From: an uncultured Anaerolineales bacterium
Lineage (GTDB): Bacteria; Chloroflexota; Anaerolineae; Anaerolineales; RBG-16-64-43
Assembly (NCBI GenBank): GCA_964521085.1
Contig: CAZFPL010000002.1
Coordinates: 2,044-66,043 of the forward strand
Direction of reading: 5' to 3'
Length of the DNA stretch: 64,000 bases
This document shows positions 1 to 64,000 of the stretch, in pieces. A program made the position numbers and the translations under genes. The notes beneath the pieces were generated by a model, which was given only the letters and a program-made list of their open reading frames with translations, ran no database searches and was not told the origin of the DNA. Each line of letters starts with the position of its first letter. The first letter of the stretch is position 1.

Positions 1-583
<583 letters not shown>

Positions 584-686
584 AAGAAACGTTCAGCACA
601 CAGAGTGTGCCGTGTTTTTTGTTGACAGAGATCCGGCTTCTTCCTACCACTCTTCAGTTGTTAAGGTTCAGTCTTGCGGGCGGGGC

Positions 687-716
687 ATGTTACCACCCCA
701 CCGCGAGCCGTGTCAA
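687..716 (-). promoter_or_regulatory. Possible second (proximal) rRNA promoter, TTGACA-N18-TAACAT
   Basis: TTGACA is the RC of 711-716 and TAACAT is the RC of 687-692, with an 18-nt spacer. The -10 is weaker. Tandem P1/P2 promoters are common in rRNA operons. Confidence 0.3.
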
Positions 717-863
717 GCCCCAAGACACAAACAGCCGATGCAAATCGATCACATCGGCAGGCGTTCAGACCAATCAGACCACTGGCCTCGGTTTCTGTTC
801 GCCTTAAGGGCTGGTTTGTAATCGTCTTTCCGCTTACGCGGATTTCAACGGTCGAACCAATGC

Positions 864-892
864 ATTTTACAGAACAAGCGTGCGGTTGTCAA
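864..892 (-). promoter_or_regulatory. Candidate rRNA promoter, TTGACA-N17-TAAAAT
   Basis: On the minus strand, TTGACA is the RC of 887-892 and TAAAAT is the RC of 864-869, with an exact 17-nt spacer. It lies about 280 nt upstream of the 16S 5' end, leaving room for a leader. Confidence 0.55.
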
Positions 893-1006
893 GAGGGGTT
901 TTTTACACCTCTTTCCCGGGTGCCCGCCTCCGGGATCAGGTAAAAAGCCGGCTGGTTTCCCCCTGGAGGCAGGCTTTTGACCCCTCCTCCCGTTTGCCGG
1001 CCGGAG

Positions 1007-1039
1007 GAAAAAAAAGATCCCCGATTTTTCATCGGGGAT
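1007..1039 (-). terminator. Rho-independent terminator downstream of CDS 1049-2038
   Basis: Perfect 10-bp stem GATCCCCGAT (1015-1024) / ATCGGGGATC (1030-1039) with a 5-nt loop. The A8 run at 1007-1014 becomes a U8 tail on the minus-strand transcript. Confidence 0.8.
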
Positions 1040-1048
1040 CGAATAGAA

Positions 1049-2038
1049 TCATGCGGTTGGTGTTTCTTCCGGCGCCGGGCCATAGCCCTCGGGATAAACG
1101 GGGCCGCCTTCACCGCAATTCTGCTCAGCGTAATCCCGCCCCTTGATCGCCGGTTCATAATCCGGCTTCTGCTCAAGCGCCATATTGTAAAATCCCCAAG
1201 CGCGGCAGGCGTTGGTATTCACCCAAGCGTCGCCGTTTTGTACAAGTATATCCGCGTAATCTCGTATCAAATTATCATTGTAGGACGGTCGGATGGACAC
1301 GGCTTGCGCGAATAATGGCCAGCTCTTCTCGATGTCCTTATTGCGGTAGTAATACGCGGATTGATAAACCGCCAGGAAGAGCTTGGCAGATTCCATCTGA
1401 TCCACCGCCTCTTTGTCGAGGGGCGCGTAGTTGGCCGCCAGATCAAGGTAGTACATTCCTTCCGTCAGATGGTTTGTTTCCTTGATCAAATGCACGCCTT
1501 GATAGCGTAAGCCCACCCAGAGCAAACCATCCACCCGTTCCGGCTGATACCCCGGAACCTCGACTTTCAAGGTCAACAGGGTTCCGATCATCTCGGCGTA
1601 TTTCCGGTCGACAAATTCCTGCTTGGCCTGGGCCAGCAACTGCTCCGCCCGCGGCGCATCCGGCGTTGGGGAAGGAACCTGTGTGGCCGTTGGAAGCGGC
1701 GTCGGAGTCGCATTCATCGCCCTCAGCGCTTGCTCCCGCATCTGCTCGGCGCCCGGGAAATTCGGATCGTTTTTAAGGATCGATTCCAGACGTTCTACAG
1801 CCCGCTTGTAATTGCCGTCCTGGATATCGGCGGCCGCAAGCTGTAATTGCTCCAAATTGAAAGCGCCGATGGATGCCTGCTGCCTCTCGGTATGCAGCCT
1901 CTCACCGGCGACGGCACCGGCGATCGAACCGGCGGCCACGACCAGAATCAACACGCCCAGGAATATCCAGACCGGGCTGACACGGCGCTTCCGCGCCGGA
2001 GAAGGCGTACCAACAGGGGTAGGTTCTGAATTTGACAT
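1049..2038 (-). CDS. Membrane-anchored TPR-like/helical-repeat protein with Pro/Thr-rich linker
   Basis: ORF track gives 1049..2131. That start would collide with the divergent gene at 2130, so ATG 2038 (MSNSEPTPV...) is more plausible. There is one N-terminal TM helix (VWIFLGVLILVVAAGSIAGAVAG), then helical repeats and a PTPLPTATQVPSPTP linker. Confidence 0.6.
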   Translation of the reverse strand: MSNSEPTPVGTPSPARKRRVSPVWIFLGVLILVVAAGSIAGAVAGERLHTERQQASIGAFNLEQLQLAAADIQDGNYKRAVERLESILKNDPNFPGAEQMREQALRAMNATPTPLPTATQVPSPTPDAPRAEQLLAQAKQEFVDRKYAEMIGTLLTLKVEVPGYQPERVDGLLWVGLRYQGVHLIKETNHLTEGMYYLDLAANYAPLDKEAVDQMESAKLFLAVYQSAYYYRNKDIEKSWPLFAQAVSIRPSYNDNLIRDYADILVQNGDAWVNTNACRAWGFYNMALEQKPDYEPAIKGRDYAEQNCGEGGPVYPEGYGPAPEETPTA

Positions 2039-2129
2039 GCGGCCGATTATACTGCATCCTTTGCCGGCCCTGGCAAGAGCGTCTTGACGGGATGTTCCTG
2101 CGGAATTACCATCGTTAAGGTGATTTGCC

Positions 2130-3353
2130 ATGTATCTTCAGACCAGCAAGTACAAAATGCAACGCAAGAAACCGCGCCGGTTTAATCTGGCATTAATTTT
2201 TGTTCTCTGCCTGTTGATCATCGCCGCCACAATCGTGCAGGGATATGTCGTTCCCCGCATTCCGCCGCTGTTCCTGCCCACGCCCACCGCCACCCGCCCG
2301 GCTGCTTCGTATGCGGATGAAGCGGTGGTTCTGTTTATGGAAGGCAAGCTCGACAGCGCGATGGAAATGTACAAGCAGGCGATCCTGCTGGCTCCCACCA
2401 ACACAGATCTATATGTCGCCCTCTCCCGGGTGCAGGTGTTTGCGCATGAATATGAAGGCGCCATCGAGAATGCGCAATACGCCGTGCTGCTGTCAAAGAG
2501 TGCAATCAGTTATGCGGTGTGGGGCGAGGCTATCCATCGGATGGAAGGAACCAAAGACCTCCCCGCGTATGAAAGCGCCACCAAGCAGCTGCGCAAGAGT
2601 CTCGACCTCGATCCCACCCTGGCGTTGGCGCATGCTTATTTGGCGGAAGTGTTGATGGATACGGATTGGCAATATTGGGAGGATGCCTCGGCGGAAGCCC
2701 GCACCGCCATTTCCCTCGCCCCCAATCTGATGGAAAGCCACCGTGCGATGGCGTTCATTTATTATATGACCGGCAATTTCAGCGAGGCGCTCGATGAATA
2801 CCTGAAGGCCGTTGAGTTGCACAATAAACTGGCGGATCTCTGGATTCCGCTCGGTGATTGCTATAAAAATCTGAACGATCCGCCCTCGGCCATCGAGGCT
2901 TACCTGAAGGCAACGACGCTGAATTCATCGGATCCCGTCCCGTATGCGCGCATTTCGCGCGTCTACGCCGGGGAGGGCGAGTTTGGAAAAGCGGCGCAAT
3001 ATGCCGAGCTGGCGGTCACCAATGCTCCGCTGGACCCGCGAAACCACGGATTATTGGGCGTGATGTATTATCAGAACAATCAATTTCAGGAATCCATTCC
3101 CGAATTAACCCTGGCCATCGCCGGCGGCACAGTCGAAGCTGGAACCGTGGTTGGGCTGCCGCTCGGCCCTTGGCCGGTTTCGGAATACTACTGGACATAC
3201 GGTTTGGCGCTGGCGAGAGTCGGGCGCTGTTCCGAAGCCATCCCCGTCTTCCGGCTGCTGCAACAGCAATTGCCGGACGACGACATGGCGATGGAGAGCG
3301 TCTCCGAGGGATTACTGATCTGCAAAGAGATCACCCCCACTCCCTCCCCATAA
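2130..3353 (+). CDS. Membrane-anchored tetratricopeptide-repeat (TPR) protein
   Basis: 407-aa ORF with an AAGGTGA Shine-Dalgarno sequence at 2117-2123. It has an N-terminal TM helix (LALIFVLCLLIIAATIV) and multiple 34-aa A/Y/L-patterned TPR-like repeats. It is a paralogue of the next gene. Confidence 0.75.
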   Translation: MYLQTSKYKMQRKKPRRFNLALIFVLCLLIIAATIVQGYVVPRIPPLFLPTPTATRPAASYADEAVVLFMEGKLDSAMEMYKQAILLAPTNTDLYVALSRVQVFAHEYEGAIENAQYAVLLSKSAISYAVWGEAIHRMEGTKDLPAYESATKQLRKSLDLDPTLALAHAYLAEVLMDTDWQYWEDASAEARTAISLAPNLMESHRAMAFIYYMTGNFSEALDEYLKAVELHNKLADLWIPLGDCYKNLNDPPSAIEAYLKATTLNSSDPVPYARISRVYAGEGEFGKAAQYAELAVTNAPLDPRNHGLLGVMYYQNNQFQESIPELTLAIAGGTVEAGTVVGLPLGPWPVSEYYWTYGLALARVGRCSEAIPVFRLLQQQLPDDDMAMESVSEGLLICKEITPTPSP

Positions 3354-3365
3354 GGAACAGCCGGC

Positions 3366-4685
3366 ATGCAGCTGCAAAGGAAACGTTTCGATCCAGCAAG
3401 CGAACCTCCCCGCCTGACACTGGGAAAAACCGCCGCGTATGCCGCGGCCATCCTCCTCTGCCTGGGCGTCTTGAAATTGTTTGACCTCGGGTACATCCGT
3501 TCCCCGTTCGCCCCGCCTCCCACCCCGACCCGCATGGCGATGTCTTTTGTCGAGGAGGGGAAAGCGTTCTTCGACGCCGGAATATTGGAAAAAGCGATTA
3601 CTGCGTATCAAAAAGCCGTCGCGGTGGATCCTAGGAATCCGCAGCTGTGGGCGGAATTGGCGCGGATTCAAACCTACTCCAGCGAACTCATGCTGTCTGC
3701 TGAAAAGAAACAGGAGCGTTTGCAGCAAGCCAAGGATTCGATCGACAAAGCGATCGAACTGAATAACGATTTCGCCCTGGGGCACGCAATCCGGACTCTG
3801 GTTTTGGATTGGTACGCCAACCCGAATTGGATGGATGCGGAAACCCGCGAGAAAACGCTCATCGATGCGTATCAGGCATCCGCCCATGCGCTGCTCCTCG
3901 ATCCAAGCAACGCGCTTGCCCTCGCCTTCCGCGCGGAAGTCCTCGTCGACCAGGGCAATTGGTCTGCTGCACTCGACGCGGGGGCGCAGGCGGCCCAGCT
4001 CGGCGCGGAGTTCATGGACGTCCATCGCGCGTACGCATACGTCCTCGAAAGCAACGGCTATTACAACCGCGCCATCGAGGAGTACCTCGAGGCGATCCGG
4101 CTCAATACCAATCTGCCTTTCCTCTACATCCGTTTGGGTGCGAACTACCGCAAGCTGGGGGAACTGGCGACGGATCCGGTGGTCGCCCAGCAGATGATCG
4201 ACGAAGCGCTGAAGGCGTTTTCCCGCGCGGCGGATTTGAATCCCAGCGATCCGCTTCCTTACCTCTCCATCGCACAGACCTACGCCAACCAGGGAGATTT
4301 CTTCGCCGCCGAACGCAACGCGAGGAAAGCCCTCTCACTGGACAACACCAATCCATTCCTCTACGGCCGGCTGGGCGTGATCTACTATATGGCGAAGAAT
4401 TATGAGACCGCCATCAAGGTGCTCCGCTGTGCGGTCCGGGGATGCCTGGCGGCGGATAACGAGGCACAAGAAGTGGACGTCATTGAGACGCTTCCCCTCG
4501 CGGCGAACAGCGTCGATGTGTATTACATCTACGGCTCGGTTTTATCGTTCTACGGAGAAACTCCGGGCTACTGCGAAGAGGCGGCCGCAATCTTCGCGGA
4601 GTTGCGCGCTTCCCCGTACCATGATGAAACGATCGAAGCCATCATCCGCGAAGGCGAAGTGATTTGCGCCTCATTCTCCCGGTAG
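3366..4685 (+). CDS. Membrane-anchored TPR protein (tandem paralogue of 2130-3353)
   Basis: 439-aa ORF with an N-terminal TM helix. A PPPTPTR segment followed by FVEEGKAFFDAG...AITAYQKAVAVDPRNPQLW parallels PTPTATR...LFMEGKLDSAMEMYKQAILLAPTNTDLY in the preceding gene. Confidence 0.75.
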   Translation: MQLQRKRFDPASEPPRLTLGKTAAYAAAILLCLGVLKLFDLGYIRSPFAPPPTPTRMAMSFVEEGKAFFDAGILEKAITAYQKAVAVDPRNPQLWAELARIQTYSSELMLSAEKKQERLQQAKDSIDKAIELNNDFALGHAIRTLVLDWYANPNWMDAETREKTLIDAYQASAHALLLDPSNALALAFRAEVLVDQGNWSAALDAGAQAAQLGAEFMDVHRAYAYVLESNGYYNRAIEEYLEAIRLNTNLPFLYIRLGANYRKLGELATDPVVAQQMIDEALKAFSRAADLNPSDPLPYLSIAQTYANQGDFFAAERNARKALSLDNTNPFLYGRLGVIYYMAKNYETAIKVLRCAVRGCLAADNEAQEVDVIETLPLAANSVDVYYIYGSVLSFYGETPGYCEEAAAIFAELRASPYHDETIEAIIREGEVICASFSR

Positions 4686-4766
4686 ACACCGGCGCCAAAT
4701 GCCTCCTGCGCGGAAAATATCTCGGACTGAAATTATCCCGCATCCGACTTAAAAATTTTTAAATGC

Positions 4767-4795
4767 AAAACCCACCCCGGTCGGGGCGGGTTTTT
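4767..4795. terminator. Bidirectional rho-independent terminator between convergent genes
   Basis: AAAACCCACCCCGGTCGGGGCGGGTTTTT is a GC-rich hairpin flanked by an A-run and a T-run. It lies between the stop of the + gene (4685) and the stop of rnj (4833). Confidence 0.8.
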
Positions 4796-4832
4796 AGTTG
4801 ACCGTTCTTCAATACCATCTAGCGAAATCGGC

Positions 4833-6494
4833 TTATTTCTCCGCCGCTCTGCCGCCGTTTCCATTGATTAATACGAAGATCATCGGACGCCGTTTGGTCT
4901 CTTGATAAAAGAGTTCCGATAACGCGGATTCGATCCGTTCCGCCAGGCGGTTGCCGTTTCCGCGGGCGGCCGTCTCGCGGATTTTTTCCTCGGCCATCGC
5001 CAAGAGCTCCCCGGATTCCGGGACGAAGACAAAACCGCGGGAAAGGATCTCCGGCCGCGAAACCATCCGGTGTGAGACGGGGTCGATCTCCGCCCGCACG
5101 ATGACAAATCCGTCGCGCGCCAGCCGTTCGCGCTCGCGCATGACCGTCGGACCGATGTCGCCCACGCCGCTTCCGTCCACGAAGATGTATTCGCCCGGGA
5201 CGCGCTCGCCCACCTGCAAGCGTCCGTCATCGAACTCGATCGAGTAGCCGTTCTCCACGACCGCAACCTTCTCGGCGGGGATTCCCAATTCGCGCGCGAT
5301 GGCGCCGTGTTGATGCAGCTGGCGCAGCTCCCCGTGAATCGGTATGAAATGCTCCGGCTGCACCAAATGGATCAGCAGCTTCATCTCCTCGGCGTTGGCG
5401 TGCCCCGAAACATGGACCGGCGCGATCGGAGCGTAAATCACCCGCGCCCCCCGCTGGAACAGCCGGTTGATCGTCCGGTGCACCAATTCTTCGTTGCCCG
5501 GAATCGGATGCGAGGAGAACACCACCGTATCCCCCTCCTCCAATTCGAACTGGCGGTTCCTTCCGGTGGCCAACCGTCCCAGGATCGAAGAGGGCTCGCC
5601 TTGCGTGCCGGCCGTCATGAGCACCACTTTCTTCGAGGGCATCTTCAGCGCTTCCTCGACCGAAACCATCAGTCCGTTGGGAACTTCGAGGTAGCCCAGC
5701 TTCTGGGCCATCTTCGCGTTTTCCTGCATCGAGGTGCCCACCAGAGCCACTTTCCGGCCGTGGCGTTCCGCGGCACGGATCGCCTGCTGGATACGCGAGA
5801 TCAGCGAGGCGAACGATCCGATCAGGATCCGCCCCGGCGCGGCGCGGAACAGGTCGTCGAAGGCCGAATCGATCACCGCTTCCGAGGGAGTCCATCCCGG
5901 CTGGTCGGCGTTGGTCGAATCCGAAAGCAGGGCCAGCACGCCGCGCTTGCTGAATTCGGCCAGCGCGGCGTAGTCGGTCGGCCAGCCATCCACCGGCGTG
6001 TGGTCGAATTTGAAATCGCCCGAATGCACGATCAATCCGGCCGGGGTGGTGATGCCGAGGCCCACCCCGTCCGGGATCGAATGGCAGACATGGAAGAACT
6101 CCACGCCGAACGGGCCGATCTGGACCTTCGACCCGGCCTTCACAGTGTTCAGGGTTGTGCGGTCCAGCAGCCCGGCGCGGGAGAGTTTGACTTCCAGCAG
6201 GCCGCTGGTCAGCGGCGTAGCGAAAATCGGCGCCTGGAATGCCGTAACGACGTGGTCGATCGCGCCGGTGTGGTCCTCATGCCCGTGGGTCACTACGATC
6301 CCGCGCACGCGCCCTTTGCGGTCCAGCACGGCGTTGAAATCCGGAATGATGTAATCGATCCCGAGCATGTCGTTCTCGGGGAACATCAATCCGGCATCCA
6401 CGATCAGGGCATCGGTGGGAGTTTCGATCAGCATCATGTTCTTGCCGACTTCCCCCAATCCGCCCAGTGGGATAATTCTAAGATCCATACTCAT
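4833..6494 (-). CDS. rnj: Ribonuclease J (metallo-beta-lactamase / beta-CASP RNase)
   Basis: 553 aa. N-terminal IIPLGGLGEVGKNM, MBL motif VVTHGHEDHTGA, later HVSGHA and a C-terminal domain. This is the typical RNase J architecture and length. Confidence 0.9.
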   Translation of the reverse strand: MSMDLRIIPLGGLGEVGKNMMLIETPTDALIVDAGLMFPENDMLGIDYIIPDFNAVLDRKGRVRGIVVTHGHEDHTGAIDHVVTAFQAPIFATPLTSGLLEVKLSRAGLLDRTTLNTVKAGSKVQIGPFGVEFFHVCHSIPDGVGLGITTPAGLIVHSGDFKFDHTPVDGWPTDYAALAEFSKRGVLALLSDSTNADQPGWTPSEAVIDSAFDDLFRAAPGRILIGSFASLISRIQQAIRAAERHGRKVALVGTSMQENAKMAQKLGYLEVPNGLMVSVEEALKMPSKKVVLMTAGTQGEPSSILGRLATGRNRQFELEEGDTVVFSSHPIPGNEELVHRTINRLFQRGARVIYAPIAPVHVSGHANAEEMKLLIHLVQPEHFIPIHGELRQLHQHGAIARELGIPAEKVAVVENGYSIEFDDGRLQVGERVPGEYIFVDGSGVGDIGPTVMRERERLARDGFVIVRAEIDPVSHRMVSRPEILSRGFVFVPESGELLAMAEEKIRETAARGNGNRLAERIESALSELFYQETKRRPMIFVLINGNGGRAAEK

Positions 6495-6591
6495 AACACT
6501 CCTTTAGAAAAACGAATTTCTCTCTTCATCGGTAGATGCTGCCCGCCGCGGCGGCCGCGTCTGCGGCTTTCCGCTATGGGTAATTATCGCC

Positions 6592-6626
6592 GAAAAACAA
6601 AATCCCCGCCGAGATGGCAGGGGATT
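6592..6626 (-). terminator. Rho-independent terminator of cspA
   Basis: Hairpin AATCCCCGCC (6601-6610) / GGCAGGGGATT (6616-6626). The + strand A-rich run at 6592-6600 gives a UUUUGUUUUU tail on the minus transcript. It lies about 45 nt after the cspA stop. Confidence 0.7.
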
Positions 6627-6668
6627 CGTCGATGTATCCTTTCGCAAAAACCACCGTTGGACAACCGA

Positions 6669-6881
6669 TTAATTCAGCCTGACCACACCCGTGGCTTGCA
6701 GACCGCGAACGGTCTCTTCCACGGCGAATTCGACTTTTTCCCCCTCGTTCAGGTTTTGCAATTCCGAACCGACGATGGACGAATAGTGCACGAACACTTC
6801 ATGTCCCTTTTCAGTTCGGATATAACCGTATCCCCTGGATCCGTCGAACCAACGAACGGTGCCAGTAGTTCGTTGAGCCAT
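6669..6881 (-). CDS. cspA: Cold-shock protein (CspA family, S1-like CSD)
   Basis: 70 aa. GTVRWFDGSRGYGYI (RNP1) and VFVHYSSI (RNP2) are present. A GGAAGGA Shine-Dalgarno sequence lies upstream. Confidence 0.93.
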   Translation of the reverse strand: MAQRTTGTVRWFDGSRGYGYIRTEKGHEVFVHYSSIVGSELQNLNEGEKVEFAVEETVRGLQATGVVRLN

Positions 6882-6914
6882 TCGAATATATCCTTCCGGG
6901 AGAGAGTTTTGAGG

Positions 6915-6943
6915 ATTTTAGCACGCACTTGCCTATGTGTCAA
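6915..6943 (-). promoter_or_regulatory. cspA promoter, TTGACA-N17-TAAAAT with A/T-rich upstream element
   Basis: TTGACA is the RC of 6938-6943 and TAAAAT is the RC of 6915-6920, with a 17-nt spacer. AAAAATATATAATAA lies immediately upstream on the minus strand. Confidence 0.7.
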
Positions 6944-7040
6944 TTATTATATATTTTTCGGTAAAAACTCTCTTAACTTCACCCGCGCCGCCCTCCGGTG
7001 ACGGTCCTTCCCGCCGGGATCCCCCGAATTCCGGTCCCGT

Positions 7041-7757
7041 TTACGGATCGGATAACTCCCAGTAATCGGTCAAGGCCCGAAGGGAAGGAAATATTAAATC
7101 CGCCGCCGCTGCGGCCGTCGGCGAAGGATCGCCTATCCGGGCGGTCCGCATCCCCAGGGCTTTCGCAGGCTGGATGTCACACTCTACATCATCGCCGATC
7201 ATCCACGCCTGCGGCGGCGGAATCTCGAGCGCCTTCAGTGCGGCTTGGTGCGCAAGCGGATCCGGTTTGCCGATCCCGGTTTCGCTTTCGATCAGGATCG
7301 CATGAAAGAACCGCCCCAGATGGAAGCGTTCGATCTTCGCACGCTGCATGGAGGATTCCCCGTTGGTGAGTAACACCATCCGCGAACCGCTCCGCAGGAT
7401 CGCTTCGAGCGCCTCCACGGCGCCGTCGAACGGCCGCACGACGACCTCGCGTTCACGGGTGAAGGCATCCGCCATCGCGTCGGCCGTTTCGAGATCGGTT
7501 CGGCCGAGTTTGCCGAAGGCGTTGCGGACCAAAAGCCGCCGCGCCCGTTTCAAATCCAGTCTGCCTTCGCGAAATCGTTCCGCATCGGACCAGTACCAGC
7601 GCCGGCTTTCGTCTATCGCCTGTTGAAGCCGGTCGGCCGGTAGATCCATCCTTTGGGCGAACTCGTGATACAGGCGAATCCACACCGCTTCGGCGGGAGC
7701 CGAGTAATCCAGAATGGTGTCGTCCAGATCGAGAACAAGGTGTTGGGGGATGGGCAT
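7041..7757 (-). CDS. HAD-superfamily hydrolase (subfamily IA-like phosphatase)
   Basis: 238 aa. Motif I LVLDLDDTILDY (DxDxT), LLTNG (motif II region) and GDDVECDI (motif IV-like). Confidence 0.75.
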   Translation of the reverse strand: MPIPQHLVLDLDDTILDYSAPAEAVWIRLYHEFAQRMDLPADRLQQAIDESRRWYWSDAERFREGRLDLKRARRLLVRNAFGKLGRTDLETADAMADAFTREREVVVRPFDGAVEALEAILRSGSRMVLLTNGESSMQRAKIERFHLGRFFHAILIESETGIGKPDPLAHQAALKALEIPPPQAWMIGDDVECDIQPAKALGMRTARIGDPSPTAAAAADLIFPSLRALTDYWELSDP

Positions 7758-7814
7758 GCGCCCCCTCCCTACCCCTCCCCCGTCGGAAAACCATCCCGCG
7801 GGGGAGGAATGAGA

Positions 7815-8879
7815 TCAGCGTTCGTCGCCGGTCTGCGGATCGATCCCGATATCCAACCGGCCCGAAGCCACCTCGGCGAGAATTTTCTGAAGGCGATCCC
7901 GGCGCGCGGAGGAAATCCAATCATTCGGGAACGGCGGATATTCCAGGCCGCCGTTTTCCAGGCTGTAGGAGATCGGCTCCGCAAATGTCTCGCCGTCCAT
8001 GAACCGCGGCAGCAAATCCGCCATCAGGATGTCCGGCCGGAAGGCAATCTCTCCCAGCACGTTTTTTGCCCCGGCGGCGGCGCCGTTCTTAAAAATGGAA
8101 AGGTAGAAATCCGACTCGGCGCCCGCGACGCGGACGCCGTTTTTCGCCAGATCGGCGAGGCCCGCTTCTCCCGCCGCGCCGGGGATCGCGGATGCGGTAT
8201 CGATGTAGTTTTCGAGCAATTGCGAAGCCGCAGAGCTCCCCGCCGCTGCATCTGCGGAAGCGGCGAGCTCGAAATCAAACACCCGGCAGCGCGGGCAGTT
8301 GTACCGGATGCCATGCCGGAATCCGTTCTGGTAGATCTTCCCGCGCGTCGTGTCCGCTTCGCCGATCCAGCCGACGTAATCATTTCTGTTTTCGATGCTG
8401 GCGAGCAGCCCCGCCATGAAGGCCGCCTGATCGCGGCGGAAGTTATCCCCGCCCACCACCAGCAAGTTGGGAAGCGGCTGGAGGCCGGTTTCCTCGATGG
8501 CGATGAATCGGATTTCCGGGTGCGCCTGCGCCGCGGAATAAACCGCCTGCCCTAATCCGGACCCGATGGCCGCGACCAATCCGGGATTCCCCAGGCGATC
8601 CGCCCCGAGGGCTTCCTCCCCGGGCGTGACGCGTTTTAATTCCCAGCCCCGCTGCGATGCGAATTCTTCCACCGCCCGGACCGCCAGTTGCTCGGCCGAG
8701 GTGGACTGCGATTCGGGCGCCATAAGCAGCGCAAACGGCTCCGATGTGGGCGTTGAGATCGGGACGGGTTCCGCCGTGGGTGACGCGGTGGAAACCGTGG
8801 GTGTCACTTCCTTCGCGCAGGCCGAAAGCGATGTGGCGAAGATCACGGCGAAGAGAATGGTTACCCTTTTTATCGGCAT
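7815..8879 (-). CDS. BMP-family (PnrA-like) ABC-transporter substrate-binding lipoprotein
   Basis: ORF track gives 7815..8930. ATG 8879 gives the signal peptide MPIKRVTILFAVIFATSLSAC with an LSAC lipobox. A Thr/Pro-rich linker and a periplasmic-binding-fold body follow. Confidence 0.6.
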   Translation of the reverse strand: MPIKRVTILFAVIFATSLSACAKEVTPTVSTASPTAEPVPISTPTSEPFALLMAPESQSTSAEQLAVRAVEEFASQRGWELKRVTPGEEALGADRLGNPGLVAAIGSGLGQAVYSAAQAHPEIRFIAIEETGLQPLPNLLVVGGDNFRRDQAAFMAGLLASIENRNDYVGWIGEADTTRGKIYQNGFRHGIRYNCPRCRVFDFELAASADAAAGSSAASQLLENYIDTASAIPGAAGEAGLADLAKNGVRVAGAESDFYLSIFKNGAAAGAKNVLGEIAFRPDILMADLLPRFMDGETFAEPISYSLENGGLEYPPFPNDWISSARRDRLQKILAEVASGRLDIGIDPQTGDER

Positions 8880-9045
8880 ATATAGGATTTTTCGATTCTC
8901 ATTGTAAAAAGGAAAATTGACCTTGGCCATAGACCATCGGCCATGGCCGATTATTTCTCATGTTGGGTTTCTCGCCTATTGACCAAAAACCATTGGAGAA
9001 CAACCATCGGCGATGGTCTATCGTCCATGGTCCATGGTCGGTTCT

Positions 9046-10008
9046 TTACACCGCCTCAATCGTCGACGGCGGCTTCGGGGCGATGTTGTAGGTTACGCTG
9101 ACAATCCCGGGGACTTCCTTCAGAATTGCCTGCGCCAGTTTTTCCAGCGTCTCCATGGGAAGCTTGGTGGGCGTCGCGACGCGCGCATCCAGGCTGTCCC
9201 AGCAGCGGATTTCGATCTGCTGGCCGAAATCGCGCTTCCCTTTCCGCATCCCGGTGACCCGGTCTTCGTGCAGGATCGCCAGATACTGGAACGCGCCGCA
9301 CCCCTTGAGCATCCGCTCGACCACGTCGGTGGCCTTTCGCACGGTCTCGATCCGCTCCGGCGTGGCTTCGCCGATCACCCGCGCGGAGAGAGCCGGGCCC
9401 GGGAAGGGCATGCGCTCAAAGGTCTCGGCCGGAAGGCCCAGCCCGCGGCCGACCTTGCGCACGCCGTCCTTGCGGAGCTGGATCAGCGGCTCGAGGATCC
9501 GGTATCCGAACGCTTTCTGCGGGTCGATTCCCATCTGTTCGAAGACGTTGTGCTGGCGCTTGATCCCAGCTACGGTCTCCTCTACGTCGGTCAGGATCGT
9601 CCCCTGCAGGAGGAATTTGGCGCCGCTGGATTGCACGATCTTCCCGAATATATTCTTATAAAACGTTTGCGTGATCGCCTCGCGCTTCTGCTCCGGATCG
9701 GTGATGCCTTTCAGCGCGGCGAAGAATTCCTTCCGCGCGTCGACCACCTCGACCTTGACGCCAAGCTTCTTGAAGAGTGCGACGACCCGTTGCGGCTCAC
9801 CCTCGCGCATCAGGCCGTTTTGAATGAAAACGGTCTTCAATTGCTTTCCCAGGGCCCTGTGCCCAAGCATCGTCACGGTTGATGAGTCGACGCCCCCCGA
9901 AAGGGCGTTGATCGCCGTCCCGGCGCCGACGGCGGCTTTGATCTCGGCGACCTTTTCCTCGATGAATTGCTGCTCGTTCAGTTTTGCGGCGGTTATTTCC
10001 TTGATCAT
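9046..10008 (-). CDS. guaA: GMP synthase, stand-alone ATP-pyrophosphatase subunit (GuaA C-terminal half; no GATase domain)
   Basis: 320 aa. PP-loop NALSGGVDSS near the N-terminus, ...GTILTDVEE..., and a C-terminal dimerisation region ending PKPPSTIEAV (canonical KPPxTIEWE-type end). No glutamine amidotransferase domain is fused or adjacent. Confidence 0.8.
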   Translation of the reverse strand: MIKEITAAKLNEQQFIEEKVAEIKAAVGAGTAINALSGGVDSSTVTMLGHRALGKQLKTVFIQNGLMREGEPQRVVALFKKLGVKVEVVDARKEFFAALKGITDPEQKREAITQTFYKNIFGKIVQSSGAKFLLQGTILTDVEETVAGIKRQHNVFEQMGIDPQKAFGYRILEPLIQLRKDGVRKVGRGLGLPAETFERMPFPGPALSARVIGEATPERIETVRKATDVVERMLKGCGAFQYLAILHEDRVTGMRKGKRDFGQQIEIRCWDSLDARVATPTKLPMETLEKLAQAILKEVPGIVSVTYNIAPKPPSTIEAV

Positions 10009-10190
10009 CGATCCTCCTGCGAAGTAAAGGATTTAAGAAACTCAAAACCTTTTCACCGCAAAGCCTGCCCCGGTTGGGGTAGGCCGGGGACGCCAAGGGC
10101 GCAAAGTTTTTTACTACTTGGCGTTCTTTGCGCCTTTGCGGTTAAGGATTTTTAAAGTACATTTAAAAAACTTCTTCGGGCGTCAAACTC

Positions 10191-11207
10191 TCACCCCGGA
10201 TACGCCCTACTGAATGCTTCCAGGATTTTATCCCATTTAAGGTTCGCGTCCTCATCGATCGTGCGGCGTCCTTCCTCCGCCTCAAACCAGGCGATGGCGC
10301 GGCGGACTCCCTCCGCCCAGGGGACCGCGGGGGAAAATTCCGGCACGAAGGATTTGATTTTGCTGTTGTCGAATACCGCGCTGTTGGATTTATCCCCGAG
10401 CAAGGTTCCCTCCAAGTCCGGATCATGCGCCACAATCAGATCGGATGGAACGTGCACGATCCTAGGCTCCACACCGGCCGCCCTGCCCGCTTCCAGATAG
10501 ATCTGATTCCACGTCAACACTTCATCCGAAGTGATGTGGAATGCCTGCCCAACGGCCTTCTCCATTCCCATCAATCCGCAGAACCCGACGGCGAAATCCC
10601 CGTTCCAGGTCAGCACCCACAACGAGGTCCCGTCACCCGGGACGATGACCGGTTTGCCGCATTTCATGCGGTCGATCATCGTGTACGGGTGCTGCCAGGA
10701 ACCGACGCAGAGCGGGATTTGTGAGGGGCCGTATGTGAGAGAGGGGCGAATGATCGTTACCGGGAATTTCCGCTCCCGGTAGGCAGCCATCAACCGCGCC
10801 TCGCAGGCGATCTTGTTGCGCGAATATTCCCAAAAAGGATTTTCCAGCGGCGTTTCTTCGGTGATCCGGTAATGACCGGGCGGTTTTTGATAGGCGCTGG
10901 CGGAACTGATGAACATAAACTGCTTCGTCCGTCCGCTGAACAAAGCGATGTCCCGTTCGATGTCCGCCGGAAGATACGCGATCCAATCCACAACCACGTC
11001 GAATTCGCGGTTACACAGCCGGGATCGGATGGCGTCCATATCCCCGTGGACATCGCCGGTAAGCAGCTCCGCGCCGGCGGGGACAGGATATTTTTTCGAT
11101 TGGCCCCGGTTAAGAAGAACCAGGTCCCATCCGCCCGCGATCGCCCGCTCTGCGCAGGCCGAGCTGATGAGACCGGTTCCGCCGATGAATAAAGCCTTCA
11201 TAGACAA
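10191..11207 (-). CDS. NAD-dependent epimerase/dehydratase family protein (extended SDR)
   Basis: 338 aa. GGTGLISS glycine-rich NAD motif at the N-terminus and catalytic YSRNK (YxxxK). Confidence 0.7.
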   Translation of the reverse strand: MSMKALFIGGTGLISSACAERAIAGGWDLVLLNRGQSKKYPVPAGAELLTGDVHGDMDAIRSRLCNREFDVVVDWIAYLPADIERDIALFSGRTKQFMFISSASAYQKPPGHYRITEETPLENPFWEYSRNKIACEARLMAAYRERKFPVTIIRPSLTYGPSQIPLCVGSWQHPYTMIDRMKCGKPVIVPGDGTSLWVLTWNGDFAVGFCGLMGMEKAVGQAFHITSDEVLTWNQIYLEAGRAAGVEPRIVHVPSDLIVAHDPDLEGTLLGDKSNSAVFDNSKIKSFVPEFSPAVPWAEGVRRAIAWFEAEEGRRTIDEDANLKWDKILEAFSRAYPG

Positions 11208-11358
11208 ATGGTATCCGCCTGGTTAACCATCCACCCCGGCGGAAACTTTTCCTCGCGAAGCATGGTAGATCCCGTTCTTGGTTTTTCGGGATCAAACATG
11301 AACGCGCAGCGGGGACCGGGGTAGGATAATCGCCGATTTTGCGGATCCGTCGGACGAA

Positions 11359-11631
11359 TTATTTCCTGGACTTCCGGACAAGGAATACGATGACCGGGAT
11401 GAACAGCGGAATGATCGCCGCGCCGATGCAGACCAAGCCGAACATCGGATCCAAGGCTCCACCTGCATCTTCGCCGAGAATTGCGCCAAGCGATCCCGAC
11501 AGGATTGTGCCGCCGGAGCAGCAGCAGCACAGGGATAGGATGACGGCCGCGATCACGGCAATGATCATGGGAGCGGAGCTTTTCTTTCCGGTTGGGGGGG
11601 ATACAGGCGGTGTAGTGATTGTCGGTTGCAT
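11359..11631 (-). CDS. Small two-TM membrane protein with CCCC motif (hypothetical)
   Basis: ORF track gives 11359..11700. ATG 11631 is preceded by AAGGAGAG. The protein has a Pro/Thr-rich N-terminus, TM1 MIIAVIAAVILSLCCCCSGG, TM2 GLVCIGAAIIPLFIPVIVFLV and a basic tail RKSRK. Confidence 0.45.
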   Translation of the reverse strand: MQPTITTPPVSPPTGKKSSAPMIIAVIAAVILSLCCCCSGGTILSGSLGAILGEDAGGALDPMFGLVCIGAAIIPLFIPVIVFLVRKSRK

Positions 11632-11818
11632 GCTTCTCTCCTTTTTGATGTCGGTTGGATATTCCGGCGATCCGGGATGAAGCTGTTTACCTTGAGGCAA
11701 ATGGAATTATACCCGGTTTCACTTCCCGCTTTCATCACCCCCCTGCAACCGAATACGGCACGCGGCAGCGAACCTTGAACGGCCGGGGTGGCCTTCCGCG
11801 CCATCCATCCGATGAGAA

Positions 11819-13081
11819 TTACCCGCCTCCCGGCTCGAGGATGAACACCTCGCCGCCTTTGTAATCCAGGACGTATAGTTCGCCGTTCTCATCCTCTCCG
11901 AACGAGCTGATGGACATATGCATCTCGAACCACTCCGCCATCCGCCATCCATCCGGGAAGCGGCGCAAGACCCAGGCCGCGCCGGTGCAGTAATCTCCAA
12001 ACAGATACGTCCCTTGCAGCGCCGGGTTCTTCGAGCCGCGATATACGTAGCCGCCGGTAACCGAGCAGTTACCGCCGGTGTGTGGATATTCCGCAACGGG
12101 CAGGATCAGACCGCCGGTATCGCCGCCCTGGTAGGTATGCAGCCCTTCCATGATGTTCCATCCGTAATTTTGCCCGCCGGGTGATCCGGCCGGTTGAAAA
12201 TCGATCTCTTCATATTCGTCCTGGCCCACATCGCCGATGTAAAGGTCGCCCGTCGCATGGTCGAAAGAGAAGCGCCACGGGTTACGCAAACCATAGGCCC
12301 ATATTTCCGGCCGTGCATCCGGGCGTCCGACGAATGGATTATCCGGCGGGATGGCGTAGGGCTCCGTTCCAACATCGATACGGAGCAATTTTCCGAGCAG
12401 CATATCGAGCCGCTGTCCGTTGCCCAGCGGATCCCCCGCCGAACCGCCGTCGCCCAATCCGATGTAGAGGAATCCGTCCGGGCCGAAGAGGAGGTCGCCG
12501 CCGTTGTGGTTGGGATACGGTTGGTTTACGCGCAGGATCGCCGTCTCGCTCGCCGGATCGGCCCGATCCGGATCGGCGGAGGAAACGAGGTAGCGGGCGA
12601 CGACCGTGTTGCCGTCAAGATCGATGTAATTGACATAGAACCGCCCGTTGGTTCGGTACTCAGGATCGAACGCCAGGCCGAGCAAACCCTGCTCGCTGCC
12701 CGAACTTTTTATTCGATCCTGAATATCCAGAAACGGATTTTCCATCAGAACGCCGTCCTTGAATAACCGGATCGCTCCAATCTTTTCCACGAGGAACAAA
12801 CGCCCCGATCCATCGCCGGCGTGCGTGAGGTATACCGGCTTGTTCAGGCCGGTTGCGATCCGGCGCAGATAGGCCGGCGGAGGAGGAAACCCGGTCGGGA
12901 TGAATTCAATGGTAGGGGTCAAAACCGCCGTATCCGATGGCGAAGGTTCGCCGGTCCGGATCGGAGATGAAGTGTAGGAAGATACGGCCAGGGATGGGGT
13001 GGGAGTTGTTGCGGTCGAAGGGTTGGGCGTACAGGCGAAAAGAAAAAGAGAAACGCACCAACAGAAGAAAATCCGATTCAT
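11819..13081 (-). CDS. PQQ-dependent sugar dehydrogenase (soluble glucose/sorbosone dehydrogenase family), probable lipoprotein
   Basis: 420 aa. Signal peptide with LFAC lipobox and a Thr/Pro linker. Beta-propeller motifs HNGGDLLFGPDG, GLRNPWRFSFD, GDVGQD..EEI and YGWN are present. Confidence 0.8.
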   Translation of the reverse strand: MNRIFFCWCVSLFLFACTPNPSTATTPTPSLAVSSYTSSPIRTGEPSPSDTAVLTPTIEFIPTGFPPPPAYLRRIATGLNKPVYLTHAGDGSGRLFLVEKIGAIRLFKDGVLMENPFLDIQDRIKSSGSEQGLLGLAFDPEYRTNGRFYVNYIDLDGNTVVARYLVSSADPDRADPASETAILRVNQPYPNHNGGDLLFGPDGFLYIGLGDGGSAGDPLGNGQRLDMLLGKLLRIDVGTEPYAIPPDNPFVGRPDARPEIWAYGLRNPWRFSFDHATGDLYIGDVGQDEYEEIDFQPAGSPGGQNYGWNIMEGLHTYQGGDTGGLILPVAEYPHTGGNCSVTGGYVYRGSKNPALQGTYLFGDYCTGAAWVLRRFPDGWRMAEWFEMHMSISSFGEDENGELYVLDYKGGEVFILEPGGG

Positions 13082-13093
13082 GGGGTCCTCCGA

Positions 13094-15454
13094 TTATCCG
13101 TTCCCAGGCTCATCCTCACCGTAATCGATCACTCCCCGCGGCTGGGAGCCATGGGTCGGCGGGCCGATGATCCCGCGTTCCTCGAGCATGTCCATCAGGC
13201 GCGCGGCGCGCGTGTAGCCGATGCGGAAGTGGCGCTGGAGGCGCGTGGTCGAGGCTTTGCGCCACTGGCGCACGGCGCGAATGGCGTCCTCGAGCAGCTT
13301 GTCGTCGCCCTCCTCGCCGGCCTCCTCCCCGAACATCGGTATTTGCTGCGCGGGAAAATCCGTGTCGTAGGCCTGCGCCTCGTGCGCGCCTTCCCCGCCC
13401 GCATCTTGTTCGCCGCGGGTAACAGGAACGCTCGGCTGGCGCGACACGTAGGCCTGGCGCCAATACTGGACCAGCCGCACGAGTTCCGGTTCCGAAACGT
13501 AAGCGCCTTGCAGCCGGACCAAGCTCGGCGAATCCGGCGATTGGAACAGCATGTCGCCGCGTCCGAGCAGTTTCTCCGCGCCCGGCTGATCGAGAATCAC
13601 CCGGCTGTCGATCTGCGAGGCCACGGCGAATGCGATCCGCGCCGGGATATTGGCTTTGATCAGCCCGGTGAGCACGTCGACCGACGGCCGCTGGGTGGCG
13701 ATGACCATGTGGATCCCCGTCGCGCGCGAGAGCTGCCCGATGCGGGTGAGGATGCGCTCGACTTCGTCCGGCGCCATCAGCATCAGGTCCGCCAGTTCGT
13801 CGATGACCACGACCCACACCGGAAGCGGCTTCTCCATGCGCTCCGCCGCGCCGCGATTATATTCCTCGAGGTTGCGCGCCCCCGCATTGTGGAACTTCCG
13901 GTAACGCTCGTCCATTTCGCGCGTCACCCATTGCAACGCGCCCACCACCCGGTCCAGCTCGACCACCACCGGCGCCAGCAGATGCGGCACGCCGTTATAG
14001 GAAGTCAATTCCACCCGCTTCGGGTCGACCAGCAGGAGGCGCAGATCATCCGGCGAATTGTTCAGGAGGTAACAGGCGAGGATGGAATTGACGCACACCG
14101 ATTTGCCCGAGCCGGTTGTGCCGGCAATCAGCAGGTGCGGCATCTTTTCCAGGTCGGCCACCGCCGGCCGGCCGGAGACGTCTTTGCCAAGCGCGATCCG
14201 CAGCGGGGTTTTCTTTTCACGGAACGCTTCCGACTCTACAATATCGCGCAAGCCGACCAGCGAGATTTCGGCGTTGGGGACTTCGATGCCGACAAATCCC
14301 TTCCCCGGCACGGGCGCCTGGATGCGGATGGAAGGCGCAGCCAAAGCCAGGGCAATGTCGTCCGAAAGCGCGGTGATCTTGCTGACCTTGATCCGGGTCG
14401 TTTTTCCGCCGCGCGTATCGGCGAACCCCGGCTCGACTCCGAACTGCGTGATCGTCGGCCCGCGGTTGATCTCCACCACCTTGGCCGGCGCTCCGAAACT
14501 CGCCAGCGTATCCTCGATGATCTTGGCCCGCTGCCGCTCGATATTTTCGTCGGAGGTGGCTTCGATCCCCGGGTTGAGGATTTGCTCGATGACGGGAAGC
14601 TCCCATGGCGGCGGAGGCTCGGGGATGCCGATCGTGATCACCGGCTCCTCTGCTTCCCGGGCGGATCCTTGCTGTACGGATGGGACGGATTCTTTTTCCG
14701 CAGGGACGACTGCGGGTGACGCTCCTGCCGGCTGCGAAGCCGCCGCGGAAGCGGCGCCTGCGGCTTGAGAATCCCAGGTTCGAACCGGGGATGAACGGAA
14801 TGCCGGAGCGGCCGGTTTCGGCCGCGAACGCAGGCGAAGGAGAAGAGCGTTCCATTTATCCCGCAGGAAATTTCCCATCCGCTGGAAAAGCGGGGCTAGA
14901 AAATGGAAGATTTCCGGGATGGAGATGCGGAAGGTCAGCAGGATTCCCACGAGCAGCCACGCCGCGAGCGCGAGGACGGTTCCGATGTAGTCGATGAGCG
15001 AGAGGAACACGTGCAGAAGCAGCGCGCCCGTGTACCCGCCGCCGTTTCCATCCCACGCGGTTTGGAAAATCGTATCGCGGGTGGGATACGTAAGCAGGTG
15101 CGCGAGCATCAGCAATCCAAGGAACAGCAGGACGATGCCCGCGATCCGGTCCGGCGCGGGGACGGGCAGCGCCGAACGGAACCGGCGCAGGATGAGATAC
15201 ACGCCCGGGACGGCGATGATCAACGGTAAAACGAAGGCGCCGATGCCGAACAGGCGCCGCAGGAGGAGAACCCACAACGCGGGAATTGTCTCCGGTTCCG
15301 ATACAAAAAAGAAGATGATCGTCAGAAGGGCCAGCCCTACCAGGCAGACGCCGAGGATGTCGAGCCGGTTTTCCGGCGAAACGAGCGGTGCGGAAGCGGG
15401 CGTTGAGGATCGAGTGACTTTTTTGCCAGGGATGCGCTTTAAGGGAGACGGCAC
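13094..15454 (-). CDS. ftsK: DNA translocase FtsK/SpoIIIE
   Basis: 786 aa. N-terminal TM helices and a Pro/Ala linker. Walker A IAGTTGSGKSV, Walker B VVVIDELADLM, ATQRPSVDV, and a C-terminal winged-helix gamma domain (LQRHFRIGYTRAARLMDMLEERGIIGP). Confidence 0.93.
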   Translation of the reverse strand: MPSPLKRIPGKKVTRSSTPASAPLVSPENRLDILGVCLVGLALLTIIFFFVSEPETIPALWVLLLRRLFGIGAFVLPLIIAVPGVYLILRRFRSALPVPAPDRIAGIVLLFLGLLMLAHLLTYPTRDTIFQTAWDGNGGGYTGALLLHVFLSLIDYIGTVLALAAWLLVGILLTFRISIPEIFHFLAPLFQRMGNFLRDKWNALLLRLRSRPKPAAPAFRSSPVRTWDSQAAGAASAAASQPAGASPAVVPAEKESVPSVQQGSAREAEEPVITIGIPEPPPPWELPVIEQILNPGIEATSDENIERQRAKIIEDTLASFGAPAKVVEINRGPTITQFGVEPGFADTRGGKTTRIKVSKITALSDDIALALAAPSIRIQAPVPGKGFVGIEVPNAEISLVGLRDIVESEAFREKKTPLRIALGKDVSGRPAVADLEKMPHLLIAGTTGSGKSVCVNSILACYLLNNSPDDLRLLLVDPKRVELTSYNGVPHLLAPVVVELDRVVGALQWVTREMDERYRKFHNAGARNLEEYNRGAAERMEKPLPVWVVVIDELADLMLMAPDEVERILTRIGQLSRATGIHMVIATQRPSVDVLTGLIKANIPARIAFAVASQIDSRVILDQPGAEKLLGRGDMLFQSPDSPSLVRLQGAYVSEPELVRLVQYWRQAYVSRQPSVPVTRGEQDAGGEGAHEAQAYDTDFPAQQIPMFGEEAGEEGDDKLLEDAIRAVRQWRKASTTRLQRHFRIGYTRAARLMDMLEERGIIGPPTHGSQPRGVIDYGEDEPGNG

Positions 15455-15540
15455 AGGATCACCTTCGGGAGAATCCTACATGCGATGGATCATGATCGGA
15501 TTTCCTGAGCGGTTGGAGGTTTTCCCCTTACCCGCTTAAC

Positions 15541-15617
15541 TCCCCCTCATCCCATCCTTCTCCCAGCATATGCTGGGAGAAGGTGTCCGAAGGCCGGATG
15601 AGGGGGGAAATTTTTTT
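15541..15617. repeat. Nested perfect palindrome (28-bp core inside 12-bp outer arms) followed by a T7 run on the + strand
   Basis: Core CCTTCTCCCAGCAT|ATGCTGGGAGAAGG at 15556-15583. The outer arm TCCCCCTCATCC (15541-15552) pairs with GGATGAGGGGGG (15597-15608). AAATTTTTTT follows at 15608-15617. Confidence 0.8.
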
Positions 15618-15639
15618 CTTGCGATTTGTCTCGATTATA

Positions 15640-16620
15640 TCAACGGTCGCCGTATCCCCGCGGATGGGTACGATGCCATTCCCATGCGCTCCCGACGATG
15701 TCGCGCAGCTCCGGGACGTGCGGAAGCCAGCCCAGCTCGCGTCGGATCTTTTCCGAGGAGGCAACCAGGCGCGCCGCATCGCCCGGCCGGCGCGGAGTCG
15801 TCTCGGCGGGGATCGGGTGGCCGGTGATTTCGCGGGCGATCTCGATCACCTGCTTGACCGAATATCCCGCCCCGTTGCCGAGGTTGTACACCAGGCGCGG
15901 ACGATCCCTGAGCGCGTCGAGCGCCAGAAGGTGCGCCGAGAGCAGGTCGGCGATGTGGATGTAATCGCGGATCGCGCTTCCGTCGGGGGTGGGGTAATCA
16001 TCCCCGAATATCTTCACCGCGGGCAGAAGCCCGAGCGGGACGCGCAGCACAAGCGGGATGAGGTGGCTTTCACCCGGATGATCCTCGCCGCGGCCGGGCA
16101 GCGCGCCCGAGGCATTGAAGTAGCGAAGCGAGGCGTAGCGCAATCCGTGGACGAGGTGGTACCACTCCAGAGTCTGCTCGACCATCAATTTCGTCTGCCC
16201 GTAGACGTTGCTCGGCTGGATGGGGGAATCTTCCAAAAGCGGCCCGTCGCTCGAGGCGTATACCGCCGCGGTGGAGGAGAACACGAACCGCCCGATCCCG
16301 GCGCGATGGATTTCCTCCAGGAGCGCGATCGAACAGGAGACGTTGTTCTGCAAGTACTTTCCCGGGTCGCGCATCGATTCGCCGGCCTCGATGAAGGCCG
16401 CGAAGTGCATCACCGCGTCGAATTTTCCTTCCAAGAGGGCGCCGCGCAGGGTTTCGCGGTCGCACAGATTGGCCTGTATGAACCGCGCCTCCGCCGGAAC
16501 CGCCGCGCGGTGGCCGGTGAGAAGCGCGTCGAGCACCGTCACGTTGTGCCCCGCTTCGAGCAGCATCTGCGCACAGCCCGCCCCGATGTATCCGGCTCCG
16601 CCGGTGACCAGAATGTTCAT
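15640..16620 (-). CDS. galE: UDP-glucose 4-epimerase
   Basis: 326 aa. ILVTGGAGYIGA, YGQTK (YxxxK), FNASGA and DGSAIRDYIHIADL are typical GalE blocks. Confidence 0.85.
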   Translation of the reverse strand: MNILVTGGAGYIGAGCAQMLLEAGHNVTVLDALLTGHRAAVPAEARFIQANLCDRETLRGALLEGKFDAVMHFAAFIEAGESMRDPGKYLQNNVSCSIALLEEIHRAGIGRFVFSSTAAVYASSDGPLLEDSPIQPSNVYGQTKLMVEQTLEWYHLVHGLRYASLRYFNASGALPGRGEDHPGESHLIPLVLRVPLGLLPAVKIFGDDYPTPDGSAIRDYIHIADLLSAHLLALDALRDRPRLVYNLGNGAGYSVKQVIEIAREITGHPIPAETTPRRPGDAARLVASSEKIRRELGWLPHVPELRDIVGSAWEWHRTHPRGYGDR

Positions 16621-16640
16621 CCAGGACCTCCGCCCAAAGG

Positions 16641-16830
16641 TGTCATTCCGAGCCCCGTCCAGAGGAAAGGGCGGGGAATCGGCGATGTGTTTCCGAATGT
16701 GTCATTCCGAGGGGTCTTCAGACCCCGAGGAATCGGCTTGGTATTAAATTAATCGACCCAACCATATCCAACAATTGATTCTAATCCATTCGCCACCGAT
16801 CCCTCGGGCTTCCAGCCCTCGGGATGACAT
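16641..16830. repeat. Three copies of a GC-rich palindromic intergenic repeat (REP/MITE-like)
   Basis: Copies at 16641-16682 and 16700-16736 (TGTCATTCCGAG[G]...stem-loop...GGAATCGG), and an inverted copy at 16796-16830 (CCGATCCCTCGGG...CCCTCGGGATGACAT). They lie between the pcrA stop and the galE start. Confidence 0.85.
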
Positions 16831-16840
16831 CCTCCGTCCG

Positions 16841-19054
16841 CTACTCGATCACTTGAATTGGCGCGGCGTCGGCATCCAAACGCTTGAGCCCCGCCGTCTC
16901 GAATTCCACCGTGAGAATTTCGTCCTCGCCGTGAATCTGGCTTTCGAGAATCATACCCTCGCCGAAGCGCTCGTGCCGGACGCGCATCCCGCTGCGAAAG
17001 CGGGATTCCCGCGGTGCGGAAACCGAGGAAGGTTCGCGCAGCGGCGTTTCCACGTTCCGGCGGAAGGGGTAGGTCCGCCCGGCGGATTCTTCCACGCCCA
17101 GCAGGTGCGGGGGAATGTCGCGCAGGAAACGCGATTCGTCCATCAATCCGCCGCCGGCGCCGGCCGAGCGCCGGAAGGCGCGCACCAAAAACAGGCGGTC
17201 CATCGCGCGTGTGATGCCCACATAAAGCAGGCGCCGCTCCTCGGCCATCGCCTCCGGATCGTCCATCGAGCGGACGTGCGGGAGCAACCCGTCGTCGAGC
17301 CCGACGATGAACACCACCGGAAACTCCAAACCCTTGGCGGCATGCAGGGTCAGGAGCACCGGCGCATCCTGCTTTTCGGTGAGCGTATCCTGGTCGGAGA
17401 CGAGTGCGATTTCCTCCAGGAAGCGGTCCAGTGGAATCTCCTCGAACTCCTCGGTCACCGCCATCAGTTCTTCCACGTTCTCCCAGCGCTCGTCGCCTTC
17501 CTCGGATCCGGTTTGCAGGAATTCACGGTATTGGATGTCCTTCAGGATTCGGCGCAGCAGGTCCGGAATTTTTTCCTTCTCCGCCGCCGCACGCCAATCG
17601 GCAAGCAACCGCCCGAATGCGGCGAAGGAGGGAGCGGCGCGGGGCGGAAGGAGCGGAGCGAGCTCCGTCATCAATGCCGCATCGGCCATGGATAGGAGCA
17701 GCATGCCCGGCAGCATGCCTTGGCGCGCCGCGGACGAGATCAGCGCGGCGTAGGCCTTATCGCCGATCCCGCGCGTCGGGGTGTTGATCACGCGCGAAAG
17801 GCTGATCGCGTCGGCCGGGTTGTAAACCAGCCGCAGGTAGGCAAGCGCGTCCTTCACCTCGCGCCGTCCGTAGAACCGCTGCGCGCCGACCAGCCGGTAG
17901 GGCAGGTTGGCGCGGACGAACTCCTCTTCCAGCGCGCGGGATTGCGCGTTGGTGCGGTACATCACCGCGCAATCGCCGGGGCGGATCGCGCGCTCTCCCT
18001 CGGCGGGAGGGGAGGCGGTCAATTCGGAAATCGTATCCACCACGAACCGCGCTTCGTCGTTCTCGTCGTAGGCTTCGCGCAAGACAAGCTTCGGCCCCGC
18101 GCCGCGCCGGGTGAAGAGGTTCTTATCCACCCGCCCGCGGTTGACGCGGATCACACCCATCGCCGCATCAAGCACGTTCTGCACGGACCGGTAATTTTCT
18201 TCGAGAAGAAATGTGCGCGCGTCGGAAAAATCCTTCTGGAACCGCTGCACGTTGCGGTAATCCGCGCCGCGCCAGCGGTAGATCGACTGGTCCGCGTCGC
18301 CCACCACGTATAGGTTCCGCCGCCGCGCCGCAAGCAGCTGCACCAGCGTATATTGCACCTCGTTCGTATCCTGGAATTCGTCGACCAGGATGTGGACGTA
18401 GCGGTCCTGGTAGCGGGCGAGGATTTCGGGGTGATCCCGGAACAGGCCCACGGTCTTCAACAACAGGTCGTCGAAATCGGCGGCCCGGCTGGTGGTGAGC
18501 AGTTCCTGGTAGCGGCGGTAGGTTTTGGCGGCGACGCGTTCGAACGGCGTGAGGTTCGGGAACTTGTCGGGCCCGAGCATCTCGTTCTTGGCGCGCGAGA
18601 TCGCGCTTTGCACGGCCGACGGAGAATACTGCTTGACGTTGATGTCCAAGTCCGTCATCGCCTGCTTGACCGCGCGCTCGGAATCGTCATCGTCGAAGAT
18701 CACATACTCGCGCGGCAGGCCGACCGCTTCGCCGTCGCGGCGCAGCCAGCGGGCGCACAGCGAATGGAACGTCCCGACCGAGAGGTTGCGCAGGTCGTAT
18801 CCCCCCGCGGCGCGCGAATCCTCCGCGGCCAGCACGCGTTCGATGCGTTCGCGCATCTCGCGCGCCGCCTTGTTGGTGAAGGTGACGGCCAGGATCTGCT
18901 GCGGCGTTATGCCGGCGCGCAGGACAAGGTGGGCGAAACGCAGGGAAAGCACCCGCGTCTTGCCGCTTCCCGGCCCGGCCACCACCAGCACCGGGCCGTC
19001 GCCGCATTCCACAGCTTCGCGCTGTTGGGGATTCAGTGAATCCAGATAATTCAT
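16841..19054 (-). CDS. pcrA: ATP-dependent DNA helicase PcrA/UvrD (SF1)
   Basis: ORF track gives 16841..19183, trimmed to ATG 19054 (MNYLDSLNPQQREAV, the canonical N-terminus). Motifs AGPGSGKT, VDEFQDTN, TLHAAKGLEF and a C-terminal Tudor-like GMRVRHERFGEG are present. Confidence 0.9.
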   Translation of the reverse strand: MNYLDSLNPQQREAVECGDGPVLVVAGPGSGKTRVLSLRFAHLVLRAGITPQQILAVTFTNKAAREMRERIERVLAAEDSRAAGGYDLRNLSVGTFHSLCARWLRRDGEAVGLPREYVIFDDDDSERAVKQAMTDLDINVKQYSPSAVQSAISRAKNEMLGPDKFPNLTPFERVAAKTYRRYQELLTTSRAADFDDLLLKTVGLFRDHPEILARYQDRYVHILVDEFQDTNEVQYTLVQLLAARRRNLYVVGDADQSIYRWRGADYRNVQRFQKDFSDARTFLLEENYRSVQNVLDAAMGVIRVNRGRVDKNLFTRRGAGPKLVLREAYDENDEARFVVDTISELTASPPAEGERAIRPGDCAVMYRTNAQSRALEEEFVRANLPYRLVGAQRFYGRREVKDALAYLRLVYNPADAISLSRVINTPTRGIGDKAYAALISSAARQGMLPGMLLLSMADAALMTELAPLLPPRAAPSFAAFGRLLADWRAAAEKEKIPDLLRRILKDIQYREFLQTGSEEGDERWENVEELMAVTEEFEEIPLDRFLEEIALVSDQDTLTEKQDAPVLLTLHAAKGLEFPVVFIVGLDDGLLPHVRSMDDPEAMAEERRLLYVGITRAMDRLFLVRAFRRSAGAGGGLMDESRFLRDIPPHLLGVEESAGRTYPFRRNVETPLREPSSVSAPRESRFRSGMRVRHERFGEGMILESQIHGEDEILTVEFETAGLKRLDADAAPIQVIE

Positions 19055-19216
19055 CTGTGTGTCTATCCGGCGCTCATTCGATTTTGATCGTGAGGTTGTA
19101 CCATAAACCGGATTCGAATTCCACAGGCAGGACATCGTTAAAAAACCGGGAATGCGCTCCGGCATCCAAGAAGAAGACAGCAACGCGCCGCTCTTCCCGG
19201 CAGCCCGCCGACATAA

Positions 19217-20560
19217 TCATGCGGATTTGACTGCTGCGGGATCCTTCGGACTCACCGAAGCATTCGGCGTGTTCTGTTCCAGGGAAATGATCGCCGGCGA
19301 GGCAAAAGATAATCCGGCGGCGATCAGGCAGACAATTCCGGCGAATAGGAAAAGCAGCGGGACTCCGAATTGATCCGCAAACAATCCACCGAAGATCATG
19401 CCGAAGGGGACCACCATCGTGACCAGACTCATGAACACAGAGATAACCCGCCCCTGCATCCCGGGGTCGATCGCCGATTGGAAGATTGCGAAGATCGGAC
19501 CGTCGACCAGTGATCCCATCACACCCGTCACCGCGATGGCCGCGAGAGCCATCACAAGCAGATTGGAGGGAGTCAGGCCGATCAGCAGCAGGCCGACTCC
19601 CAGTCCCGTCAGGCCGCAAAGAACCGTTACGATCCTGCGCCGGAAGCCGCCCCAGATCGAGAGCAGCAGACCGCCCGCAACCGTTCCGACTCCGGAAGCG
19701 GCATCCAGCCAGCCCATCTCCAATACGCCGCCGCCGAAATGTTTCACTGCAAGTATCGGCAGCAGCGAAAACGCCGGATTGAGAAAGAACTTCACAACAA
19801 CAGCCACCACGATTATCAGCATCCCGCCCTTCCAGGCGCGGATATATCGGAAACCCGAGCGCATGTCATCCAGCAGGTTCTTTGGGGATTCGCCCGGGTG
19901 CTCTTTCCTCGGCGCCGGCTGAGGCACGCCGATCACAAGAAGCGGCAGCACCGCCAGCGCCGCGGTGATGAGATCCACCGCAAGCACCCACTGCATCGGC
20001 AGGGCCATCACCAGCAGCGCGCCCGTCGGCGGTGCCACAATTCCGAGCAGCCCGTAGAGTGTTTGATTCAACCCGCCGACCCGCGCCAGATGCCGCTTGG
20101 GCACCATCAACGAAGTGGAGGCCTGCATCGCCGGCCACTGGAATGAGCCCGCCGTCGCGCGCAGGAACATAGCCGCATAAACGTGCCCCACCTGCATCCA
20201 ACCCATGGCGAAGAGAATCATCAGCCACAGAGTGATGAGGGCAACCAGGAAGTCGGCAATGACCATGATCCAGCGGCGGCTGTGGCGGTCTATGAATGCG
20301 CCCGCCAGCGGGCCGATCAGCACCGTCGGCAGCAAAGCCACGAGCGTGCCGATGGCCAGCACGGTGGCCGAGCCGGTCCGGGCGGTAAGCCACCAAACCA
20401 GGGCGAACTGCACCAGCATCGAACCGAAAATCGAGAAGGCCTGGCCGCCCCAGATGATGGAAAATCGGATTAACCAGTTTTTCGGCAAAGAGGCTTCCAT
20501 ATCGCTGTTCAAATTCGACGGTGTCCTTTTTCTGTGGATTAAGGATGGCGAAGGAATCAC
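19217..20560 (-). CDS. MFS transporter (12-TM, EntS/MFS_3-like)
   Basis: 447 aa and highly hydrophobic throughout, with about 12 predicted helices and an FIDRHSRR loop motif between TM2 and TM3. The alternative start ATG 20500 (MEASLPKNW) is possible. Confidence 0.75.
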   Translation of the reverse strand: MIPSPSLIHRKRTPSNLNSDMEASLPKNWLIRFSIIWGGQAFSIFGSMLVQFALVWWLTARTGSATVLAIGTLVALLPTVLIGPLAGAFIDRHSRRWIMVIADFLVALITLWLMILFAMGWMQVGHVYAAMFLRATAGSFQWPAMQASTSLMVPKRHLARVGGLNQTLYGLLGIVAPPTGALLVMALPMQWVLAVDLITAALAVLPLLVIGVPQPAPRKEHPGESPKNLLDDMRSGFRYIRAWKGGMLIIVVAVVVKFFLNPAFSLLPILAVKHFGGGVLEMGWLDAASGVGTVAGGLLLSIWGGFRRRIVTVLCGLTGLGVGLLLIGLTPSNLLVMALAAIAVTGVMGSLVDGPIFAIFQSAIDPGMQGRVISVFMSLVTMVVPFGMIFGGLFADQFGVPLLFLFAGIVCLIAAGLSFASPAIISLEQNTPNASVSPKDPAAVKSA

Positions 20561-20596
20561 TTATCGGAATAGATGGTGCATCTCTTCGGAAGTTGT

Positions 20597-21013
20597 TCAC
20601 CACCCGCGCAAACTGAGTGGCTTGATCCGGATCGAAACGGAATATTCCCGGGCGAATTCCTCCGGCGTCATTTCCAACTCGCGGATTCCCTTCCGGTATT
20701 TCTTCAGGTACGCCGGCATCTTGTCCGCCGGAGGGGTCTTCGGATCCGCCGCCGCCTCGCCGAGGAGGACCGCCACATGACTGCCATCCTCATCCGTGTT
20801 GAGGTGAAAGGCAACCTTCGGATGGCCGGCGATGTGGGCGATCTTCCGCGCCTTGGCCTGGCTGTAAATCAGGATCGTCCCGCCGTCCCACAGGAACCAC
20901 ACCGGCCGCGGCTGCGGGGTCAAATCCGCCCCGACGGTGACCAGCCAGGCGACGCGCTCCTTGACCAGCCGGCGGTTGACTTTTTTCGCGAATTTCTCAT
21001 TCCAATCGATCAT
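20597..21013 (-). CDS. Pyridoxamine 5'-phosphate oxidase-family (PPOX class, probably F420/FMN-binding) protein
   Basis: 138 aa. NRRLVKERVAWLVTVGADLTPQPRPVWFLWDGGTILIYS is the typical split-barrel PPOX N-terminal pattern. Confidence 0.6.
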   Translation of the reverse strand: MIDWNEKFAKKVNRRLVKERVAWLVTVGADLTPQPRPVWFLWDGGTILIYSQAKARKIAHIAGHPKVAFHLNTDEDGSHVAVLLGEAAADPKTPPADKMPAYLKKYRKGIRELEMTPEEFAREYSVSIRIKPLSLRGW

Positions 21014-21028
21014 GGGAACCTCCTGAGT

Positions 21029-21231
21029 ATGTCATTCCGAGGGGTCTGTAGACCCCTCGGAATCGGTGGCGCGTGGATGCACAATGCGAACTAAAAGGAT
21101 GTCGATTTTACATCCATCCGTCACCGATCCCTTCCCTCGCTCCGCTCGGGACAGGCACGCCTTCGCCCTTCGGGATGACACACGGAGTATGTCATCCCGA
21201 GCCCGAGCCTTGGGCGAGGGCGAGGGATCGG
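21029..21231. repeat. Three further copies of the TGTCAYYCCGAG...CGGRRTCGG palindromic repeat
   Basis: 21029-21066 has a perfect 13-bp stem (ATTCCGAGGGGTC/GACCCCTCGGAAT). 21124-21180 is an inverted copy with a longer loop. 21189-21231 is a direct copy. Copies 2 and 3 are head-to-head, 8 nt apart. Confidence 0.85.
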
Positions 21232-21247
21232 TAACGCTTGGATCTAC

Positions 21248-22030
21248 TCACGGACTCCATCCGGGGTTGTCCAGCGTCACAACCCTCGGAGTTTTTTGCG
21301 TTGCTAAATCGGCCGCCGCCACCGTCATGGATCCGGAGGCAATCCGTTCGTTGGACGCGTTCAGCAATGCCGCAAGAACCTCCGTTTGTGTCGGATCGCC
21401 GTGGGCGGGAATGATGATCTTGGCCTCCAACCGGTGGACGATTTCACCCGCCTCCCCCGCCGATAATTTTTCGTATCCGTTCCCGATCATTTGGATGATC
21501 AATATGTCCACTTTCCCGATCGCCGCGAACATCTCCGCGCTTGGAACATCCGCCTGGGAAGCAAATTGCGCCAGGCGAATTCCGTCCATGTCGAAAACGA
21601 AGATGACATTCGTCGTTGTCGTGTCGCCCTTGTTGTGATGGCCCGCCGCGCCGATGATGTGGATTCCATTCATGGAGTATTCACCAGGCTCCTGAATGGG
21701 ATCCACCGCGGGTTGAATGTGCCGAAGGTCGTTGTGGTCGCCGTGATCATGGCTGATCGTAACGATGTCCGCCGGAACGTCTTCGTTCATCCCGAAGGGA
21801 TCGGTGACGATGATCACGTTCCGGGAGGTCACGATTTTAAAACACGTGAAGTTGCCGGGATACTTTTTGATCGTCACGCGGACGGGAAGCGGTGTCTCGG
21901 AAGGCGCTTCCGCGGCAGGGGTATCGGAAGGAACCGCCGCCGGTAGGACCGTCGTCGTACATCCCGCAAGAAATCCGACAGCAAGAAACCAATGCCACAC
22001 TTCAAGCCGCATCGATCGCACTCCTAACAT
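21248..22030 (-). CDS. MBL-fold metallo-hydrolase, probable lipoprotein
   Basis: 260 aa. Signal peptide with LAGC lipobox, HDHGDH zinc motif and AAGHHNKGD. It looks like the UlaG/YtnP-type small MBL fold. Confidence 0.7.
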   Translation of the reverse strand: MLGVRSMRLEVWHWFLAVGFLAGCTTTVLPAAVPSDTPAAEAPSETPLPVRVTIKKYPGNFTCFKIVTSRNVIIVTDPFGMNEDVPADIVTISHDHGDHNDLRHIQPAVDPIQEPGEYSMNGIHIIGAAGHHNKGDTTTTNVIFVFDMDGIRLAQFASQADVPSAEMFAAIGKVDILIIQMIGNGYEKLSAGEAGEIVHRLEAKIIIPAHGDPTQTEVLAALLNASNERIASGSMTVAAADLATQKTPRVVTLDNPGWSP

Positions 22031-22031
22031 T

Positions 22032-22063
22032 TGTCACTCCGAGGCCGAAGGCCGAGGAGTCGG
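22032..22063. repeat. Seventh copy of the palindromic repeat family
   Basis: TGTCACTCCGAGGCCGAAGGCCGAGGAGTCGG lies immediately upstream of the MBL start codon and downstream of the GH5 stop. Confidence 0.75.
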
Positions 22064-22120
22064 TGAGTCCTTCGATAATTCGATCTTGCCTGACCCATTC
22101 GCAACCGATTCCGCCCGCCT

Positions 22121-23989
22121 TTACTTCGGCCGGATCCGAATAGTGTGAATCTCCCGCCCGGCGGTGTGCGAATACTCCAGCGTCTGGTTTTCCGAATCCA
22201 ATTTGAAGGTTCCGTCGGAGACTTGAACCTCCACCCCGTTTGGATATTGGAACTTGGGAACGTAGATCTCCGTCGGCGCGGTAGCTTTGGGATCGTGCCG
22301 GAAAGAACATTCAAACGTCCGTTTGCGAAGATTAAAGCCCATGCGTACCAGCGCCCCCGCAACCGCGCGCGCATACGGCCGCGCCACCGCTTCGAGCGCA
22401 CGCCCACCTGAGTTCACGTCCTTCGGGTCGCGCCGCTGGTCGCGGCTGAAGATCGAAAGATCCTCGTCGTTCCAGCCATCGCCGTGCGCGTTGGTGTTGT
22501 CGGCGGTGTAATTCCAGATCGTCCCTGACAGCAGCGTGTCGTCCAGCGCGCGCAGCATGCGGTCCATCGCCCCGATCTGCTTCCGGAAATCCCCCGTCTG
22601 GTACGCCCGTTTGTTCTGCATATCGTACGCGATGCCGAATTCGCCGATCAACACCGGCGGATTGCCCAGGTGCTCAGCCGCCTGGCAGCGGTATCGGTTC
22701 AACTGCCCGGCGAACGAACGCCGGATGTACCACGGCGAGATAATCAGCCCGCCGGTGTGTATATTGGAAGCCAGCCAATTCGAAAAATTTTTAAACAAAA
22801 GTACGTACCCGTCGTACCAATGCGGAGCGTAAACGATGTCCGGTGCCTGCCACTCGGGCGGCGGGTTTCCCGGCGAGCTTTCCAGGAAAATCATCGTCTT
22901 CGGATCCACCGCGCGGATCGCCTCGGTAAAGCGGCGCGCGAAGGGCAGGTAGTAATCCTGCGAGAAATTCACCCGCCTCCCGTTCCGGACCGCGAAATGA
23001 TCCGGCCGCAGGCAGCGCGGGTTGCCGTCCGCACCCACATCCCACACTCCGTGTTCGCGCCAGATGCATTCCTTTCCCGGTCGCCAGGCGGTGACGCGCT
23101 TCTCGTTCATGATGCAGCTGCCCGTGCGCCGGAATCCCGCGGGGCTGGTTTCCCACACTTCGACCGCCTGCGAATAGCCCGATCCGAGCAGCAAGGATTG
23201 GTACGGGCTCGGCATCGGGCCGACTTTTACGTTTCCGCCCGGCAGGCGCAAATCCTCCCAAGCGATGAACCCTTTCCCGGGTTCGTTCAGCGTATCATAC
23301 CCAACCACGTTGGGCAGATCCTTCAACCGCCTGGCCAGGTGGCAGACGGCGTCGATGTAGTGCCGTTGCAGGAAATCCTGGACCGGCTCGCCTTCGATCC
23401 GTGTGGCGGGCGCGAAATCGTTCCCGCCGAAGAAGAGGGTGAACATCGTACCGGTGGCCAATTTGCTTTCGTTGGCCGGCCAGATCATCCGCGGCAGCGG
23501 GCCTTCGTAATATTGATGCAGCACTGCCGCGCCCGATTCATGCAGGCGGGAAATATCAAGCCCGATGGACTCGAGTGTCCATCCCGGCGCTCCGTCGCCT
23601 CCGGAAAACCGGCTCCACATGTCCTGATGCGGATCGATGTAAATGGAGAATCCATACCGGCCCGCCTTTTCCACTACTGCCCGGACATACTCGATGTATT
23701 CCTCATCGTACTCACCGGGTCCGGCATGCTCAATCGCCTCCCAGGTGACGAGGAGGCGCAGGAAGTTGAATCCCCACGATTTCAAACGGCCGAGATGCTC
23801 GTCCGCTTCCTCCAACGGGAACGGCCGGCCGACAAAGGATAGATTGCGGTGATCGAGGAAACCTTCGCGCTGATACGTGGCGCCGTTTGGCCGATACGGC
23901 ACCTTTGTGCTTCCTCCCAGATTAACTCCCCGCAACAGCAGGGTGCGGTCATGCTCGTCGGTAAAGTGGGGTCCGGTGATCCGTATCAT
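22121..23989 (-). CDS. Glycoside hydrolase family 5 protein (cellulase superfamily, endoglycoceramidase-like) with C-terminal extension
   Basis: 622 aa. Acid/base motif YDTLNEPG and nucleophile motif VLIGEFGI are present. N-terminal RGVNLGG...FNFLRLLVTWE is typical of the GH5 (beta/alpha)8 barrel. No signal peptide is visible. Confidence 0.8.
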   Translation of the reverse strand: MIRITGPHFTDEHDRTLLLRGVNLGGSTKVPYRPNGATYQREGFLDHRNLSFVGRPFPLEEADEHLGRLKSWGFNFLRLLVTWEAIEHAGPGEYDEEYIEYVRAVVEKAGRYGFSIYIDPHQDMWSRFSGGDGAPGWTLESIGLDISRLHESGAAVLHQYYEGPLPRMIWPANESKLATGTMFTLFFGGNDFAPATRIEGEPVQDFLQRHYIDAVCHLARRLKDLPNVVGYDTLNEPGKGFIAWEDLRLPGGNVKVGPMPSPYQSLLLGSGYSQAVEVWETSPAGFRRTGSCIMNEKRVTAWRPGKECIWREHGVWDVGADGNPRCLRPDHFAVRNGRRVNFSQDYYLPFARRFTEAIRAVDPKTMIFLESSPGNPPPEWQAPDIVYAPHWYDGYVLLFKNFSNWLASNIHTGGLIISPWYIRRSFAGQLNRYRCQAAEHLGNPPVLIGEFGIAYDMQNKRAYQTGDFRKQIGAMDRMLRALDDTLLSGTIWNYTADNTNAHGDGWNDEDLSIFSRDQRRDPKDVNSGGRALEAVARPYARAVAGALVRMGFNLRKRTFECSFRHDPKATAPTEIYVPKFQYPNGVEVQVSDGTFKLDSENQTLEYSHTAGREIHTIRIRPK

Positions 23990-24460
23990 TTTGCAGCTCC
24001 TTTATAGTTTTACGGGCGGAGGTGAAGCGCGGCATTTCGGGATCGGGAAATATGACTGTTCCAATTTCTCCCACTACTGTACACCAAAATTCAAACTTTG
24101 GAAGGAGTTCCCCGTGTCCGTCGGCAAGAAAAAGATGGTACGCGAACCTCAAAAAGGAAATTGGAACATGAAATAATTCGGCTTCCGAATACGCATTCAT
24201 CAGAAGTCGCAGGAATAATGACGAAAATAATTGCTGGATCCGACACGGGAATTTTCTGGCTGACATCGGATGGACCAGGCGCGCTCCTTTGGACAGGCAT
24301 TCCGGATGGGCGGAGTAGAAAATTATTGTCTGAGATTGCGGGGACTTGCTTTTTCCTTCGCGCATCGGGGATAGCGGAAAAGAAAAGGCGCTCCTTCATC
24401 CTCCGGCATCTGACAGCCGGGGGCGCGAAGGAACGCCGTGGGGATCGGTGCAAGGATTGC

Positions 24461-24865
24461 TTAATGGGTGCGCTTCAGTTCATCCTTGAATACCGCCGAG
24501 AGGACCATATTGACAATCGCCACGATCACGGCGCCCAGGAATGCGGCGACAAAATCAGCTTTGAAACCAAAACCGATCAATCCGCCGATCTGTCCGGTCA
24601 GCCAGAAGAGGAACGTGTTGATCAGCAGCGTGAACAGGCCGAGGGTGACCAGGATGAACGGGCAGGTCAGGATTTTCAAGACAGGCGCCACAAGCGCGTT
24701 GACCAATCCGAAGATCAGCGCAAGGACGAGAATGGCCAGCCAATTGGCGGACTCTATGACGAGTCCCTGCCCCGGCCGGAGGGCGCTGTAGATTACCGGT
24801 ACCAAGCGGATGGCCACATAGATCGCGACCGCATTAATTCCCAATCGAACGAGAAACCGGGTCAT
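24461..24865 (-). CDS. DUF360 / phage-holin-4_2-family small membrane protein
   Basis: ORF track gives 24461..24898. ATG 24865 overlaps the GNAT stop as ATGA. The protein has four TM helices and an INAVAIYVA...LVNALVAPVLKILTCPFILVTLGLFTLLIN pattern. Confidence 0.65.
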   Translation of the reverse strand: MTRFLVRLGINAVAIYVAIRLVPVIYSALRPGQGLVIESANWLAILVLALIFGLVNALVAPVLKILTCPFILVTLGLFTLLINTFLFWLTGQIGGLIGFGFKADFVAAFLGAVIVAIVNMVLSAVFKDELKRTH

Positions 24866-25848
24866 GGGACACCTCCAAGAATAGTATATCGCATCCATAT
24901 GAATGTACGTCTTTTCTGGAATCCGAGTTTTACCAGGGAATCAACCGAAACCTCCGGCGTCGTCTCGAGCAGGACGCCCTTGTCCGGTGGAAAAACCTTC
25001 CAGGCCGCATCCAGCAGCGCCTGTTCCACCTGCCCGCTTGTTCCCCCGCGCTGGATCAGCGCCCCTTCCCACCCGGAAAAATGGGTGTACGCCGCGAGGG
25101 AGGCTTCCACTCTGCCGCCGCACCGGGCGAGAAAATGTCTCTCTATCTCTCCGGCCAGCAACCCTTCGATCAATTTCCAAAAGGAGGTCCGAAAGGCGTT
25201 TTCCGTCAGGGGAGTGTTCCATGCGGTACCGTACGGGCTGACTTCCTGATAAAGGGCGTATTCCTCTCCCCACTCGGAGGATTTCCGGATCGAGATCCGG
25301 CAGGGCGCAGCGGCAACCTCTTCCGGCCGCGGGGCTTTCTTTTCCTCCCGGCCGCGCAGCCAGGAAATCCGCCCCCCGATTTCATCAAATCCAAGCTCTC
25401 GGTAAATCCGCACCGCCGATTCATTGACCGCGTCCACCTGCAGATAAATCGTCCGGCCGCCCTCGGCGCGGATGACGTCCATTGCATGCTTTGCCAGATC
25501 CCGGGCGATACCCTTGCGGCGGAAATTTGGATGGACGGCCACATTCGAGATCAACCAGGCTCCGTTTTCCGGCGCGCGATGGGTGAGGGTGGCGTTGCCC
25601 ACGATCTTTCCCTCCTCCTCCCATACCGAGCCGAACGCCCATTCATCCGGCGACACGCCGCCGATAATCCGCGAGAGGGTCCAGGCTGCGCCGCCCCTTT
25701 CGGCGATCCAGCGCACATCCCGCAGCGCTTTTCGGGAGGAAAAATCCAACACTGCGGAAAAGCACAATTCCACCAGCTGGGTGATTTGCGGCACGTCCTG
25801 CGGAAAGCGCGCCCGTCGCGGGCCAGAGGGCGGTTCAGAGGTTGTCAT
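24862..25848 (-). CDS. GNAT-family N-acetyltransferase (N-terminal GNAT domain plus ~150-aa second domain)
   Basis: 328 aa. Acetyl-CoA motif A, VAVHPNFRRKGIARDL, is followed by LQVDAVNESAVRIYRELGF. Confidence 0.75.
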   Translation of the reverse strand: MTTSEPPSGPRRARFPQDVPQITQLVELCFSAVLDFSSRKALRDVRWIAERGGAAWTLSRIIGGVSPDEWAFGSVWEEEGKIVGNATLTHRAPENGAWLISNVAVHPNFRRKGIARDLAKHAMDVIRAEGGRTIYLQVDAVNESAVRIYRELGFDEIGGRISWLRGREEKKAPRPEEVAAAPCRISIRKSSEWGEEYALYQEVSPYGTAWNTPLTENAFRTSFWKLIEGLLAGEIERHFLARCGGRVEASLAAYTHFSGWEGALIQRGGTSGQVEQALLDAAWKVFPPDKGVLLETTPEVSVDSLVKLGFQKRRTFIWMRYTILGGVP

Positions 25849-25899
25849 TGCGGGAAAGGGAAGGGAAAACGAGCAACGGTACCGGTGCGGAGTGGATCA

Positions 25900-27321
25900 T
25901 CAAGAACCTTGGAAACGGACGATCGTCCCCAATGTCCGCAGGAAAATTTTAAAATCCAGCGTCAGCGAGCGGTGGCGGATGTAATACAAATCATATTCCA
26001 GCTTGAGCGCCGTATCCTCGACCGTGCGCACGTAACCGTAATTCACCTGCGACCATCCCGACAGGCCCGGTTGGACCAGCAGGCGGGCGCGATAGAAGGG
26101 GATCTGCTTTTCCAATTGGGCGATCCATTCCGGCCGTTCGGGGCGCGGGCCGATCAGGCTCATATCGCCGCGCAGCACGTTCCAGAATTGCGGGATTTCA
26201 TCCAGCCGCGTACGCCGCATCCATTTGCCGATCCGCGTCACCCTCGGATCCGACGGGGAAGCCCAGCGCGCTTCACCGTCGGGCTCGGCGTCCTGCACCA
26301 TGGTCCGATACTTCCAGATCCAGATCGAATGGCCGCCCTTCCCCGATCGTTCCTGCCGGAAGAGAATCGGTCCGGGGGAATCCAACCGGATCAGCAGGGC
26401 GATCAACGGGAACAAGGCGATGTGGATGGACAGCCCGACAATGGCCACGAAGATGTCGATCAGACGCTTAAGCGGGCTGTACAGATCGTACAGACGGACG
26501 CTGTCGAGGAACGAAGTCAGCAGCCAATCGGCGCTGAGGTATCCGATCGGCACGCGCCCAAGGAGGGATTCGTACAGCGCGGGCATGCGGATCACTTCCG
26601 CCCCGCGCTCCTGGCAGTCGAGGATCGCCTGGAACAACTCCGGGTGGATCCTGCCCGTGATTGCCAGTATCAGAACAGAAATCCCCTGCTGGGTGACCGT
26701 ATCTTGAAGAATCTGCCAGCTTCCCAGAACAGGAACGCCCTGCATTTTCGTTCCGAGTTTTTCCGGATCATCATCGATCATTCCACAGATGCGGAAATGA
26801 CCGGGGACTTCCTCGGTCAGGACGCGGAGCATCACCGCTCCCGCCCGTCCCGCGCCGATGATCAAAACCGGCCGCTGCAATCTCGGCAGCGTAAAGAGGC
26901 GGATCGCCAGCATCCTCCAGGTGAATTCGAAGACGGTTATGGAAAAAAGGAAAACCAGGATCGCCACGCGGGGAAGCGAACCAGGGGTCGCGAAGAAATA
27001 CAACCCGAGGTACGGGATCAGGGAAATTCCCGTGGCAAGCGCCAGGCCGGATATCGTTCGTTCCTGCGAAAAGGCGACATGCGGATCGTAGAGGTGGAAG
27101 ATAAGGAAGAACCACAGCGGCCCAAGCAGCAGGAACGGGGTCAGTGCGTCTTTCGTCCGCAGGAATCCGATCGGATCCTGCAGAGCCCCGTCGATCCAGA
27201 TCCACACCCCCCAGGAGGTGATGACGGCCAGGATTACGCAAAGCAGATCCCCGGCAAACAGGAGTGCCTGGCGTTCGGAAAGGCTGATGCCGGTTCGGGG
27301 AATCGACGGTGAGTTCGCCAT
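25900..27321 (-). CDS. Polyprenyl-phosphate hexose-1-phosphate transferase (WbaP/WcaJ/EpsB-type 'bacterial sugar transferase', large form)
   Basis: 473 aa. It has 4-5 N-terminal TM helices and a central Rossmann-like region (VLIIGAGRAG). The C-terminal catalytic domain carries KRLIDI..., FRQERSG, KYRTM, DEIPQFWNVLRGDMSLIGPRPERPE and PGLSGWSQVN. Confidence 0.88.
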   Translation of the reverse strand: MANSPSIPRTGISLSERQALLFAGDLLCVILAVITSWGVWIWIDGALQDPIGFLRTKDALTPFLLLGPLWFFLIFHLYDPHVAFSQERTISGLALATGISLIPYLGLYFFATPGSLPRVAILVFLFSITVFEFTWRMLAIRLFTLPRLQRPVLIIGAGRAGAVMLRVLTEEVPGHFRICGMIDDDPEKLGTKMQGVPVLGSWQILQDTVTQQGISVLILAITGRIHPELFQAILDCQERGAEVIRMPALYESLLGRVPIGYLSADWLLTSFLDSVRLYDLYSPLKRLIDIFVAIVGLSIHIALFPLIALLIRLDSPGPILFRQERSGKGGHSIWIWKYRTMVQDAEPDGEARWASPSDPRVTRIGKWMRRTRLDEIPQFWNVLRGDMSLIGPRPERPEWIAQLEKQIPFYRARLLVQPGLSGWSQVNYGYVRTVEDTALKLEYDLYYIRHRSLTLDFKIFLRTLGTIVRFQGS

Positions 27322-27333
27322 GGGGATTGCAGG

Positions 27334-28308
27334 TTACGCCTTGGGCTGCCGGCGGAAATATTCGATGATCTCGTCGAGGGTTTTCGCGAGCGGGATTTCC
27401 GGCTTCCAGCCGGTCACACGCTGGATTTTTTGGATATCCGGGATGCGCTGGCGCATATCCTCGAATCCGCCGTTGTAAGCCTGGCTGTAAGGGATGAATG
27501 CCAATTCGGATTTGGAGCCGGTGCGCTTTTTCACCATCTCGGCCAGCGCGCGCATGCTGATCTCTTCCGTGGAGCCGATGTTGAATACCTGCCCCTCCGC
27601 CGCCGGGTTTTCGATCAAAAGCAGAATCGCCCGGACGACGTCGCGCACGTTGCAGAAGCAGCGGGATTGCGCGCCGTCGTCGTGCACGGTGATGGGCTCA
27701 CCGTTCAGCGCCTGGCGGACGAATCGCGGGATGACCATGCCGTATTGTGCGCTCTGCCGCGGCCCGACCGTGTTGAAAAACCGGCCGATCACCACCGGCA
27801 GGTGGTGCGAGCGGTGGTAGGCCAGGGCGAGAAATTCATCCAGCGCTTTCGACGTGGCGTACGCCCAGCGGGTGACGGTCGTGGCGCCGAACACCCCGTC
27901 GTCTTCTTCTCGGAAGGGAACTTTGTTGTTCTTCCCGTAAACCTCGGAGGTCGACGCCAGAAAAACTTTCCGCCGGTAACGGCGGGCCACGCGCAGCACG
28001 GCTTCGCTGCCCATGACGTTGGTTTCGATCGTCCGAACCGGATCATTGACGATGAGCTGGACTCCCACGGCGGCGGCCAGGTGCAGGATGCGGTCGCACT
28101 CGCTTCCCAGCCGGTCCATGACAGTCTCGTTGGTGATCGTCTCCAGCGCGAAGGAGAACCGGGAATTTGCGGTAAGCGGTTCGATGTTTTCAAAACGGCC
28201 GGTCGATAGGTCGTCGATGACCGTCACCTGATCCCCGCGGGCGAGTAACGCTTCGGCCAGATGACTGCCGATGAATCCGGCGCCGCCGGTGATGAGTGTA
28301 TGGGTCAT
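27334..28308 (-). CDS. NAD-dependent nucleotide-sugar epimerase/dehydratase (extended SDR; specificity unknown)
   Basis: ORF track gives 27334..28383, trimmed to ATG 28308 (MTHTLITGGAGFIGSHL), which overlaps the upstream stop as ATGA. ASTSEVYG and catalytic YATSK are present. Confidence 0.8.
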   Translation of the reverse strand: MTHTLITGGAGFIGSHLAEALLARGDQVTVIDDLSTGRFENIEPLTANSRFSFALETITNETVMDRLGSECDRILHLAAAVGVQLIVNDPVRTIETNVMGSEAVLRVARRYRRKVFLASTSEVYGKNNKVPFREEDDGVFGATTVTRWAYATSKALDEFLALAYHRSHHLPVVIGRFFNTVGPRQSAQYGMVIPRFVRQALNGEPITVHDDGAQSRCFCNVRDVVRAILLLIENPAAEGQVFNIGSTEEISMRALAEMVKKRTGSKSELAFIPYSQAYNGGFEDMRQRIPDIQKIQRVTGWKPEIPLAKTLDEIIEYFRRQPKA

Positions 28309-29831
28309 GATTTTTTTCCCTTTCGACGAATGCCAAGCACGACTTCTTCCAATGCCCGGGTCCGGGAGGATGGGTCGCTCCACTCGCCTTCGGTCGGGGA
28401 TGCGCCGCCGGGAATTTCAGCGCCGGGTGCGGCGACCAGGCGTCCGGAAAATTCGGCTGCGGCTTTTCGGATTTCCGCCGGCCATCCCCCGCCGCGGCAA
28501 AAAATGATCAGATGCGCCTCGCTGAAAAACTCGCTGACCTTTTGAGAGTCGGCTCCCTCCGGGAAGGACAGCACCCTTCCCGTCAGCCGGAATATCTTAT
28601 GCCAGGTGTCCGCCGGCCCGATTCCTTCCCCGATCCCGGAATCCATCCATGCTCCGAATGTTTCCGGCTCCTGAGCCATGGCGCATAGGTAAGCCCGCAA
28701 TATTGTTTTCTCGGAACGGGGCGATGTCGCGACCATCAGATTGGAGGACAACGTCCGTGCCGATTGAATCGCCGCGACCCCCTGATCATCCTCCGCCAGG
28801 ATGATGACAAGCGGATTGTTCAGCGGGATCGGTCGCGCCCGCTGCAAGATCATCAGACCGATCAACCCGACGGCCAGCAATACGACGAACAGAAGGGTGG
28901 CAAGGTTTGGCCGGGAATGAGTCATCATGATGGCAAGGATGCCGAGCAATCCGGCGGCCAGGTACATGGAAAAGACCGCGCGGTTGATGCCGAGGCCGAG
29001 CCGGGCCAATCGGTGCGAGGTGTGGTCCGTGCCGCCCGCCGAGACCGGCCGCCGGGTGAGCAGCCGGGAGAAGGTGACCAAGGTGGTGTCGAAAATGGGC
29101 AGCCCCATGACGACGATCGGCACCATCCAGGTGGATCCCAGCGGAAGGTTGCTTGGGGAATACTTCACACCGATCACCGCCAGCAGGAATCCGAGGAGCA
29201 GCGAACCGGTATCGCCCATGAAGATCATGGCGGGGGAGATGTTGTAATAAAGGAATCCCAGCGATGCGCCGGTGACCGCCGCCGCGAGGCTCGCCACCAA
29301 TCCCTGCTGCGCCGAAGCGGCCAGGATGGTGAAGAAGAGTGCGGAGACGGCCGACGTTCCCGCCGCCAATCCGTCCATGTTGTCCATCAGATTGATGGCG
29401 TTGGTGATTCCGACAAACCAAAACAGGGTGATGAGGAAGTTCACGGCCGGCCACGGGGTGATCTGCACCCGCACGCCCGCCGCTGCGACGAGCACCGCCG
29501 CTGCGATCTGCGCCAGAAGTTTCGCCCGCGGGGCGATTCCCCGCCGGTCGTCCCACAAACCCACAAGCATGAGCAGCGTCGCGCCGACCGCGACCGCCGC
29601 CATCGGGATCAGTTCGGTGGAGAAGTCGACCTGAAAGAGGGCCGCGCACAGCGCAATGTAGATTGCCAACCCTCCCAGGAGCGGCATGGGGCGGACGTGC
29701 ATTTTGTGCGGCTTCGGTTCGTCGACGAAACCCGTATGGAAAGCCACCCGGCCGATGACCGGCGTGGCGACGAAGGCGGCCAGAAACGAGAAGATGATGA
29801 GAGGAAGATATAAATCCATCCGCACCGTCAC
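28305..29831 (-). CDS. MraY/WecA-family polyprenyl-phosphate N-acetylhexosamine-1-phosphate transferase with ~170-aa C-terminal soluble extension
   Basis: 508 aa. WDDRRGI (Mg-binding DD), NAINLMDNMDGLAAG and about 10-11 TM helices in the first ~335 aa. A non-hydrophobic tail follows. The start is GTG 29831 (GTGA overlap with the upstream stop) or ATG 29819. Confidence 0.85.
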   Translation of the reverse strand: MTVRMDLYLPLIIFSFLAAFVATPVIGRVAFHTGFVDEPKPHKMHVRPMPLLGGLAIYIALCAALFQVDFSTELIPMAAVAVGATLLMLVGLWDDRRGIAPRAKLLAQIAAAVLVAAAGVRVQITPWPAVNFLITLFWFVGITNAINLMDNMDGLAAGTSAVSALFFTILAASAQQGLVASLAAAVTGASLGFLYYNISPAMIFMGDTGSLLLGFLLAVIGVKYSPSNLPLGSTWMVPIVVMGLPIFDTTLVTFSRLLTRRPVSAGGTDHTSHRLARLGLGINRAVFSMYLAAGLLGILAIMMTHSRPNLATLLFVVLLAVGLIGLMILQRARPIPLNNPLVIILAEDDQGVAAIQSARTLSSNLMVATSPRSEKTILRAYLCAMAQEPETFGAWMDSGIGEGIGPADTWHKIFRLTGRVLSFPEGADSQKVSEFFSEAHLIIFCRGGGWPAEIRKAAAEFSGRLVAAPGAEIPGGASPTEGEWSDPSSRTRALEEVVLGIRRKGKKS

Positions 29832-31021
29832 CGCGAACGCATCCCGTTCGATTTTTGAAGAATCAGCGTCTCGTACAGGGAGGCCATGGCGGAAAGCATC
29901 CGCTCCCGGCCGAATCGCTCTTCCACTTCCCGGCGGGCCCGGACGCGCATTTGCTCCGTTGGCGTTTTCTCCCCGAGGGCTGTCCGCCAGGCTTGGAACA
30001 TTGCCTCGGAATCGCCCGCTGGAACAAGCCGGCCGGTCTCCCCATCCCGGACCACATCCGGCACGCCGCCCACCGCAGTCGCCACAACCGGCACTCCGGC
30101 GGCCATGGCTTCAATAACCGCCACAGGCGTCCCCTCGTTATCCGACGTCAGCGCAAGCAGATCGAGCCCCGCGTACACCGGAACCATGTCCTTGCGCCAG
30201 CCCAGGAAACATACGCGGTCCGCGATTCCCAGTTCGGAGGCAAAAACCCGCAACGAATCGCGTAATTCGCCGTCCCCGACGACGACGAACCGGGCCGGGA
30301 GACCCGAGTCTACCATGCTTCGCGCCGCCTCCAAGAAAAGGCGGTGATTCTTGATGGGAACGAGGCGGCCGACTGTCCCTACCAGGGGCTCTTCCGCGCC
30401 GATCCCCAGCTCAGCCCGCAATTCATTGCGGCGCGAGTCGCACCCGAGGAGAGGATCGAGGTCCATGCCGAGCGGGATGACATCGATCTTTTCCGGACCG
30501 GCGATGCCCATTTCCACCAGGTCGGCCTTCAGCGCCGGGCTCAAGGTGACGATCCGGTCGGTGATCCGGGTCAATCCGCGCTCGATATTGCGGAAGATGC
30601 CTTCCACCGGCCGGGGAAAATAGCCTCGCAGGACATGGCCGTGGAGCGTGTGAACCACCACCGGCACTCCCGCGCAGCGGGCTGCCGCTCGCCCGACGGC
30701 GCCGGCTTTCGCGGTATGGGTGTGAACTACGTCCGGTTTCCACGATCGAAAGATTTTCAGGAGCTGGAAGAACGCGATGAGATCCGACGGCCCGAGATGG
30801 GGCGAGAGGGCCGGCACGATCTCCGGCCGCACCCCTTTCTCCTCCGCCAGGTAATGCATTCCGGTCTCGCCGCGGCCTTCACGGCCGGCGATCAACCGCA
30901 CCGTGAAGCGGCCGTGGGGCAGCCCCGCCGCCAGTTCGATCACGTGCGTGGCCGGCCCGCCGACGTTCAGGCGCGCGATGACGATGGCAATCCGCAGGGG
31001 ACGATCGGTCTTCTTGTCCAT
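29828..31021 (-). CDS. Glycosyltransferase family 4 (GT-B, retaining)
   Basis: ORF track gives 29828..31093, trimmed to ATG 31021 (MDKKTDRPLRIAIV). VGGPATHV and the E-x7-E region SDNEGTPVAVIEAMAAGVPVVATAVGG are present. Confidence 0.8.
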   Translation of the reverse strand: MDKKTDRPLRIAIVIARLNVGGPATHVIELAAGLPHGRFTVRLIAGREGRGETGMHYLAEEKGVRPEIVPALSPHLGPSDLIAFFQLLKIFRSWKPDVVHTHTAKAGAVGRAAARCAGVPVVVHTLHGHVLRGYFPRPVEGIFRNIERGLTRITDRIVTLSPALKADLVEMGIAGPEKIDVIPLGMDLDPLLGCDSRRNELRAELGIGAEEPLVGTVGRLVPIKNHRLFLEAARSMVDSGLPARFVVVGDGELRDSLRVFASELGIADRVCFLGWRKDMVPVYAGLDLLALTSDNEGTPVAVIEAMAAGVPVVATAVGGVPDVVRDGETGRLVPAGDSEAMFQAWRTALGEKTPTEQMRVRARREVEERFGRERMLSAMASLYETLILQKSNGMRSR

Positions 31022-31177
31022 GGAGGCCGGAATCTTGGGACGATTATATACCAGGGCGCGGGGGGTATCACGAATTCTCGTTCTATTCACCAACGGCGAT
31101 CGGAATGATCTCGGGGCGAGGTTGTCTCTATTTCAGATGAACACGGCGCACGACTCGTTTATCGATATGCAGCCACC

Positions 31178-32317
31178 CTATTCTTTGGAAACACCGGCAA
31201 GACTGCGGTAAACCTGCGCTGTGTGCTGCGCCATCCGTTCGACGGTGAAATCCTTCTTTACCCGCGCCTTTCCCGCGCGCCCCATCCGGTCCGCCCGCTG
31301 CCGGTCGGAAAGTAGAGTCCGAATCGACCCCGCCAGTTCGACGGGATCCCCGGGGGAGACGAGCAAACCGGTTTCCTCCGGAACAATAATCTCCGGAAGC
31401 GCGGAAACGCGCGATGCCACGATCGGTTTCCCGAGCGCCATGGCTTCCAGCGCCACCAGGCCGAATCCTTCCCAGCGCGAGGGAACTACAAGCAGATCCA
31501 CATCGGCCATGATATCCGCCGCGTCATCACGCCATCCCAGGAACATCGCCCGCCGGAGCTCCAATGATTGCGCCAGCCTCATAAGCGCCGGACGGTCCGG
31601 GCCGTCCCCCGCCAAAATGAGTCGCGCCGACGGATGTCCTTTCTCCACTTGCGCGAACGCGTGCAACAGCACGTCGACCCCCTTTTGGCGGGTCAACCGC
31701 CCAACGAATCCGATCAACTCCTCGGAGTGCGCGCCGATTTCCTTGCGGAACGCGCCGGGGTGCGCCGACCGCGTGAACGCCTCCGTATCCAACCCGTAGG
31801 GAATGACTTCGACCTTTTCCGCGGCCGCTCCTTCCACATCCACGAGAAAGCGGCGCACGGCCCGCGAGATCGCGATAATCTGGCCGGCGCGCCGGAGCGA
31901 CGGCGAGAACACCCAGCGCAGAGGAAGCCAGCGGCGGAACCGGTCATCGTTGTGGCGGGAGATCACAAGCGCCCGGTCTGGAAAAACCCGCAGCGCGAGC
32001 TCGCCGTACACTTCCCCGTGCGGAAGGTGCGCATGCAGGATCTCGAACGGTTCGCGGCGCAGGATATCGCCGAGGGCAGGCGGCAGCGCCGGATCGAGAT
32101 GCCATCGGATGGGGAGGGTGTGAACGGGGATGCGCTCCCGTTCGAACCGGGAGCGCAACGCGGCTTGCGGCCGGCGTGGATCTTCCATCAGGATCACGCT
32201 CGGATCGACATCGAACGCGCGCAAGGCGGGCAGCAGCGCGAGCAGATGGCTTTCCGCGCCGGCGATACCGACGGCTTTCAGTAGATGGTGGGTTCTTATC
32301 CGTTGCGCTTGCGGCAT
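31178..32317 (-). CDS. Glycosyltransferase family 4
   Basis: ORF track gives 31178..32656. The first 113 aa are Arg/Gly-rich and overlap another frame that holds a methyltransferase motif. Trimmed to ATG 32317 (MPQAQRIRTHHLLKAVGIAGAESHL). E-x7-E region: SRWEGFGLVALEAMALGKPIV. Confidence 0.78.
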   Translation of the reverse strand: MPQAQRIRTHHLLKAVGIAGAESHLLALLPALRAFDVDPSVILMEDPRRPQAALRSRFERERIPVHTLPIRWHLDPALPPALGDILRREPFEILHAHLPHGEVYGELALRVFPDRALVISRHNDDRFRRWLPLRWVFSPSLRRAGQIIAISRAVRRFLVDVEGAAAEKVEVIPYGLDTEAFTRSAHPGAFRKEIGAHSEELIGFVGRLTRQKGVDVLLHAFAQVEKGHPSARLILAGDGPDRPALMRLAQSLELRRAMFLGWRDDAADIMADVDLLVVPSRWEGFGLVALEAMALGKPIVASRVSALPEIIVPEETGLLVSPGDPVELAGSIRTLLSDRQRADRMGRAGKARVKKDFTVERMAQHTAQVYRSLAGVSKE

Positions 32318-32601
32318 CGCCACACCAGCAAATTGGAAAAAAGATCCGGATGAATTGCTGCGAACCGGCCGGCTTCGGGGCCGCGCCGGAGGGATTCCCC
32401 GTCGATATCCGCCCCGATGACCGGATTTCCTTGCAGAATATTGACCGTGAGTGCCCCGTCCCGGCATCCCAGATCCAATATATGCCGGCCGGCGCCGATC
32501 CAGGCCGCAAGGATCGCGATCCGCTCCCTGCCGCCGAACGTGAATCCCGAACGGTCTCCCGATTCGTGATGTGCGCGGTAGGTTTTTTCCAAGCGGCTCA
32601 T
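32296..32601 (-). pseudogene. Truncated class-I SAM-dependent methyltransferase remnant (N-terminal ~75 aa only)
   Basis: 101-aa ORF. Motif I (HILDLGCRDG) and the post-I acidic residue (VIGADID) are present. The frame then degenerates and stops inside the start of the next GT4 gene. Motifs II and III are absent. The start ATG overlaps the upstream stop as ATGA. Confidence 0.55.
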
Positions 32602-33650
32602 TGCGATCCGCTCCGCGGCAGGGAATGATCCAACAGGGCAAGGTACTTTTTGGCAAGCAATTCCCAGCGGTAGGCGCCGGACGCCTTTTTCCCGCGCGCG
32701 CCCATTTGCCCCCGGATGGTCTTCCCCCGGGCCAATGCGATCAGCCCGGCGGCGAACGCGGCCGAGTCGCGGGCGGCGATGCCCGACCTGGATTCTAAAA
32801 CAGGTTTCATTTCCTCCACATTAAAACCGACCACCGGCACTCCAGAGGCCATGTATTCCAGAACCTTGATGCTGGCGCGGCCCATCAGGTCCGCTGTGCG
32901 CGGATAAAGCCCGATATCGAAGGCGGCGACGTAATCCGTCAAATCGGGCCGGTGTTTGTAGCCCGGGAGCCGGACCCATGGATTCCGACCGGCAAACTCC
33001 CGCACTTTCCGACTGGGTTCGCCCACCAACCACAAGACGAGCCGCGGATCCTTCTTCCGTGCCCGTTCCATCACATCCAGCAGCGGGTCCACTTCATACA
33101 TTTGCTGCGCGGTCCCCGCAGGAAGCTCGTCGGAGAACTCGAAATGCGGTTGGTGCAATCCCGCCACCACCTCCTGTTTCGAAGTGCACCATGCATCCCG
33201 GATCGTCTGCATCCGTTTGGCGTTCGCGGGATGGACCGCCACTCCTTGCGGGATGACGGAGACCGGTTTGCGCAATCCCAATTCCGATAATTTCTTCGAT
33301 ACGGAATCGCTTGTGACCACGACCATCGCGACGGTCGGGGCATTAAGTGCACGAATCTCCTCCGCTGTAAACAGCGGATCGTCATGGTCGCACACTACCC
33401 TGTTCCGGATCAGTTTAATCTGCCGCCAATCGGTGCATAGAATCAGCGGGTATCGGATTCCTATCCATCGCATCAGAAGCGGCAGCCAGATCCTTCGCCG
33501 GAATCCCCGGATCGGCCACCACGGATGCAGATCCACGTAATACTGGTCGACGGTATCCAGGCGCGGTAAGAGTTCCTCGTATCGGGTGTTGTTGTGCCCC
33601 CGACTCCACGCCCCGGCCCATGCGATCCGGTTGCCCGTCGCGCGGGTCAT
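32598..33650 (-). CDS. Glycosyltransferase, GT-B fold (GT4-like, divergent)
   Basis: ORF track gives 32598..33686, trimmed to ATG 33650 (ATGA overlap with the upstream stop). C-terminal region: LYPRTADLMGRASIKVLEYMASGVPVVGF. Confidence 0.65.
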   Translation of the reverse strand: MTRATGNRIAWAGAWSRGHNNTRYEELLPRLDTVDQYYVDLHPWWPIRGFRRRIWLPLLMRWIGIRYPLILCTDWRQIKLIRNRVVCDHDDPLFTAEEIRALNAPTVAMVVVTSDSVSKKLSELGLRKPVSVIPQGVAVHPANAKRMQTIRDAWCTSKQEVVAGLHQPHFEFSDELPAGTAQQMYEVDPLLDVMERARKKDPRLVLWLVGEPSRKVREFAGRNPWVRLPGYKHRPDLTDYVAAFDIGLYPRTADLMGRASIKVLEYMASGVPVVGFNVEEMKPVLESRSGIAARDSAAFAAGLIALARGKTIRGQMGARGKKASGAYRWELLAKKYLALLDHSLPRSGSQ

Positions 33651-34840
33651 AATTCGGTCTCCGCGGAAGAAAGGAACGCCTGCCAATCCAGCGGCTGGCC
33701 GTCGATCATCCGGAGGAAAGACTCCAGTACCCGGTCCTCTGAAAAATATTCAACCTGTTTTCCGCCGGCCTTCCGCCAGGCATTCCGCAAGGCGGGATCC
33801 CGCAGTGCCTGGATGCACTTTCGGGAGAAAGCATGCACATCGCGCTGCTCCACCACGCAACCGGTCATGCTCTGCGGGAGGATATCCCGCACGCCGCCGA
33901 CATCGAACGCGACGAACGGGCAGCCGGCCGCCATCGCCTCGAGCAGCACGCGGGGAAATCCTTCCTCCTCCGATGGCATCAGGTAGAGATCGGCGGACCG
34001 GAAGTAGAGCGGCACATCCCTGTTCGCCACCCATCCGCGGAAGTCGAAATTATCAGCCAGTCCTTCCTGCTCAACGCGGCGTTTAAGTTCCTCCAGATAC
34101 GGACCCCCGCCGGCGACCAGGAATGTGACCGGGCCGGCTTCGCGGAGAACTAGCTGCGCGATCTCCGGGAGGAAGTGCGCGCCTTTGCGCGGCGCCACCC
34201 GGTGCAGGAAGAGGGCGATGGTGCGGCCCGGAGACAGGCGCAGGGTTCTCCGTGCTTCGACCCGCGAAACACTTCGGAACCGATCCAGATCGGTGAAATT
34301 CGGGAGCAAGCGGATTTTATCGCGGGGAATACCGACGTTCCGCACGTAATACTCCGCCACGCGCGGCGTTCCTGTCACGAGGTGCGTGCAGCCTCGGACG
34401 GATATCTCCAGTAAGCGTTCCTGGAAGTGCTGGCGCAGCCTTTCCCGCCAGGGCGCCCCGGCCGGCAGGCGCAGTTCCTTATAGAGGCTGCAACTCCAAT
34501 AGAAAACCCGGCCGCCGAAAAACCGGGCTATGATCGAGGCGGCGATGGCTCCGGTGTAGGAATAGTGAATGTAAAAAATCTTGATCCCCCTGCTTCGGGC
34601 TTGGAGGAAAAGAAATAATTCCTCTAAAAGCCGAAAAGCCGGGATGCGGATCTTGAGCGGACGGATTGGAAAATCCTGCGGAAGCCGGCCCGATACCCGC
34701 TCCACGAACACTTCGATTGGAATTCGATCCTGTAGTTTTTTCAGGAAACCGTACAGGTGATAGATATGCTCCGGCGAATCCGCATCGTAGCGGGGAAGCA
34801 AATACAGCAACCGGATCGTTCGCGCAGCGGGCTTCCTCAT
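33647..34840 (-). CDS. Glycosyltransferase family 4
   Basis: ORF track gives 33647..34984, trimmed to ATG 34840 (MRKPAARTIRLLYLLP; ATGA overlap). E-x7-E region: PSEEEGFPRVLLEAMAAGCPFVAFDVGG. Confidence 0.8.
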   Translation of the reverse strand: MRKPAARTIRLLYLLPRYDADSPEHIYHLYGFLKKLQDRIPIEVFVERVSGRLPQDFPIRPLKIRIPAFRLLEELFLFLQARSRGIKIFYIHYSYTGAIAASIIARFFGGRVFYWSCSLYKELRLPAGAPWRERLRQHFQERLLEISVRGCTHLVTGTPRVAEYYVRNVGIPRDKIRLLPNFTDLDRFRSVSRVEARRTLRLSPGRTIALFLHRVAPRKGAHFLPEIAQLVLREAGPVTFLVAGGGPYLEELKRRVEQEGLADNFDFRGWVANRDVPLYFRSADLYLMPSEEEGFPRVLLEAMAAGCPFVAFDVGGVRDILPQSMTGCVVEQRDVHAFSRKCIQALRDPALRNAWRKAGGKQVEYFSEDRVLESFLRMIDGQPLDWQAFLSSAETEL

Positions 34841-36000
34841 CGATTCACACTTTTCGCCGCCGTTTCGCGCCATTGAGAGACGATTCCATCGAACATCTCC
34901 GCCGGGTTGAACCGGCCGTGGATTCTTTCCAGCGCCGCGGCGCTCATCCGTGAACATTGCTCCGGTTTTGCAAGCAGTTCGCACGCGCGCCGCGCGAGCC
35001 CCTTTGCATCCTCGATCGGAACGAGGTAACCCGTCTCGCCGTCGCTCACGATGTCCGCCGCGCCGGCCGTCTCCGTCGCCACAACCGGCAGCCCGACGGC
35101 GCCCGCTTCCACCAGCACGCGGCCGAACCCTTCATAGATCGATGCGAACAGGAAAACATCCGCCGCGCCGTACATCCCCGCCAAATCCGCCGCCGCCAAC
35201 TCTCCGGTCCAGATGAGTGATCCGCCCAACCCGGATTCGGACGCGGCGCGATCCAAATCCTCCTGCGCCAGTTCCTTCCGGCCGGCGACGACCAACCGGG
35301 CTTCGGGGAACCGGGTGCGGATTTCCGCGAATGCGCGGAAAAGAAGCGGCAGCCTTTTAAACCGGACCGGGCGGCCGGCCCATAATAACATCTGTGTGCC
35401 GGGCGCGAATGACAGCCGTTCCCGCGCCTTGGCGGTTGAATCCGCCATCTGTTCTCCGGAAAACGCCGATAAATCGCACGGGACAGGCAGCACCCGCACC
35501 CGGTCGGCGGGCAGCCCAAGTTTCTCGATATAGACTTTCCGTTCACGGGTATTGACGACGCGCCAAGCATCTGCGTGCGGGAGGAGAAGGCGCGCCAGGA
35601 GGTGCAGCGTCCGGAACATCAGCGGGCGTTCCGCGATCCAGTGGGGATTGAAGAGAAAACAGGAATGATTCTGAATCAGGAGCGGGCGATTCAACGAGCG
35701 GCGGAGCCAAACGCCGGCGAGTGCCGTGGCGAACGGATCCTGGGTTGTGATCAGATCGGGGACATGCTTTCGCGCCGCCTCCTTCGCCAGCCGGTATGCG
35801 GCGAAGGAGAATCGCACGCGGCCGACACCAGTGCGGCGTACGGTCAATCCGCCGAAATCGGATACGCCGCCGGACGGGGCGTCTACGATCAGATCGATAT
35901 GCCCGCCGATGCGCCGGGCGTATTCCAAATGCCGGGCGACCGGTTCGCTTTTCGGGTCATCCAATCCGGAATCGCCCAAACCGATCATAAGCAGGTTCAT
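34837..36000 (-). CDS. Glycosyltransferase family 4
   Basis: 387 aa. ASIYEGFGRVLVEAGAVGLPVVATETAG is present. The start overlaps the upstream stop as ATGA. Confidence 0.8.
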   Translation of the reverse strand: MNLLMIGLGDSGLDDPKSEPVARHLEYARRIGGHIDLIVDAPSGGVSDFGGLTVRRTGVGRVRFSFAAYRLAKEAARKHVPDLITTQDPFATALAGVWLRRSLNRPLLIQNHSCFLFNPHWIAERPLMFRTLHLLARLLLPHADAWRVVNTRERKVYIEKLGLPADRVRVLPVPCDLSAFSGEQMADSTAKARERLSFAPGTQMLLWAGRPVRFKRLPLLFRAFAEIRTRFPEARLVVAGRKELAQEDLDRAASESGLGGSLIWTGELAAADLAGMYGAADVFLFASIYEGFGRVLVEAGAVGLPVVATETAGAADIVSDGETGYLVPIEDAKGLARRACELLAKPEQCSRMSAAALERIHGRFNPAEMFDGIVSQWRETAAKSVNR

Positions 36001-37163
36001 CGGACGGCCCTCTTTCTATCCGCAACCTCCAACAACACCGACTCGGTCTTCTCCACCATCGTCTCCCATTGGAAGCGACCCTGCAGAGTCCGCCGCCCGC
36101 CCTCGATCAGGGATGCACGCAGGTCCTGATCTGAAAGGATCCGATCGATGGCCGCCGCAAGCAAATCCTTCCGGCGAGGAGGAACGAGTAATCCACTCAC
36201 ACCGTCCTCCGCCACTTCCTTCGTCCCTCCGGCGGACGTGGTTACCACCGGAAGTCCCGCCGCATATGCTTCGAGAATGATATGCGGCAGCCCCTCATAC
36301 AGACTATTCAGGACGAAAATGTCCGCCGCTTTCATGAAGGCGAACACCTGCCGGCGCGGAACGGCGCCGGTGAAGGTCACCCTGTCCGCAGCCCCCAATC
36401 GGATCGCAAGCGCTTCCAGATTCCACCGCTCGGGTCCGTCACCGACGACCATCAGGCGCCAATCCTTCCGTTCGGCGGTTATCTCCAAAAGGCTGTCGAT
36501 CCCCTTCCAGTTGACAAGCCGGGCGACGGTGACGAGCGTCCGTCCGGAGAATGTCGGGACGGGGGCGGGTTTCGTTTCCGGCGGGGATTCCAACGAGTTA
36601 TACACCACCGTTATTCTCCGCGCGGGGATTCCCCACCCGGCGACGACGGCCATCAGGTACCGGCTGGGAGTGATGATTCGGTCCGCGTGCCTGCTCACCT
36701 TCGTCCGAAGCCATTTGACCGTTTCGGATTGCAGCGATTGGCGCCGCGATTGAAACTCTTCGACGGTTGCGCCCGCTTCGCCCCGGTTGCGCGCGCGTTC
36801 CCACGCCCAATCCCCGACGATCTTCATCACCAGCAGCCTGTGTGTGATCGCCGCGGCGATGGCCGCTTCGATGAACAATCCATTGGCGTAAATTAAATCC
36901 GCCTTCCGCGCCGAGCGCGCGATGGCGGAAATCGTCTCTATCATGCGCGGAATGCGGAACATCCCGCGGCGGAGGCGGTGAACCGGAAAGGAATACCGCG
37001 CGCCGGCGGCGGGATCATCCGCCAGTGTCACGACCTCCACGGCATGGCCGCGCCCCACCAGCGCATCCGCAATGCGGGGGACATAGGAGGCCGGGCCGCC
37101 GATATCCGGGGGAAAGATGCCGGTCGGAAGCGTGATTTGCAAACGGCCTTCGCCCGCTTTCAT
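35997..37163 (-). CDS. Glycosyltransferase family 4
   Basis: ORF track gives 35997..37451, trimmed to ATG 37163 (MKAGEGRLQITLPTGIFPPDIGGPASY; ATGA overlap). NSLYEGLPHIILEAYAAGLPVVTTSAGG is present. Confidence 0.8.
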   Translation of the reverse strand: MKAGEGRLQITLPTGIFPPDIGGPASYVPRIADALVGRGHAVEVVTLADDPAAGARYSFPVHRLRRGMFRIPRMIETISAIARSARKADLIYANGLFIEAAIAAAITHRLLVMKIVGDWAWERARNRGEAGATVEEFQSRRQSLQSETVKWLRTKVSRHADRIITPSRYLMAVVAGWGIPARRITVVYNSLESPPETKPAPVPTFSGRTLVTVARLVNWKGIDSLLEITAERKDWRLMVVGDGPERWNLEALAIRLGAADRVTFTGAVPRRQVFAFMKAADIFVLNSLYEGLPHIILEAYAAGLPVVTTSAGGTKEVAEDGVSGLLVPPRRKDLLAAAIDRILSDQDLRASLIEGGRRTLQGRFQWETMVEKTESVLLEVADRKRAVR

Positions 37164-39043
37164 TGCCGCCGCTGGCATATCGCGTACCTCCGGCTTTCCC
37201 ATACCAGGTCGTACCCGTCCCACGGGCAATCGACAGGATGGTGATCGCGGTCGGACCCGAGGAACTCGACGACTCGATAATCGTCGCCTGGAAGCGGGCC
37301 GGAAACCACGGCGTTCGAAACGGGGGACACGTACTTCAAACCGAATTCCAGCCAGCTCCAGGCCAGGGTGGGATCCGACTCGCCGTGGTAGCGGATCACG
37401 CCGATCGAAAGAACTCTCTGCGAATCCTCGCGGGCTTTCGACGCCAGCCACTCCATCGCCTGCACCTGTCCGCTTTCCCGGCCGCCGTATCCGTCGCGCA
37501 ATATGTTATTCATCGATGTCGCAGCCGATCGATAGGGGAAGAATAAAACCACCGCCAAGATCGCCCAAGCGGCTGGAATCCAACGCCGGCTTTTCCACGC
37601 CTTCGTTAATCCTTCGATGACCGCCGCCACGGCGACGCATTGCAGAGGCCAGAACCACCAGAATCTCCAGGACCGCTCGATTTCGGAAAGCCCTGCCAAT
37701 AATGCTCCGCAAACGCCGATCATGATCGCCAACACCCCCGCGTCGCGGGCGGGCAAATCCCACCGGGATGCCAACCACAAACCGAGCGCGGCGGAAACCC
37801 AGGCTATGATCCCGTAAGCCCGAAGCTGGGAAAGCAGCAAACGCCCGGGCAGGTCCCAATCCGGGTCGCGGACGAGCAGCGTTCCGACCATCGCGGGTTG
37901 GATGAGCAGGAAGAGAGCCGCGGACCCGATCCCGCAAGCCAACAGGAATTTCCAGGTTGGAATTGCGCGCAGCCGCTCCAGCAACTCCATCGTCCGCCGC
38001 CATCCGCCGCTGGACCTCCAAAACAGAGTCATCCACCCGGTCAGAAAAATCCCGTACAGAATGGCGGTGGGCCAGGCCGGTTCATCGAAGAGGAAATATC
38101 CGGAATCGAAATTCCGGTCCAGTTTGTTCATCACTGTGCACAGCCGGAGTTCCCACGCAGCCAGCCTGCCCGTTCCCGGATAAATCACGCGATTGGGATC
38201 GCTCAAGCCGGTCCATGGCATGTACGTCATGCCCATGAAATCCGATTCTCCCGGGAGGCTTGCGTAGCAATAAACCGGCGGGGAGGATGCGGTCTGCCCC
38301 GATTCCAAATCCCGGCGGAGGATCATGCTGCCGATGTCGATGAAACCGCGATCCGCTTCGAAACGCAGATAGGGAAACCAGACGATGAACAGGATCAAGA
38401 GCGTTCCCAGCAGGCTGCGCGCGGAAAGCGGGCGGCGGTAAATCAACGCGACGGCCGCCATCGCGATGAGCGCGGGCGCGATCGTGAAATACACGTACAT
38501 CCCCAACCCGGCCAGGAGCAGCGCGGCGGAGAACCAGTGCGGGGAGCGGTCGCGCACCCAGCGCATCAGGCAATACAGCATCCCGACAATAAAAAACGGG
38601 TGGCCGTTCGGCCAGAGCGTGGGCCCGGTGAACGGAAGGAATCCCGCCAAGGCGACGGCCGCCCAGGCCGCACCCCGGCCGAACCATCCGCGGACCATGA
38701 GAAAAAGGAAAAACAGGGTTCCGAAATGAAGCAGGATCGCGCCGGGAATTTCCGCGAGCCGCGGGTCCGACAGAAGCAGCACTCCCGGGAGCATCAGGAA
38801 GGACGTCCCCGGCGGACCAAACCCGGAGTAGGAAAGTCCCTGCCCGCGGTAGGGGATCACACCGTGGCGGATGAACTCGATGGCGTTCGCCTGATGGGTC
38901 TGGGTGTCGGGGCCGTCGAAAGGTCCGCTGTCGCGCCAGCCGGAGTAGACCAGAAGGCTGCTGGCGACCGTAACCGCCAGGATCCATCCCAGGTCCAGGA
39001 TTTTGCCCCACGGGAGCGGTTTTCTCATGCGGGAATCTTCCAT
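37160..39043 (-). CDS. Polytopic GT-C-like glycosyltransferase (ArnT/PMT_2-like) with ~150-aa C-terminal soluble domain
   Basis: 627 aa with about 12-14 hydrophobic helices. The first loop, FDGPDTQTHQANAIEFIRHGVIPYRGQGLSYSGFGPPGTSFLMLPG, resembles the D-x-D/E ... G ... PP(L/G) loop of ArnT/PMT-family enzymes. It is a paralogue of 54971-56950. Confidence 0.6.
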   Translation of the reverse strand: MEDSRMRKPLPWGKILDLGWILAVTVASSLLVYSGWRDSGPFDGPDTQTHQANAIEFIRHGVIPYRGQGLSYSGFGPPGTSFLMLPGVLLLSDPRLAEIPGAILLHFGTLFFLFLMVRGWFGRGAAWAAVALAGFLPFTGPTLWPNGHPFFIVGMLYCLMRWVRDRSPHWFSAALLLAGLGMYVYFTIAPALIAMAAVALIYRRPLSARSLLGTLLILFIVWFPYLRFEADRGFIDIGSMILRRDLESGQTASSPPVYCYASLPGESDFMGMTYMPWTGLSDPNRVIYPGTGRLAAWELRLCTVMNKLDRNFDSGYFLFDEPAWPTAILYGIFLTGWMTLFWRSSGGWRRTMELLERLRAIPTWKFLLACGIGSAALFLLIQPAMVGTLLVRDPDWDLPGRLLLSQLRAYGIIAWVSAALGLWLASRWDLPARDAGVLAIMIGVCGALLAGLSEIERSWRFWWFWPLQCVAVAAVIEGLTKAWKSRRWIPAAWAILAVVLFFPYRSAATSMNNILRDGYGGRESGQVQAMEWLASKAREDSQRVLSIGVIRYHGESDPTLAWSWLEFGLKYVSPVSNAVVSGPLPGDDYRVVEFLGSDRDHHPVDCPWDGYDLVWESRRYAICQRRQ

Positions 39044-39085
39044 GTTCTGTCGACAGCGCCTCGTTCGCGGAATTCGAGGACTGAT

Positions 39086-40735
39086 CTAGGGAAGAGGATA
39101 AAACCGGACGGCCACTTGTCCGGGGAGCGAGGCGGAGAATTTTTCCAGCGCCGACCGGAGTCCGGCCGCCTCTTTGGGAAGTATGGCATACCAGGTCACG
39201 GTCGCCCCGCCGCAGACGACGTTTCCGGGAATGGTCCAATCGGCGACGCGGACCCATTGGGCGGGGATGGCGGCGGCGCCGGTCTCCGGATTGTAATCGA
39301 ACCACGTGTCATAGATCACCGCGATCTGCGTGCCTGCCTTCCGGGTGACAGCGTCCAGCGATTCCGCCATCCTGCCGTTCCAATCCCCGGCCAGCCTGGC
39401 TTGCATAACCTCCCGGTCGGCCAGACCGACTAAATCCACGAGGTGAAGGTCGGCCAGATAATCGATCGCGCCGATGTCATTCGCCGCGACGACCGCACGC
39501 GGGTAATACTCCCTGAGGAAGAGACCCATCTGATACTGCTGCTGCCAGATGTTCCGGGATGCAACCGGCGTCTTCCAAGCCGCCTGAAAAGCAAGAACCC
39601 CGAGCGGAATTGCCACCAGAACAGCGGCGGAAACCGACGCTGCAAACGCGGCGGAGTTGCGGCGCAGCGCCTGCCAATTCACGGCGGGCGCGCCCAGGCA
39701 ACCGACGGCCCAGATCCCCATCGCGTTGAGATAAGCCTGATAGCGAAAATACGTGTCGCCGGCGATCCATATCGAATGCATCACCGCAACCATCAAAAAG
39801 AGAACGGCAGGCAGGACTCGGGCGTCCCAAAATGAAATCGCCGGTTCAGACCGCACGCGCAGAATCAACATCACCAGAAGCGCGATCGCCAGCGATTGCC
39901 AAACCGGAGTATGGAGGAAATCGATGTCAGTAATCGGCAGGAAGGGCCGGGCGGCCATATTCCACAAGGAAACCGGATCGGTCCATACGACACCGCTGTG
40001 CTTAATCAAGAGTGAGTTAGGCAGGAACGACCACCCCTGATGTATGGAATAGACACCATACAAGACGACCGGGAGAGCGGCGGAGAGACCGACGACCACG
40101 GCCGCCATCGGGCGCCGGCGCAGGATCATAAGCAGGTACACCGCGACTGCAACGAAACATCCTTCGTAGCGGACCGCGGCGCACAAGGCAGCCAGCAGGC
40201 CCAGCGGTGCCAGGCCGCCGGGATTGGATCTGGAGAGGATTCGCACGGCAGCAGCGCAGAAAGCCACCGCGGTAATCGCCTGGAGCATCGTTTCCATTCC
40301 ATTGAAGAGGACCGGTCCGAGCGGGAGGAACGCCATCCACCCTATCAGCATCCCCAGCGCCCAGCGGGAGGATTTCCCGCCGGCGGCCCATTCGCGGTAC
40401 AAAACGGCGATGAACACGCCCGAGACCACCAGGTTGATCAGAAAGGGGATGATCTCGCGGTCGCCGAACAACCGGAACGCGCCCGCCAGGAGAAGCGGCC
40501 AAAGGATCGAACTGGAGGACGAGGAAAATCCAAACGGGGTGACGCCGTAGACTCCCTTTTGCACAATATGTTTGGCGATCGCCATATGAATGTAGGCATC
40601 ATCAAGGTTATAGATAAAATGCCCGCCGGTCTGGCGTAGGATCAGCAGGACCATCAAGGAAGCCGCCGCAGCCCAGACCGCATACGCTGTGAGCAGGAAG
40701 GAATTGCGGCGCGTGAAATCCAAAAACCTGCTCAT
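39086..40735 (-). CDS. Polytopic membrane protein, unrecognised GT-C-like family, paralogue A (DDAYIHMAIAK loop; C-terminal soluble domain)
   Basis: 549 aa with about 11-13 TM helices. Conserved blocks shared with 40732-42363 and 42332-44005: LDDAYIHMAIAK, NGMETMLQ, VRYEG, GWSFLPNSLLIK, VAANDIGAIDYL...DLVGLA and CGGATVTWYA. Confidence 0.6.
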   Translation of the reverse strand: MSRFLDFTRRNSFLLTAYAVWAAAASLMVLLILRQTGGHFIYNLDDAYIHMAIAKHIVQKGVYGVTPFGFSSSSSSILWPLLLAGAFRLFGDREIIPFLINLVVSGVFIAVLYREWAAGGKSSRWALGMLIGWMAFLPLGPVLFNGMETMLQAITAVAFCAAAVRILSRSNPGGLAPLGLLAALCAAVRYEGCFVAVAVYLLMILRRRPMAAVVVGLSAALPVVLYGVYSIHQGWSFLPNSLLIKHSGVVWTDPVSLWNMAARPFLPITDIDFLHTPVWQSLAIALLVMLILRVRSEPAISFWDARVLPAVLFLMVAVMHSIWIAGDTYFRYQAYLNAMGIWAVGCLGAPAVNWQALRRNSAAFAASVSAAVLVAIPLGVLAFQAAWKTPVASRNIWQQQYQMGLFLREYYPRAVVAANDIGAIDYLADLHLVDLVGLADREVMQARLAGDWNGRMAESLDAVTRKAGTQIAVIYDTWFDYNPETGAAAIPAQWVRVADWTIPGNVVCGGATVTWYAILPKEAAGLRSALEKFSASLPGQVAVRFYPLP

Positions 40736-42363
40736 GGAGATTCCCCACCGGTATCTTGGCGGATTGTCTTTTCGGACGGCAGATGCTTAATGAAAGATTC
40801 GGTGCAGGCTTGCGCTTCGGCATCCTCCGTCACCTGGAATATTCCCACAGAATCGCAGATGGAACAGCGGGCCAAGATCCATCCTCCTGTGCGGATCCAG
40901 ATCTCCGCCGCCCGCGTCTGCAGGGACGGTTGGAAAATAATCGCAGTGGATACCCCCAATCGTTCCGCCTCCGCTTTCATCCATTCCGCGCGCAACTCCC
41001 CCGCGCGACGTTCGCGGAACGTGCGCAGGCTGACAAATCCGCTCAAGTCGACAATTGCGTCGCTTCCGGTCATGAATATGATTGTCCCTGGGGTGTCGGT
41101 CGCCACCGGGCCGGATGCGCACTCATCCGCCCACTCGGATGCCAATCGGCCGATCCATTTCGTACGTTCCATGGATTGACCGAATAGGATCGCACCCTGC
41201 ACGCCATGGTTGACAAGCGGGAATCCAAACAGGACGGCCAACGCGCCGCCTGCAAACAGCGTCACCACATGCTTCCGCAAATCCCGAAAGTCCGCGGGGA
41301 GGATCTTTCCGAGTGCCGGGAGAATCGCCCAGCCACCGAGCATCACCAGCCAGGCGTCGTAGCGGTATCCGCGGTTCCCGACCAGGGTGAGATATATCAG
41401 GACCGTCAGGAATGCGAGCGCCGGAGCAAGGAATTCCCGCTGGCGGAAGGAGGTCAGCCGGTTGGTCAATCCCAGCCAGGCCGGCAAAAGCGTCAGAAGC
41501 AGGACCACCGCACGCAACTCGGAATTGACCCCCAGCGTGTCCAGCGAGCGGAACACGACCGACGTCCATTGGGATAGTTCGGACGGAATCAACTCCGCGC
41601 GCCGGAGATACACCGAGGCGGGAACGGGAAGCCATCCCGCCCGCCAGGAAATAATCCCGTATACCGCAAGCGGCAGAGCAGCCGCGCACGGAAGAAAAAC
41701 GCCCGCCGTGAAATCCCGTTTAAGCAGGAGGAAGAGTGCGGCAATCGCGACCAGCACCAATCCTTCGTAGCGGGTGGAAGCAAGCAAGATGGCCGTGAGA
41801 GTCATCGGCAGAAGGCTTGCCCGTGGAGGCGCCTTCATCCGGCGCGCCCATTGCTCCAAAAAAACAATCATCAGGACCAGGAACAGCACATGTTCCATCC
41901 CGGCCGCCGCCAGCGGGACAAGCGGCAAACCGATGACCATAACCACAAGCAATACGGCTTGCGCGGCCGGCGGGATCCCAGCCTCCCGGATTGCCCGATA
42001 CGCCAGCGCGATCAGCGCGATGGATAAAAGCGCGTTGAGGATCCACGGCCAGAGTGCGCTTGCGCCCAGTAATGAGAAAACCGGGGCGAGGAGAAGCGGC
42101 CAAAACAGGGTGCCAAACGCGGATGTGAATTCCCCCGGCAGGATCTCCCACGCGAACCGATCCGCCAAGTTCTTCGCAACCACCAAACGTTGATACGCGT
42201 CTTCCTCCGGAAGCAGGATCTGGCTGGAGATGATCTGCGTAGAGAGCGTGAATCCCAGGATTATCAGGAACAATCCCCATGCCAGCCACAACGGCCAATG
42301 CTTTCGCCATCCCGAACCCCGGATTACCGTATCATCCGCCATTCGATTCCTCCGCAGGGTCAT
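40732..42363 (-). CDS. Polytopic membrane protein, same family, paralogue B (EEDAYQRLVVAK)
   Basis: 543 aa. Blocks EEDAYQRLVVAKN, AGMEHVLF, TRYEG, AGWLPVPASVYLR, and a C-terminal domain with VATDTPGTIIF...VDLSGF. The stop overlaps the start of paralogue A as ATGA. The alternative start is ATG 42342. Confidence 0.6.
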   Translation of the reverse strand: MTLRRNRMADDTVIRGSGWRKHWPLWLAWGLFLIILGFTLSTQIISSQILLPEEDAYQRLVVAKNLADRFAWEILPGEFTSAFGTLFWPLLLAPVFSLLGASALWPWILNALLSIALIALAYRAIREAGIPPAAQAVLLVVMVIGLPLVPLAAAGMEHVLFLVLMIVFLEQWARRMKAPPRASLLPMTLTAILLASTRYEGLVLVAIAALFLLLKRDFTAGVFLPCAAALPLAVYGIISWRAGWLPVPASVYLRRAELIPSELSQWTSVVFRSLDTLGVNSELRAVVLLLTLLPAWLGLTNRLTSFRQREFLAPALAFLTVLIYLTLVGNRGYRYDAWLVMLGGWAILPALGKILPADFRDLRKHVVTLFAGGALAVLFGFPLVNHGVQGAILFGQSMERTKWIGRLASEWADECASGPVATDTPGTIIFMTGSDAIVDLSGFVSLRTFRERRAGELRAEWMKAEAERLGVSTAIIFQPSLQTRAAEIWIRTGGWILARCSICDSVGIFQVTEDAEAQACTESFIKHLPSEKTIRQDTGGESP

Positions 42364-44005
42364 CCTCCGTCACCATCTGCAACTTCACCCGCACCGGAAG
42401 GTAGCTCTCGAACGCCTGCAACCGCTTGCGCAGCAAATCAGCCTGCGCCGGATCCGGGGCATAAAAAGATACGGTGTCCCCGCCGCACACATAGCAATCC
42501 GTAAAATGCCACTCGCCCACTTTGATCCAACCCTCCGGCAAGCCGCCGTACCGATCAAACCAGTAATCGTAGACGACTACCACGCGCGCGCCGCTTTCGC
42601 GGACGAGTCGTTCAATCTCGCCCGTGTCGTACGTGCCGCCCAGCTTGGCACGCGCCACATCCATCGATGCCAGCCCGTAGAGGTCGAGCAGCGGGAACTC
42701 ATTGTAAAAGGAAACGGCGCCGATGTCATTGGCCGCAACCGGTCCGGTCGGATAGTACCGGTTCAGGAAGACCGCCATCTGGTATTGCATCTCGTAAATA
42801 TTCCGCGCCGCAAGCGGCGTGTTCAGGATCCCGCCCTCGGCCCGCCCGAGGAAGGGAGAGACGAGCAGCAGTGCCAGGATCCCGATCGCGATGCGCGCGG
42901 CCATGCCCGAAGGGATACGCAGATCCCAGCCGCCCGGCGGCGCGGCGGTTTCGAGCGCCCAGACCCCGAGTGCGATGAGATAAGCGGCGTGGCGATAGAA
43001 CCATTCCATGTTGATCAGCGTGCCGTGGGCGAAGGCGATCATCAGGAAGAACGCGCCGGGAGCCAGCCGCGAAAATATTTTTTTCCGTTCTTCCCCGCGT
43101 GCTGCGAGCAGCCACGAAAGCAGGGTCAACAGAACCAGCGTCAGAATGTAATCCCGCCCCGTCAGGTAGCGGAACGGCCGGGTCAGGATCTGTGCCGGCG
43201 CTTCGGGGATGATGTCAGTGAAAGGCGCGCTCTTGATCAGCACCGAATTCGGGATCGGGTACCATCCCTGTGCAAGCGAGACACCCGCCATAAGAGCAAC
43301 CGGCAGAAAGGCCGCCGCGATCACAGCCGCCGCCAAGCCCCAGCGTTTGCGCGATGCCAGGAGGACCGCCGCCGCGCCCGCCAGGAACAATCCTTCATAA
43401 CGGATCAGGGTCAGCGCGCAAGCCAGCGCCAAAAGCCAGCCGTCGGCCTTTGCCGGTGAATCACTCCGGAGTGTGGATATCAGCCGCTCGGCGAACAGCA
43501 CAAAGATCAAAATCTGGAGCATATGCTCCATGCCGTCGAAGGTGATCGCCGCGAACGGGGCACACAAAACCAGGATTGCCAGGACCGCCGCACAAGTCAG
43601 ATCCCCCCGCCCGCGAGCCCGCATCCCGTGGTAGACAACCGCCAGCACGACGATCGATATCCCCAAATTCAAAAGGAGCGGGCTCCACTCATTCACCCCG
43701 AAGAAGGCATACGTCAGCGCGATCAGGATCGGCCAGAGGATCGAACTGGCGCAGGAGGTGAACGCGTACGAGGTCACTCCCCACACGCCGTGGCGCACGA
43801 TATTCTTGGAGATGGCCATGTGGATGTAGACGTCGTCGGATGCGTAGACCAGGCGCCCGTTGCTGATCGAAAAAATCTGCGCCAGAGTCACGCCGAAGAT
43901 CGCCAACCACAGCGCCGTCACGGCCAGGAAGGGCCAATGCCGCCGGAGGAATGACGGATCAGGACCCATGCCTGCTCCTTTCCCCAAGCACCCGAACCGC
44001 GGCAT
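42332..44005 (-). CDS. Polytopic membrane protein, same family, paralogue C (SDDVYIHMAISK)
   Basis: 557 aa. Blocks SDDVYIHMAISKNIV, DGMEHMLQ, IRYEG, GWYPIPNSVLIK, VAANDIGAVSFY...DLYGLA and CGGDTVSFYA, plus an acidic C-terminal tail. The alternative start is ATG 43969. Confidence 0.6.
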   Translation of the reverse strand: MPRFGCLGKGAGMGPDPSFLRRHWPFLAVTALWLAIFGVTLAQIFSISNGRLVYASDDVYIHMAISKNIVRHGVWGVTSYAFTSCASSILWPILIALTYAFFGVNEWSPLLLNLGISIVVLAVVYHGMRARGRGDLTCAAVLAILVLCAPFAAITFDGMEHMLQILIFVLFAERLISTLRSDSPAKADGWLLALACALTLIRYEGLFLAGAAAVLLASRKRWGLAAAVIAAAFLPVALMAGVSLAQGWYPIPNSVLIKSAPFTDIIPEAPAQILTRPFRYLTGRDYILTLVLLTLLSWLLAARGEERKKIFSRLAPGAFFLMIAFAHGTLINMEWFYRHAAYLIALGVWALETAAPPGGWDLRIPSGMAARIAIGILALLLVSPFLGRAEGGILNTPLAARNIYEMQYQMAVFLNRYYPTGPVAANDIGAVSFYNEFPLLDLYGLASMDVARAKLGGTYDTGEIERLVRESGARVVVVYDYWFDRYGGLPEGWIKVGEWHFTDCYVCGGDTVSFYAPDPAQADLLRKRLQAFESYLPVRVKLQMVTEDDPAEESNGG

Positions 44006-44867
44006 AGAACAACCGGGCCGCCTCGAGAGGGGAATCCTCCAAGCGCATGGCCCGCATCAGATCGCCCAACCCCTCGCGCACTCGTCCTCCTCGAAGGAAG
44101 ATCCGCGCCTGCCGGAAATACACCGATCGCGAAAGCGCCTTGCGGTGAAGGGCTTTAATTCCCGGCGGCAGATTTTCGTTTGCGAAATATTTTTCCAGTA
44201 CCAGCCGGTATTCTTCGCCGAATCGTTCCCCCTGGTACAGGGTTTTGGAAGCCTCCCACACCCGTGAGGAGGCCACGGTCCGCGGAATGTAGGCGCCGCC
44301 CTTCGGAAACGCGGTCCACACCCGCAGAAAATAATCGAAGTCGAGTGCGAAGTGAAGTTCTTGCGTCAATCCGCCCACGGCGGCATAGGTCGTCCGCGGT
44401 ATGAACACTCCGGGCTGCCCCATATTCTTCCCCAACAAAAGCGAGCGCAGCCCGTACTCCGCCATCTTCTTTTCGTCCAGCACCTTGCCCTGATGGTCGA
44501 TCTCCTGCACGTCGCCGTAGAGGATCGCCGCCCCGGGGTGCGCGGAATACACCGCGGCCGCGGCTTCCAGCGCGCCGGGTTCCAGCCGATCGTCGGAGTT
44601 GAGCCATCCCAGCACCCCGCCCCTGGCGCGCGCCCAACCCTTGTTGACCGCATCGGCCTGGCCGCGGTCCGGCTCGCTGACCCAGAAATCTAGCCGCCGC
44701 TCGTACTTGCGCAGGATCTCGCGGCTGGAGTCGGTCGAACCGCCGTCGATGACGATGATTTCCTTATTCGGGTGGGATTGGTCGAGCACCGAACGCAGGC
44801 ATTCCTCGAGGAAGGAATCCTGGTTATAGGACGGTATAACAATGGAAATCAGGGGAGAGGATGCCAT
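43959..44867 (-). CDS. Glycosyltransferase family 2 (GT-A)
   Basis: 302 aa. ISIVIPSYNQDSFLEECLRSVLDQ...IIVIDGGSTDSS and GWLNSDDRL (DxD region). It is a paralogue of 47170-48033 and 48050-48943. Confidence 0.85.
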   Translation of the reverse strand: MASSPLISIVIPSYNQDSFLEECLRSVLDQSHPNKEIIVIDGGSTDSSREILRKYERRLDFWVSEPDRGQADAVNKGWARARGGVLGWLNSDDRLEPGALEAAAAVYSAHPGAAILYGDVQEIDHQGKVLDEKKMAEYGLRSLLLGKNMGQPGVFIPRTTYAAVGGLTQELHFALDFDYFLRVWTAFPKGGAYIPRTVASSRVWEASKTLYQGERFGEEYRLVLEKYFANENLPPGIKALHRKALSRSVYFRQARIFLRGGRVREGLGDLMRAMRLEDSPLEAARLFYAAVRVLGERSRHGS

Positions 44868-44881
44868 GGCGGTTCCCTTCG

Positions 44882-44928
44882 ATTATACCGAAGGGAGACG
44901 GGGCGAACACGTATTCCATGGAATACGT
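44882..44928 (-). promoter_or_regulatory. Candidate promoter (-10 TATAAT) with a perfect 20-bp palindrome over the -35 region, upstream of the GT2/GT-C operon
   Basis: TATAAT is the RC of 44882-44887, 14 nt before the ATG at 44867, with AAGGGA as a possible Shine-Dalgarno sequence. ACGTATTCCA|TGGAATACGT at 44909-44928 ends 21 nt upstream of the -10. The implied -35 hexamer (GTGTTC) is poor. Confidence 0.45.
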
Positions 44929-44958
44929 AGATTAGGGACTTTTTGCCAGGTTGTAGAA

Positions 44959-44993
44959 GAAAAAGAAGGCGGCTATCAAGCTGCCTTCTTTTT
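44959..44993. terminator. Rho-independent terminator after the antitoxin gene (A-run / hairpin / T-run, usable in both directions)
   Basis: AAAAAGAAGGCGGCTATCAAGCTGCCTTCTTTTT has a 9-bp stem with one mismatch and a 6-nt loop. It lies 22 nt downstream of the antitoxin stop (45015). Confidence 0.75.
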
Positions 44994-45014
44994 GTCCAAT
45001 TAATTTCAAGAACA

Positions 45015-45338
45015 TCATTTTTTCGCGGCTGCGGCGATGACCCTGCTGGCATCTTTCAAAGACGCGCCGAGCGCGAAATATGCGTTTAGCATCATATCGG
45101 TTGACACGTGAGGATCGCAAGATTCCATTTTAGCAATCCTCGATTGACTGGTGTTCAGCCGATCGGCAAGCTCTTCCTGGGGGATCTTTTCCTTTTTCCT
45201 GCGTTCCTTTACGGCATGACAGAGAGCCAATCGAAGTTCAACAAGGCGCTCCTCCTCCGGCGTCAGCTTAAGGAAATCGGTAACGGTACCGACAGTCCAT
45301 CCTCGGGCCTCCAAGCGCCGACGCGTCTCGCGGTTCAT
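45015..45338 (-). CDS. higA: XRE-family helix-turn-helix antitoxin (HigA-like)
   Basis: 107 aa. HTH region IPQEELADRLNTSQSRIAKMES. It lies 30 nt downstream of a RelE/Gp49-type toxin frame, the toxin-first order typical of HigBA. Confidence 0.75.
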   Translation of the reverse strand: MNRETRRRLEARGWTVGTVTDFLKLTPEEERLVELRLALCHAVKERRKKEKIPQEELADRLNTSQSRIAKMESCDPHVSTDMMLNAYFALGASLKDASRVIAAAAKK

Positions 45339-45368
45339 GATTCCTCCTATCTCCTGTTTCGTATGACT

Positions 45369-45704
45369 TTAGCGATCTTTATCTTCCCGGTATCGCCGCA
45401 ACCGTGCCTTGCAAGCTTTGAGTACTTGACTCGGCATCTTGTTGGTGTCCTTATCGTATACCTCAAGGACAACCACGGCGTCGGTATCAAGGTGATACAC
45501 GATACGCCAAAAGTGATGCGCCTATCGGATGCGCAGTTCGTGGCAATTTTTACCGACATCGGGCATAGGCCTCGATAACGGCATGGCGAGGGAACAACCC
45601 TCTTGAAGCAGACGCAGATTGGTTCCCGCCTCGATCCTCGACTTAGCTGAAAAAGGTGGTGTCGTTATCTCTCCATGAAGCCACACCAGAGGTTTATCTG
45701 CCAT
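45369..45704 (-). pseudogene. higB: RelE/ParE-superfamily toxin (phage Gp49/HigB-like) interrupted by an in-frame TAG at codon 61
   Basis: My own translation of the minus strand gives MADKPLVWLHGEITTPPFSAKSRIEAGTNLRLLQEGCSLAMPLSRPMPDVGKNCHELRIR-TAG-AHHFWRIVYHLDTDAVVVLEVYDKDTNKMPSQVLKACKARLRRYREDKDR-TAA, all in one frame. The HELRI...WRIVY...VVLEVY.K pattern spans the stop codon at 45522-45524. Confidence 0.7.
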
Positions 45705-45729
45705 TAAAACTCACAGCCTTACCACATAG

Positions 45730-45758
45730 ATTATGTCATATATGACATAATTTGTCAA
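45730..45758 (-). promoter_or_regulatory. Toxin-antitoxin promoter TTGACA-N17-CATAAT with a perfect 20-bp palindromic operator in the spacer
   Basis: TTGACA is the RC of 45753-45758 and CATAAT is the RC of 45730-45735. The palindrome TTATGTCATA|TATGACATAA at 45731-45750 fills most of the spacer and overlaps the -10. The region is very A/T-rich. Confidence 0.7.
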
Positions 45759-45800
45759 CCCTTTTTTCAATTAGTTTGTTAGGAAAAAAAGACAACTGGA

Positions 45801-47165
45801 TTAAAAGGGAGAAATTTCCTGCATCCACTCGAGGAAATCACCCGCCTGCCGTTTGAAATCGAACTGGCTGGCCGCACGGACGCGGGCGCGTTTGCCCATC
45901 CCCGCGGCTTTTCCCGGATCGGACAGCAGGGTTCCCAGCCGCGCCGCCATCGCTTCGGAATCCCCGGGGGCGACGAGAAAGCCTGTGCGCCCGTCCTCCA
46001 CCTGCTCCGGGATTCCGCCGACCGCGCTGGCCACCACCGGCAATCCGGATGCCATTGCCTCCAAAACCGAGTACGGCGCGGTGTCGGCGCGGCTCGGGTG
46101 GAAGTAGACGTCCGCCGCCCGGTAATAGACAGGCATCTGTGATGCATCCTTCACGAAGCCGGCGAACACGATCCGTACGCCGCCGTACGCCAGGGTTTCG
46201 CCCTCGTCCCCCACGCACAGGAAATCCACCGCCGGCATTTTTTTTATACGGCTCAGGCGTTCCGCCGTTTCCAGAATCCATCCATATCCCTTCCACGGAT
46301 TGACCTTCAGGAAGTTGCCCGAGACCATGATGATCCGCCGTTTTGGATCCAATCCCAGCGCGGCGCGTGCGGCGGTGCGGCTGCCGGGTTTGAAAAGCGC
46401 GGTATCGACACTGTTGCGGATCACCCGTCTTCCGGCCAGCGGGATTCCCCCTTCCGCGAACATCGAAAGCAGCCACTGCGAAGGCGCGGCAAGGTAAAGC
46501 CGGCTTTGATCGTATATTTTTCGTTTGCGCCGGAAGTTGTATACGGTCGCGTCCCTGCGGATCGAGGGATAGATCTTCAGGTCGGGGCACTCTCCGCATC
46601 CGATGCGCCAGCGCGGGCACTGGATCGGATGGCCGCAGTGGCCGGTGACCAACCAGGGATCCTGCGGAAAGAGGATCACCGGCAGTTGGGCGCTAAGCTG
46701 GGGAAGAAATTCCAGGTCGAAAAATCCCTCGCGGCGGTTCCAACGCGCGTGCAGGTTGTGCAGGAGGACGACATCGGGCCGCTCGGGGGCAAGCGAGAGT
46801 ATTTGGCGCGAGCCCGGCTGGGTGAAATCCTCGTGCCCGCGCCACAGGTCCCACGTTACGCGCGGGAAGGCAAGCGCCTCGAAAAGCGGGAAGAGCCGCG
46901 TCGCGCCGCGGCCGCCGCTCAGTGCAAGCACCCGCCGATACAACGCATCCACCGACCGGGCAAAGGGCGGAACTTCCCACCGGTTTGGAATCGGCAGGAC
47001 GTCTGCTTCCGAAAAATTTTTCAGCCGGCCGGCCAGGATCATCGAACGATGGCCGAGCCTGCGGAAGGCGCGGTGCAGGCGCAGCGAAATCTGTTCGCCG
47101 CCGCCGCCTTCCACCGCGGGCGCCACCTGCAGGATGCGCAATTTCCTTTTCGCGGCCCTCATCAC
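45801..47165 (-). CDS. Glycosyltransferase family 4 with Cys-rich insertion
   Basis: 454 aa. N-terminal ILQVAPAVEGGGGEQ and E-x7-E region PSRADTAPYSVLEAMASGLPVVASAVGG. The inserted motif is TGHCGHPIQCPRWRIGCGECPDL. Confidence 0.8.
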   Translation of the reverse strand: MMRAAKRKLRILQVAPAVEGGGGEQISLRLHRAFRRLGHRSMILAGRLKNFSEADVLPIPNRWEVPPFARSVDALYRRVLALSGGRGATRLFPLFEALAFPRVTWDLWRGHEDFTQPGSRQILSLAPERPDVVLLHNLHARWNRREGFFDLEFLPQLSAQLPVILFPQDPWLVTGHCGHPIQCPRWRIGCGECPDLKIYPSIRRDATVYNFRRKRKIYDQSRLYLAAPSQWLLSMFAEGGIPLAGRRVIRNSVDTALFKPGSRTAARAALGLDPKRRIIMVSGNFLKVNPWKGYGWILETAERLSRIKKMPAVDFLCVGDEGETLAYGGVRIVFAGFVKDASQMPVYYRAADVYFHPSRADTAPYSVLEAMASGLPVVASAVGGIPEQVEDGRTGFLVAPGDSEAMAARLGTLLSDPGKAAGMGKRARVRAASQFDFKRQAGDFLEWMQEISPF

Positions 47166-47169
47166 AGGC

Positions 47170-48033
47170 TTAGAGGATCCATTCGCGGGAGACGATCCAC
47201 TCCGAGCCGCGCCCTTCCTGGCGGATCTTCGGCACCGGATATGCCAGCCCGGTCAGTCCGTACATCCGGCGCGGAAGCGTCCGGGCCATCCGCCGCGCGG
47301 CGATTTCCAACCGCGACGGCGCGCGGTAGCCGTGTTTGCGCAGGACGGTGCGGCATTCATCGAGGTAGGCATTCATCTCATTCGAGGTGAACGATTTTTT
47401 CTGGAACCGGAAACAGCCGAGCGGCACACCGACCGCATGCAGTTCGGCATGCCGGAAGAAGCGCGCCCAGAGTTCGAAGTCGCCGGCCATCCGCAGGCCG
47501 TCATCCAGGCGGGCGCCGGCCCGTTCCCAAAGCGACCTGCGCCAAAATGTGGATTCCTGCTGGATGACGGACGTGTAAAACCCGGGAAGGAGCGGGACGT
47601 TCCGTCCGCGCAAGAACGCCCGGGCGTTGTATCCTTCCGCATGCCGGGCGGAAATCACCATTCCCTCCTCGTCCATCACCAGCGGGTAAAGCGTGGTGAT
47701 CCACTCCACGTCGGGCAGGGCGCGGAAGACGCTCTCCGCCACCCGCAGCGCCCAGGGCGTGAGCATGTCGTCGGAGTTGAGCCAACCCATGATCTCGCCG
47801 CCCGATCGTCGGAAGCCCTCGTTGAGCGCGTCGGCATAGCCGCGGTCGGGGCGGCTCGTCCAATACGCTAGATGCGCCGCATGCTCTTTGATCGTCTCTA
47901 CGCTCCCGTCGTTCGACCCTCCATCGATCACGATGTATTCGAGGTCCTTGATTTCCTGTTCAAGGACAGAATGCATGGACCGACGGAGAAATTCATTCTG
48001 GTTATACGAGGGCGTGACAATGGAGAATTTCAT
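47170..48033 (-). CDS. Glycosyltransferase family 2
   Basis: ORF track gives 47170..48390, trimmed to ATG 48033 (MKFSIVTPSYNQNEFLRRSMHSVLEQ...YIVIDGGSNDGS). GWLNSDDMLTPWALR is present. Confidence 0.85.
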   Translation of the reverse strand: MKFSIVTPSYNQNEFLRRSMHSVLEQEIKDLEYIVIDGGSNDGSVETIKEHAAHLAYWTSRPDRGYADALNEGFRRSGGEIMGWLNSDDMLTPWALRVAESVFRALPDVEWITTLYPLVMDEEGMVISARHAEGYNARAFLRGRNVPLLPGFYTSVIQQESTFWRRSLWERAGARLDDGLRMAGDFELWARFFRHAELHAVGVPLGCFRFQKKSFTSNEMNAYLDECRTVLRKHGYRAPSRLEIAARRMARTLPRRMYGLTGLAYPVPKIRQEGRGSEWIVSREWIL

Positions 48034-48049
48034 ATCGGTTGGCCGGGTC

Positions 48050-48943
48050 CTATACGATCCACGCCTGCCGGATCTCAAAGGGAATCTCGCCGCCCGCCCG
48101 GACGATGTGCGCGACGGGGTAGGCCAAGCCCGTCCACCTCTGCCAGCGGTCCGGCAGTTCGCGCGCCACCCTGCGCGCCAGGGATTCGACCTTGGAAGGC
48201 GGGCGGTGGGAAAATTTCGCCAGCACCCTTCGGCAGACTTCCAGGTAGGCTTCCCATTCATTGGCGGTGAAGGATTCACGCTGGAAGCGGAAAATGCCCA
48301 GCGGAACCGAGAGTGCATAAAGTTCGGCATGCTCGAAAAATCGCGACCAGAGTTCAAAATCGCCGGCCACCCGCAATCTGGCATCCACATGCGCCCCGGC
48401 CTTTTCCCAGAGTCCGCGCCGCCAAAAAGTGGATTCCTGTTGGATCATGCAGGAGTAGAACCAGGGATTGAAGGGGGCGTTCCGTCCGCGGTAGAACGCC
48501 TTGGCGTTGAAACCCTCCGAACGTCGCGCTCCGGCCACCAGGCCGTCCTCGTTCATGATCATCGGATACATGCTGGTGACCCACTGCACGTCGGGGAATC
48601 GGCGGAATACCTCGGCGACGGTCCGCAGCGCCCACGGGGTGAGCATGTCGTCGGAGTTCAGCCAGCCCATGATCTCGCCGGTGGAGCGCTCGAATCCTTC
48701 CTGGACAGCCGCCATGTGGCCGGCGTCGAGATGGCTGCGCCAGCCGGTCAGCCGGTCGGCATACCGCCGGACGGCCTCCGCGCTGCCGTCGGACGATCCG
48801 CCGTCCATCACAAAATATTCCAACGCGGGATATTCCTGATTCAGGACCGAGTTGATGCACGCATCCAGAAAGCGGCCCTGATTGAAAGAGGGGGTCACGA
48901 TCGAAATTTTCAATTGTTCCGTGCCCGGCGATCCAGCCTGCAT
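48050..48943 (-). CDS. Glycosyltransferase family 2 (tandem duplicate of 47170-48033)
   Basis: 297 aa. LKISIVTPSFNQGRFLDACINSVLNQ...YFVMDGGSSDGS. The block GEIMGWLNSDDMLTPWALR is identical to its neighbour. Confidence 0.85.
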   Translation of the reverse strand: MQAGSPGTEQLKISIVTPSFNQGRFLDACINSVLNQEYPALEYFVMDGGSSDGSAEAVRRYADRLTGWRSHLDAGHMAAVQEGFERSTGEIMGWLNSDDMLTPWALRTVAEVFRRFPDVQWVTSMYPMIMNEDGLVAGARRSEGFNAKAFYRGRNAPFNPWFYSCMIQQESTFWRRGLWEKAGAHVDARLRVAGDFELWSRFFEHAELYALSVPLGIFRFQRESFTANEWEAYLEVCRRVLAKFSHRPPSKVESLARRVARELPDRWQRWTGLAYPVAHIVRAGGEIPFEIRQAWIV

Positions 48944-49030
48944 AAAAGACCTCTCCGCAAATGCGGGACCCTTTTCAGGATAATCTTATCCGGAATTTCT
49001 CTGTTGGAATACCGCCCAATCTCATTCCTG

Positions 49031-49849
49031 TCAATCGACATCCTGTTGGAATGTAAATCCCAATTTAAAGGACGACATAAAAAGCGGCAGGCTGATTTGG
49101 TGGGCCAGAATCGTCATCACCGACATATCCTGCCGATGATTGTATCGGTTCGAGCCGGGAGGAGCGATGCATTCCTTGATCAATGCGCACTCCCTCCATT
49201 TCTCGACAAACAATCTGGCCTTCGGGAAACGGAAATTGGCAGCTATGCATCCGCCCGCCAGGGTATGTTTTTTTAGAATCGACTTGTCGGATTTTAAAAA
49301 AGCCAAGGTCGACGGATGGGTCCAATCCGCTACGGTGTCTTTTCCGAAGGGCGAATAGAAGCCCGTCCATTGGACGATCTTGCGCAAGCGGGTCAATGGC
49401 TCTGTCACGATGTTCCCCGCATCAAACCAGCAGACGCTGGACCGAGTTTCAAAGAACACATCCGAAAAGATGACGGGTTTCCATGCAAATTCGCCGGCGT
49501 TTTTCCGAATATCGAAGTAATCCGGATATTTTGAATAATCGAAGACCCGGATATCAGCGGATGGAAAAGACAATGCCAGATCCTTGCGTTGATGCCGGTC
49601 CAATCCCAAATCATATACCACGACGCGAGCATTCGGCTCCCACGTTCCGATGCTCCGCATAAGGTTCACAAGACTTTTGTAATGGGTCTTGTCCGCTCCC
49701 GTGACCAGCACAAACTCGTCCCGTAACGGGAGCAGGGAGAGGATCAGATTTTTCAAAAAGAACTCGACGGGACGGGATATCCTTTTCATCACAACCCGGC
49801 ATGTCCTTTCATCCAAGGAAGGATTTTCCACCTTCCCCTTGGAAATCAT
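49031..49849 (-). CDS. Hypothetical protein, possible GT-A-like nucleotide-sugar transferase (unclassified); lower G+C than neighbours
   Basis: ORF track gives 49031..50122, trimmed to ATG 49849, 2 nt after the upstream stop. VLVTGADKTHYKSLVNLMRSI...VVVYDLGL...CWFDAG...NHRQDMSVM resembles small stand-alone transferases. There is no firm family assignment. Confidence 0.4.
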   Translation of the reverse strand: MISKGKVENPSLDERTCRVVMKRISRPVEFFLKNLILSLLPLRDEFVLVTGADKTHYKSLVNLMRSIGTWEPNARVVVYDLGLDRHQRKDLALSFPSADIRVFDYSKYPDYFDIRKNAGEFAWKPVIFSDVFFETRSSVCWFDAGNIVTEPLTRLRKIVQWTGFYSPFGKDTVADWTHPSTLAFLKSDKSILKKHTLAGGCIAANFRFPKARLFVEKWRECALIKECIAPPGSNRYNHRQDMSVMTILAHQISLPLFMSSFKLGFTFQQDVD

Positions 49850-49851
49850 TG

Positions 49852-51048
49852 TCACCGTCCCAGGAGCATCGAAAGGGTTTCTTGCAGCACGACGGGCGGT
49901 ACGGTCAGGTCTTCGCGCCACCGGCGCGGCGCCGCGCCTTCCGGCAGCGGGCCGGGATGTTTGCCGAAGATCACGGCATAACGGTGCCCGAGGGCGGAGC
50001 ACAACGAATAGTAGCAGGTGTTGGTGTAGGCCGGATGCGGCGACATGAACTCGACCACGCGGGTACCGGACGGCGCGAATAGGAGGTTGGTCAAACCCGC
50101 CCCATGAACGGACACCACGCATTCGGCGTTGGAAAATAACTTCAATTGATCCGCCAGCGGCATCCCCTGGGTTTCCTGGATCTCGAATTTAAACGATTTC
50201 AGGATGGGCACCAATTCCGATTCGTTCGCCACCTGTCGGAAACCGGCTTTGGCGCGCCGCAGATAGATCCGGCGTTTCCCGGCGGCGGGTTTCGGCAGCC
50301 CGATTTTCCTGCGCAGCCAGCTCGTCGCCCATGGCCGAACCATGCCGGAATACCCGAGCAACGAAGGGAAGAGCAGGCTCTCCACCCGCCAATGTTCGTC
50401 CCCGAAGGGTTCCCACCGGTCGGAGGGGTATCCAAGCCGTTCCAGGGATTCCCGCTGCCAGTTCTCAATAGTCTCCGGGACGATCACACGGAAATGGCGG
50501 ATCCCCGCCGCTTCGGCAATGGCGAGCCGCGGAAGCGTATCGATCCACCAGTGAAAGTAATTCGGCTTTCCGGAGATCGGCGAAAGCAGGGTCAGCATCG
50601 CGCCCGGTTTCTCCTTGATGTCCGGGACGCTCAGCCGCGTGAACACCGGCCACTCGGCGGGCGGCATTTCCCACGCGAAGGTCGATTCTTCCAGCACGCG
50701 CCCGTCGGAGGTAAGCACGACCCCTTCCCTTCCCAGCAGGCGCCCATTGCGGATGTGCGCGAGGCAGAGGGCCGGGTAGCGGTAGAATTGCGCTCCGCGG
50801 TACATTGGATTAATCGACCCGTCGGCGGTAAGCGGCGGAGCCATCTCCACCATCTCGGCGTCATGAACGGGAATGTACCAGTGATCCCAACCGCGTTCCA
50901 TCCACGGCTGCCGGGCCTCGCGCGAATCACTCCAAGCCCGATAATCGGGGATCCTGCCCTGGGGCAACTGCGATCCCGGAATAAGCCTGAGCACCGACGC
51001 CGCTATCCGTTTGATCGTCCGGATGACCCGCGCAGCAATATGTTGCAT
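49852..51048 (-). CDS. GT61 / DUF563-family glycosyltransferase
   Basis: 398 aa. NYFHWWIDTLPRL and RIYLRRAKAGFRQVANESELVPILKSFKFEIQETQGMPLADQLKLFSNAECVVSVHGAGLTNLLFAP match the DUF563 pattern. Confidence 0.7.
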   Translation of the reverse strand: MQHIAARVIRTIKRIAASVLRLIPGSQLPQGRIPDYRAWSDSREARQPWMERGWDHWYIPVHDAEMVEMAPPLTADGSINPMYRGAQFYRYPALCLAHIRNGRLLGREGVVLTSDGRVLEESTFAWEMPPAEWPVFTRLSVPDIKEKPGAMLTLLSPISGKPNYFHWWIDTLPRLAIAEAAGIRHFRVIVPETIENWQRESLERLGYPSDRWEPFGDEHWRVESLLFPSLLGYSGMVRPWATSWLRRKIGLPKPAAGKRRIYLRRAKAGFRQVANESELVPILKSFKFEIQETQGMPLADQLKLFSNAECVVSVHGAGLTNLLFAPSGTRVVEFMSPHPAYTNTCYYSLCSALGHRYAVIFGKHPGPLPEGAAPRRWREDLTVPPVVLQETLSMLLGR

Positions 51049-51063
51049 AGTGTCAATCCTTCC

Positions 51064-51879
51064 TTAGGCGCCTGGATCTTTCACCGGCAAACTTTTTTTC
51101 TTCGTCGGACGAACGACCCGAAAGGGCAGGGCCATAATTCTCGCGATCGAATCCGGGACGCCCTTCCGTCGGAGCGCCCGTTCCCAACGCATGTCCGCCG
51201 GCAATACGGATCGGACGCGCAGGTCGACGGGCACATTCTCCCTCCGGCACAGTTCCAGCGCAGCCGGCTCCCAATAGCCGCGGACCACTCCCGTGGTGAA
51301 ATAGTCCAACGGATAATCCACCCCTTCCCGCAGGCTGAGGAACGGTGCACTATTCGCATCCGACCTTCGGCTGCCAAGGCATTCGAACTGCCAGGGGGAT
51401 TCTCCTGGGCGTGCGATTGCTGCCAGGTGTTCTTTTTGCCACCAGGCCGCCTGCAAGGAAACCCGGTAGTCCGCTCCAGTCCGGATTTCGCCGAGATCGG
51501 AATGATCGGCGCACGGAAAATCAGGGCCGGGAATCGGCATCAATCGCAGACAGGCCGCCCGTTTTGCCCGCGCATACCCGATGTACCCGTCGATCCGTGC
51601 GGTATCCACCGGGCGATCAATAAGAAAATCCTCCTGAAGCAGAAGGATCCCATCCTGAGGGATCAATTCAAGCATCCGCCGCAGATTGGATGACCAATCC
51701 CGGTCCTCTCCGATCGCCAGGGAGACGACCCGCTTATCCGGATACTCTTCGAAGTTCGAACCTAAAAACACCGGATACGGACAATCGTCCCAATAGCGGA
51801 AAAGAAGCGTGAAAAACGGCCCCCAGACATCCCGGTAGGAGTCGCATGAGACCACCAGTAACGCATTTGAGGTTGGCAT
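51064..51879 (-). CDS. Hypothetical protein (no recognised family; embedded between the two GT61 genes)
   Basis: 271 aa. ALLVVSCDSYRDVWGPFFTLLFRYWDDCPYPVFLGSN... shows coding-like composition. The start overlaps the upstream stop (TGATG). Confidence 0.5.
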   Translation of the reverse strand: MPTSNALLVVSCDSYRDVWGPFFTLLFRYWDDCPYPVFLGSNFEEYPDKRVVSLAIGEDRDWSSNLRRMLELIPQDGILLLQEDFLIDRPVDTARIDGYIGYARAKRAACLRLMPIPGPDFPCADHSDLGEIRTGADYRVSLQAAWWQKEHLAAIARPGESPWQFECLGSRRSDANSAPFLSLREGVDYPLDYFTTGVVRGYWEPAALELCRRENVPVDLRVRSVLPADMRWERALRRKGVPDSIARIMALPFRVVRPTKKKSLPVKDPGA

Positions 51880-53144
51880 CAGGCCGGCAATTTCATCAAG
51901 GTCAAACTCTGGACGACTTTTTCCGGATCCACCCGAAAATGATCCAGGTCTTTCGCCCCCTCCGGATTCCGGTCTTCGGGCAAGGAATATCCGGTTAGAT
52001 AATAATATTCCTGATCCAGGGAATTGGCCATGGAATAGAATACCGGGTTGACGAACTTGGGCGGGAATATCTCCAGCACGGGAATCCCGCGCGGCGCGAA
52101 GAGCAGATTCGTCATTCCGGCGCCATGCGGCCCCGCGACCGCACTGGCCTGCGATAAGGTATCCACCTGTTCGCGAAAGGTCATTTTTTCCAACTCCACT
52201 TTTTCAAATCCGGCGCGTTCCAGAACGGAATATATTTCGTCTTCGTTTTGCAGGCGCCTGTAGCGCGCCCGGCTCCGGCTTATCCACAACCTCCGCTTTC
52301 CAGCGGGGTTCCTCTCCACGCCTATACGGCTCCGGAGCCAGCGGACGGCCCACGGCCGGATAAAACCGGGCGGGGCCAAATAGGACGGGACAAGCAGATG
52401 TTCCACCTCCCAATGGCCCTCCCTCAATCCATCCCAGCGGTCCGGACCGTATCCCAACGCTTCCAACGGCTGCGTGTATTTGGGCTGGGTATCGGGAACC
52501 ATGAATTTCGCTTCCTTGGCCAATCCCGCCGCCTCCAGCACCGACATCCGCAAAACCCCGTCCATCAACCAGTGGCCGACATTGATACCGGATGCCGGGA
52601 CGATCAAGGTTGCCCAGTATCCCCCGCGGCGTTCCAACCGGCCTAATCCGGGCTGTTCAAAAACCTTATTCTTCCAGATCGGGTCGCCCCATTGGTGGGC
52701 GAACTGGTCGAAGACGCGGTCGTCCGGAGAAATGACCGTTCCTTCCGACGTGGCGACCCGCCCCTGCCGGATGCAGGTGACGGAAAGCGCCGGAAAACGG
52801 TATTGGCAGTAGGTGTCGAACACCGGGGGATTGGGTTTTTCAATGGAGCGAGGTGCCGGCCCGGCGATGAGTTCGCTGTTCCTGATTTTTACCTGCCAAT
52901 GCATCGCCCGCCGGTCCGGTCGCCGATCCCGGCCTTCCGATTCGCGAATCCAAGCGGCCGAGTCCCAGATGACTCCCTTGGGTACCCCGCCGTTGCGCGA
53001 CGAGATCGGAAGCAGACGCACGATTCGCGTCGCGGTCCGCCGCACCAGCGGCCGGAGATCCCGATGCCAAAAAAGCGCAATGGTTCGTTTCATTCCCGCC
53101 TTTCGCGAATCGGAATGGGAAGATCGCCGGGAGAACCCATTCAT
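51879..53144 (-). CDS. GT61 / DUF563-family glycosyltransferase (paralogue of 49852-51048)
   Basis: 421 aa. NVGHWLMDGVLRM and RLWISRSRARYRRLQNEDEIYSVLERAGFEKVELEKMTFREQVDTLSQASAVAGPHGAGMTNLLFAP. The exact start is uncertain (M1 or M18). Confidence 0.7.
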   Translation of the reverse strand: MNGFSRRSSHSDSRKAGMKRTIALFWHRDLRPLVRRTATRIVRLLPISSRNGGVPKGVIWDSAAWIRESEGRDRRPDRRAMHWQVKIRNSELIAGPAPRSIEKPNPPVFDTYCQYRFPALSVTCIRQGRVATSEGTVISPDDRVFDQFAHQWGDPIWKNKVFEQPGLGRLERRGGYWATLIVPASGINVGHWLMDGVLRMSVLEAAGLAKEAKFMVPDTQPKYTQPLEALGYGPDRWDGLREGHWEVEHLLVPSYLAPPGFIRPWAVRWLRSRIGVERNPAGKRRLWISRSRARYRRLQNEDEIYSVLERAGFEKVELEKMTFREQVDTLSQASAVAGPHGAGMTNLLFAPRGIPVLEIFPPKFVNPVFYSMANSLDQEYYYLTGYSLPEDRNPEGAKDLDHFRVDPEKVVQSLTLMKLPA

Positions 53145-53388
53145 CCGGAGCGGAAACCCCGTGTCCCCATAACCTTCCAGTGAACAGCCGGCCTGGTGGA
53201 TGGGTGGGGGATTTATCCCCCGGCGAACGGACGTTTTCTATTAACTCAATCCATTATACCGGCGAAAAACCTCCGGCTGCAGATGGGGGGAATGCCGTTT
53301 GTGCGGCGGCGGTATTTGTTTATAATACCCCCACGGTTTTCGATAAGCCCGCAAAGAAGAAATCCGCTTTCGAAAAAAGAATCCGGTA

Positions 53389-54171
53389 TTGACAATGAAA
53401 AAAGCATCGGATCTCCCGATCTGGGTCCTCAACCTAAAGCAGGACAAGCGCAGGCTCCGACTTATGACGAAGCAGCTGCGCGCCTTAAAACTTGATTTTA
53501 GGATTGTGGAAGCATTGGATGGAACCCTGTTATCCCCGGACGACTGGAGACTCTATTCGAAGGAGAAGGCACTGGAGTTTTCGAAAAGGGAATTGGTCCC
53601 CGGAGAAATCGGCTGCGCCCTCTCCCACGCCAGAATGTGGGAATGCATGCTCCGGGAGAATATAAAAGAACTGTTGATTTTCGAAGACGATGTGCTGATC
53701 GGCGGGGCGCTTCCCGACATCCTCCGCCACCGGAACAAACTTCCCAAGGATTGGGAGTTTATAAATTTTTCCACCGATGCGCCGCAGGAACCCTTCGGCG
53801 ATTTCATCTCCGACATTTACCGGGCTTCGCGGCATAAGGAATTGGCGGATCGGGCTAGCGCGTATTTGATCAATTCCAAGGGCGTCAAGAAGCTCTTGGA
53901 AAACGTGTATCCGATCGGTCATACCGCAGACGGATTGACCTGGAGGGCGGACATCACGGGATTGGTTTCGTACGGGATTTATCCGCGCGTGGTGATCTTG
54001 AGCGATCTCGACAGCAGCATCTGGATCCGGGGCGAAATAAGACAACCCGGTTTCGCCGCTCGGAAGTACAAAGAATTTATCTTCATGATGAAAACCGTTT
54101 TCCGATTCTTCGGGATTACCCAATTGGCTAAGAAAATCAGAGGGCTGTTCTCTTCTTCTCCCCGCTCCTGA
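53389..54171 (+). CDS. Glycosyltransferase family 25 (LPS/LOS beta-1,4-galactosyltransferase-like)
   Basis: 260 aa and the only + strand gene in the locus. IWVLNLKQDKRRLRLMTKQLRALKLDFRIVEALDG...EIGCALSH...LIFEDD matches the GT25 pattern. The start is TTG 53389 or ATG 53395. Confidence 0.75.
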   Translation: MTMKKASDLPIWVLNLKQDKRRLRLMTKQLRALKLDFRIVEALDGTLLSPDDWRLYSKEKALEFSKRELVPGEIGCALSHARMWECMLRENIKELLIFEDDVLIGGALPDILRHRNKLPKDWEFINFSTDAPQEPFGDFISDIYRASRHKELADRASAYLINSKGVKKLLENVYPIGHTADGLTWRADITGLVSYGIYPRVVILSDLDSSIWIRGEIRQPGFAARKYKEFIFMMKTVFRFFGITQLAKKIRGLFSSSPRS

Positions 54172-54211
54172 GTCTGCGACGGAATTCTACCCGGATCGAT
54201 TCCTTTTCGAC

Positions 54212-54958
54212 CTACTTCACGGCGCGAACGCAAAGCATCAATGGATAATCGCGATCGACCTCGGTCAAAGCCGAAGGGGAGATCTCTTCCGCCGCCAGAC
54301 CGTACAGGTAGGCGGCCGCCAGCCGGACGTTTCCATACGATTCCACCTTCACCCCCTCCGCAGGAAACGCTTCGGCAAACAGCCTTTTCGCCGAGTCCGG
54401 AGTCATCCTCCAGTAGTCTCCCCACCGGTCGGCATCGTACCGGCTGATTTGCGAGATTCCCGGGATGGTCACCAGGGCCACTCCGCCGGATTTCAACATC
54501 CGGTGGATATTCTTAACGACGGAATGGATGTCATAGATCACGTGCAGCGTTTGGGTCAGAACTAGGCAATCGTAAACGTCCCAGATGAGTCCCTGCCCGG
54601 TGGCAAGATCTCCCTCAATCGTGGCTTCCGGATTTCCCGCGACCGCGTGCAGCACATCGGATTGGGTTATGCGGTCTCCGCCAAACCGCGTGGTGTATCC
54701 GCGGTCGGCCACCTCCAAAACCCGGCCGCGAATATCCATCGAATGTCCCCCGAGGAACCGTTCGATTAAAAAGCGGTCGATCGGGGTTCCCCGGTCGAAG
54801 GCGAAGTTGCGGCTGGCCGGCCTGGCCGGAAGCGGAAGAATCCCCGCCGGCCAGAATTTCCACCGGTTGACCGTCCGGCAGACGAAATGGGTAAGCTTTC
54901 GCAGGCGACCCTTTTTAGCCATGATCCCCATCCTACTGGAAGCGGGTGGCGATATCAA
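54212..54958 (-). CDS. Class-I SAM-dependent methyltransferase (polysaccharide-locus type)
   Basis: 248 aa. IERFLGGHSMDIRGRVLEVADRGYTTRFGG...FDCLVLTQTLHVIYD...LKSGGVALVTIPG. The alternative start ATG 54922 is possible. Confidence 0.7.
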   Translation of the reverse strand: MISPPASSRMGIMAKKGRLRKLTHFVCRTVNRWKFWPAGILPLPARPASRNFAFDRGTPIDRFLIERFLGGHSMDIRGRVLEVADRGYTTRFGGDRITQSDVLHAVAGNPEATIEGDLATGQGLIWDVYDCLVLTQTLHVIYDIHSVVKNIHRMLKSGGVALVTIPGISQISRYDADRWGDYWRMTPDSAKRLFAEAFPAEGVKVESYGNVRLAAAYLYGLAAEEISPSALTEVDRDYPLMLCVRAVK

Positions 54959-54970
54959 CCCCGAATGCGC

Positions 54971-56950
54971 TCATGGAATCCGGAAGATCAAGTAGTGACC
55001 GATGACGGTCTCCGGCTCCTTGCCCTGCAGGTAATCCGGAACGCCGACATTCCGGTCCACCACTATCCAGGATCCGCCGGCCGGAGGTTCCGCGGATGCG
55101 GATCCGAGGTTGCGCACGCCGAAACGGGTTTCCAGCAAATAATCAAACCAGTCTTCGATCCGGCATCCCAGGCACTGCGGGTCTCCCGGCGAATTGGAAT
55201 CGTACATCCAATACTCCACCCACAGGGTGCGTTCCGTACCGGTGCCGGCCCTTTCGGCAAGAAATTCCACGACCTTCCACTGGTCGTTGTCCGTCCCGGA
55301 ATACCCGTTCGTGAGTGTATTCGAAATCCTTTCCACACATAAAGGCACGGGCAATATCGCCGCGCCCAAGGCCATCGTCAAAATCGCGTGGGCTAGATCA
55401 GGCCGGCGGAACCGTTCCGCCGCCCATCGCAAGCCCAGGACCGCAATCCAAACCTGAAACGGCCACATGAACCAAAAGCGCTCCGGCCTCCCGGGCTCCG
55501 CCATGATCACCAACACCAGCCAGGGCAGCGTGAAAACGAGGAACAGGATCGCATGATCCGGCTGCCTTTCCGGGACGAAGGCGGAGAGCAACCACCCCAG
55601 GCAGACGGCCAGCCAGAACCATGGAGCGAATCCCCTCATCTGCTCCACGGCCAGGGACATGTTGCGGTCGAGGGACTTATCCGCCGCGAAATTTGCGACC
55701 AGATCCGGGTTCAGCGCAAGATAGAAAACCAGCGCGCCGGCCGCGGCCAGCACCAGGGGAATCCACGGTTTCCGGCAGGCGATATCCACAATCCGCCGCG
55801 CCGGGCGCCAGGACCGGAATAAAACCCACCCCAACCCCATCCAACCGATCATGAAAATCCACCACAGGAGGGTGTTTAAAATCCGATTCGTCCCGAGGGA
55901 AAACAGATCGGTGTCGAAGTTTCTATCAATGTTCAATAGGATCCGGCAGATTCGATAGGCCGCCTGGTTCTTCCACCCGGCAATCGGGTAGATCACCCGT
56001 TGTTCGATCTCCGAACCGCCTACGTAGGGAAGGTAAATATCGTTCGGTTCGTCATTTTCGCCGGGCATGGCGGAGTAACAGTAAACGGGATCGGCGGAGG
56101 ATTTTTCCCAAACCGAACCCACGGGCCGCAGGAGCAGAATGGAAGCCAGGTCCACGAATCCGCGGCCGGATTCAAACTGCAAATAGGGGAACCACACCAG
56201 CAAGCCAAACAACGCCGAGAACAGCAGACTCTTCCATCCGACCGGCGGACGAAAGACCAGCCACAGGACGGGCAGAACGAAGAGAAAAGGAAGAATCGCC
56301 AAGTCGACATACAACCCAAAGGCGAGGATCGCAAGCGCCGCCCCCAGCGCCCAGGACACGCGCCGCTTCACCCAAAGGATGAGGAAATACAACGGCGCCA
56401 GGATGAAAATGGGATGACCGACCGGCCAAAGCCCGATGAACCCCAGGCGGGACGCGCCATACACGATGGCCGTCGTAAGCGCCACTGCGCGGCCGGCGAG
56501 CTCGCGGGCCGCCAGATACAGGAAAATCAGGGTGCCGTACACCAACAGAGCGGTTCCGGCCAAATCCTGCAAGCGCGGATCCGAGGTCAACAACATTCCC
56601 GGGGCCATCAGAAAAAACGTGCCCGGTGGATTGAAGGAGCCGTAACTGGATATTTCTCCCTGCCGGGGGATCTTTCCGGTCGCAAGAAAATCCCGTGTGC
56701 CGTAAAAATAAGGAAGCATGTCAAGATTAAGGAGCTCGCCGCTTCGCCACCCCTGAAAGTGCATGAGCAGGGTAAACGTTCCGACCGCCATGATCAAGAA
56801 TAGATCGATCCAAATAGTATTTTTTGGATTCTTAAACGCAGCAACAATTCCATGCAGACTCGGTCGCGATTTGCCCTGGATCTCTCTCGAATCATCCGGA
56901 AGGGGAGTGACGGGTTTAAGCACAGCGGATTGAGAATTTTTCATGATCAT
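54971..56950 (-). CDS. Polytopic GT-C-like glycosyltransferase (ArnT/PMT_2-like), paralogue of 37160-39043
   Basis: ORF track gives 54971..57577. The first 209 aa are Arg/Gly/Ala-rich and overlap the GT2 gene region, so the start is trimmed to ATG 56950 (MIMKNSQ...). First loop: LNLDMLPYFYGTRDFLATGKIPRQGEISSYGSFNPPGTFFLMAPG. Many TM helices and a C-terminal soluble domain follow. Confidence 0.6.
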   Translation of the reverse strand: MIMKNSQSAVLKPVTPLPDDSREIQGKSRPSLHGIVAAFKNPKNTIWIDLFLIMAVGTFTLLMHFQGWRSGELLNLDMLPYFYGTRDFLATGKIPRQGEISSYGSFNPPGTFFLMAPGMLLTSDPRLQDLAGTALLVYGTLIFLYLAARELAGRAVALTTAIVYGASRLGFIGLWPVGHPIFILAPLYFLILWVKRRVSWALGAALAILAFGLYVDLAILPFLFVLPVLWLVFRPPVGWKSLLFSALFGLLVWFPYLQFESGRGFVDLASILLLRPVGSVWEKSSADPVYCYSAMPGENDEPNDIYLPYVGGSEIEQRVIYPIAGWKNQAAYRICRILLNIDRNFDTDLFSLGTNRILNTLLWWIFMIGWMGLGWVLFRSWRPARRIVDIACRKPWIPLVLAAAGALVFYLALNPDLVANFAADKSLDRNMSLAVEQMRGFAPWFWLAVCLGWLLSAFVPERQPDHAILFLVFTLPWLVLVIMAEPGRPERFWFMWPFQVWIAVLGLRWAAERFRRPDLAHAILTMALGAAILPVPLCVERISNTLTNGYSGTDNDQWKVVEFLAERAGTGTERTLWVEYWMYDSNSPGDPQCLGCRIEDWFDYLLETRFGVRNLGSASAEPPAGGSWIVVDRNVGVPDYLQGKEPETVIGHYLIFRIP

Positions 56951-57210
56951 CCTTGGGAGTTGCCTTTCCCGCCTCAGAAAAGAGGTCTCCAACGCGATGG
57001 GATATTTACGACAGGCTCCTGATAATCCGTGACCTTTGAAAAACGTCATCCGACCGGGGCTTAAGCCCCGTTCTTCCTGCAACGCCCGGCTATTGCCGGG
57101 TTTTAAAATCCGGCCTCGATAGATGGAAGGGGATGCATCCGCCGACGATGCGGCTGTTTTCTCAACTCCATTTCGAAAACGTTGCGCTCCTGCGTCGGAT
57201 CCGCCGGCTG

Positions 57211-58170
57211 TCAGAACGATCCGCGATGCAGCAGGATCTGAAGCCAACGCGCTTCCCGCCGGAAAGCGGGATGTTTCCAGATCCGCCGAAGCACAAACCA
57301 CCGCCAGACGAATGCGTTCATACTTTTCCCCTGCGTCACGTCCGCCAGGATCAGGCGGAGCATTTGCCGGCAGACCAGGCCTTCGGGTTCGCGGCGGAGC
57401 TTTCCCGGCAAGGCATTCAGGTAATCCAGCAGCCAGCTCCAGAATTCCATCTCGTTCTTCCGGAGCGCTTCCGGATCGCTGAAGAGTTTCGCCACGGAGG
57501 ACTGTCCGTGCTGGCGGTAGCGCGCCACGAAGGCCGAGTCCGCGCGCACAGGATATCGCAGGCTGAGTTTGGCCCAAACCGCCATATCCGTCCGCACCTT
57601 GCGGAACCGCTCTTCGAACCCACCGACCTCATTCAGTGCGGAGTGCCGGATCAGGGTGGCCGTGGGGCAGGGGTAGATGTTCGCATCCCGGAGAAACGCC
57701 ACCGTCAATTCCGGCGGGCGGTAGATCCGGTCTTCGAGGGGCGCGAACGGCTGATCCCATCCGGTTCCCTCCTTGGGATCATCGAAAAAGTAGCGCACCC
57801 GCGCAAACGTCATCGCCGCCTCGGGCGCTTCTTCCAGGATCTTCTTCTGGCGTTCGAGCTTCTCCGGAAGCCAGATATCGTCGGCGTCGAGGAAGGCGAT
57901 GTACTCCCCGCGCGCCTCCCGCAGACCGCGGTTGCGCGCCGCGCTCGCCCCGCGCGCATCAGAAGCCTCCGGCAGGAGTGGGCGCACCCGGGTTGGATCG
58001 CGCCGCGCATATTCGAGTGCGAGTTCTGCGCTGCCGTCCTCGGATCCATCGTCGACCAGAATCGTCTCCCAATCGGAGATCGTCTGGGCATATACCGATT
58101 CCACCGCATATGCGAGAAACCGGCGCATATTTAAAAACGGTATGATGACGCTGATCGCAGGAGACGGCAT
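57211..58170 (-). CDS. Glycosyltransferase family 2
   Basis: 319 aa. ISVIIPFLNMRRFLAYAVESVYAQT...ILVDDGSEDGS and FLDADD (DxD). Confidence 0.85.
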   Translation of the reverse strand: MPSPAISVIIPFLNMRRFLAYAVESVYAQTISDWETILVDDGSEDGSAELALEYARRDPTRVRPLLPEASDARGASAARNRGLREARGEYIAFLDADDIWLPEKLERQKKILEEAPEAAMTFARVRYFFDDPKEGTGWDQPFAPLEDRIYRPPELTVAFLRDANIYPCPTATLIRHSALNEVGGFEERFRKVRTDMAVWAKLSLRYPVRADSAFVARYRQHGQSSVAKLFSDPEALRKNEMEFWSWLLDYLNALPGKLRREPEGLVCRQMLRLILADVTQGKSMNAFVWRWFVLRRIWKHPAFRREARWLQILLHRGSF

Positions 58171-58176
58171 TTCTCC

Positions 58177-59796
58177 TCAGGGAGTCAACTCATAAATCAT
58201 CCGCGATCCGTCGCGGCTGGTGTAGATGGGAGTCAGCGCGCTTTCCGCAATCGGGACGAAATCGGGGGCAAGTCCGCGCAGATCGTCATCCACCACCAGG
58301 TAGCGGCATCCGGCTTCACTCATCGCCGCCCGCAAGGCATCCGGGTCACCGACCTCATAGAAGAGTTGCCAATACCCGTAAACGTCATGATGGGAATAAA
58401 TGGCTTCCGCCGCGTTGTACGAAATGACGCATTCGCCGCGCGGAACCTGCGCCGATAGTTCCGTCAACCAGGCCCGGTACTGATCCTCCGATTGCCGCTT
58501 CGCATTCCAACTGCGGAATTGCCCCGCTGCGAAGGCCAGCTGGGCTCCGAGCATGCTCACGGCCACAAGTGACCATATCGCAATAAGCGGCGCCTGCTCC
58601 GACTTGAGAAGCGCTCGGAATTGCGCTGCCACCGGGACGGCTCCCGCCACAACCAGGGTGATCAGAACGGGGAACAGCATTCCGAAGAACCCCGGCCGAT
58701 AGGAAGCCAGGGCGTACCCGGCGAGCGGTAAACACCACAGCAGCGCCAACCCAATGACCGCGCGTTTGCCGCCGTTCCACAACGCCAACGCGCCGCCGGC
58801 GGCCAAAAAGAGGAACATCGCTCCGCCCAGGATGCTGTACGCATCGTAAAACATCCGAGCGGCATTCGCCGCCGTCCGCGGAAGCCGCGAGAGAAACGCT
58901 TTGGGATTCCGGGCAATTGCTCGCAAAACGTTGTTGCCGTTTTCCTCCGCCGTTCCATACAGTTCGGCCGAACTGGGAGAGGGAATGACCTCGTATCGGT
59001 CGGTATAAAGAAAGTTGTGCCCCTGCTCGAAGGCCAGGTAACTTCGCTGTCCGATTTGCGGATCCCATTTGCCGGCAACGATGCCGTACGCCAGGACAAA
59101 GAGGACCACCGGGATGATGAATCCGCCCGCGAAGAAAAGCGCATCCCGCACCGCAGGACGGCCGCGTCCGCGGAAGAACCAAAGGATGGGAATGAGCATA
59201 CATCCCAGGATCAATCCGTCCAATCGCGCCAGCGCCGCAAACCCCAGCAACAGCCCGATCCCGATCCAGCGCACGACGCCCATCTTCCCCCCGCCCCGTT
59301 TCTCCGCGATCCAGCCGGAGATCAGAACGGCGAAGCTCAAGCCGGCCAGCGCGCCATAGAGGGAATCCGCCGTGACCATCAGAATGGTGGTCACCGGCCG
59401 GGCAATCGCCATCACGGCCAATGCCGCCCAGCCGCCCCATCGGCCGCCGACGGCCTTCCCCGCGATTCCCGCGGCCGCCATAATACCGATGAGCAAAATC
59501 ACTCTGCGCACGATGGAAACATAACCCAACAACATGTGGTCGCGCGGGAAGAAGAGATAAATGAAGCCGTTGAGGATGCCGGAAAGCGGTCCACTTCCCA
59601 GCGGCATCATGGTCCCCTGCTCCACCAGCCGGACTCCGTCGAAAAGGTAACCGCTGTCGTCCAAGCCGGGGAACCGCTCGCTGAGGATGGGCAGCTGGCA
59701 GAGGATCCCAAAAATAAAAAGCGCCGCAGTGACGATGATTCCGGACCACCGGAACCGGATTGTGCTTTCGGCAAGTTTTCGCAGGGAATTCACCAT
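58177..59796 (-). CDS. Polytopic GT-C-like membrane protein (ArnT/PMT_2-like, divergent)
   Basis: 539 aa with about 12 TM helices. First loop: FPGLDDSGYLFDGVRLVEQGTMMPLGSGPLSGILNGFIYLFF. There is a C-terminal ~110-aa soluble domain. Confidence 0.5.
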   Translation of the reverse strand: MVNSLRKLAESTIRFRWSGIIVTAALFIFGILCQLPILSERFPGLDDSGYLFDGVRLVEQGTMMPLGSGPLSGILNGFIYLFFPRDHMLLGYVSIVRRVILLIGIMAAAGIAGKAVGGRWGGWAALAVMAIARPVTTILMVTADSLYGALAGLSFAVLISGWIAEKRGGGKMGVVRWIGIGLLLGFAALARLDGLILGCMLIPILWFFRGRGRPAVRDALFFAGGFIIPVVLFVLAYGIVAGKWDPQIGQRSYLAFEQGHNFLYTDRYEVIPSPSSAELYGTAEENGNNVLRAIARNPKAFLSRLPRTAANAARMFYDAYSILGGAMFLFLAAGGALALWNGGKRAVIGLALLWCLPLAGYALASYRPGFFGMLFPVLITLVVAGAVPVAAQFRALLKSEQAPLIAIWSLVAVSMLGAQLAFAAGQFRSWNAKRQSEDQYRAWLTELSAQVPRGECVISYNAAEAIYSHHDVYGYWQLFYEVGDPDALRAAMSEAGCRYLVVDDDLRGLAPDFVPIAESALTPIYTSRDGSRMIYELTP

Positions 59797-59829
59797 TATG
59801 TCAACCTTCCTTTGCCGGGCGGACCCGAT

Positions 59830-60708
59830 TTACCCGGGCTTCCATCGCTTTCGTCCGAGAACCCAAACCCGCAGAAGATCAGGGAGCGTCCTCAACCTGC
59901 GGCGCAGAATATCCGCGGAGAACGCATGCACAATTCTCCCATCCGGACGGATCCGGTGCGTGGCGTCGGGAGTGCCGTAAAGATAGCGTTCGTAACTGGC
60001 CAGGGCGAAGTTGCGTTTAGCCTCCTCGCCCGCATACACGCCTTTCTGCCCGCCGGCATGATGTCCGTATTCGTGATTCTGGTGGATGGCGAAGACGTAA
60101 TCGGAACTGTTGATCACGTCCATCCTCCGCGCGAGGGCCCAGAACACGATCCAATTATCCCAGGCCGGACGTCCGATGACGATCGGGGGAAATTCCGCAA
60201 GACCTGTTCCTCCGCCCCAGGCGCCCTTTGGAAACATGAAATAATCCAGAGCGGATTTGATCGCCGGCTTCCCGTGTTCGTGGGCGAATCCTTCCAACCG
60301 GCTTTCCCAATCGGGAAGGGAGAAATCAAATGGTTCGCGAAGGTCGGTATCCCACCGGCGCCCGAACATCATGTACGGCTTACGCCAAGTCGCCAGAGTC
60401 TGCGCCGCCCGGATCAATCGATTGGTAAACAAGATGTCCGCATTGGCATAGAGCAGGATCGGAAACGACGCGTGGGCTTCGGCTACCGAAAAAATCGACC
60501 GCAACAGCGGCGTTCCGAATTCACTCCGTTCCACCTCCGGGATCATCCGCGCGCCGAATTCCCTGGCGACTGCGGCGCTTCCCTTCTCCTCGCCGATCAG
60601 AAGCACTTCGCAAGCGGGCTCCAGCCGCCGCCAGCAGGCCACGGTGTTCCGCTGGGTAATTTCGACGGCATCCTGAAACGGTTTGGTCGATGTGAACAGG
60701 GTGATCAT
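59830..60708 (-). CDS. Hypothetical protein, possible GT-A-like transferase (unclassified)
   Basis: 292 aa. MITLFTSTKPFQDAVEITQRNTVACWRRLEPACEVLLIGEE...LLYANADILF. The start overlaps the upstream stop as ATGA. Confidence 0.45.
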   Translation of the reverse strand: MITLFTSTKPFQDAVEITQRNTVACWRRLEPACEVLLIGEEKGSAAVAREFGARMIPEVERSEFGTPLLRSIFSVAEAHASFPILLYANADILFTNRLIRAAQTLATWRKPYMMFGRRWDTDLREPFDFSLPDWESRLEGFAHEHGKPAIKSALDYFMFPKGAWGGGTGLAEFPPIVIGRPAWDNWIVFWALARRMDVINSSDYVFAIHQNHEYGHHAGGQKGVYAGEEAKRNFALASYERYLYGTPDATHRIRPDGRIVHAFSADILRRRLRTLPDLLRVWVLGRKRWKPG

Positions 60709-62069
60709 GTTCTGGCGGTCGGTCCCTCTTCACGGGAGGAGTACACGCCCAACGGAATATAGGTCGTCTCCCGGCGCCAAGCGTCGGGGGCGATCCGCCA
60801 TGCATCGATCAGCACCAACCGGCCGCCGCTCCGCCGGAAGGCAGACGCCGGGATGCGGGAGAATTCGTTCCATGGGACGGCGATTACGAGGGCATCCGCC
60901 TGCCGCACGCACTCTTCCGCGCTTCCGCAATATTGCGGCCGGTCCCCCAGCACCACCCGAGCCGCATCCATGCCCATCGGATCGTAGATCAGCAGATCCA
61001 GCTCCTCCTCGAGCAGTTGTTGGGCCAGCAGCATACCTTGGGATTCTTCAATCACCTCCGTGTCCGGCTTGTAGGAAAGACCGAGGATCCCGACCTTCGA
61101 TCCGGGCCGGGTATGCCGCTTGACCAGTTCCGCCAACCGGAGCACCTCGGCCCGGTTCTGGCGGTCGGTCGTCTCCGCCAATGCCGCCTGTACGTTCAAA
61201 CCGCGCGCCAGCGCGCCCATCGCCAGATTATCCCGCGGGAAGCAGGGTCCGCCGTATCCGATCGCCCCCTTGAGGTATTTCACGCCGATGCGGGTGTCAT
61301 GGCCGATAGCCTCAGTCACAACGTCCACATCCGCTCCCGGAAGCCGCTCGCAGATTCCCGCCAGCATGTTGGCGTAGGTGATCTTGGTGGTGACGAAGGT
61401 GTTAACGGCCAGTTTGGAAAGTTCGGCGTTGACGAAATTCATGTGCGCGACATGCGGGTGGTTCTCGCAGACGGCCTGATAGAATGCATCGAGAATTTCC
61501 CCCGAACGCGGATCTGATTCCCCCGCCAGTATGAAATCCGGGTTTAGAAAATCGTGGATCACGCTCCCGAGGGCGATAAACTCCGGACTGTAGCAAAGGC
61601 CGAAATCCTCCCCGGCAGACTTTCCTGAATTCTTTTCCAGGCACTCCCGTACCAGACCCCCGGTCGATCCCGGCATAACGGTAGCGGTTATCACCACGAC
61701 CGGAAAATCTCTCCTCGTTTTCAACGCCCGTCCGACCTGCTCGCAAACCGGGAGGACATATCGGAGGGAAAAGCCGCCATGGGATTCGCTTGGGGTGGGG
61801 ACAATAATAAAGACAATTTCGGCTTCGCTTGCCGCGGATTCGATGTCAATCGTCGCGTGGAGCCGCTCCCTGCCGCGCCGGATGTACTCCGCCAGATTGG
61901 TTTCATTGACCGGCGCCTCGCCGCGGTTGATTCTTTCCACCTTGACCGAATCCAGATCCGCCCCGATGACGGCGATGCCGCGGGCTGCGACGGCGGCCGC
62001 CATGGGAGAACCCAGTTTCCCCAGGCCGATCACGGCCACCTTTTGCGGTCCTGCTTTACCTTGCGTCAT
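60705..62069 (-). CDS. Nucleotide-sugar 6-dehydrogenase (UDP-glucose/GDP-mannose dehydrogenase family)
   Basis: ORF track gives 60705..62111, trimmed to ATG 62069 (MTQGKAGPQKVAVIGLGKLGSPMAA = Rossmann GxGxxG). The catalytic-Cys block GGPCFPRDN and a C-terminal UDP-binding domain are present. Confidence 0.85.
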   Translation of the reverse strand: MTQGKAGPQKVAVIGLGKLGSPMAAAVAARGIAVIGADLDSVKVERINRGEAPVNETNLAEYIRRGRERLHATIDIESAASEAEIVFIIVPTPSESHGGFSLRYVLPVCEQVGRALKTRRDFPVVVITATVMPGSTGGLVRECLEKNSGKSAGEDFGLCYSPEFIALGSVIHDFLNPDFILAGESDPRSGEILDAFYQAVCENHPHVAHMNFVNAELSKLAVNTFVTTKITYANMLAGICERLPGADVDVVTEAIGHDTRIGVKYLKGAIGYGGPCFPRDNLAMGALARGLNVQAALAETTDRQNRAEVLRLAELVKRHTRPGSKVGILGLSYKPDTEVIEESQGMLLAQQLLEEELDLLIYDPMGMDAARVVLGDRPQYCGSAEECVRQADALVIAVPWNEFSRIPASAFRRSGGRLVLIDAWRIAPDAWRRETTYIPLGVYSSREEGPTART

Positions 62070-62236
62070 GCACGCTCCTGGTGTTAAACGTCCGGAATAA
62101 TCCGCCGGCAAGGCGTTCTATTAATTCCGTTTCCGGTTTCTTTTCCACGTCCACCTTCCCGCGCGGGAGGTAATTGTACCCGTGATTATGATGAGCCGCG
62201 GTCAGCGCGATGCGATAGACAGCCTCCGCCCCGCCA

Positions 62237-64000
62237 TCAGGAAAAACGCCGGCACCACATCTCGAGGACCAACGCCCGGAAGGAAAGCATCGCCGTCAGA
62301 TCGGATTGGGATAGATCGCCCGCCAGCAACCGCTCGGCTTCGGGCTTTAGGATTCCAGCCTGGACCAGGTAACCATCTTTTAGATTGTGGCGATACGCCT
62401 CGAAAAGTCCGGCCGTCCACAGTCGTACCGGAGGGGCGAACCCGCGTTTCGGGCGATTCATCACCCAATCCGGAAGGATTCCTTTCATCGCCTCTTTCAA
62501 CCATGCTTTGGGCGGCAGCTTTCGGTCGGATTGGGTCTTCCGAAGGCCGATGACGGTTTCCACCAGGCGGTGATCGACCAGGGGCAAGCGTAATTCCACC
62601 GAGGAAGCCATGCTCAACCGATCCCCCTGGGTGATCCCATTTTCCAGCAGATACGTGTCACAGATCAAATGGGTGGTGATAATATCCACCGGGGGCCACG
62701 GCCAGGCCCTGGTGAAGGGAGCGTAAGGGCCGGATTCATCCAGCCGCTCGCGGAATGCCGGACCGTACAGCCCTTCATAAAAACCGTATAGCGCGGCGAA
62801 ATCATAGCAAACATCGTAAAACCGCAGCCGGTCCGGCGGGCTATCCCGGAGATCCAGGAACCGTTTCCAGCCGGGGCGCAATCCGCCGATTGACTCCACC
62901 CACTTGCGCAACCCGTTGCGGGTCCACTTCGCGGGCAGAGCGGGTTCGAGATAGCCCGGGAGAGCCGCCCAACCCCGTCTCCGCAGCGCCGATTTCTGAT
63001 CCGTTTCGTGCGCCGCCTGCCGCACCCATGGATAGCCCCAGAAGAGCTCATCCCCCCCTTGGCCTTGCAGCATGACCGGAACGCCGTGCTCGCGGGCCAG
63101 CCGCATCACGGCATAGTAGGCGTATCCGGAAATATCCGCGATCGGGTCGTCGTGCCAGAACACCAGCTCGGGAAAAAAATCCACCACCTGCCCGGTTTCC
63201 ACCTCGACTTCGTGAAACGGCATCCCCAGATGGTCGGCCAGCGCCTTGGCGTCCAGCCGTTCGTCCACGTCGGGGTACCCCGGATAGCCCACGCTGAAGG
63301 CGTGCATGATCCCGGGATATTTTCGCGCGGCCAGGACGGCGATGCTTCCCGAATCCAATCCGCCGCTGAGCGCAACCCCGACGGGAACGTCCGAGCGGAT
63401 CACCAATTCGCTTACCGTTTCCAGCTCCGCCCGAAGCAAATCTCCGGGCTGCCCTGTCAGCGGGGGCGCCTCTTCCATATTCCAATAGCGGCGCTCGGTG
63501 ACCTGCCACGGATCGAGGGTTACGGTCAGAAGATATCCCGGAGAAAGTTTGCGCACCCCGCGGATGGGCGTGGCAGGCTCGGGCACATATTGGTAATTGA
63601 AAAAGAGGTACACGCCGGCCTCATCGAGTTCGAATGGGACCGCACCCGATTTCAGCAGGGCTTTGAGTTCGGAGGCGAAGATCAATCGATTGTTCCCTTC
63701 CCAAAGGTAAAGCGGTTTCTCCCCCATCCGGTCGCGCGCGAGCAGCAGCCGCTGGCGCTTGCCGTCCCACAGGGCGAAGGCGAACATGCCCCGCAGGCCG
63801 TGAACACAGTCATCGCCATATTCCTCGTAGAGATGCAGGATCGTCTCGCCGTCGCTGTGGGTGTGGAAGACATGCCCCTTGGCCTGCAGCTGTTCTCGTA
63901 ATTCGATGAAATTGTAAATTTCCCCGTTGAGGATCAGTGCCAAGGTGCGGTCTTCGTTATAGAGGGGTTGCCAGCCGCCCTCCAGATCGATGATGCTGAG
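62237..64000 (-). CDS. asnB: Asparagine synthase (glutamine-hydrolysing) family amidotransferase, N-terminus beyond window end
   Basis: The frame stays open to position 64000 (RC reads ...LSIIDLEGGWQPLYNEDRTLALILNGEIYNF). The PP-loop ALSGGLDSGS is present. The ORF-track start at 63943 is an internal Met. Confidence 0.85.
   Translation of the reverse strand, partial: LSIIDLEGGWQPLYNEDRTLALILNGEIYNFIELREQLQAKGHVFHTHSDGETILHLYEEYGDDCVHGLRGMFAFALWDGKRQRLLLARDRMGEKPLYLWEGNNRLIFASELKALLKSGAVPFELDEAGVYLFFNYQYVPEPATPIRGVRKLSPGYLLTVTLDPWQVTERRYWNMEEAPPLTGQPGDLLRAELETVSELVIRSDVPVGVALSGGLDSGSIAVLAARKYPGIMHAFSVGYPGYPDVDERLDAKALADHLGMPFHEVEVETGQVVDFFPELVFWHDDPIADISGYAYYAVMRLAREHGVPVMLQGQGGDELFWGYPWVRQAAHETDQKSALRRRGWAALPGYLEPALPAKWTRNGLRKWVESIGGLRPGWKRFLDLRDSPPDRLRFYDVCYDFAALYGFYEGLYGPAFRERLDESGPYAPFTRAWPWPPVDIITTHLICDTYLLENGITQGDRLSMASSVELRLPLVDHRLVETVIGLRKTQSDRKLPPKAWLKEAMKGILPDWVMNRPKRGFAPPVRLWTAGLFEAYRHNLKDGYLVQAGILKPEAERLLAGDLSQSDLTAMLSFRALVLEMWCRRFS

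Follow-up and report, generated by a model that had tools for sequence, protein, structure and literature searches.

Our analysis identified a cell-surface polysaccharide gene cluster of about 50 kb in total, about four-fifths of which lies within the window, the 64,000-nucleotide stretch of DNA studied here. Judging from sequence, structural models, and analogy with known systems, this cluster probably directs the synthesis of a heteropolysaccharide of the wall or cell surface that depends on an ABC transporter and is subsequently elaborated outside the membrane by GT-C enzymes. Since its exporter is an ordinary Wzm/Wzt transporter encoded past the window end, the pathway of this GT-C-rich locus is of an already known type. 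Based on its nearest genomes, which are Anaerolineales MAGs, the host is an uncultured Anaerolineales (Chloroflexota) bacterium, in agreement with the Chloroflexota origin suggested by an earlier sequence-only reading of the same DNA.

Within the window, the minus strand carries 33 of the 34 locus genes (P about 4e-9), the GT25 gene being the sole plus-strand gene, and all ten 4-base stop/start overlaps noted in that reading were verified on the minus strand as well (ATGA at 24862, 28305, 32598, 33647, 34837, 35997, 37160, 40732, and 60705; GTGA at 29828). Pfam assignments bore out its inventory of two priming enzymes, seven GT4, four GT2, two GT61, and one GT25 enzymes, and three unclassified GT-like ORFs, together with an SDR, a nucleotide-sugar dehydrogenase, an AsnB, a methyltransferase, and a GNAT (Table 1). 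The final gene of the string encodes a small membrane protein whose family has four TMS (three hydropathy peaks were counted here), and its start overlaps the GNAT stop through an ATGA. At the other end, the AsnB gene is truncated by the window boundary, which means that the locus extends past position 64000; overlapping contigs give AsnB a full length of 637 aa and a start at virtual position 64150.

Table 1. Features of the locus in window numbering; virtual coordinates extend this numbering past position 64000
Feature	Coordinates	Strand	Evidence
Small membrane protein, Phage_holin_4_2/DUF360 family	24461..24865	-	Pfam PF04020, E 6e-22
GNAT acetyltransferase, 328 aa	24862..25848	-	Pfam Acetyltransf_1, E 2e-17
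Priming enzyme 1, polyprenyl-phosphate hexose-1-phosphate transferase	25900..27321	-	Bac_transf PF02397, E 1e-62
SDR, nucleotide-sugar dehydratase/epimerase/decarboxylase	27334..28308	-	Pfam GDP_Man_Dehyd/Epimerase
Priming enzyme 2, MraY/WecA-type phospho-N-acetylhexosamine transferase	28305..29831	-	Glycos_transf_4 PF00953, E 5e-34
GT4 block, 6 consecutive genes (29828-31093, 31178-32601, 32598-33650, 33647-34840, 34837-36000, 35997-37163)	29828..37163	-	Pfam Glycos_transf_1 / Glyco_transf_4
Putative GT-C enzyme A, 627 aa, PMT_2/ArnT-like	37160..39043	-	Pfam PF13231 PMT_2
Putative GT-C enzyme B, 549 aa, B/C/D family	39086..40735	-	36% identity to D, E 6e-87
Putative GT-C enzyme C, <=543 aa, B/C/D family	40732..42363	-	27% identity to B and D, E about 1e-34
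Putative GT-C enzyme D, 545 aa, B/C/D family	42332..43969	-	AlphaFold model
GT2, 302 aa, soluble	43959..44867	-	Pfam PF00535, E 3e-27
Degraded toxin-antitoxin cassette, inserted within locus	45015..45704	-	HTH gene and frameshifted toxin remnant
Seventh GT4, 454 aa	45801..47165	-	Pfam Glyco_trans_1_4, E 2e-31
GT2 tandem paralogs	47170-48033 and 48050-48943	-	Pfam PF00535, E 1e-21 and 2e-20
DUF1647 protein, 272 aa as called, possibly GT-like, no family	49031..49849	-	Pfam PF07801, E 7e-12; gene call
GT61 no. 1	49852-51048	-	Pfam PF04577, E 2e-26; gene call
GT-like ORF between GT61 genes, 271 aa, no family	51064-51879	-	Gene call
GT61 no. 2	51879-53093	-	Pfam PF04577, E 1e-24; gene call
GT25	53395..54171	+	Pfam PF01755, E 4e-27
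SAM-dependent methyltransferase, 236 aa	54212..54922	-	Pfam Methyltransf_23, E 3e-6; gene call
Putative GT-C enzyme E, 657 aa, paralog of A	54971..56944	-	blastp against A; gene call
GT2, 319 aa, soluble, between E and F	57211..58170	-	PF00535, E 1.5e-31
Putative GT-C enzyme F, 539 aa, only locus member of its family	58177..59796	-	AlphaFold model
ORF G, soluble, 292 aa, GT-like, no family	59830..60708	-	
Nucleotide-sugar 6-dehydrogenase, Ugd-like, 454 aa	60705..62069	-	Pfam UDPG_MGDP_dh N, central, and C
AsnB-type glutamine amidotransferase	62237..64000 (cut)	-	Pfam Asn_synthase, E 8e-67
ORF G paralog (GT-like), 309 aa	virtual 64150-65079	-	40% identity to G; L003 4730-5659
Methyltransferase	virtual 65076-65927	-	
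Probable seventh GT-C-like protein, 598 aa	virtual 66034-67830	-	
Polysaccharide deacetylase	virtual 67835-68851	-	
Wzt, ABC_tran, 417 aa	virtual 68908-70161	-	Contig L016
Wzm, ABC2_membrane, 280 aa	virtual 70158-71000	-	Contig L016
Fcl-like SDR	virtual 71000-71950	-	
Polytopic protein, at least 683 aa	from virtual 71970	-	715 aa in relative, fold unassigned

The gene content past position 64000 comes from contigs L003 and L016, which belong to other metagenome assemblies of the same population, continue the same gene string, and match the window end at 99.8 to 99.9% identity; L016 overlaps both window positions 63126 to 64000 and contig L003, each at 99.8% identity. The Wzm/Wzt pair shares the strand of the locus and is located 4.9 to 7.0 kb beyond position 64000. 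Wzt aligns with Aquifex Wzt (8dku_A; E 6.6e-62) over residues 53 to 377, so that the match extends beyond the NBD, and further matches TagH and mycobacterial RfbE. It has a C-terminal extension, for which the Pfam Wzt_C match is subthreshold (E 2e-3, 299-aa C-terminal fragment); Wzt_C is present in many of the listed Wzt orthologs at <=79% identity. Wzm matches Aquifex Wzm (6oih_D; E 3.7e-14), mycobacterial Wzm, and TarG, with the mycobacterial galactan permease as its best-scoring NCBIfam model. For both Wzt (P0180) and F (P0121), the longest contig reported to carry the protein was 159,615 bp in length. The sequence-only reading had found no exporter, and this holds for the window itself, since none of the MOP/Wzx, Wzy_C, Wzz, Wza, or ABC-2 families was detected by Pfam among the approximately 50 window ORFs tested. 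However, the exporter was "missing" because the window stops short of Wzm/Wzt, and a transporter pair immediately past position 64000 is what that reading had itself named as evidence against its proposal. Across about 74 kb, we detected neither a GtrA-type or Wzx flippase nor an LCP or WaaL-type ligase.

Comparison of gene order indicates that the whole locus arrangement, including wzm and wzt, is conserved in related Anaerolineales MAGs, which share the gene order past the window end and add Gmd (approximately 77 to 89% protein identity where measured). In MAG GCA_016932475.1, the order from the exporter side is gmd, a 715-aa protein, fcl-like, wzm, wzt, deacetylase, a GT-C-like 599-aa protein, methyltransferase, G paralog, ugd, G, F, and GT2; farther along, it continues with methyltransferase, GT25 (in the same orientation as here), GT61, ORF, GT61, DUF1647, GT2, GT2, GT4, and GT2 and ends with D, C, B, A, and four GT4 genes. 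The relative L018 has two 287-aa orthologs of the tandem GT2s and four GT4 orthologs in matching order, where its contig stops. The Wzm/Wzt pair is kept in the relative L009; for Wzt by itself, matches were obtained in four relatives.

The six polytopic proteins (539 to 657 aa) fall into three families, A/E, B/C/D, and F, and both sequence comparison and modeling assign them a GT-C-type fold, as the sequence-only reading had proposed, rather than that of a Wzy, ligase, or flippase. The PMT_2 match of A (E 7e-9; 36.6 bits versus a cut-off of 26.1) anchors the first family; E, with 10 hydropathy peaks and no direct Pfam match, is its paralog (35% identity over 550 aa, E 3e-81, blastp). B matches neither Pfam nor NCBIfam. 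E, B, and C are assigned GT-C type as paralogs of A and of the modeled D. The AlphaFold model of D (pLDDT 89, pTM 0.90) has ArnT 5f15 (E 5e-6), AglB, AftB, AftA, STT3, and AftD as its top Foldseek PDB matches, and that of F (pLDDT 86, pTM 0.86) has AglB 3waj (E 7e-7), STT3, ArnT (TM 0.57), PglB, and ALG12. All significant PDB matches (E <= 0.001) are GT-C enzymes, 21/21 for F and 11/11 for D, comprising ArnT, AglB/STT3/PglB, AftA/B/D, Pmt4, and ALG9/12. Neither model had a structural match to Wzy, WaaL, or a flippase in the PDB (Foldseek), and Pfam assigned none of the six to Wzy, O-antigen ligase, or flippase families. The GT-C-like first loops described earlier were recovered as an acidic pair (DD/ED) in B, C, D, and F, whereas A and E share just a single conserved Asp. 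The pair sits in an NLDDAYIHM motif right after TM1 in B, and in PEEDAY and GLDDSGY motifs after TM1 in C and F, respectively; in D, D45-D46, E148, and R190-Y-E192 are invariant across the family. B/C/D is a large family without a Pfam or NCBIfam model, of whose members 2/33 gave weak GtrII matches (E 0.01).

Priming enzyme 1 is WbaP/WcaJ-like with a CoA_binding_3 domain (NCBIfam TIGR03025 EPS_sugtrans, 363 bits versus a cut-off of 295.6). Priming enzyme 2 is polytopic (11 hydropathy peaks) with a cytoplasmic C-terminal extension of approximately 170 aa; its top NCBIfam match, WecA (99.7 bits), is below the cut-off. Priming enzymes from two superfamilies suggest more than one lipid-linked intermediate, which counts against our main reading. 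The GT4 enzymes of the block are GT-B, nucleotide-sugar-dependent enzymes, most of them translationally coupled through ATGA overlaps. None of the four GT2s contains a TM helix, and all resemble soluble GT2s that act in elongation: the 302-aa enzyme best matches chondroitin synthase and soluble GT2s among PDB sequences, and the 319-aa enzyme best matches chondroitin synthase, GalT1, and PglI, with ArnC/DPMS at just 5e-6 to 7e-5. No GtrB/ArnC/DPM1-type polyprenyl-phosphate-sugar synthase is recognizable in the locus, which, like the undetected flippase and ligase, weighs against our main reading. ORF G and the ORF at 51064 have no Pfam match, and G has no NCBIfam match either. Ugd scores 330 bits against TIGR03026 (cut-off 189.8), the NCBIfam matches of the SDR (LegB, RmlB, UXS/ArnA-like) are all below cut-off, and the GNAT bears a C-terminal extension without assigned function.

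Taken as a pathway, synthesis of the glycan would begin at the cytoplasmic face, where the WecA-like transferase, the Bac_transf transferase, or both would prime polyprenyl phosphate; the soluble GT4, GT2, GT61, and GT25 enzymes would then elongate the glycan from nucleotide sugars that would include a GDP-6-deoxyhexose (Gmd plus Fcl-like) and a uronic acid, perhaps amidated by AsnB. After possible capping by methylation, it would be exported via Wzm/Wzt. The six in-window GT-C enzymes and the probable seventh would then add branches or side chains outside the membrane from polyprenyl-phosphate-linked sugars, and the deacetylase would trim N-acetyl groups. Candidate final acceptors are peptidoglycan, lipid, or S-layer protein.

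This scheme has precedents. In mycobacterial arabinogalactan assembly, WecA-type priming and cytoplasmic elongation (GlfT1/2) yield a lipid-linked galactan that is exported by Wzm-Wzt (Rv3781/Rv3783) (PMC13018209, PMC10951656), before the GT-C enzymes AftA, EmbA/B, and AftB/C/D. The locus likewise combines WecA-type priming, Wzm/Wzt, and several clustered GT-C enzymes predicted to act outside the membrane, and the D model matches AftB, AftA, AftD, and EmbA/B. The earlier analogy to arabinogalactan/LAM was therefore apt, but setting it against ABC-dependent pathways was a false dichotomy, since arabinogalactan assembly itself uses Wzm-Wzt (PMC13018209). Unlike in mycobacteria, no UbiA/DprE-type decaprenyl-phosphoarabinose pathway, Glf, or GlfT was found among the approximately 50 window ORFs tested, the GT-Cs are not Emb/Aft by sequence (no Pfam match), a Bac_transf priming enzyme is added, Wzt has a C-terminal extension that RfbE (260 aa) lacks, and the host is a Chloroflexota bacterium. 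Streptococcal, lactococcal, and enterococcal rhamnose CWPS pair a WecA/TagO-type-primed, ABC-exported (RgpC/D) backbone with side chains added outside by sequence-diverse GT-Cs such as GacL and WpsJ/WpsI (PMC9574508), the same combination as predicted here. However, they encode a GT-A polyprenyl-phosphate-sugar synthase, a GtrA/Wzx flippase, and an LCP ligase, none recognizable here, and have one to three GT-C genes versus six plus a probable seventh; rml genes are absent from our locus. The Wzt/Wzm alignments and the orthologs' Wzt_C resemble the Escherichia coli O9a/O8 and Aquifex aeolicus (8dku, 6oih) exporters with a Wzt carbohydrate-binding domain, and the locus methyltransferases could supply a terminal cap. 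In contrast to O8/O9a, the setting involves neither an outer membrane nor LPS, a WbdD-like kinase-methyltransferase terminator could not be recognized, and our own Wzt_C match is subthreshold; the classical O8/O9a pathway has no GT-C enzymes. Finally, acidic-first-loop GT-Cs predicted to modify an exported glycan, and the weak GtrII matches, recall the Gtr scheme of GtrA flippase, GtrB synthase, and GtrC-type GT-C (PMC11127046, PMC9574508), although neither GtrA (PF04138) nor a membrane-anchored GtrB-like GT2 occurs in the locus.

Assembly of the polymer outside the membrane by GT-C enzymes alone, from polyprenyl-phosphate sugars and without Wzx/Wzy or an ABC transporter, agrees with the exporter families undetected inside the window, yet we consider it highly improbable given the neighboring Wzm/Wzt pair on contigs of 99.8% identity and its retention in the relative L009. 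Moreover, the presence of 14 cytoplasmic GTs and two priming enzymes implies that much of the assembly takes place in the cytoplasm, which creates a need for export. A more plausible scenario, though still a tentative one, refines rather than replaces our main reading: two glycans might share the locus. One, a backbone for Wzm/Wzt export, would come from the WecA-like enzyme together with the GT4 block, while Bac_transf and the GT2/GT61/GT25 block would build a separate polyprenyl-diphosphate oligosaccharide, which an unrecognized protein would flip and at least one GT-C enzyme would transfer or polymerize en bloc, in the manner of Lactococcus WpsI/WpsJ. The two priming superfamilies, the oligosaccharyltransferases as nearest structural matches of F, the lack of a recognizable monophosphate-sugar synthase, and lactococcal GT-C enzymes with C55-P-oligosaccharide donors (PMC9574508) point in this direction. 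However, no Wzx/MOP flippase occurs in the window or the next 10 kb, the WWD motif is missing from F, whose C-terminal domain spans only about 90 aa, and the two halves adjoin and are conserved as a single unit in the relative.

It is rather unlikely that the exported glycan, or single sugars, instead modify an S-layer or other surface protein, with some GT-C enzymes being PMT-like or OST-like rather than polysaccharide branching. The PMT_2 family of A is related to protein O-mannosyltransferases, AglB, STT3, and PglB are among the top matches of F, and no LCP ligase for peptidoglycan attachment was found; ABC-dependent loci for methyl-capped S-layer glycans also exist in Geobacillus. Yet PMT_2 includes ArnT-like lipid and glycan transferases too, the models match ArnT and Aft enzymes as well as OSTs, none of the polytopic proteins of the locus has a WWD motif, and the window shows no gene for an S-layer protein.

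One insertion lies outside the pathway. The degraded toxin-antitoxin cassette consists of an HTH antitoxin gene (45015-45338; HTH_3, E 3.5e-7; TIGR03070, E 1.4e-7) and a toxin remnant that, in ORFs read by eye, is divided between two frames (45369-45500 and 45522-45704); it was not found in the corresponding locus of the relative. A promoter-like site lies beside it at 45758-45730.

The sequence-only reading had described a glycan locus of about 39 kb, rich in GT-C-like membrane enzymes and devoid of a recognizable flippase, polymerase, or ABC exporter. Within the window that description holds, as none of the roughly 50 ORFs tested gave a MOP/Wzx, Wzy_C, Wzz, Wza, or ABC-2 match, but it fails just beyond, where we found a conventional Wzm/Wzt pair past position 64000 on the same strand. 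The apparent lack of an exporter is a product of where the window ends, and the locus most likely encodes an ABC-transporter-dependent glycan with extracytoplasmic GT-C elaboration.

The pair was reached through G, a 292-aa ORF at 59830-60708, whose look-up retrieved metagenome contigs 99.9-100% identical to the window. One of these (L003) extends 5.8 kb past 64000 and breaks off inside the gene of an ABC ATPase with a Wzt_C-like tail, of which it retains the C-terminal 299 residues. A search with this fragment returned the full-length Wzt (P0180, 417 aa), 100% identical over the 299 residues; P0180 and an exact copy of the polytopic protein F were each reported with a longest carrying contig of 159,615 bp. 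The contig carrying P0180 (L016), on which both Wzt and Wzm are found, overlaps window positions 63126-64000 at 99.8% identity and L003 likewise at 99.8%. Coordinates in the window and in this continuation are collected in the table.

Features of the locus, its flanks, and its continuation (positions above 64000 are virtual window coordinates)
Feature	Position	Strand	Basis or remark
Bacterial 16S rRNA gene, 5' 596 nt, truncated at window start	1-586	-	Rfam RF00177, 557 bits; could place the source organism taxonomically
GH5 glycoside hydrolase with GH5 C-terminal domain	22121-23989	-	Pfam; weak endoglycoceramidase match
Small Phage_holin_4_2/DUF360 membrane protein	24461-24865	-	E 6e-22
Bac_transf priming transferase (PF02397)	25900-27321	-	Pfam
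MraY/WecA-type Glycos_transf_4 priming enzyme (PF00953)	28305-29831	-	Pfam
Polytopic protein A	37160-39043	-	
Polytopic protein B	39086-40735	-	
Polytopic protein C	40732-42363	-	
Polytopic protein D	42332-43969	-	
Degraded type II toxin-antitoxin cassette	45015-45758	-	
HTH antitoxin of the cassette	45015-45338		
RelE/HigB-like toxin in two frames	45369-45500 and 45522-45704		by eye
Promoter-like site, near-consensus	45758-45730		TTGACA-17-CATAAT
ORF H, 271 aa	51064-51879	-	
Polytopic protein E	54971-56944	-	
Polytopic protein F	58177-59796	-	
ORF G, 292 aa	59830-60708	-	
AsnB end	to 64150	-	
Paralogue of G, 309 aa	64150-65079 (L003 4730-5659)	-	
SAM methyltransferase	65076-65927	-	
598-aa polytopic protein, probable seventh GT-C	66034-67830	-	
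Polysaccharide deacetylase	67835-68851	-	
Wzt (P0180, 417 aa)	68908-70161	-	PF00005
Wzm	70158-71000 (L016 3024-3866)	-	PF01061
SDR, Fcl-like	71000-71950	-	best NCBIfam match GDP-L-fucose synthase
Polytopic protein, at least 683 aa	71970 onward (L016 3-2054)	-	partial copy of a 715-aa protein

The wzt gene overlaps the wzm stop, and both products resemble characterized transporter subunits. Wzt matched full-length Aquifex aeolicus Wzt (8dku_A) at an E value of 6.6e-62 over residues 53-377, the alignment to Aquifex Wzt reaching residue 357 of 404, with further PDB matches to TagH/TarH (TagH, 3e-54) and mycobacterial RfbE (8e-46); its best NCBIfam matches, TagH and galactan Wzt, both fell below their cut-offs. 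Wzm matched its Aquifex (6oih_D, 3.7e-14) and mycobacterial (9qfx_A, 1.9e-12) counterparts as well as TarG. About 165 aa of Wzt extend past the NBD, and the protein's own Pfam Wzt_C score (E 2e-3, 18.5 bits, for the C-terminal fragment only) is below the 30.4 cut-off. PF14524 (Wzt_C) is present on many of the listed Wzt orthologues at 79% identity or less and not on the closest ones (80-100%); a C-terminal carbohydrate-binding domain on Wzt is a feature of a subclass and is not universal. Of the features of a Wzm/Wzt-dependent pathway, the following were found: Wzm, an adjacent Wzt/TagH-type subunit, and priming enzymes with cytoplasmic glycosyltransferases, with no Wzx or Wzy match. No ORF of the window or extension matched MOP or Wzy_C, with the 715-aa polytopic protein being unclassified.

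The closest genomes in the species-representative collection were four Anaerolineales MAGs with Wzt identities of 88-89%, which bears out the earlier supposition of a Chloroflexota-type host. In one of them, GCA_016932475.1 (JAFGCU010000026, 206 kb), the genes run in the order UDG, gmd, the 715-aa gene, fcl-like, wzm, wzt, deacetylase, a GT-C-like 599-aa gene, methyltransferase, the G paralogue, ugd, G, F, and GT2, followed further along by methyltransferase, GT25 (opposite strand), GT61, an ORF, GT61, DUF1647, GT2, GT2, GT4, GT2, D, C, B, A, and four GT4 genes. Because this order matches, we regard the locus, with its extension, as a single conserved unit that spans about 50 kb; the relative carries no AsnB gene at the corresponding position. 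One could alternatively read the locus as a mosaic in which two unrelated clusters meet at 45 kb, where the degraded toxin-antitoxin cassette lies and G+C drops to 0.558, the window as a whole having about 60%. We rejected that reading because both halves adjoin in the relative, whose orthologous locus is missing the HTH/toxin remnant. The remnant is a local insertion, and no operon boundary dividing two systems.

Pfam confirmed the gene inventory drawn up from the sequence alone, and the ten 4-base stop/start overlaps reported with it are all present. The minus strand carries 33 of the 34 genes (P about 4e-9), the GT25 gene being the sole exception among the long ORFs with family matches between 24461 and 64000. 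Seven GT4, four GT2, two GT61, and one GT25 make up the 14 GT-A/GT-B enzymes of the window, which stand beside an SDR, a nucleotide-sugar dehydrogenase, an AsnB-type amidotransferase, a methyltransferase, and a GNAT; three soluble ORFs match no glycosyltransferase family in Pfam. Three details of the inventory were corrected: the AsnB gene extends past the window end, protein E has 657 aa (the maximal ORF of 868 aa is not the gene), and a small HTH gene with a toxin remnant lies within the locus at 45015-45704. Between 49.8 and 63 kb, gene calls from independent assemblies of the same organism are concordant.

The six polytopic proteins of the window, A to F, have 7-13 membrane segments each by hydropathy and fall into three families by BLASTP: A with E (35% identity, E value of 3e-81), B with C and D (27-36% identity), and F alone. 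Only A has a curated match, to PMT_2 in Pfam (36.6 bits, cut-off 26.1); B, C, D, E, and F match nothing in Pfam or NCBIfam, and PDB sequence searches with A, D, F, and the profile of D homologues found nothing. One F orthologue carries PF09913, which we take to be DUF2142. Homologues of D and F were gathered and aligned, and the two proteins were modelled (D, pLDDT 89 and pTM 0.90; F, pLDDT 86 and pTM 0.86). The top Foldseek PDB matches of the D model were ArnT, AglB, AftB, AftA, STT3, AftD, Pmt4, DPY19, ALG9, PglB, PimE, and EmbA/B (ArnT 5f15, E value of 5e-6; AftB, TMq 0.51), with a probability of 1.00 for ranks 1-24. Those of the F model were AglB (7e-7), STT3, ArnT (5ezm, TM 0.57), PglB, ALG12, AftA, ALG9, and Pmt4, and all 21 matches at an E value of 1e-3 or below are GT-C. 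No Wzy, WaaL, MurJ, or Wzx chain appears in the Foldseek matches listed for either model, and transporters occur only at probabilities of 0.25 or less; none of A-F matched Wzy_C, O-ag_pol_Wzy, EpsG, or Polysacc_synt in Pfam or NCBIfam.

Sequence features point the same way, enzymes of the GT-C_A class (ArnT, PMT, STT3/PglB, Aft/Emb, ALG) being polytopic, with 8-13 TM segments and a conserved acidic residue or pair in the first extracytoplasmic loop. A DD/ED pair follows TM1 directly in B, C, D, and F and is invariant within their families, a single Asp (D46) at the first loop is common to A and E, and in B/C/D the residues E148 (GMEH) and R190-Y-E192 are likewise invariant. Basic residues precede TM1, implying an N-in topology. 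Similarity among the GT-C families in hhalign is weak and N-terminal (probability 41% between the D-homologue and F-homologue alignments, and 2% between alignment A3 and that of the D homologues), and we give it no decisive weight. The GT-C reading of the polytopic proteins stands, with no assignment to Wzy, ligase, or flippase families; A, D, and F are assigned on direct evidence, and E, B, and C through paralogy. The AglB, STT3, and PglB matches of F raise the question of an oligosaccharyltransferase, which we rejected on the missing WWD motif together with a C-terminal soluble domain of only about 90 aa. As the W[WY]D motif occurs in none of the polytopic proteins, none of A-F is an oligosaccharyltransferase. 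In the continuation, the probable seventh enzyme of 598 aa has QDDSYYY after TM1 and a GT87 match below cut-off (8e-5), and hhalign relates it weakly to the families of F and D.

The B/C/D family comprises 3,618 clusters at 50% identity at an E value of 1e-30 or below and 6,198 at 1e-10 or below, including proteins labelled by their sources Glassbacteria and Saccharimonadales. Conserved across the family are DDxYIHM after TM1, GMEH, RYEG, and an NDIGA motif within a C-terminal alpha/beta domain. Despite its size it has no Pfam or NCBIfam model, and we regard this very large GT-C family outside curated models as mildly new.

From family logic, we propose that a polyprenyl-phosphate-linked glycan would be begun by the WecA-like and/or Bac_transf enzyme and extended in the cytoplasm by the fourteen soluble GT4, GT2, GT61, and GT25 enzymes. 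Precursors would include a GDP-6-deoxyhexose (Gmd and the Fcl-like SDR) and a uronic acid (Ugd), a possible substrate for amidation by the neighbouring AsnB. Capping or decoration of the chain by methyltransferases is possible, as is reading of such a cap by the C-terminal domain of Wzt, and the polymer would be exported by Wzm/Wzt. The six GT-C enzymes of the window and the probable seventh, their active-site loops predicted to face outward, would then add branches from lipid-linked donors, and the deacetylase would act on the exported chain. With two priming enzymes, two lipid-linked intermediates may be made, one being transferred en bloc onto the other.

GT-C enzymes require lipid-linked donors, and no donor synthase was identified in the locus. 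The four GT2s have no TM helices, so they lack a membrane anchor as in GtrB, ArnC, and DPM1, and two of them (57211-58170 and 43959-44867) match ArnC/DPMS at only 5e-6 to 1e-4, whereas their matches to chondroitin synthase reach 1e-19 to 1e-22. A GtrB-like role for the former, which is encoded between two GT-C genes, is unsupported on both counts. PF04138 (GtrA) had no match among roughly 50 window ORFs tested, and neither a GtrA or Wzx flippase nor an LCP or WaaL-type ligase was found in about 74 kb. The synthase, flippase, and ligase functions may be encoded elsewhere, or may be carried by the 292/309-aa paralogues, the 271-aa ORF, DUF1647, the DUF360/holin-like protein, and the 715-aa protein. 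The boldest version of the latter, which we consider improbable, is an arabinogalactan-like wall heteropolysaccharide in Anaerolineales, heavily branched outside the membrane by three or more GT-C families (B/C/D included) that curated HMMs cover poorly or not at all. The family-less soluble ORFs (G and its paralogue, H, DUF1647) would encode a new kind of enzyme supplying its lipid-linked donors, which a small membrane protein of non-canonical type, for instance the DUF360/holin-like one, would flip, and the 715-aa protein would be the ligase or polymerase.

Export followed by GT-C elaboration has well-studied precedents. In mycobacteria, Wzm-Wzt exports lipid-linked galactan (PMC13018209, PMC10951656), and Aft/Emb GT-C enzymes then act, by the same logic as we propose. 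The locus is not the arabinogalactan system itself, since no DPA genes and no Glf or GlfT were seen among the roughly 50 window ORFs tested, and its GT-C families differ. The rhamnose polysaccharides of streptococci and lactococci likewise combine an ABC exporter with GT-C side-chain transferases (PMC9574508). Nor does the locus qualify as a Gtr-type three-component system, as neither GtrA nor GtrB is present. Every component falls within a known superfamily, and no new principle of export or assembly emerges from the locus.

Filamentous Anaerolineales abound in sludge, sediments, and digesters. To our knowledge, Chloroflexota envelope glycans are essentially uncharacterized, and no glycan of this kind has been characterized in the phylum; our search of the literature on Anaerolineae sheath or glycan loci found nothing relevant. 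For Anaerolineales, the locus provides a concrete and conserved blueprint, at the gene level, of a complex polysaccharide of the surface or wall. It combines an ABC exporter and six GT-C enzymes, probably seven, with a 6-deoxyhexose pathway and the chemistry of a uronic acid, possibly a uronamide.

Several genes merit separate mention. The 715-aa polytopic protein (L009, the GCA_016932475.1 contig, 5688-7835) is encoded between gmd and the fcl-like gene, adjoining wzm/wzt, and has about 15 hydropathy peaks, the third of which is followed by a ~180-aa insert. Pfam, NCBIfam, and PDB sequence searches returned no match for it, and profile comparison showed no similarity to the three GT-C families; it is a candidate ligase or polymerase. 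G and its paralogue are soluble, 40% identical, and without a family; they have a common HQNH(E/D)YGHH motif, are both kept in the relative's locus, and may constitute an unclassified transferase family. Neither G nor H yielded anything usable from Pfam or NCBIfam. At the 3' end of the locus, the DUF360/holin-like gene overlaps the GNAT stop with its start, in no obvious phage context; a role as a small lipid-linked-sugar flippase is speculation. The WecA/MraY-type enzyme has a soluble C-terminal extension of ~170 aa (residues about 335-508) with no family match. Finally, the same strand carries the GH5 gene, 470 bp downstream of the locus; its product might process the glycan.

Follow-up and report, generated by a model that had tools for sequence, protein, structure and literature searches.

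Three paralogous membrane proteins of an Anaerolineales glycan locus belong to a divergent family with a predicted GT-C fold

The window analysed here, a 64-kb stretch of DNA from an uncultured member of the Anaerolineales (Chloroflexota), carries three adjacent minus-strand genes, A, B and C, surrounded by genes for glycan biosynthesis (Table 1). What do their polytopic membrane products do, and do they represent a new kind of component? The three genes are translationally coupled paralogues. A and C share 36% identity over 542 residues (E 6e-88) and A and B 27% over 516 residues (E 7e-36), far above chance. Overlaps amount to 11 nt between the preceding GT2 gene and C, 11 nt between C and B (32 nt with the longer B start) and 4 nt (ATGA) between B and A. 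Junctions of 4-11 nt justify the description "overlapping or coupled", and the original observation of three consecutive paralogous genes is borne out. Two of them most likely begin downstream of the first codon of their open reading frames. The ATG at 43969 is preferred for C because an AAGGAG Shine-Dalgarno sequence lies 5 nt upstream and the lengths of homologues agree with it, and position 42342 is preferred for B because GGAGGA is found 5 nt upstream. These shorter starts were chosen from homologues, gene calls in a syntenic MAG and junction sequences. Gene C scores 743 bits against the HMM of the family.

Table 1. Features of the trio and its surroundings (positions counted from the first nucleotide of the window)
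Feature	Coordinates	Strand	Remarks
Polyprenyl glycosylphosphotransferase (Bac_transf)	25900..27321	(-)	TIGR03025 363 bits, above cut-off; candidate priming enzyme
WecA/MraY-type polyprenyl-phosphate sugar-1-phosphate transferase	28305..29831	(-)	second candidate priming enzyme
Gene D, PMT_2-type GT-C	37160..39043	(-)	627 aa; 42 nt downstream of A; syntenic in relatives
Gene A	39086..40735	(-)	549 aa; sister paralogue of C; all family motifs kept
C-terminal domain of A	39089..39505	(-)	NDIGA residues 419-423; DLxG at residue 434
DDxY of A (D45-D46-A47-Y48)	40592..40603	(-)	codons located in sequence
Gene B	40732..42342	(-)	536 aa; ORF to 42363, 543 aa; divergent paralogue
C-terminal domain of B	40735..41151	(-)	homologous to the A and C domains; DTPGT replaces NDIGA; DLSG kept
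E-D-A-Y of B (residues 54-57 of the 543-aa ORF)	42193..42204	(-)	first Asp replaced by Glu, second retained
Gene C	42332..43969	(-)	545 aa; ORF to 44005, 557 aa; family-typical paralogue
C-terminal domain of C (about residues 406-545)	42335..42754	(-)	alpha/beta; predicted extracytoplasmic
DDxY of C (D45-D46-V47-Y48)	43826..43837	(-)	at the N-terminal end of juxtamembrane helix 1 (46-60 in the model); proposed catalytic Asp pair
GT2 glycosyltransferase, soluble	43959..44867	(-)	302 aa; overlaps start of C by 11 nt
Membrane protein, paralogue of D	54971..57211	(-)	about 746 aa; E 7.7e-83 to D; further GT-C of the locus
Polytopic protein with LDDSGY after TM1	58177..59796	(-)	539 aa; weak profile match, in register, to the trio family

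All shared motifs quoted when the genes were first described were found. The acidic motif of the first loop reads DDAY, EDAY and DDVY in A, B and C, respectively, and GME, RYEG and GW..P(N/A)S are present in all three proteins. The C-terminal block VAANDIGA...DLxGLA and the motif CGG.TV..YA (the latter already assigned to two of the three) are restricted to A and C. B has kept the membrane-core motifs EDAY, GME, RYEG and YRY and has lost NDIGA, carrying VATDTPGT...DLSGF instead. The conserved blocks extend beyond the trio: in 72 non-trio homologues from many phyla, the residues of catalytic type are retained at 97-100% (D45 in 100%, D46 in 99% and Y48 in 97%, with E148 of GME, R190 and E192 of RYEG and R326 of YRY each in 100%).

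An acidic pair in the first loop had been read as a hint of GT-C glycosyltransferases, and structure comparison agrees. When the AlphaFold model of C (pLDDT 91.5, pTM 0.92) was searched against the PDB with Foldseek, the best 33 matches were all GT-C glycosyltransferases (probability 0.97-1.00, TM-score at most 0.51), among them AglB, ArnT, AftB, STT3, AftD, PglB, Pmt4, ALG9, EmbB and PimE. ArnT (5f15; E 1.8e-5) and AftB (9dlf) reached TM-scores of 0.51 and AglB (3waj; E 1.7e-5) one of 0.41; values of about 0.5 denote a common fold, not a common specificity. GT-CA enzymes have their catalytic Asp in the first loop outside the membrane, where the first juxtamembrane helix begins (PMC12041299), and D45-D46 occupy this place in the model, directly ahead of helix 46-60. 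At the level of the predicted fold, A, B and C belong to the GT-C superfamily.

The distribution of charges supports a predicted topology of 11 transmembrane helices with the N-terminus inside and the C-terminus outside. Over 40 sequences, the predicted cytoplasmic loops (about 62 residues) contain 15.3 Lys plus Arg on average and the predicted outer loops (117 residues) 8.6, as the positive-inside rule would have it. With this topology, DDxY, GME, RYEG, GW..PNS, YRY and the C-terminal domain would all face outward, as had been proposed for the acidic loop and the domain. Model and charge analysis together sharpen the first estimate of 11-13 helices and a soluble domain of about 150 aa to 11 helices and about 140 aa. 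Within that domain, N414-D-I-G-A418, D429-L-x-G432, W481 and W487 (numbering of C) are invariant across the family. In a structure search with the alpha/beta domain alone, no solved structure and no known carbohydrate-binding fold was matched; the sole GT-C-related weak hits were STT3 and the C-terminal globular domain of AglB (probability 0.2-0.33). The first idea, that each paralogue might read the polymer with this domain, finds no such fold to lean on, and in B the invariant motif of the domain is missing.

Sequence profiles agree with the earlier failure to place the proteins in the ArnT/PMT, Emb/Aft, STT3 or Wzy families. No Pfam or NCBIfam model (PMT, PMT_2, STT3, Emb/Aft, Wzy_C and others) matched A, B or C (E<=1 for Pfam), none of 40 family members reached E 0.1 against current Pfam, PF13231 included, and a PDB sequence search returned no match for the family even at E 10. 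Judged by HMM matches, the trio falls outside ArnT/PMT/PMT_2 (GT83, GT39; PF02366, PF13231), for which no match was obtained at E<=1; outside STT3/PglB/AglB (GT66), with no HMM match and no WWD.G, the fold alone being common; and outside Emb/Aft (GT53, GT85, GT87, GT89), with no Arabinose_trans, AftA_N or GT87 HMM match and no PDB sequence match at E 10. A distant relationship to gene D of the same operon, a PMT_2 or RgtA-D-like protein (PF13231), is hinted at by hhalign: A2 matched the gene D family weakly (probability 27.6%, E 6.5e-4) and in register over 166 columns, spanning columns 38-209 versus 38-205, which is the N-terminal GT-C module. Against gene D alone the probability was 1.1%, and no relationship extends to the C-terminal half and the soluble domain. 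Automatic annotation labels one member "RgtA/B/C/D-like domain-containing" (UniProt) and another "ArnT-like" (JGI). With such labels on a few members and the weak PMT_2 match, calling the trio a "genuinely undescribed component" was too strong; it represents an unnamed, divergent, large and widespread family inside the known GT-C superfamily.

This family comprises 3,643 clusters (50% identity) at E<=1e-30 from many bacterial phyla and some archaea. Triplication was found only in Anaerolineales, where A, B and C form three stable orthogroups, each retained in five genomes, and where the order GT2-C-B-A-D is kept in related genomes. Retention of all three argues for non-redundancy and does not address the order in which they act; that they perform three steps in succession, one linkage each after the example of EmbA/B/C, is a suggestion by analogy. 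Elsewhere, family members are mostly solitary genes whose surroundings vary and often have nothing to do with glycans, so the acceptor may differ from the product of the local cluster.

We consider it probable that A, B and C are GT-C(A) glycosyltransferases that add sugars, outside the membrane, to the lipid-linked glycan of the locus; their most likely task is the addition of sugars to a cell-surface polymer on the outside of the membrane. The cytoplasmic GT4, GT2, GT61 and GT25 enzymes of the 38-kb locus would build the lipid-linked glycan, with priming by the WbaP-like and/or the WecA-like enzyme; export would come first, and the trio would then add sugars from lipid-phosphate donors. The active site would face outward from the cytoplasmic membrane. 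There, D45 and D46 (E/D in B), the two acidic residues at the N-terminal end of juxtamembrane helix 1, could serve as base or nucleophile in catalysis; R190 (RYEG) and R326 (YRY), both invariant, could bind the phosphate group of a sugar donor linked to polyprenyl phosphate; and E148 (GME), E192 and K246 could line the sugar or acceptor site. The 140-aa alpha/beta domain may cap the active site from outside, probably helping to hold the acceptor or the head group of the donor. Each paralogue would have its own linkage or acceptor site, and B, which lacks the invariant NDIGA, would be either specialised or a partner of A or C. The PMT_2-type D and the product of 54971-57211 would work alongside the trio, and so, probably, would that of 58177-59796, which judging from its sequence is probably a sixth GT-C. 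Two negative results count against parts of this scheme: the 64-kb window holds no recognisable lipid-phosphate-sugar synthase (GtrB/ArnC-type, PPPRS or DprE1/E2), which weakens the donor model, and the genes scanned in it included no recognisable Wzx, Wzy or ABC exporter, which weakens the export step.

Known enzymes offer partial models. ArnT (GT83; Cupriavidus metallidurans, 5f15/5ezm) is, together with AftB, the best full-length structural match (TM-score 0.50-0.51, E 1.8e-5). Like the trio proteins it has about 540 aa, its N-terminus inside, a first periplasmic loop that opens with an acidic residue and a soluble periplasmic domain after the last helix, and its donor is a polyprenyl-monophosphate sugar. 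However, ArnT has 13 transmembrane helices versus the 11 predicted for the trio, identity in the structural alignment is only 13-15%, neither a PMT_2/PMT HMM nor a PDB sequence search (E 10) connects the two, and the C-terminal domain of the trio alone did not retrieve it. AftB (GT89; the mycobacterial terminal beta-1,2-arabinofuranosyltransferase, 9dlf/9dlh) gave a TM-score of 0.51 and the lowest rmsd, 7.2 A. Its first juxtamembrane helix is headed by a DD motif, the second Asp being catalytic, and two essential Arg bind the leaving phosphate (PMC12041299); R190 and R326 of the trio family are likewise invariant, and some family members adjoin PPPRS, DprE1-like and DprE2-like genes, the same donor pathway. 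AftB differs in showing no detectable sequence similarity, in its periplasmic domain and in that the window has no arabinose pathway genes. EmbA, EmbB and EmbC (GT53) and the Aft series share the GT-C fold (EmbB, EmbA, AftA and AftD by Foldseek) and the concept of paralogous GT-Cs encoded side by side that extend, outside the membrane, a polymer with a core made in the cytoplasm. The Emb proteins are nevertheless larger (about 1,050-1,100 aa, with CBM domains), reach TM-scores of only 0.32-0.37, and the trio matches no Arabinose_trans HMM.

The donor might be more specific than a generic lipid-phosphate sugar. According to one proposal, the trio and its family are pentofuranosyl (Araf, Ribf or Xylf) transferases that use polyprenyl-phosphate-pentofuranose made from PRPP via a UbiA-type phosphoribosyltransferase, in the manner of mycobacterial arabinan synthesis and Citrobacter GT136, and the product of the trio would be an arabinan-like or ribofuranose-decorated polymer. 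We regard this as a tentative possibility, on the unlikely side. Among about 75 distinct non-trio loci, 6 have a PPPRS gene (decaprenyl-phosphate phosphoribosyltransferase type) within 0-3 genes of a single-copy family gene, namely those of Methanobacterium, a Thermococcus-labelled MAG, Aminicenantes, Pirellulales, Pyrinomonadaceae and Blastocatellia. Five of the six PPPRS score 252-294 bits (NF008977 cut-off, 234) and one is a HAD-UbiA fusion (PRK08238, 649 bits). DprE1-like genes occur in two of these loci and a DprE2-like gene in one, and in the archaeal loci a flippase-like TIGR00374 gene stands between PPPRS and the family gene. Such members are scattered over the family tree, and their neighbours hint at pentofuranose donors for the family.

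The same logic operates in a characterised system. GT136 of Citrobacter youngae O1 (ORF12) is a GT-CA-type enzyme with 11 helices that belongs to a three-component pentofuranose system with PPPRS and a flippase (PMC11127046). Compared by description, ORF12 resembles the trio in having a catalytic Asp and a Tyr soon after TM1 (D31/E34/Y35 versus D45/D46/Y48) and an extra periplasmic C-terminal domain, and it resembles some family members in its PPPRS and flippase partners; its C-terminal domain, however, is a beta-rich CBM and that of the trio is alpha/beta with no CBM match. Partners of this type accompany six other family members and were not found in the window. TfpW, the pilin arabinosyltransferase of Pseudomonas aeruginosa, is also a GT-C with a DDx motif and 11 helices and needs PPPRS, DprE1 and DprE2, but it has 646 aa and a C-terminal TPR domain, which the trio proteins lack. 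One family member (L003/L021) is located among prepilin-type genes together with the PPPRS/DprE1/DprE2 pathway, a TfpW-like setting. The GT-C candidates of the phage-borne (DUF6044) and Rhizobium PPPRS systems showed no profile similarity to the trio family. Against pentofuranose donors in the trio itself, tblastn of the window with PPPRS, DprE1, DprE2 and flippase-like queries returned nothing, nor was a pentose epimerase found; more than 90% of loci have no PPPRS-type neighbour, and the trio forms its own branch, which may have switched donor.

Another unlikely arrangement, slightly more so, is that B is a structural or regulatory partner in a hetero-oligomer with A and/or C, comparable to EmbA-EmbB or Pmt1-Pmt2, the trio being one machine instead of three sequential enzymes. 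The gene for B stands between those for C and A and is translationally coupled to both, and B sits on a long branch. In its orthogroup D45 is replaced by Glu or Ser, N241 by Ala in 4/5 orthologues, and N390, Q397, N414, D415 and I416 of the C-terminal domain are largely substituted. Yet the orthologues retain D46 (4/5), E148, R190, E192, G235, P240 and R326 (4/5), as an active enzyme would.

Transfer of the glycan en bloc from a polyprenyl-diphosphate to protein, lipid or cell wall, as by AglB, PglB or STT3, appears improbable to us. AglB 3waj is the best single Foldseek match and many STT3 and PglB structures rank near the top, the isolated C-terminal domain has its weak matches in STT3 and AglB, and the two priming phosphotransferases of the locus make diphosphate-linked intermediates. 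However, A, B and C match no STT3 Pfam model and contain no WWDxG, and ArnT and AftB, which use monophosphate donors, equal or exceed AglB in TM-score. The association with PPPRS elsewhere also suggests monophosphate sugar donors, and an operon that encodes three paralogues and additional GT-Cs is better suited to stepwise elaboration. That the proteins instead act in polymerisation, flipping or transport, as Wzy-, Wzx- or ligase-like proteins that fill the seemingly missing export or polymerisation role in a locus without a recognised Wzx, Wzy_C or ABC exporter, is highly improbable. In Foldseek, transporters came up only at E above 0.6 with TM-scores of about 0.1, and no transporter or polymerase did better than E 0.6 and TM-score 0.16; the motif set and its placement agree with GT-CA catalytic architecture, and Wzy and O-antigen ligase were rejected for want of a Pfam match and of any significant Foldseek structure.

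Glycosyl transfer outside the membrane thus remains our preferred reading of the trio. What is new is an unnamed sequence family whose tail domain resembles no solved structure; the GT-C enzyme type itself is well known. In a bolder and quite unlikely version, the family would consist of pan-prokaryotic (Bacteria and Archaea) polyprenyl-phosphate-pentofuranose-dependent glycosyltransferases with a new type of extracytoplasmic substrate-binding domain, and the Anaerolineales trio with three more GT-Cs of its locus would be an extracytoplasmic assembly line for an arabinan- or ribofuranan-like polymer of the cell envelope. If true, this locus would give the Chloroflexota an equivalent of the arabinogalactan/LAM machinery of mycobacteria.

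Proteins A, B and C, the three paralogous membrane proteins of the window, are built like GT-C membrane glycosyltransferases. An AlphaFold2 model of C, made from an alignment of 40 sequences (C, A, B and diverse homologues), reached a mean pLDDT of 91.5 and a pTM of 0.92. When this model was compared with the PDB in Foldseek, the first 33 hits were all GT-C glycosyltransferases, with no other kind of protein among them. Matches included AglB (3waj, E 1.7e-5), ArnT (5f15, E 1.8e-5, TM-score 0.51) and AftB (9dlf, TM-score 0.51, rmsd 7.2 A), as well as STT3, AftD, PglB, AftA, Pmt4, ALG9, EmbB, PimE and ALG3. Transporters appeared in the list only at E>0.6 and with TM-scores of about 0.1.

Residues D45 and D46 (numbered as in C throughout) immediately precede helix 46-60 of the model and occupy the tip of the first juxtamembrane helix. 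All GT-CA enzymes carry an essential catalytic Asp at that position; in AftB it is the second residue of a DD motif, and the leaving phosphate is held by two arginines (PMC12041299). Topology was predicted from the helices of the model together with the charged residues counted in the 40 sequences. K+R number 15.3 in about 62 residues for the N-terminus plus alternate short loops, versus 8.6 in the 117 residues of the other loops, two of these being the invariant R190 and R326. Helices and charge distribution thus predict 11 transmembrane helices and an inside N-terminus, placing outside the loops with DDxY (EL1), GME (EL2), RYEG (EL3), GW..PNS..K (EL4) and YRY (EL5) and also the C-terminal domain. 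EL4 has partly low pLDDT, as does the mobile loop of other GT-Cs. The proteins have the GT-CA fold, with a set of invariant acidic and arginine residues, predicted to face outward, at the catalytic and phosphate-binding positions of solved GT-C enzymes. The original prediction had read the trio as GT-C enzymes from the acidic pair, and the reading is supported: we found neither a convincing non-glycosyltransferase match, nor a cytoplasmic acidic loop, nor a loss of the conserved blocks in homologues.

By sequence the family formed by A, B, C and their homologues stands apart. A, B and C had no hit in Pfam or NCBIfam, not one of the 40 aligned members reached E 0.1 with the GT-C Pfam families, and the family profile had zero matches at E<=10 among all PDB sequences. 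Stray matches to Glucos_trans_II, DUF6020, YlaH, Pex16 and AzlC (E 0.003-0.33) were dismissed as noise. A profile-profile comparison with the family of D, the PMT_2-type GT-C protein encoded downstream of A, was weak, with the N-terminal module in register (prob 27.6%, E 6.5e-4). In our reading the family is a highly diverged offshoot within the ArnT/PMT_2-like part of the GT-C superfamily and belongs to no named family. It is also large. Searching 1.84 billion cluster representatives (50% identity) with the profile returned 12,152 proteins at E<=1e-3, of which 3,643 reached E<=1e-30; the best matches span the full length, C-terminal domain included. At least 463 loci with a relative were found among GTDB species representatives. 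Hosts belong to at least ten phyla and to both prokaryotic domains: Chloroflexota, Acidobacteriota, Bacteroidota/Ignavibacteria, Omnitrophota, Planctomycetota, Verrucomicrobiota, Patescibacteria, Zixibacteria and other phyla among Bacteria, and Methanobacterium and other Methanobacteriaceae, a Thermococcus-labelled MAG, Altiarchaeota and Bathyarchaeota among Archaea. Nearly all relatives are MAG proteins annotated as "hypothetical protein", automatic names being one "RgtA/B/C/D-like domain-containing protein" (UniProt) and one "ArnT-like" (JGI), and we know of no member that has been studied. In 72 members from outside the trio lineage, D45, D46, Y48, E148, R190, E192, G235, P240 and R326 are 97-100% conserved, as are D415, G417, D429, G432, W481 and W487 of the C-terminal domain. 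The family has a sequence signature of its own: DDxY, GME(H), RYEG, GW..PNS..K, YRY and NDIGA...DLxG.

Three successive minus-strand ORFs occupy 39086-44005. The homologues of C are 545 aa long, the gene calls of a syntenic Anaerolineales MAG are 545, 536 and 549 aa, and AAGGAG and GGAGGA precede by 5 nt the ATG codons at 43969 (C) and 42342 (B); shorter starts than those of the ORFs are therefore likely for both. With them, C overlaps the GT2 gene by 11 nt, B overlaps C by 11 nt and A overlaps B by 4 nt (ATGA), while 42 nt separate A from D. GT2-C-B-A-D is a translationally coupled operon segment. A aligns with C at 36% identity over 542 residues (E 6e-88) and with B at 27% (E 7e-36), and in a three-way alignment the identity to A is 24% for B and 39% for C; the three are clear paralogues. 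The overlapping, coupled trio first proposed from the DNA is borne out by ORFs, junctions and identities, and all the quoted motifs were found, VAANDIGA and CGG being absent from B, as had been said for CGG. Between 38000 and 44000 the plus-strand AT skew is strongly positive (0.21-0.24, versus about 0-0.1 elsewhere) and coincides with four successive minus-strand membrane-protein genes; it is expected from their T-rich hydrophobic codons and marks no separate feature.

Genes and sites of the window, followed by comparison loci (positions of the latter in their own sequences)
Feature	Position	Strand	Remarks
4-TM ORF	24461-24898		Phage_holin_4_2/DUF360-type
Polyprenyl glycosylphosphotransferase	25900-27321	-	TIGR03025, 363 bits
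SDR epimerase/dehydratase			listed between the preceding and following genes
WecA/MraY-type transferase	28305-29831		
Run of six GT4-type genes	29828-37451		one matches only C-terminal Glycos_transf_1-type domains
D	37160-39043	-	PMT_2-type; followed by A, B, C, GT2
A	39086-40735	-	ORF of 549 aa
B	40732-42363 (likely gene 40732-42342)	-	ORF of 543 aa
C	42332-44005 (likely gene 42332-43969)	-	ORF of 557 aa
GT2	43959-44867	-	overlaps start of C
HTH_3 (XRE-type) ORF	45015-45338	-	107 aa; between GT4 and GT2 genes
Sigma-70-like site	45730-45758	-	TTGACA-17-CATAAT with TG, 11/12
GT4, GT2, DUF1647, two GT61, GT25, methyltransferase			listed after the small HTH gene; GT25 on plus strand
Two polytopic proteins lacking annotation, plus another GT2			listed next; the following three rows give coordinates
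Large polytopic protein, GT-C	54971-57577 (probably 54971-57211)	-	paralogue of D, phmmer E 7.7e-83
GT2	57211-58170		
Polytopic protein, 539 aa	58177-59796	-	about 12 TM helices; LDDSGY after TM1
UDP-glucose dehydrogenase and AsnB-type amidotransferase			last listed in locus
L013 (Thermococcus-labelled MAG)	1841-5517		PPPRS (above NF008977 cut-off), TIGR00374/LPG_synthase_TM flippase-like, family GT-C
L040 (Methanobacterium)	5776-11632		same order as L013
L003/L021 (Blastocatellia MAG, contig_38415)	7223-18942		HAD-UbiA PPPRS fusion, single-copy family member, DprE1-/DprE2-like genes
L089 (Rhizobium sp. SRDI969 plasmid)	7794-13540		HAD-UbiA, GtrA, FAD oxidoreductase, SDR, 519-aa hypothetical membrane protein
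L090 (MT837543.1, phage contig, human faeces)	898-5419		PPPRS, HAD phosphatase, SMR/EamA-like, SDR epimerase, DUF6044 (565 aa)

The trio lies inside a glycan-biosynthesis locus, mostly on the minus strand, that starts at about 25.9 kb and continues to the window end (25900-63943, about 38 kb). Its genes include those of a WbaP-like and a WecA-like priming enzyme and about 17 of glycosyltransferase type, from the Leloir-type GT4, GT2, GT61 and GT25 families plus DUF1647. Two further polytopic proteins deserve attention. The larger had no Pfam or NCBIfam hit and, as a clear paralogue of D, is one more GT-C of the locus. Because the long ORF of this protein runs 367 nt into the GT2 gene at 57211-58170, its start is probably downstream. 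The 539-aa protein, also without a Pfam hit, matched the trio family profile weakly but in register (prob 28.7%, E 6e-4) and, again weakly, the NCBIfam LA_3751/LA_3752 putative glycosyltransferase family (E 0.001), and is probably a sixth GT-C-like enzyme. Together with the trio and D, the locus thus probably encodes six such enzymes. No Wzx, Wzy, ABC exporter or chain-length regulator was recognised in the window. The small HTH_3 ORF sits in a gap of lower GC (0.558, versus about 0.61), with a strong sigma-70-like site upstream; site and ORF may represent an internal promoter or regulator for GT2-C-B-A-D, in a region where promoter-like sites are overall no commoner than chance.

GT-C enzymes build extracytoplasmic parts of envelope glycans, such as arabinogalactan, LPS modifications and N- and O-glycoproteins. 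The window holds three coupled paralogues with a conserved new C-terminal domain, set in a glycan locus and kept as stable orthogroups. In the mechanism that we favour, and consider reasonably probable, A, B and C would each take a polyprenyl-phosphate sugar at the outer leaflet, with D46 or D45 as base or nucleophile and the phosphate stabilised by R190 and R326, and would pass the sugar to the exported glycan made by the locus, each serving different positions.

A clue to the donor comes from other genomes. In six loci from distant lineages (L013, L040, L017 from Aminicenantes, L058 from Pirellulales, L014 from Pyrinomonadaceae and L021/L003), a UbiA-family enzyme lies 0-3 genes from the family gene. 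Five of the six score 252-294 bits against the NCBIfam "decaprenyl-phosphate phosphoribosyltransferase" equivalog (NF008977, cut-off 234), that is, as polyprenyl-phosphate phosphoribosyltransferases (PPPRS); the sixth is a HAD-UbiA fusion (PRK08238, 649 bits) that shares its phosphatase-PPPRS architecture with Citrobacter ORF15. DprE1-like oxidases, partner enzymes of the pathway, are encoded in L014 (452 bits) and L021 (392 bits), both below the cut-off of 500, and in L021 a DprE2-like SDR is encoded as well. On its flanks the L003/L021 member has three prepilin-type (N_methyl) genes and two TPR proteins, an arrangement that recalls the Pseudomonas TfpW pilin-arabinosylation system, although the GT-C family differs; a TfpW-like identity was rejected, TfpW being a 646-aa protein with a TPR tail. 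PPPRS, flippase and GT-C make up the "three-component" pentofuranose systems (Kelly et al., 2024; PMC11127046), and the PPPRS-linked family loci follow their logic as well as that of mycobacterial DPA-dependent arabinosylation. By analogy, L013 and L040 look like archaeal three-component lipid-linked pentofuranose systems.

PPPRS-linked members are scattered over the family tree, and PPPRS beside 6 of about 75 loci is by our estimate far above chance, given that only a minority of genomes have the gene, and then no more than one copy. Most loci have no PPPRS neighbour, and neighbourhood conservation across phyla is low: the 121 immediate neighbours include GT4 (seven), SGL (five, limited to closely related Acidobacteriota loci), DUF362 (five), ABC (four), LPG_synthase_TM (three) and UbiA (three). 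The DUF362 genes adjoin the family gene in L017, where DUF362 lies between PPPRS and GT-C, and in four other loci. Comparable cassettes carry other proteins. The HAD-UbiA fusion of the Rhizobium plasmid locus is found on 104 plasmids. In this locus the FAD oxidoreductase and the SDR are, to judge by position and annotation, DprE1-like and DprE2-like, and the 519-aa protein, which had no Pfam hit, may be another unclassified GT-C. DUF6044, given its compact cassette, probably serves as the GT-C in a phage-borne system for pentofuranose seroconversion; a blastn search via the phage contig for a GT136 homologue in E. coli gave no match. Neither protein has profile similarity to the trio family, and the idea that the trio shares a family with the GT-Cs of known PPPRS systems was rejected; these systems evidently recruit several GT-C families, of which ours would be a further one. 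In the window itself no GtrB/ArnC-type, UbiA-type PPPRS, DprE1/E2 or flippase-like gene was found; the three GT2 proteins examined as donor synthases are generic and not GtrB/ArnC-like, and a GtrA identity was rejected for the holin-type 4-TM ORF. That the trio itself uses a polyprenyl-phosphate pentofuranose, a special case of the favoured mechanism, is a tentative idea that we consider possible at best.

Among 88 loci scanned with the family HMM, three tandem copies were limited to the window and to related Anaerolineales genomes (L001, L008, L009, L011, L012), two copies in one other locus and a single copy in all the rest. In a neighbour-joining tree A, B and C form three separate orthogroups, each in five genomes; A groups with C as its sister, and a long branch leads to B. 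The duplications are therefore older than the divergence of these genomes and all copies have been kept, which points to separate functions. No family-invariant residue has been lost from A or C. In the B orthogroup most of the membrane-core set survives, namely E148, R190, E192, G235 and P240 in all five members and D46 and R326 in four; D45 is replaced by Glu or Ser, N241 by Ala in four of five and K246 by Arg in all five, and N390, Q397, N414, D415 and I416 of the C-terminal domain are largely replaced. Protein B is thus either a partner subunit or an enzyme whose site for the acceptor or donor head group has changed. The partner-subunit reading, although compatible with the main model, seems to us unlikely.

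The C-terminal domain (residues 384-545), modelled alone, is confidently predicted as an alpha/beta domain with six strands (pLDDT 91.7, pTM 0.88). Foldseek E values did not go below 0.2 in the PDB or 0.07 in BFVD (prob at most 0.38), and matches to phosphomannomutase, LANA and RND pumps were rejected as chance. On this model the domain cannot be recognised as a carbohydrate-binding module. The invariant residues N-D-I-G-A, D-L-x-G and two Trp argue for a putative functional site rather than a passive cap. The only GT-C-related matches, to STT3 and to the C-terminal globular domain of AglB, were weak (prob 0.2-0.33). We regard an oligosaccharyltransferase-like activity of A, B and C, with en bloc transfer, as improbable. 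A non-glycosyltransferase role is very improbable indeed; transporter, polymerase and ligase readings were rejected because of the fold matches in Foldseek.

Enzymes of this kind are known; the novelty appears to lie in a very large family of Bacteria and Archaea lacking a Pfam or NCBIfam model and any solved relative detectable by sequence, together with an outer domain without structural match, a recurrent and previously unreported PPPRS association, and a triplication in an Anaerolineales locus of about six GT-Cs. New GT-C families are still being founded, as with GT136 in 2024 (Kelly et al., 2024; PMC11127046). Once this one is named, thousands of "hypothetical proteins" would become annotated as glycosyltransferases, with specific residues to target: the DD pair, E148, R190, E192, R326 and, in the new domain, the NDIGA/DLxG site. 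To our knowledge, lipid-linked pentofuranose glycosylation has so far been known from Actinobacteria and some Proteobacteria; the PPPRS link suggests it in Acidobacteriota, Planctomycetota, Aminicenantes and methanogens. The envelope chemistry of Chloroflexota is, as far as we know, poorly characterised, and six probable GT-C-like enzymes in one locus would point to a complex, externally assembled polymer in this phylum.
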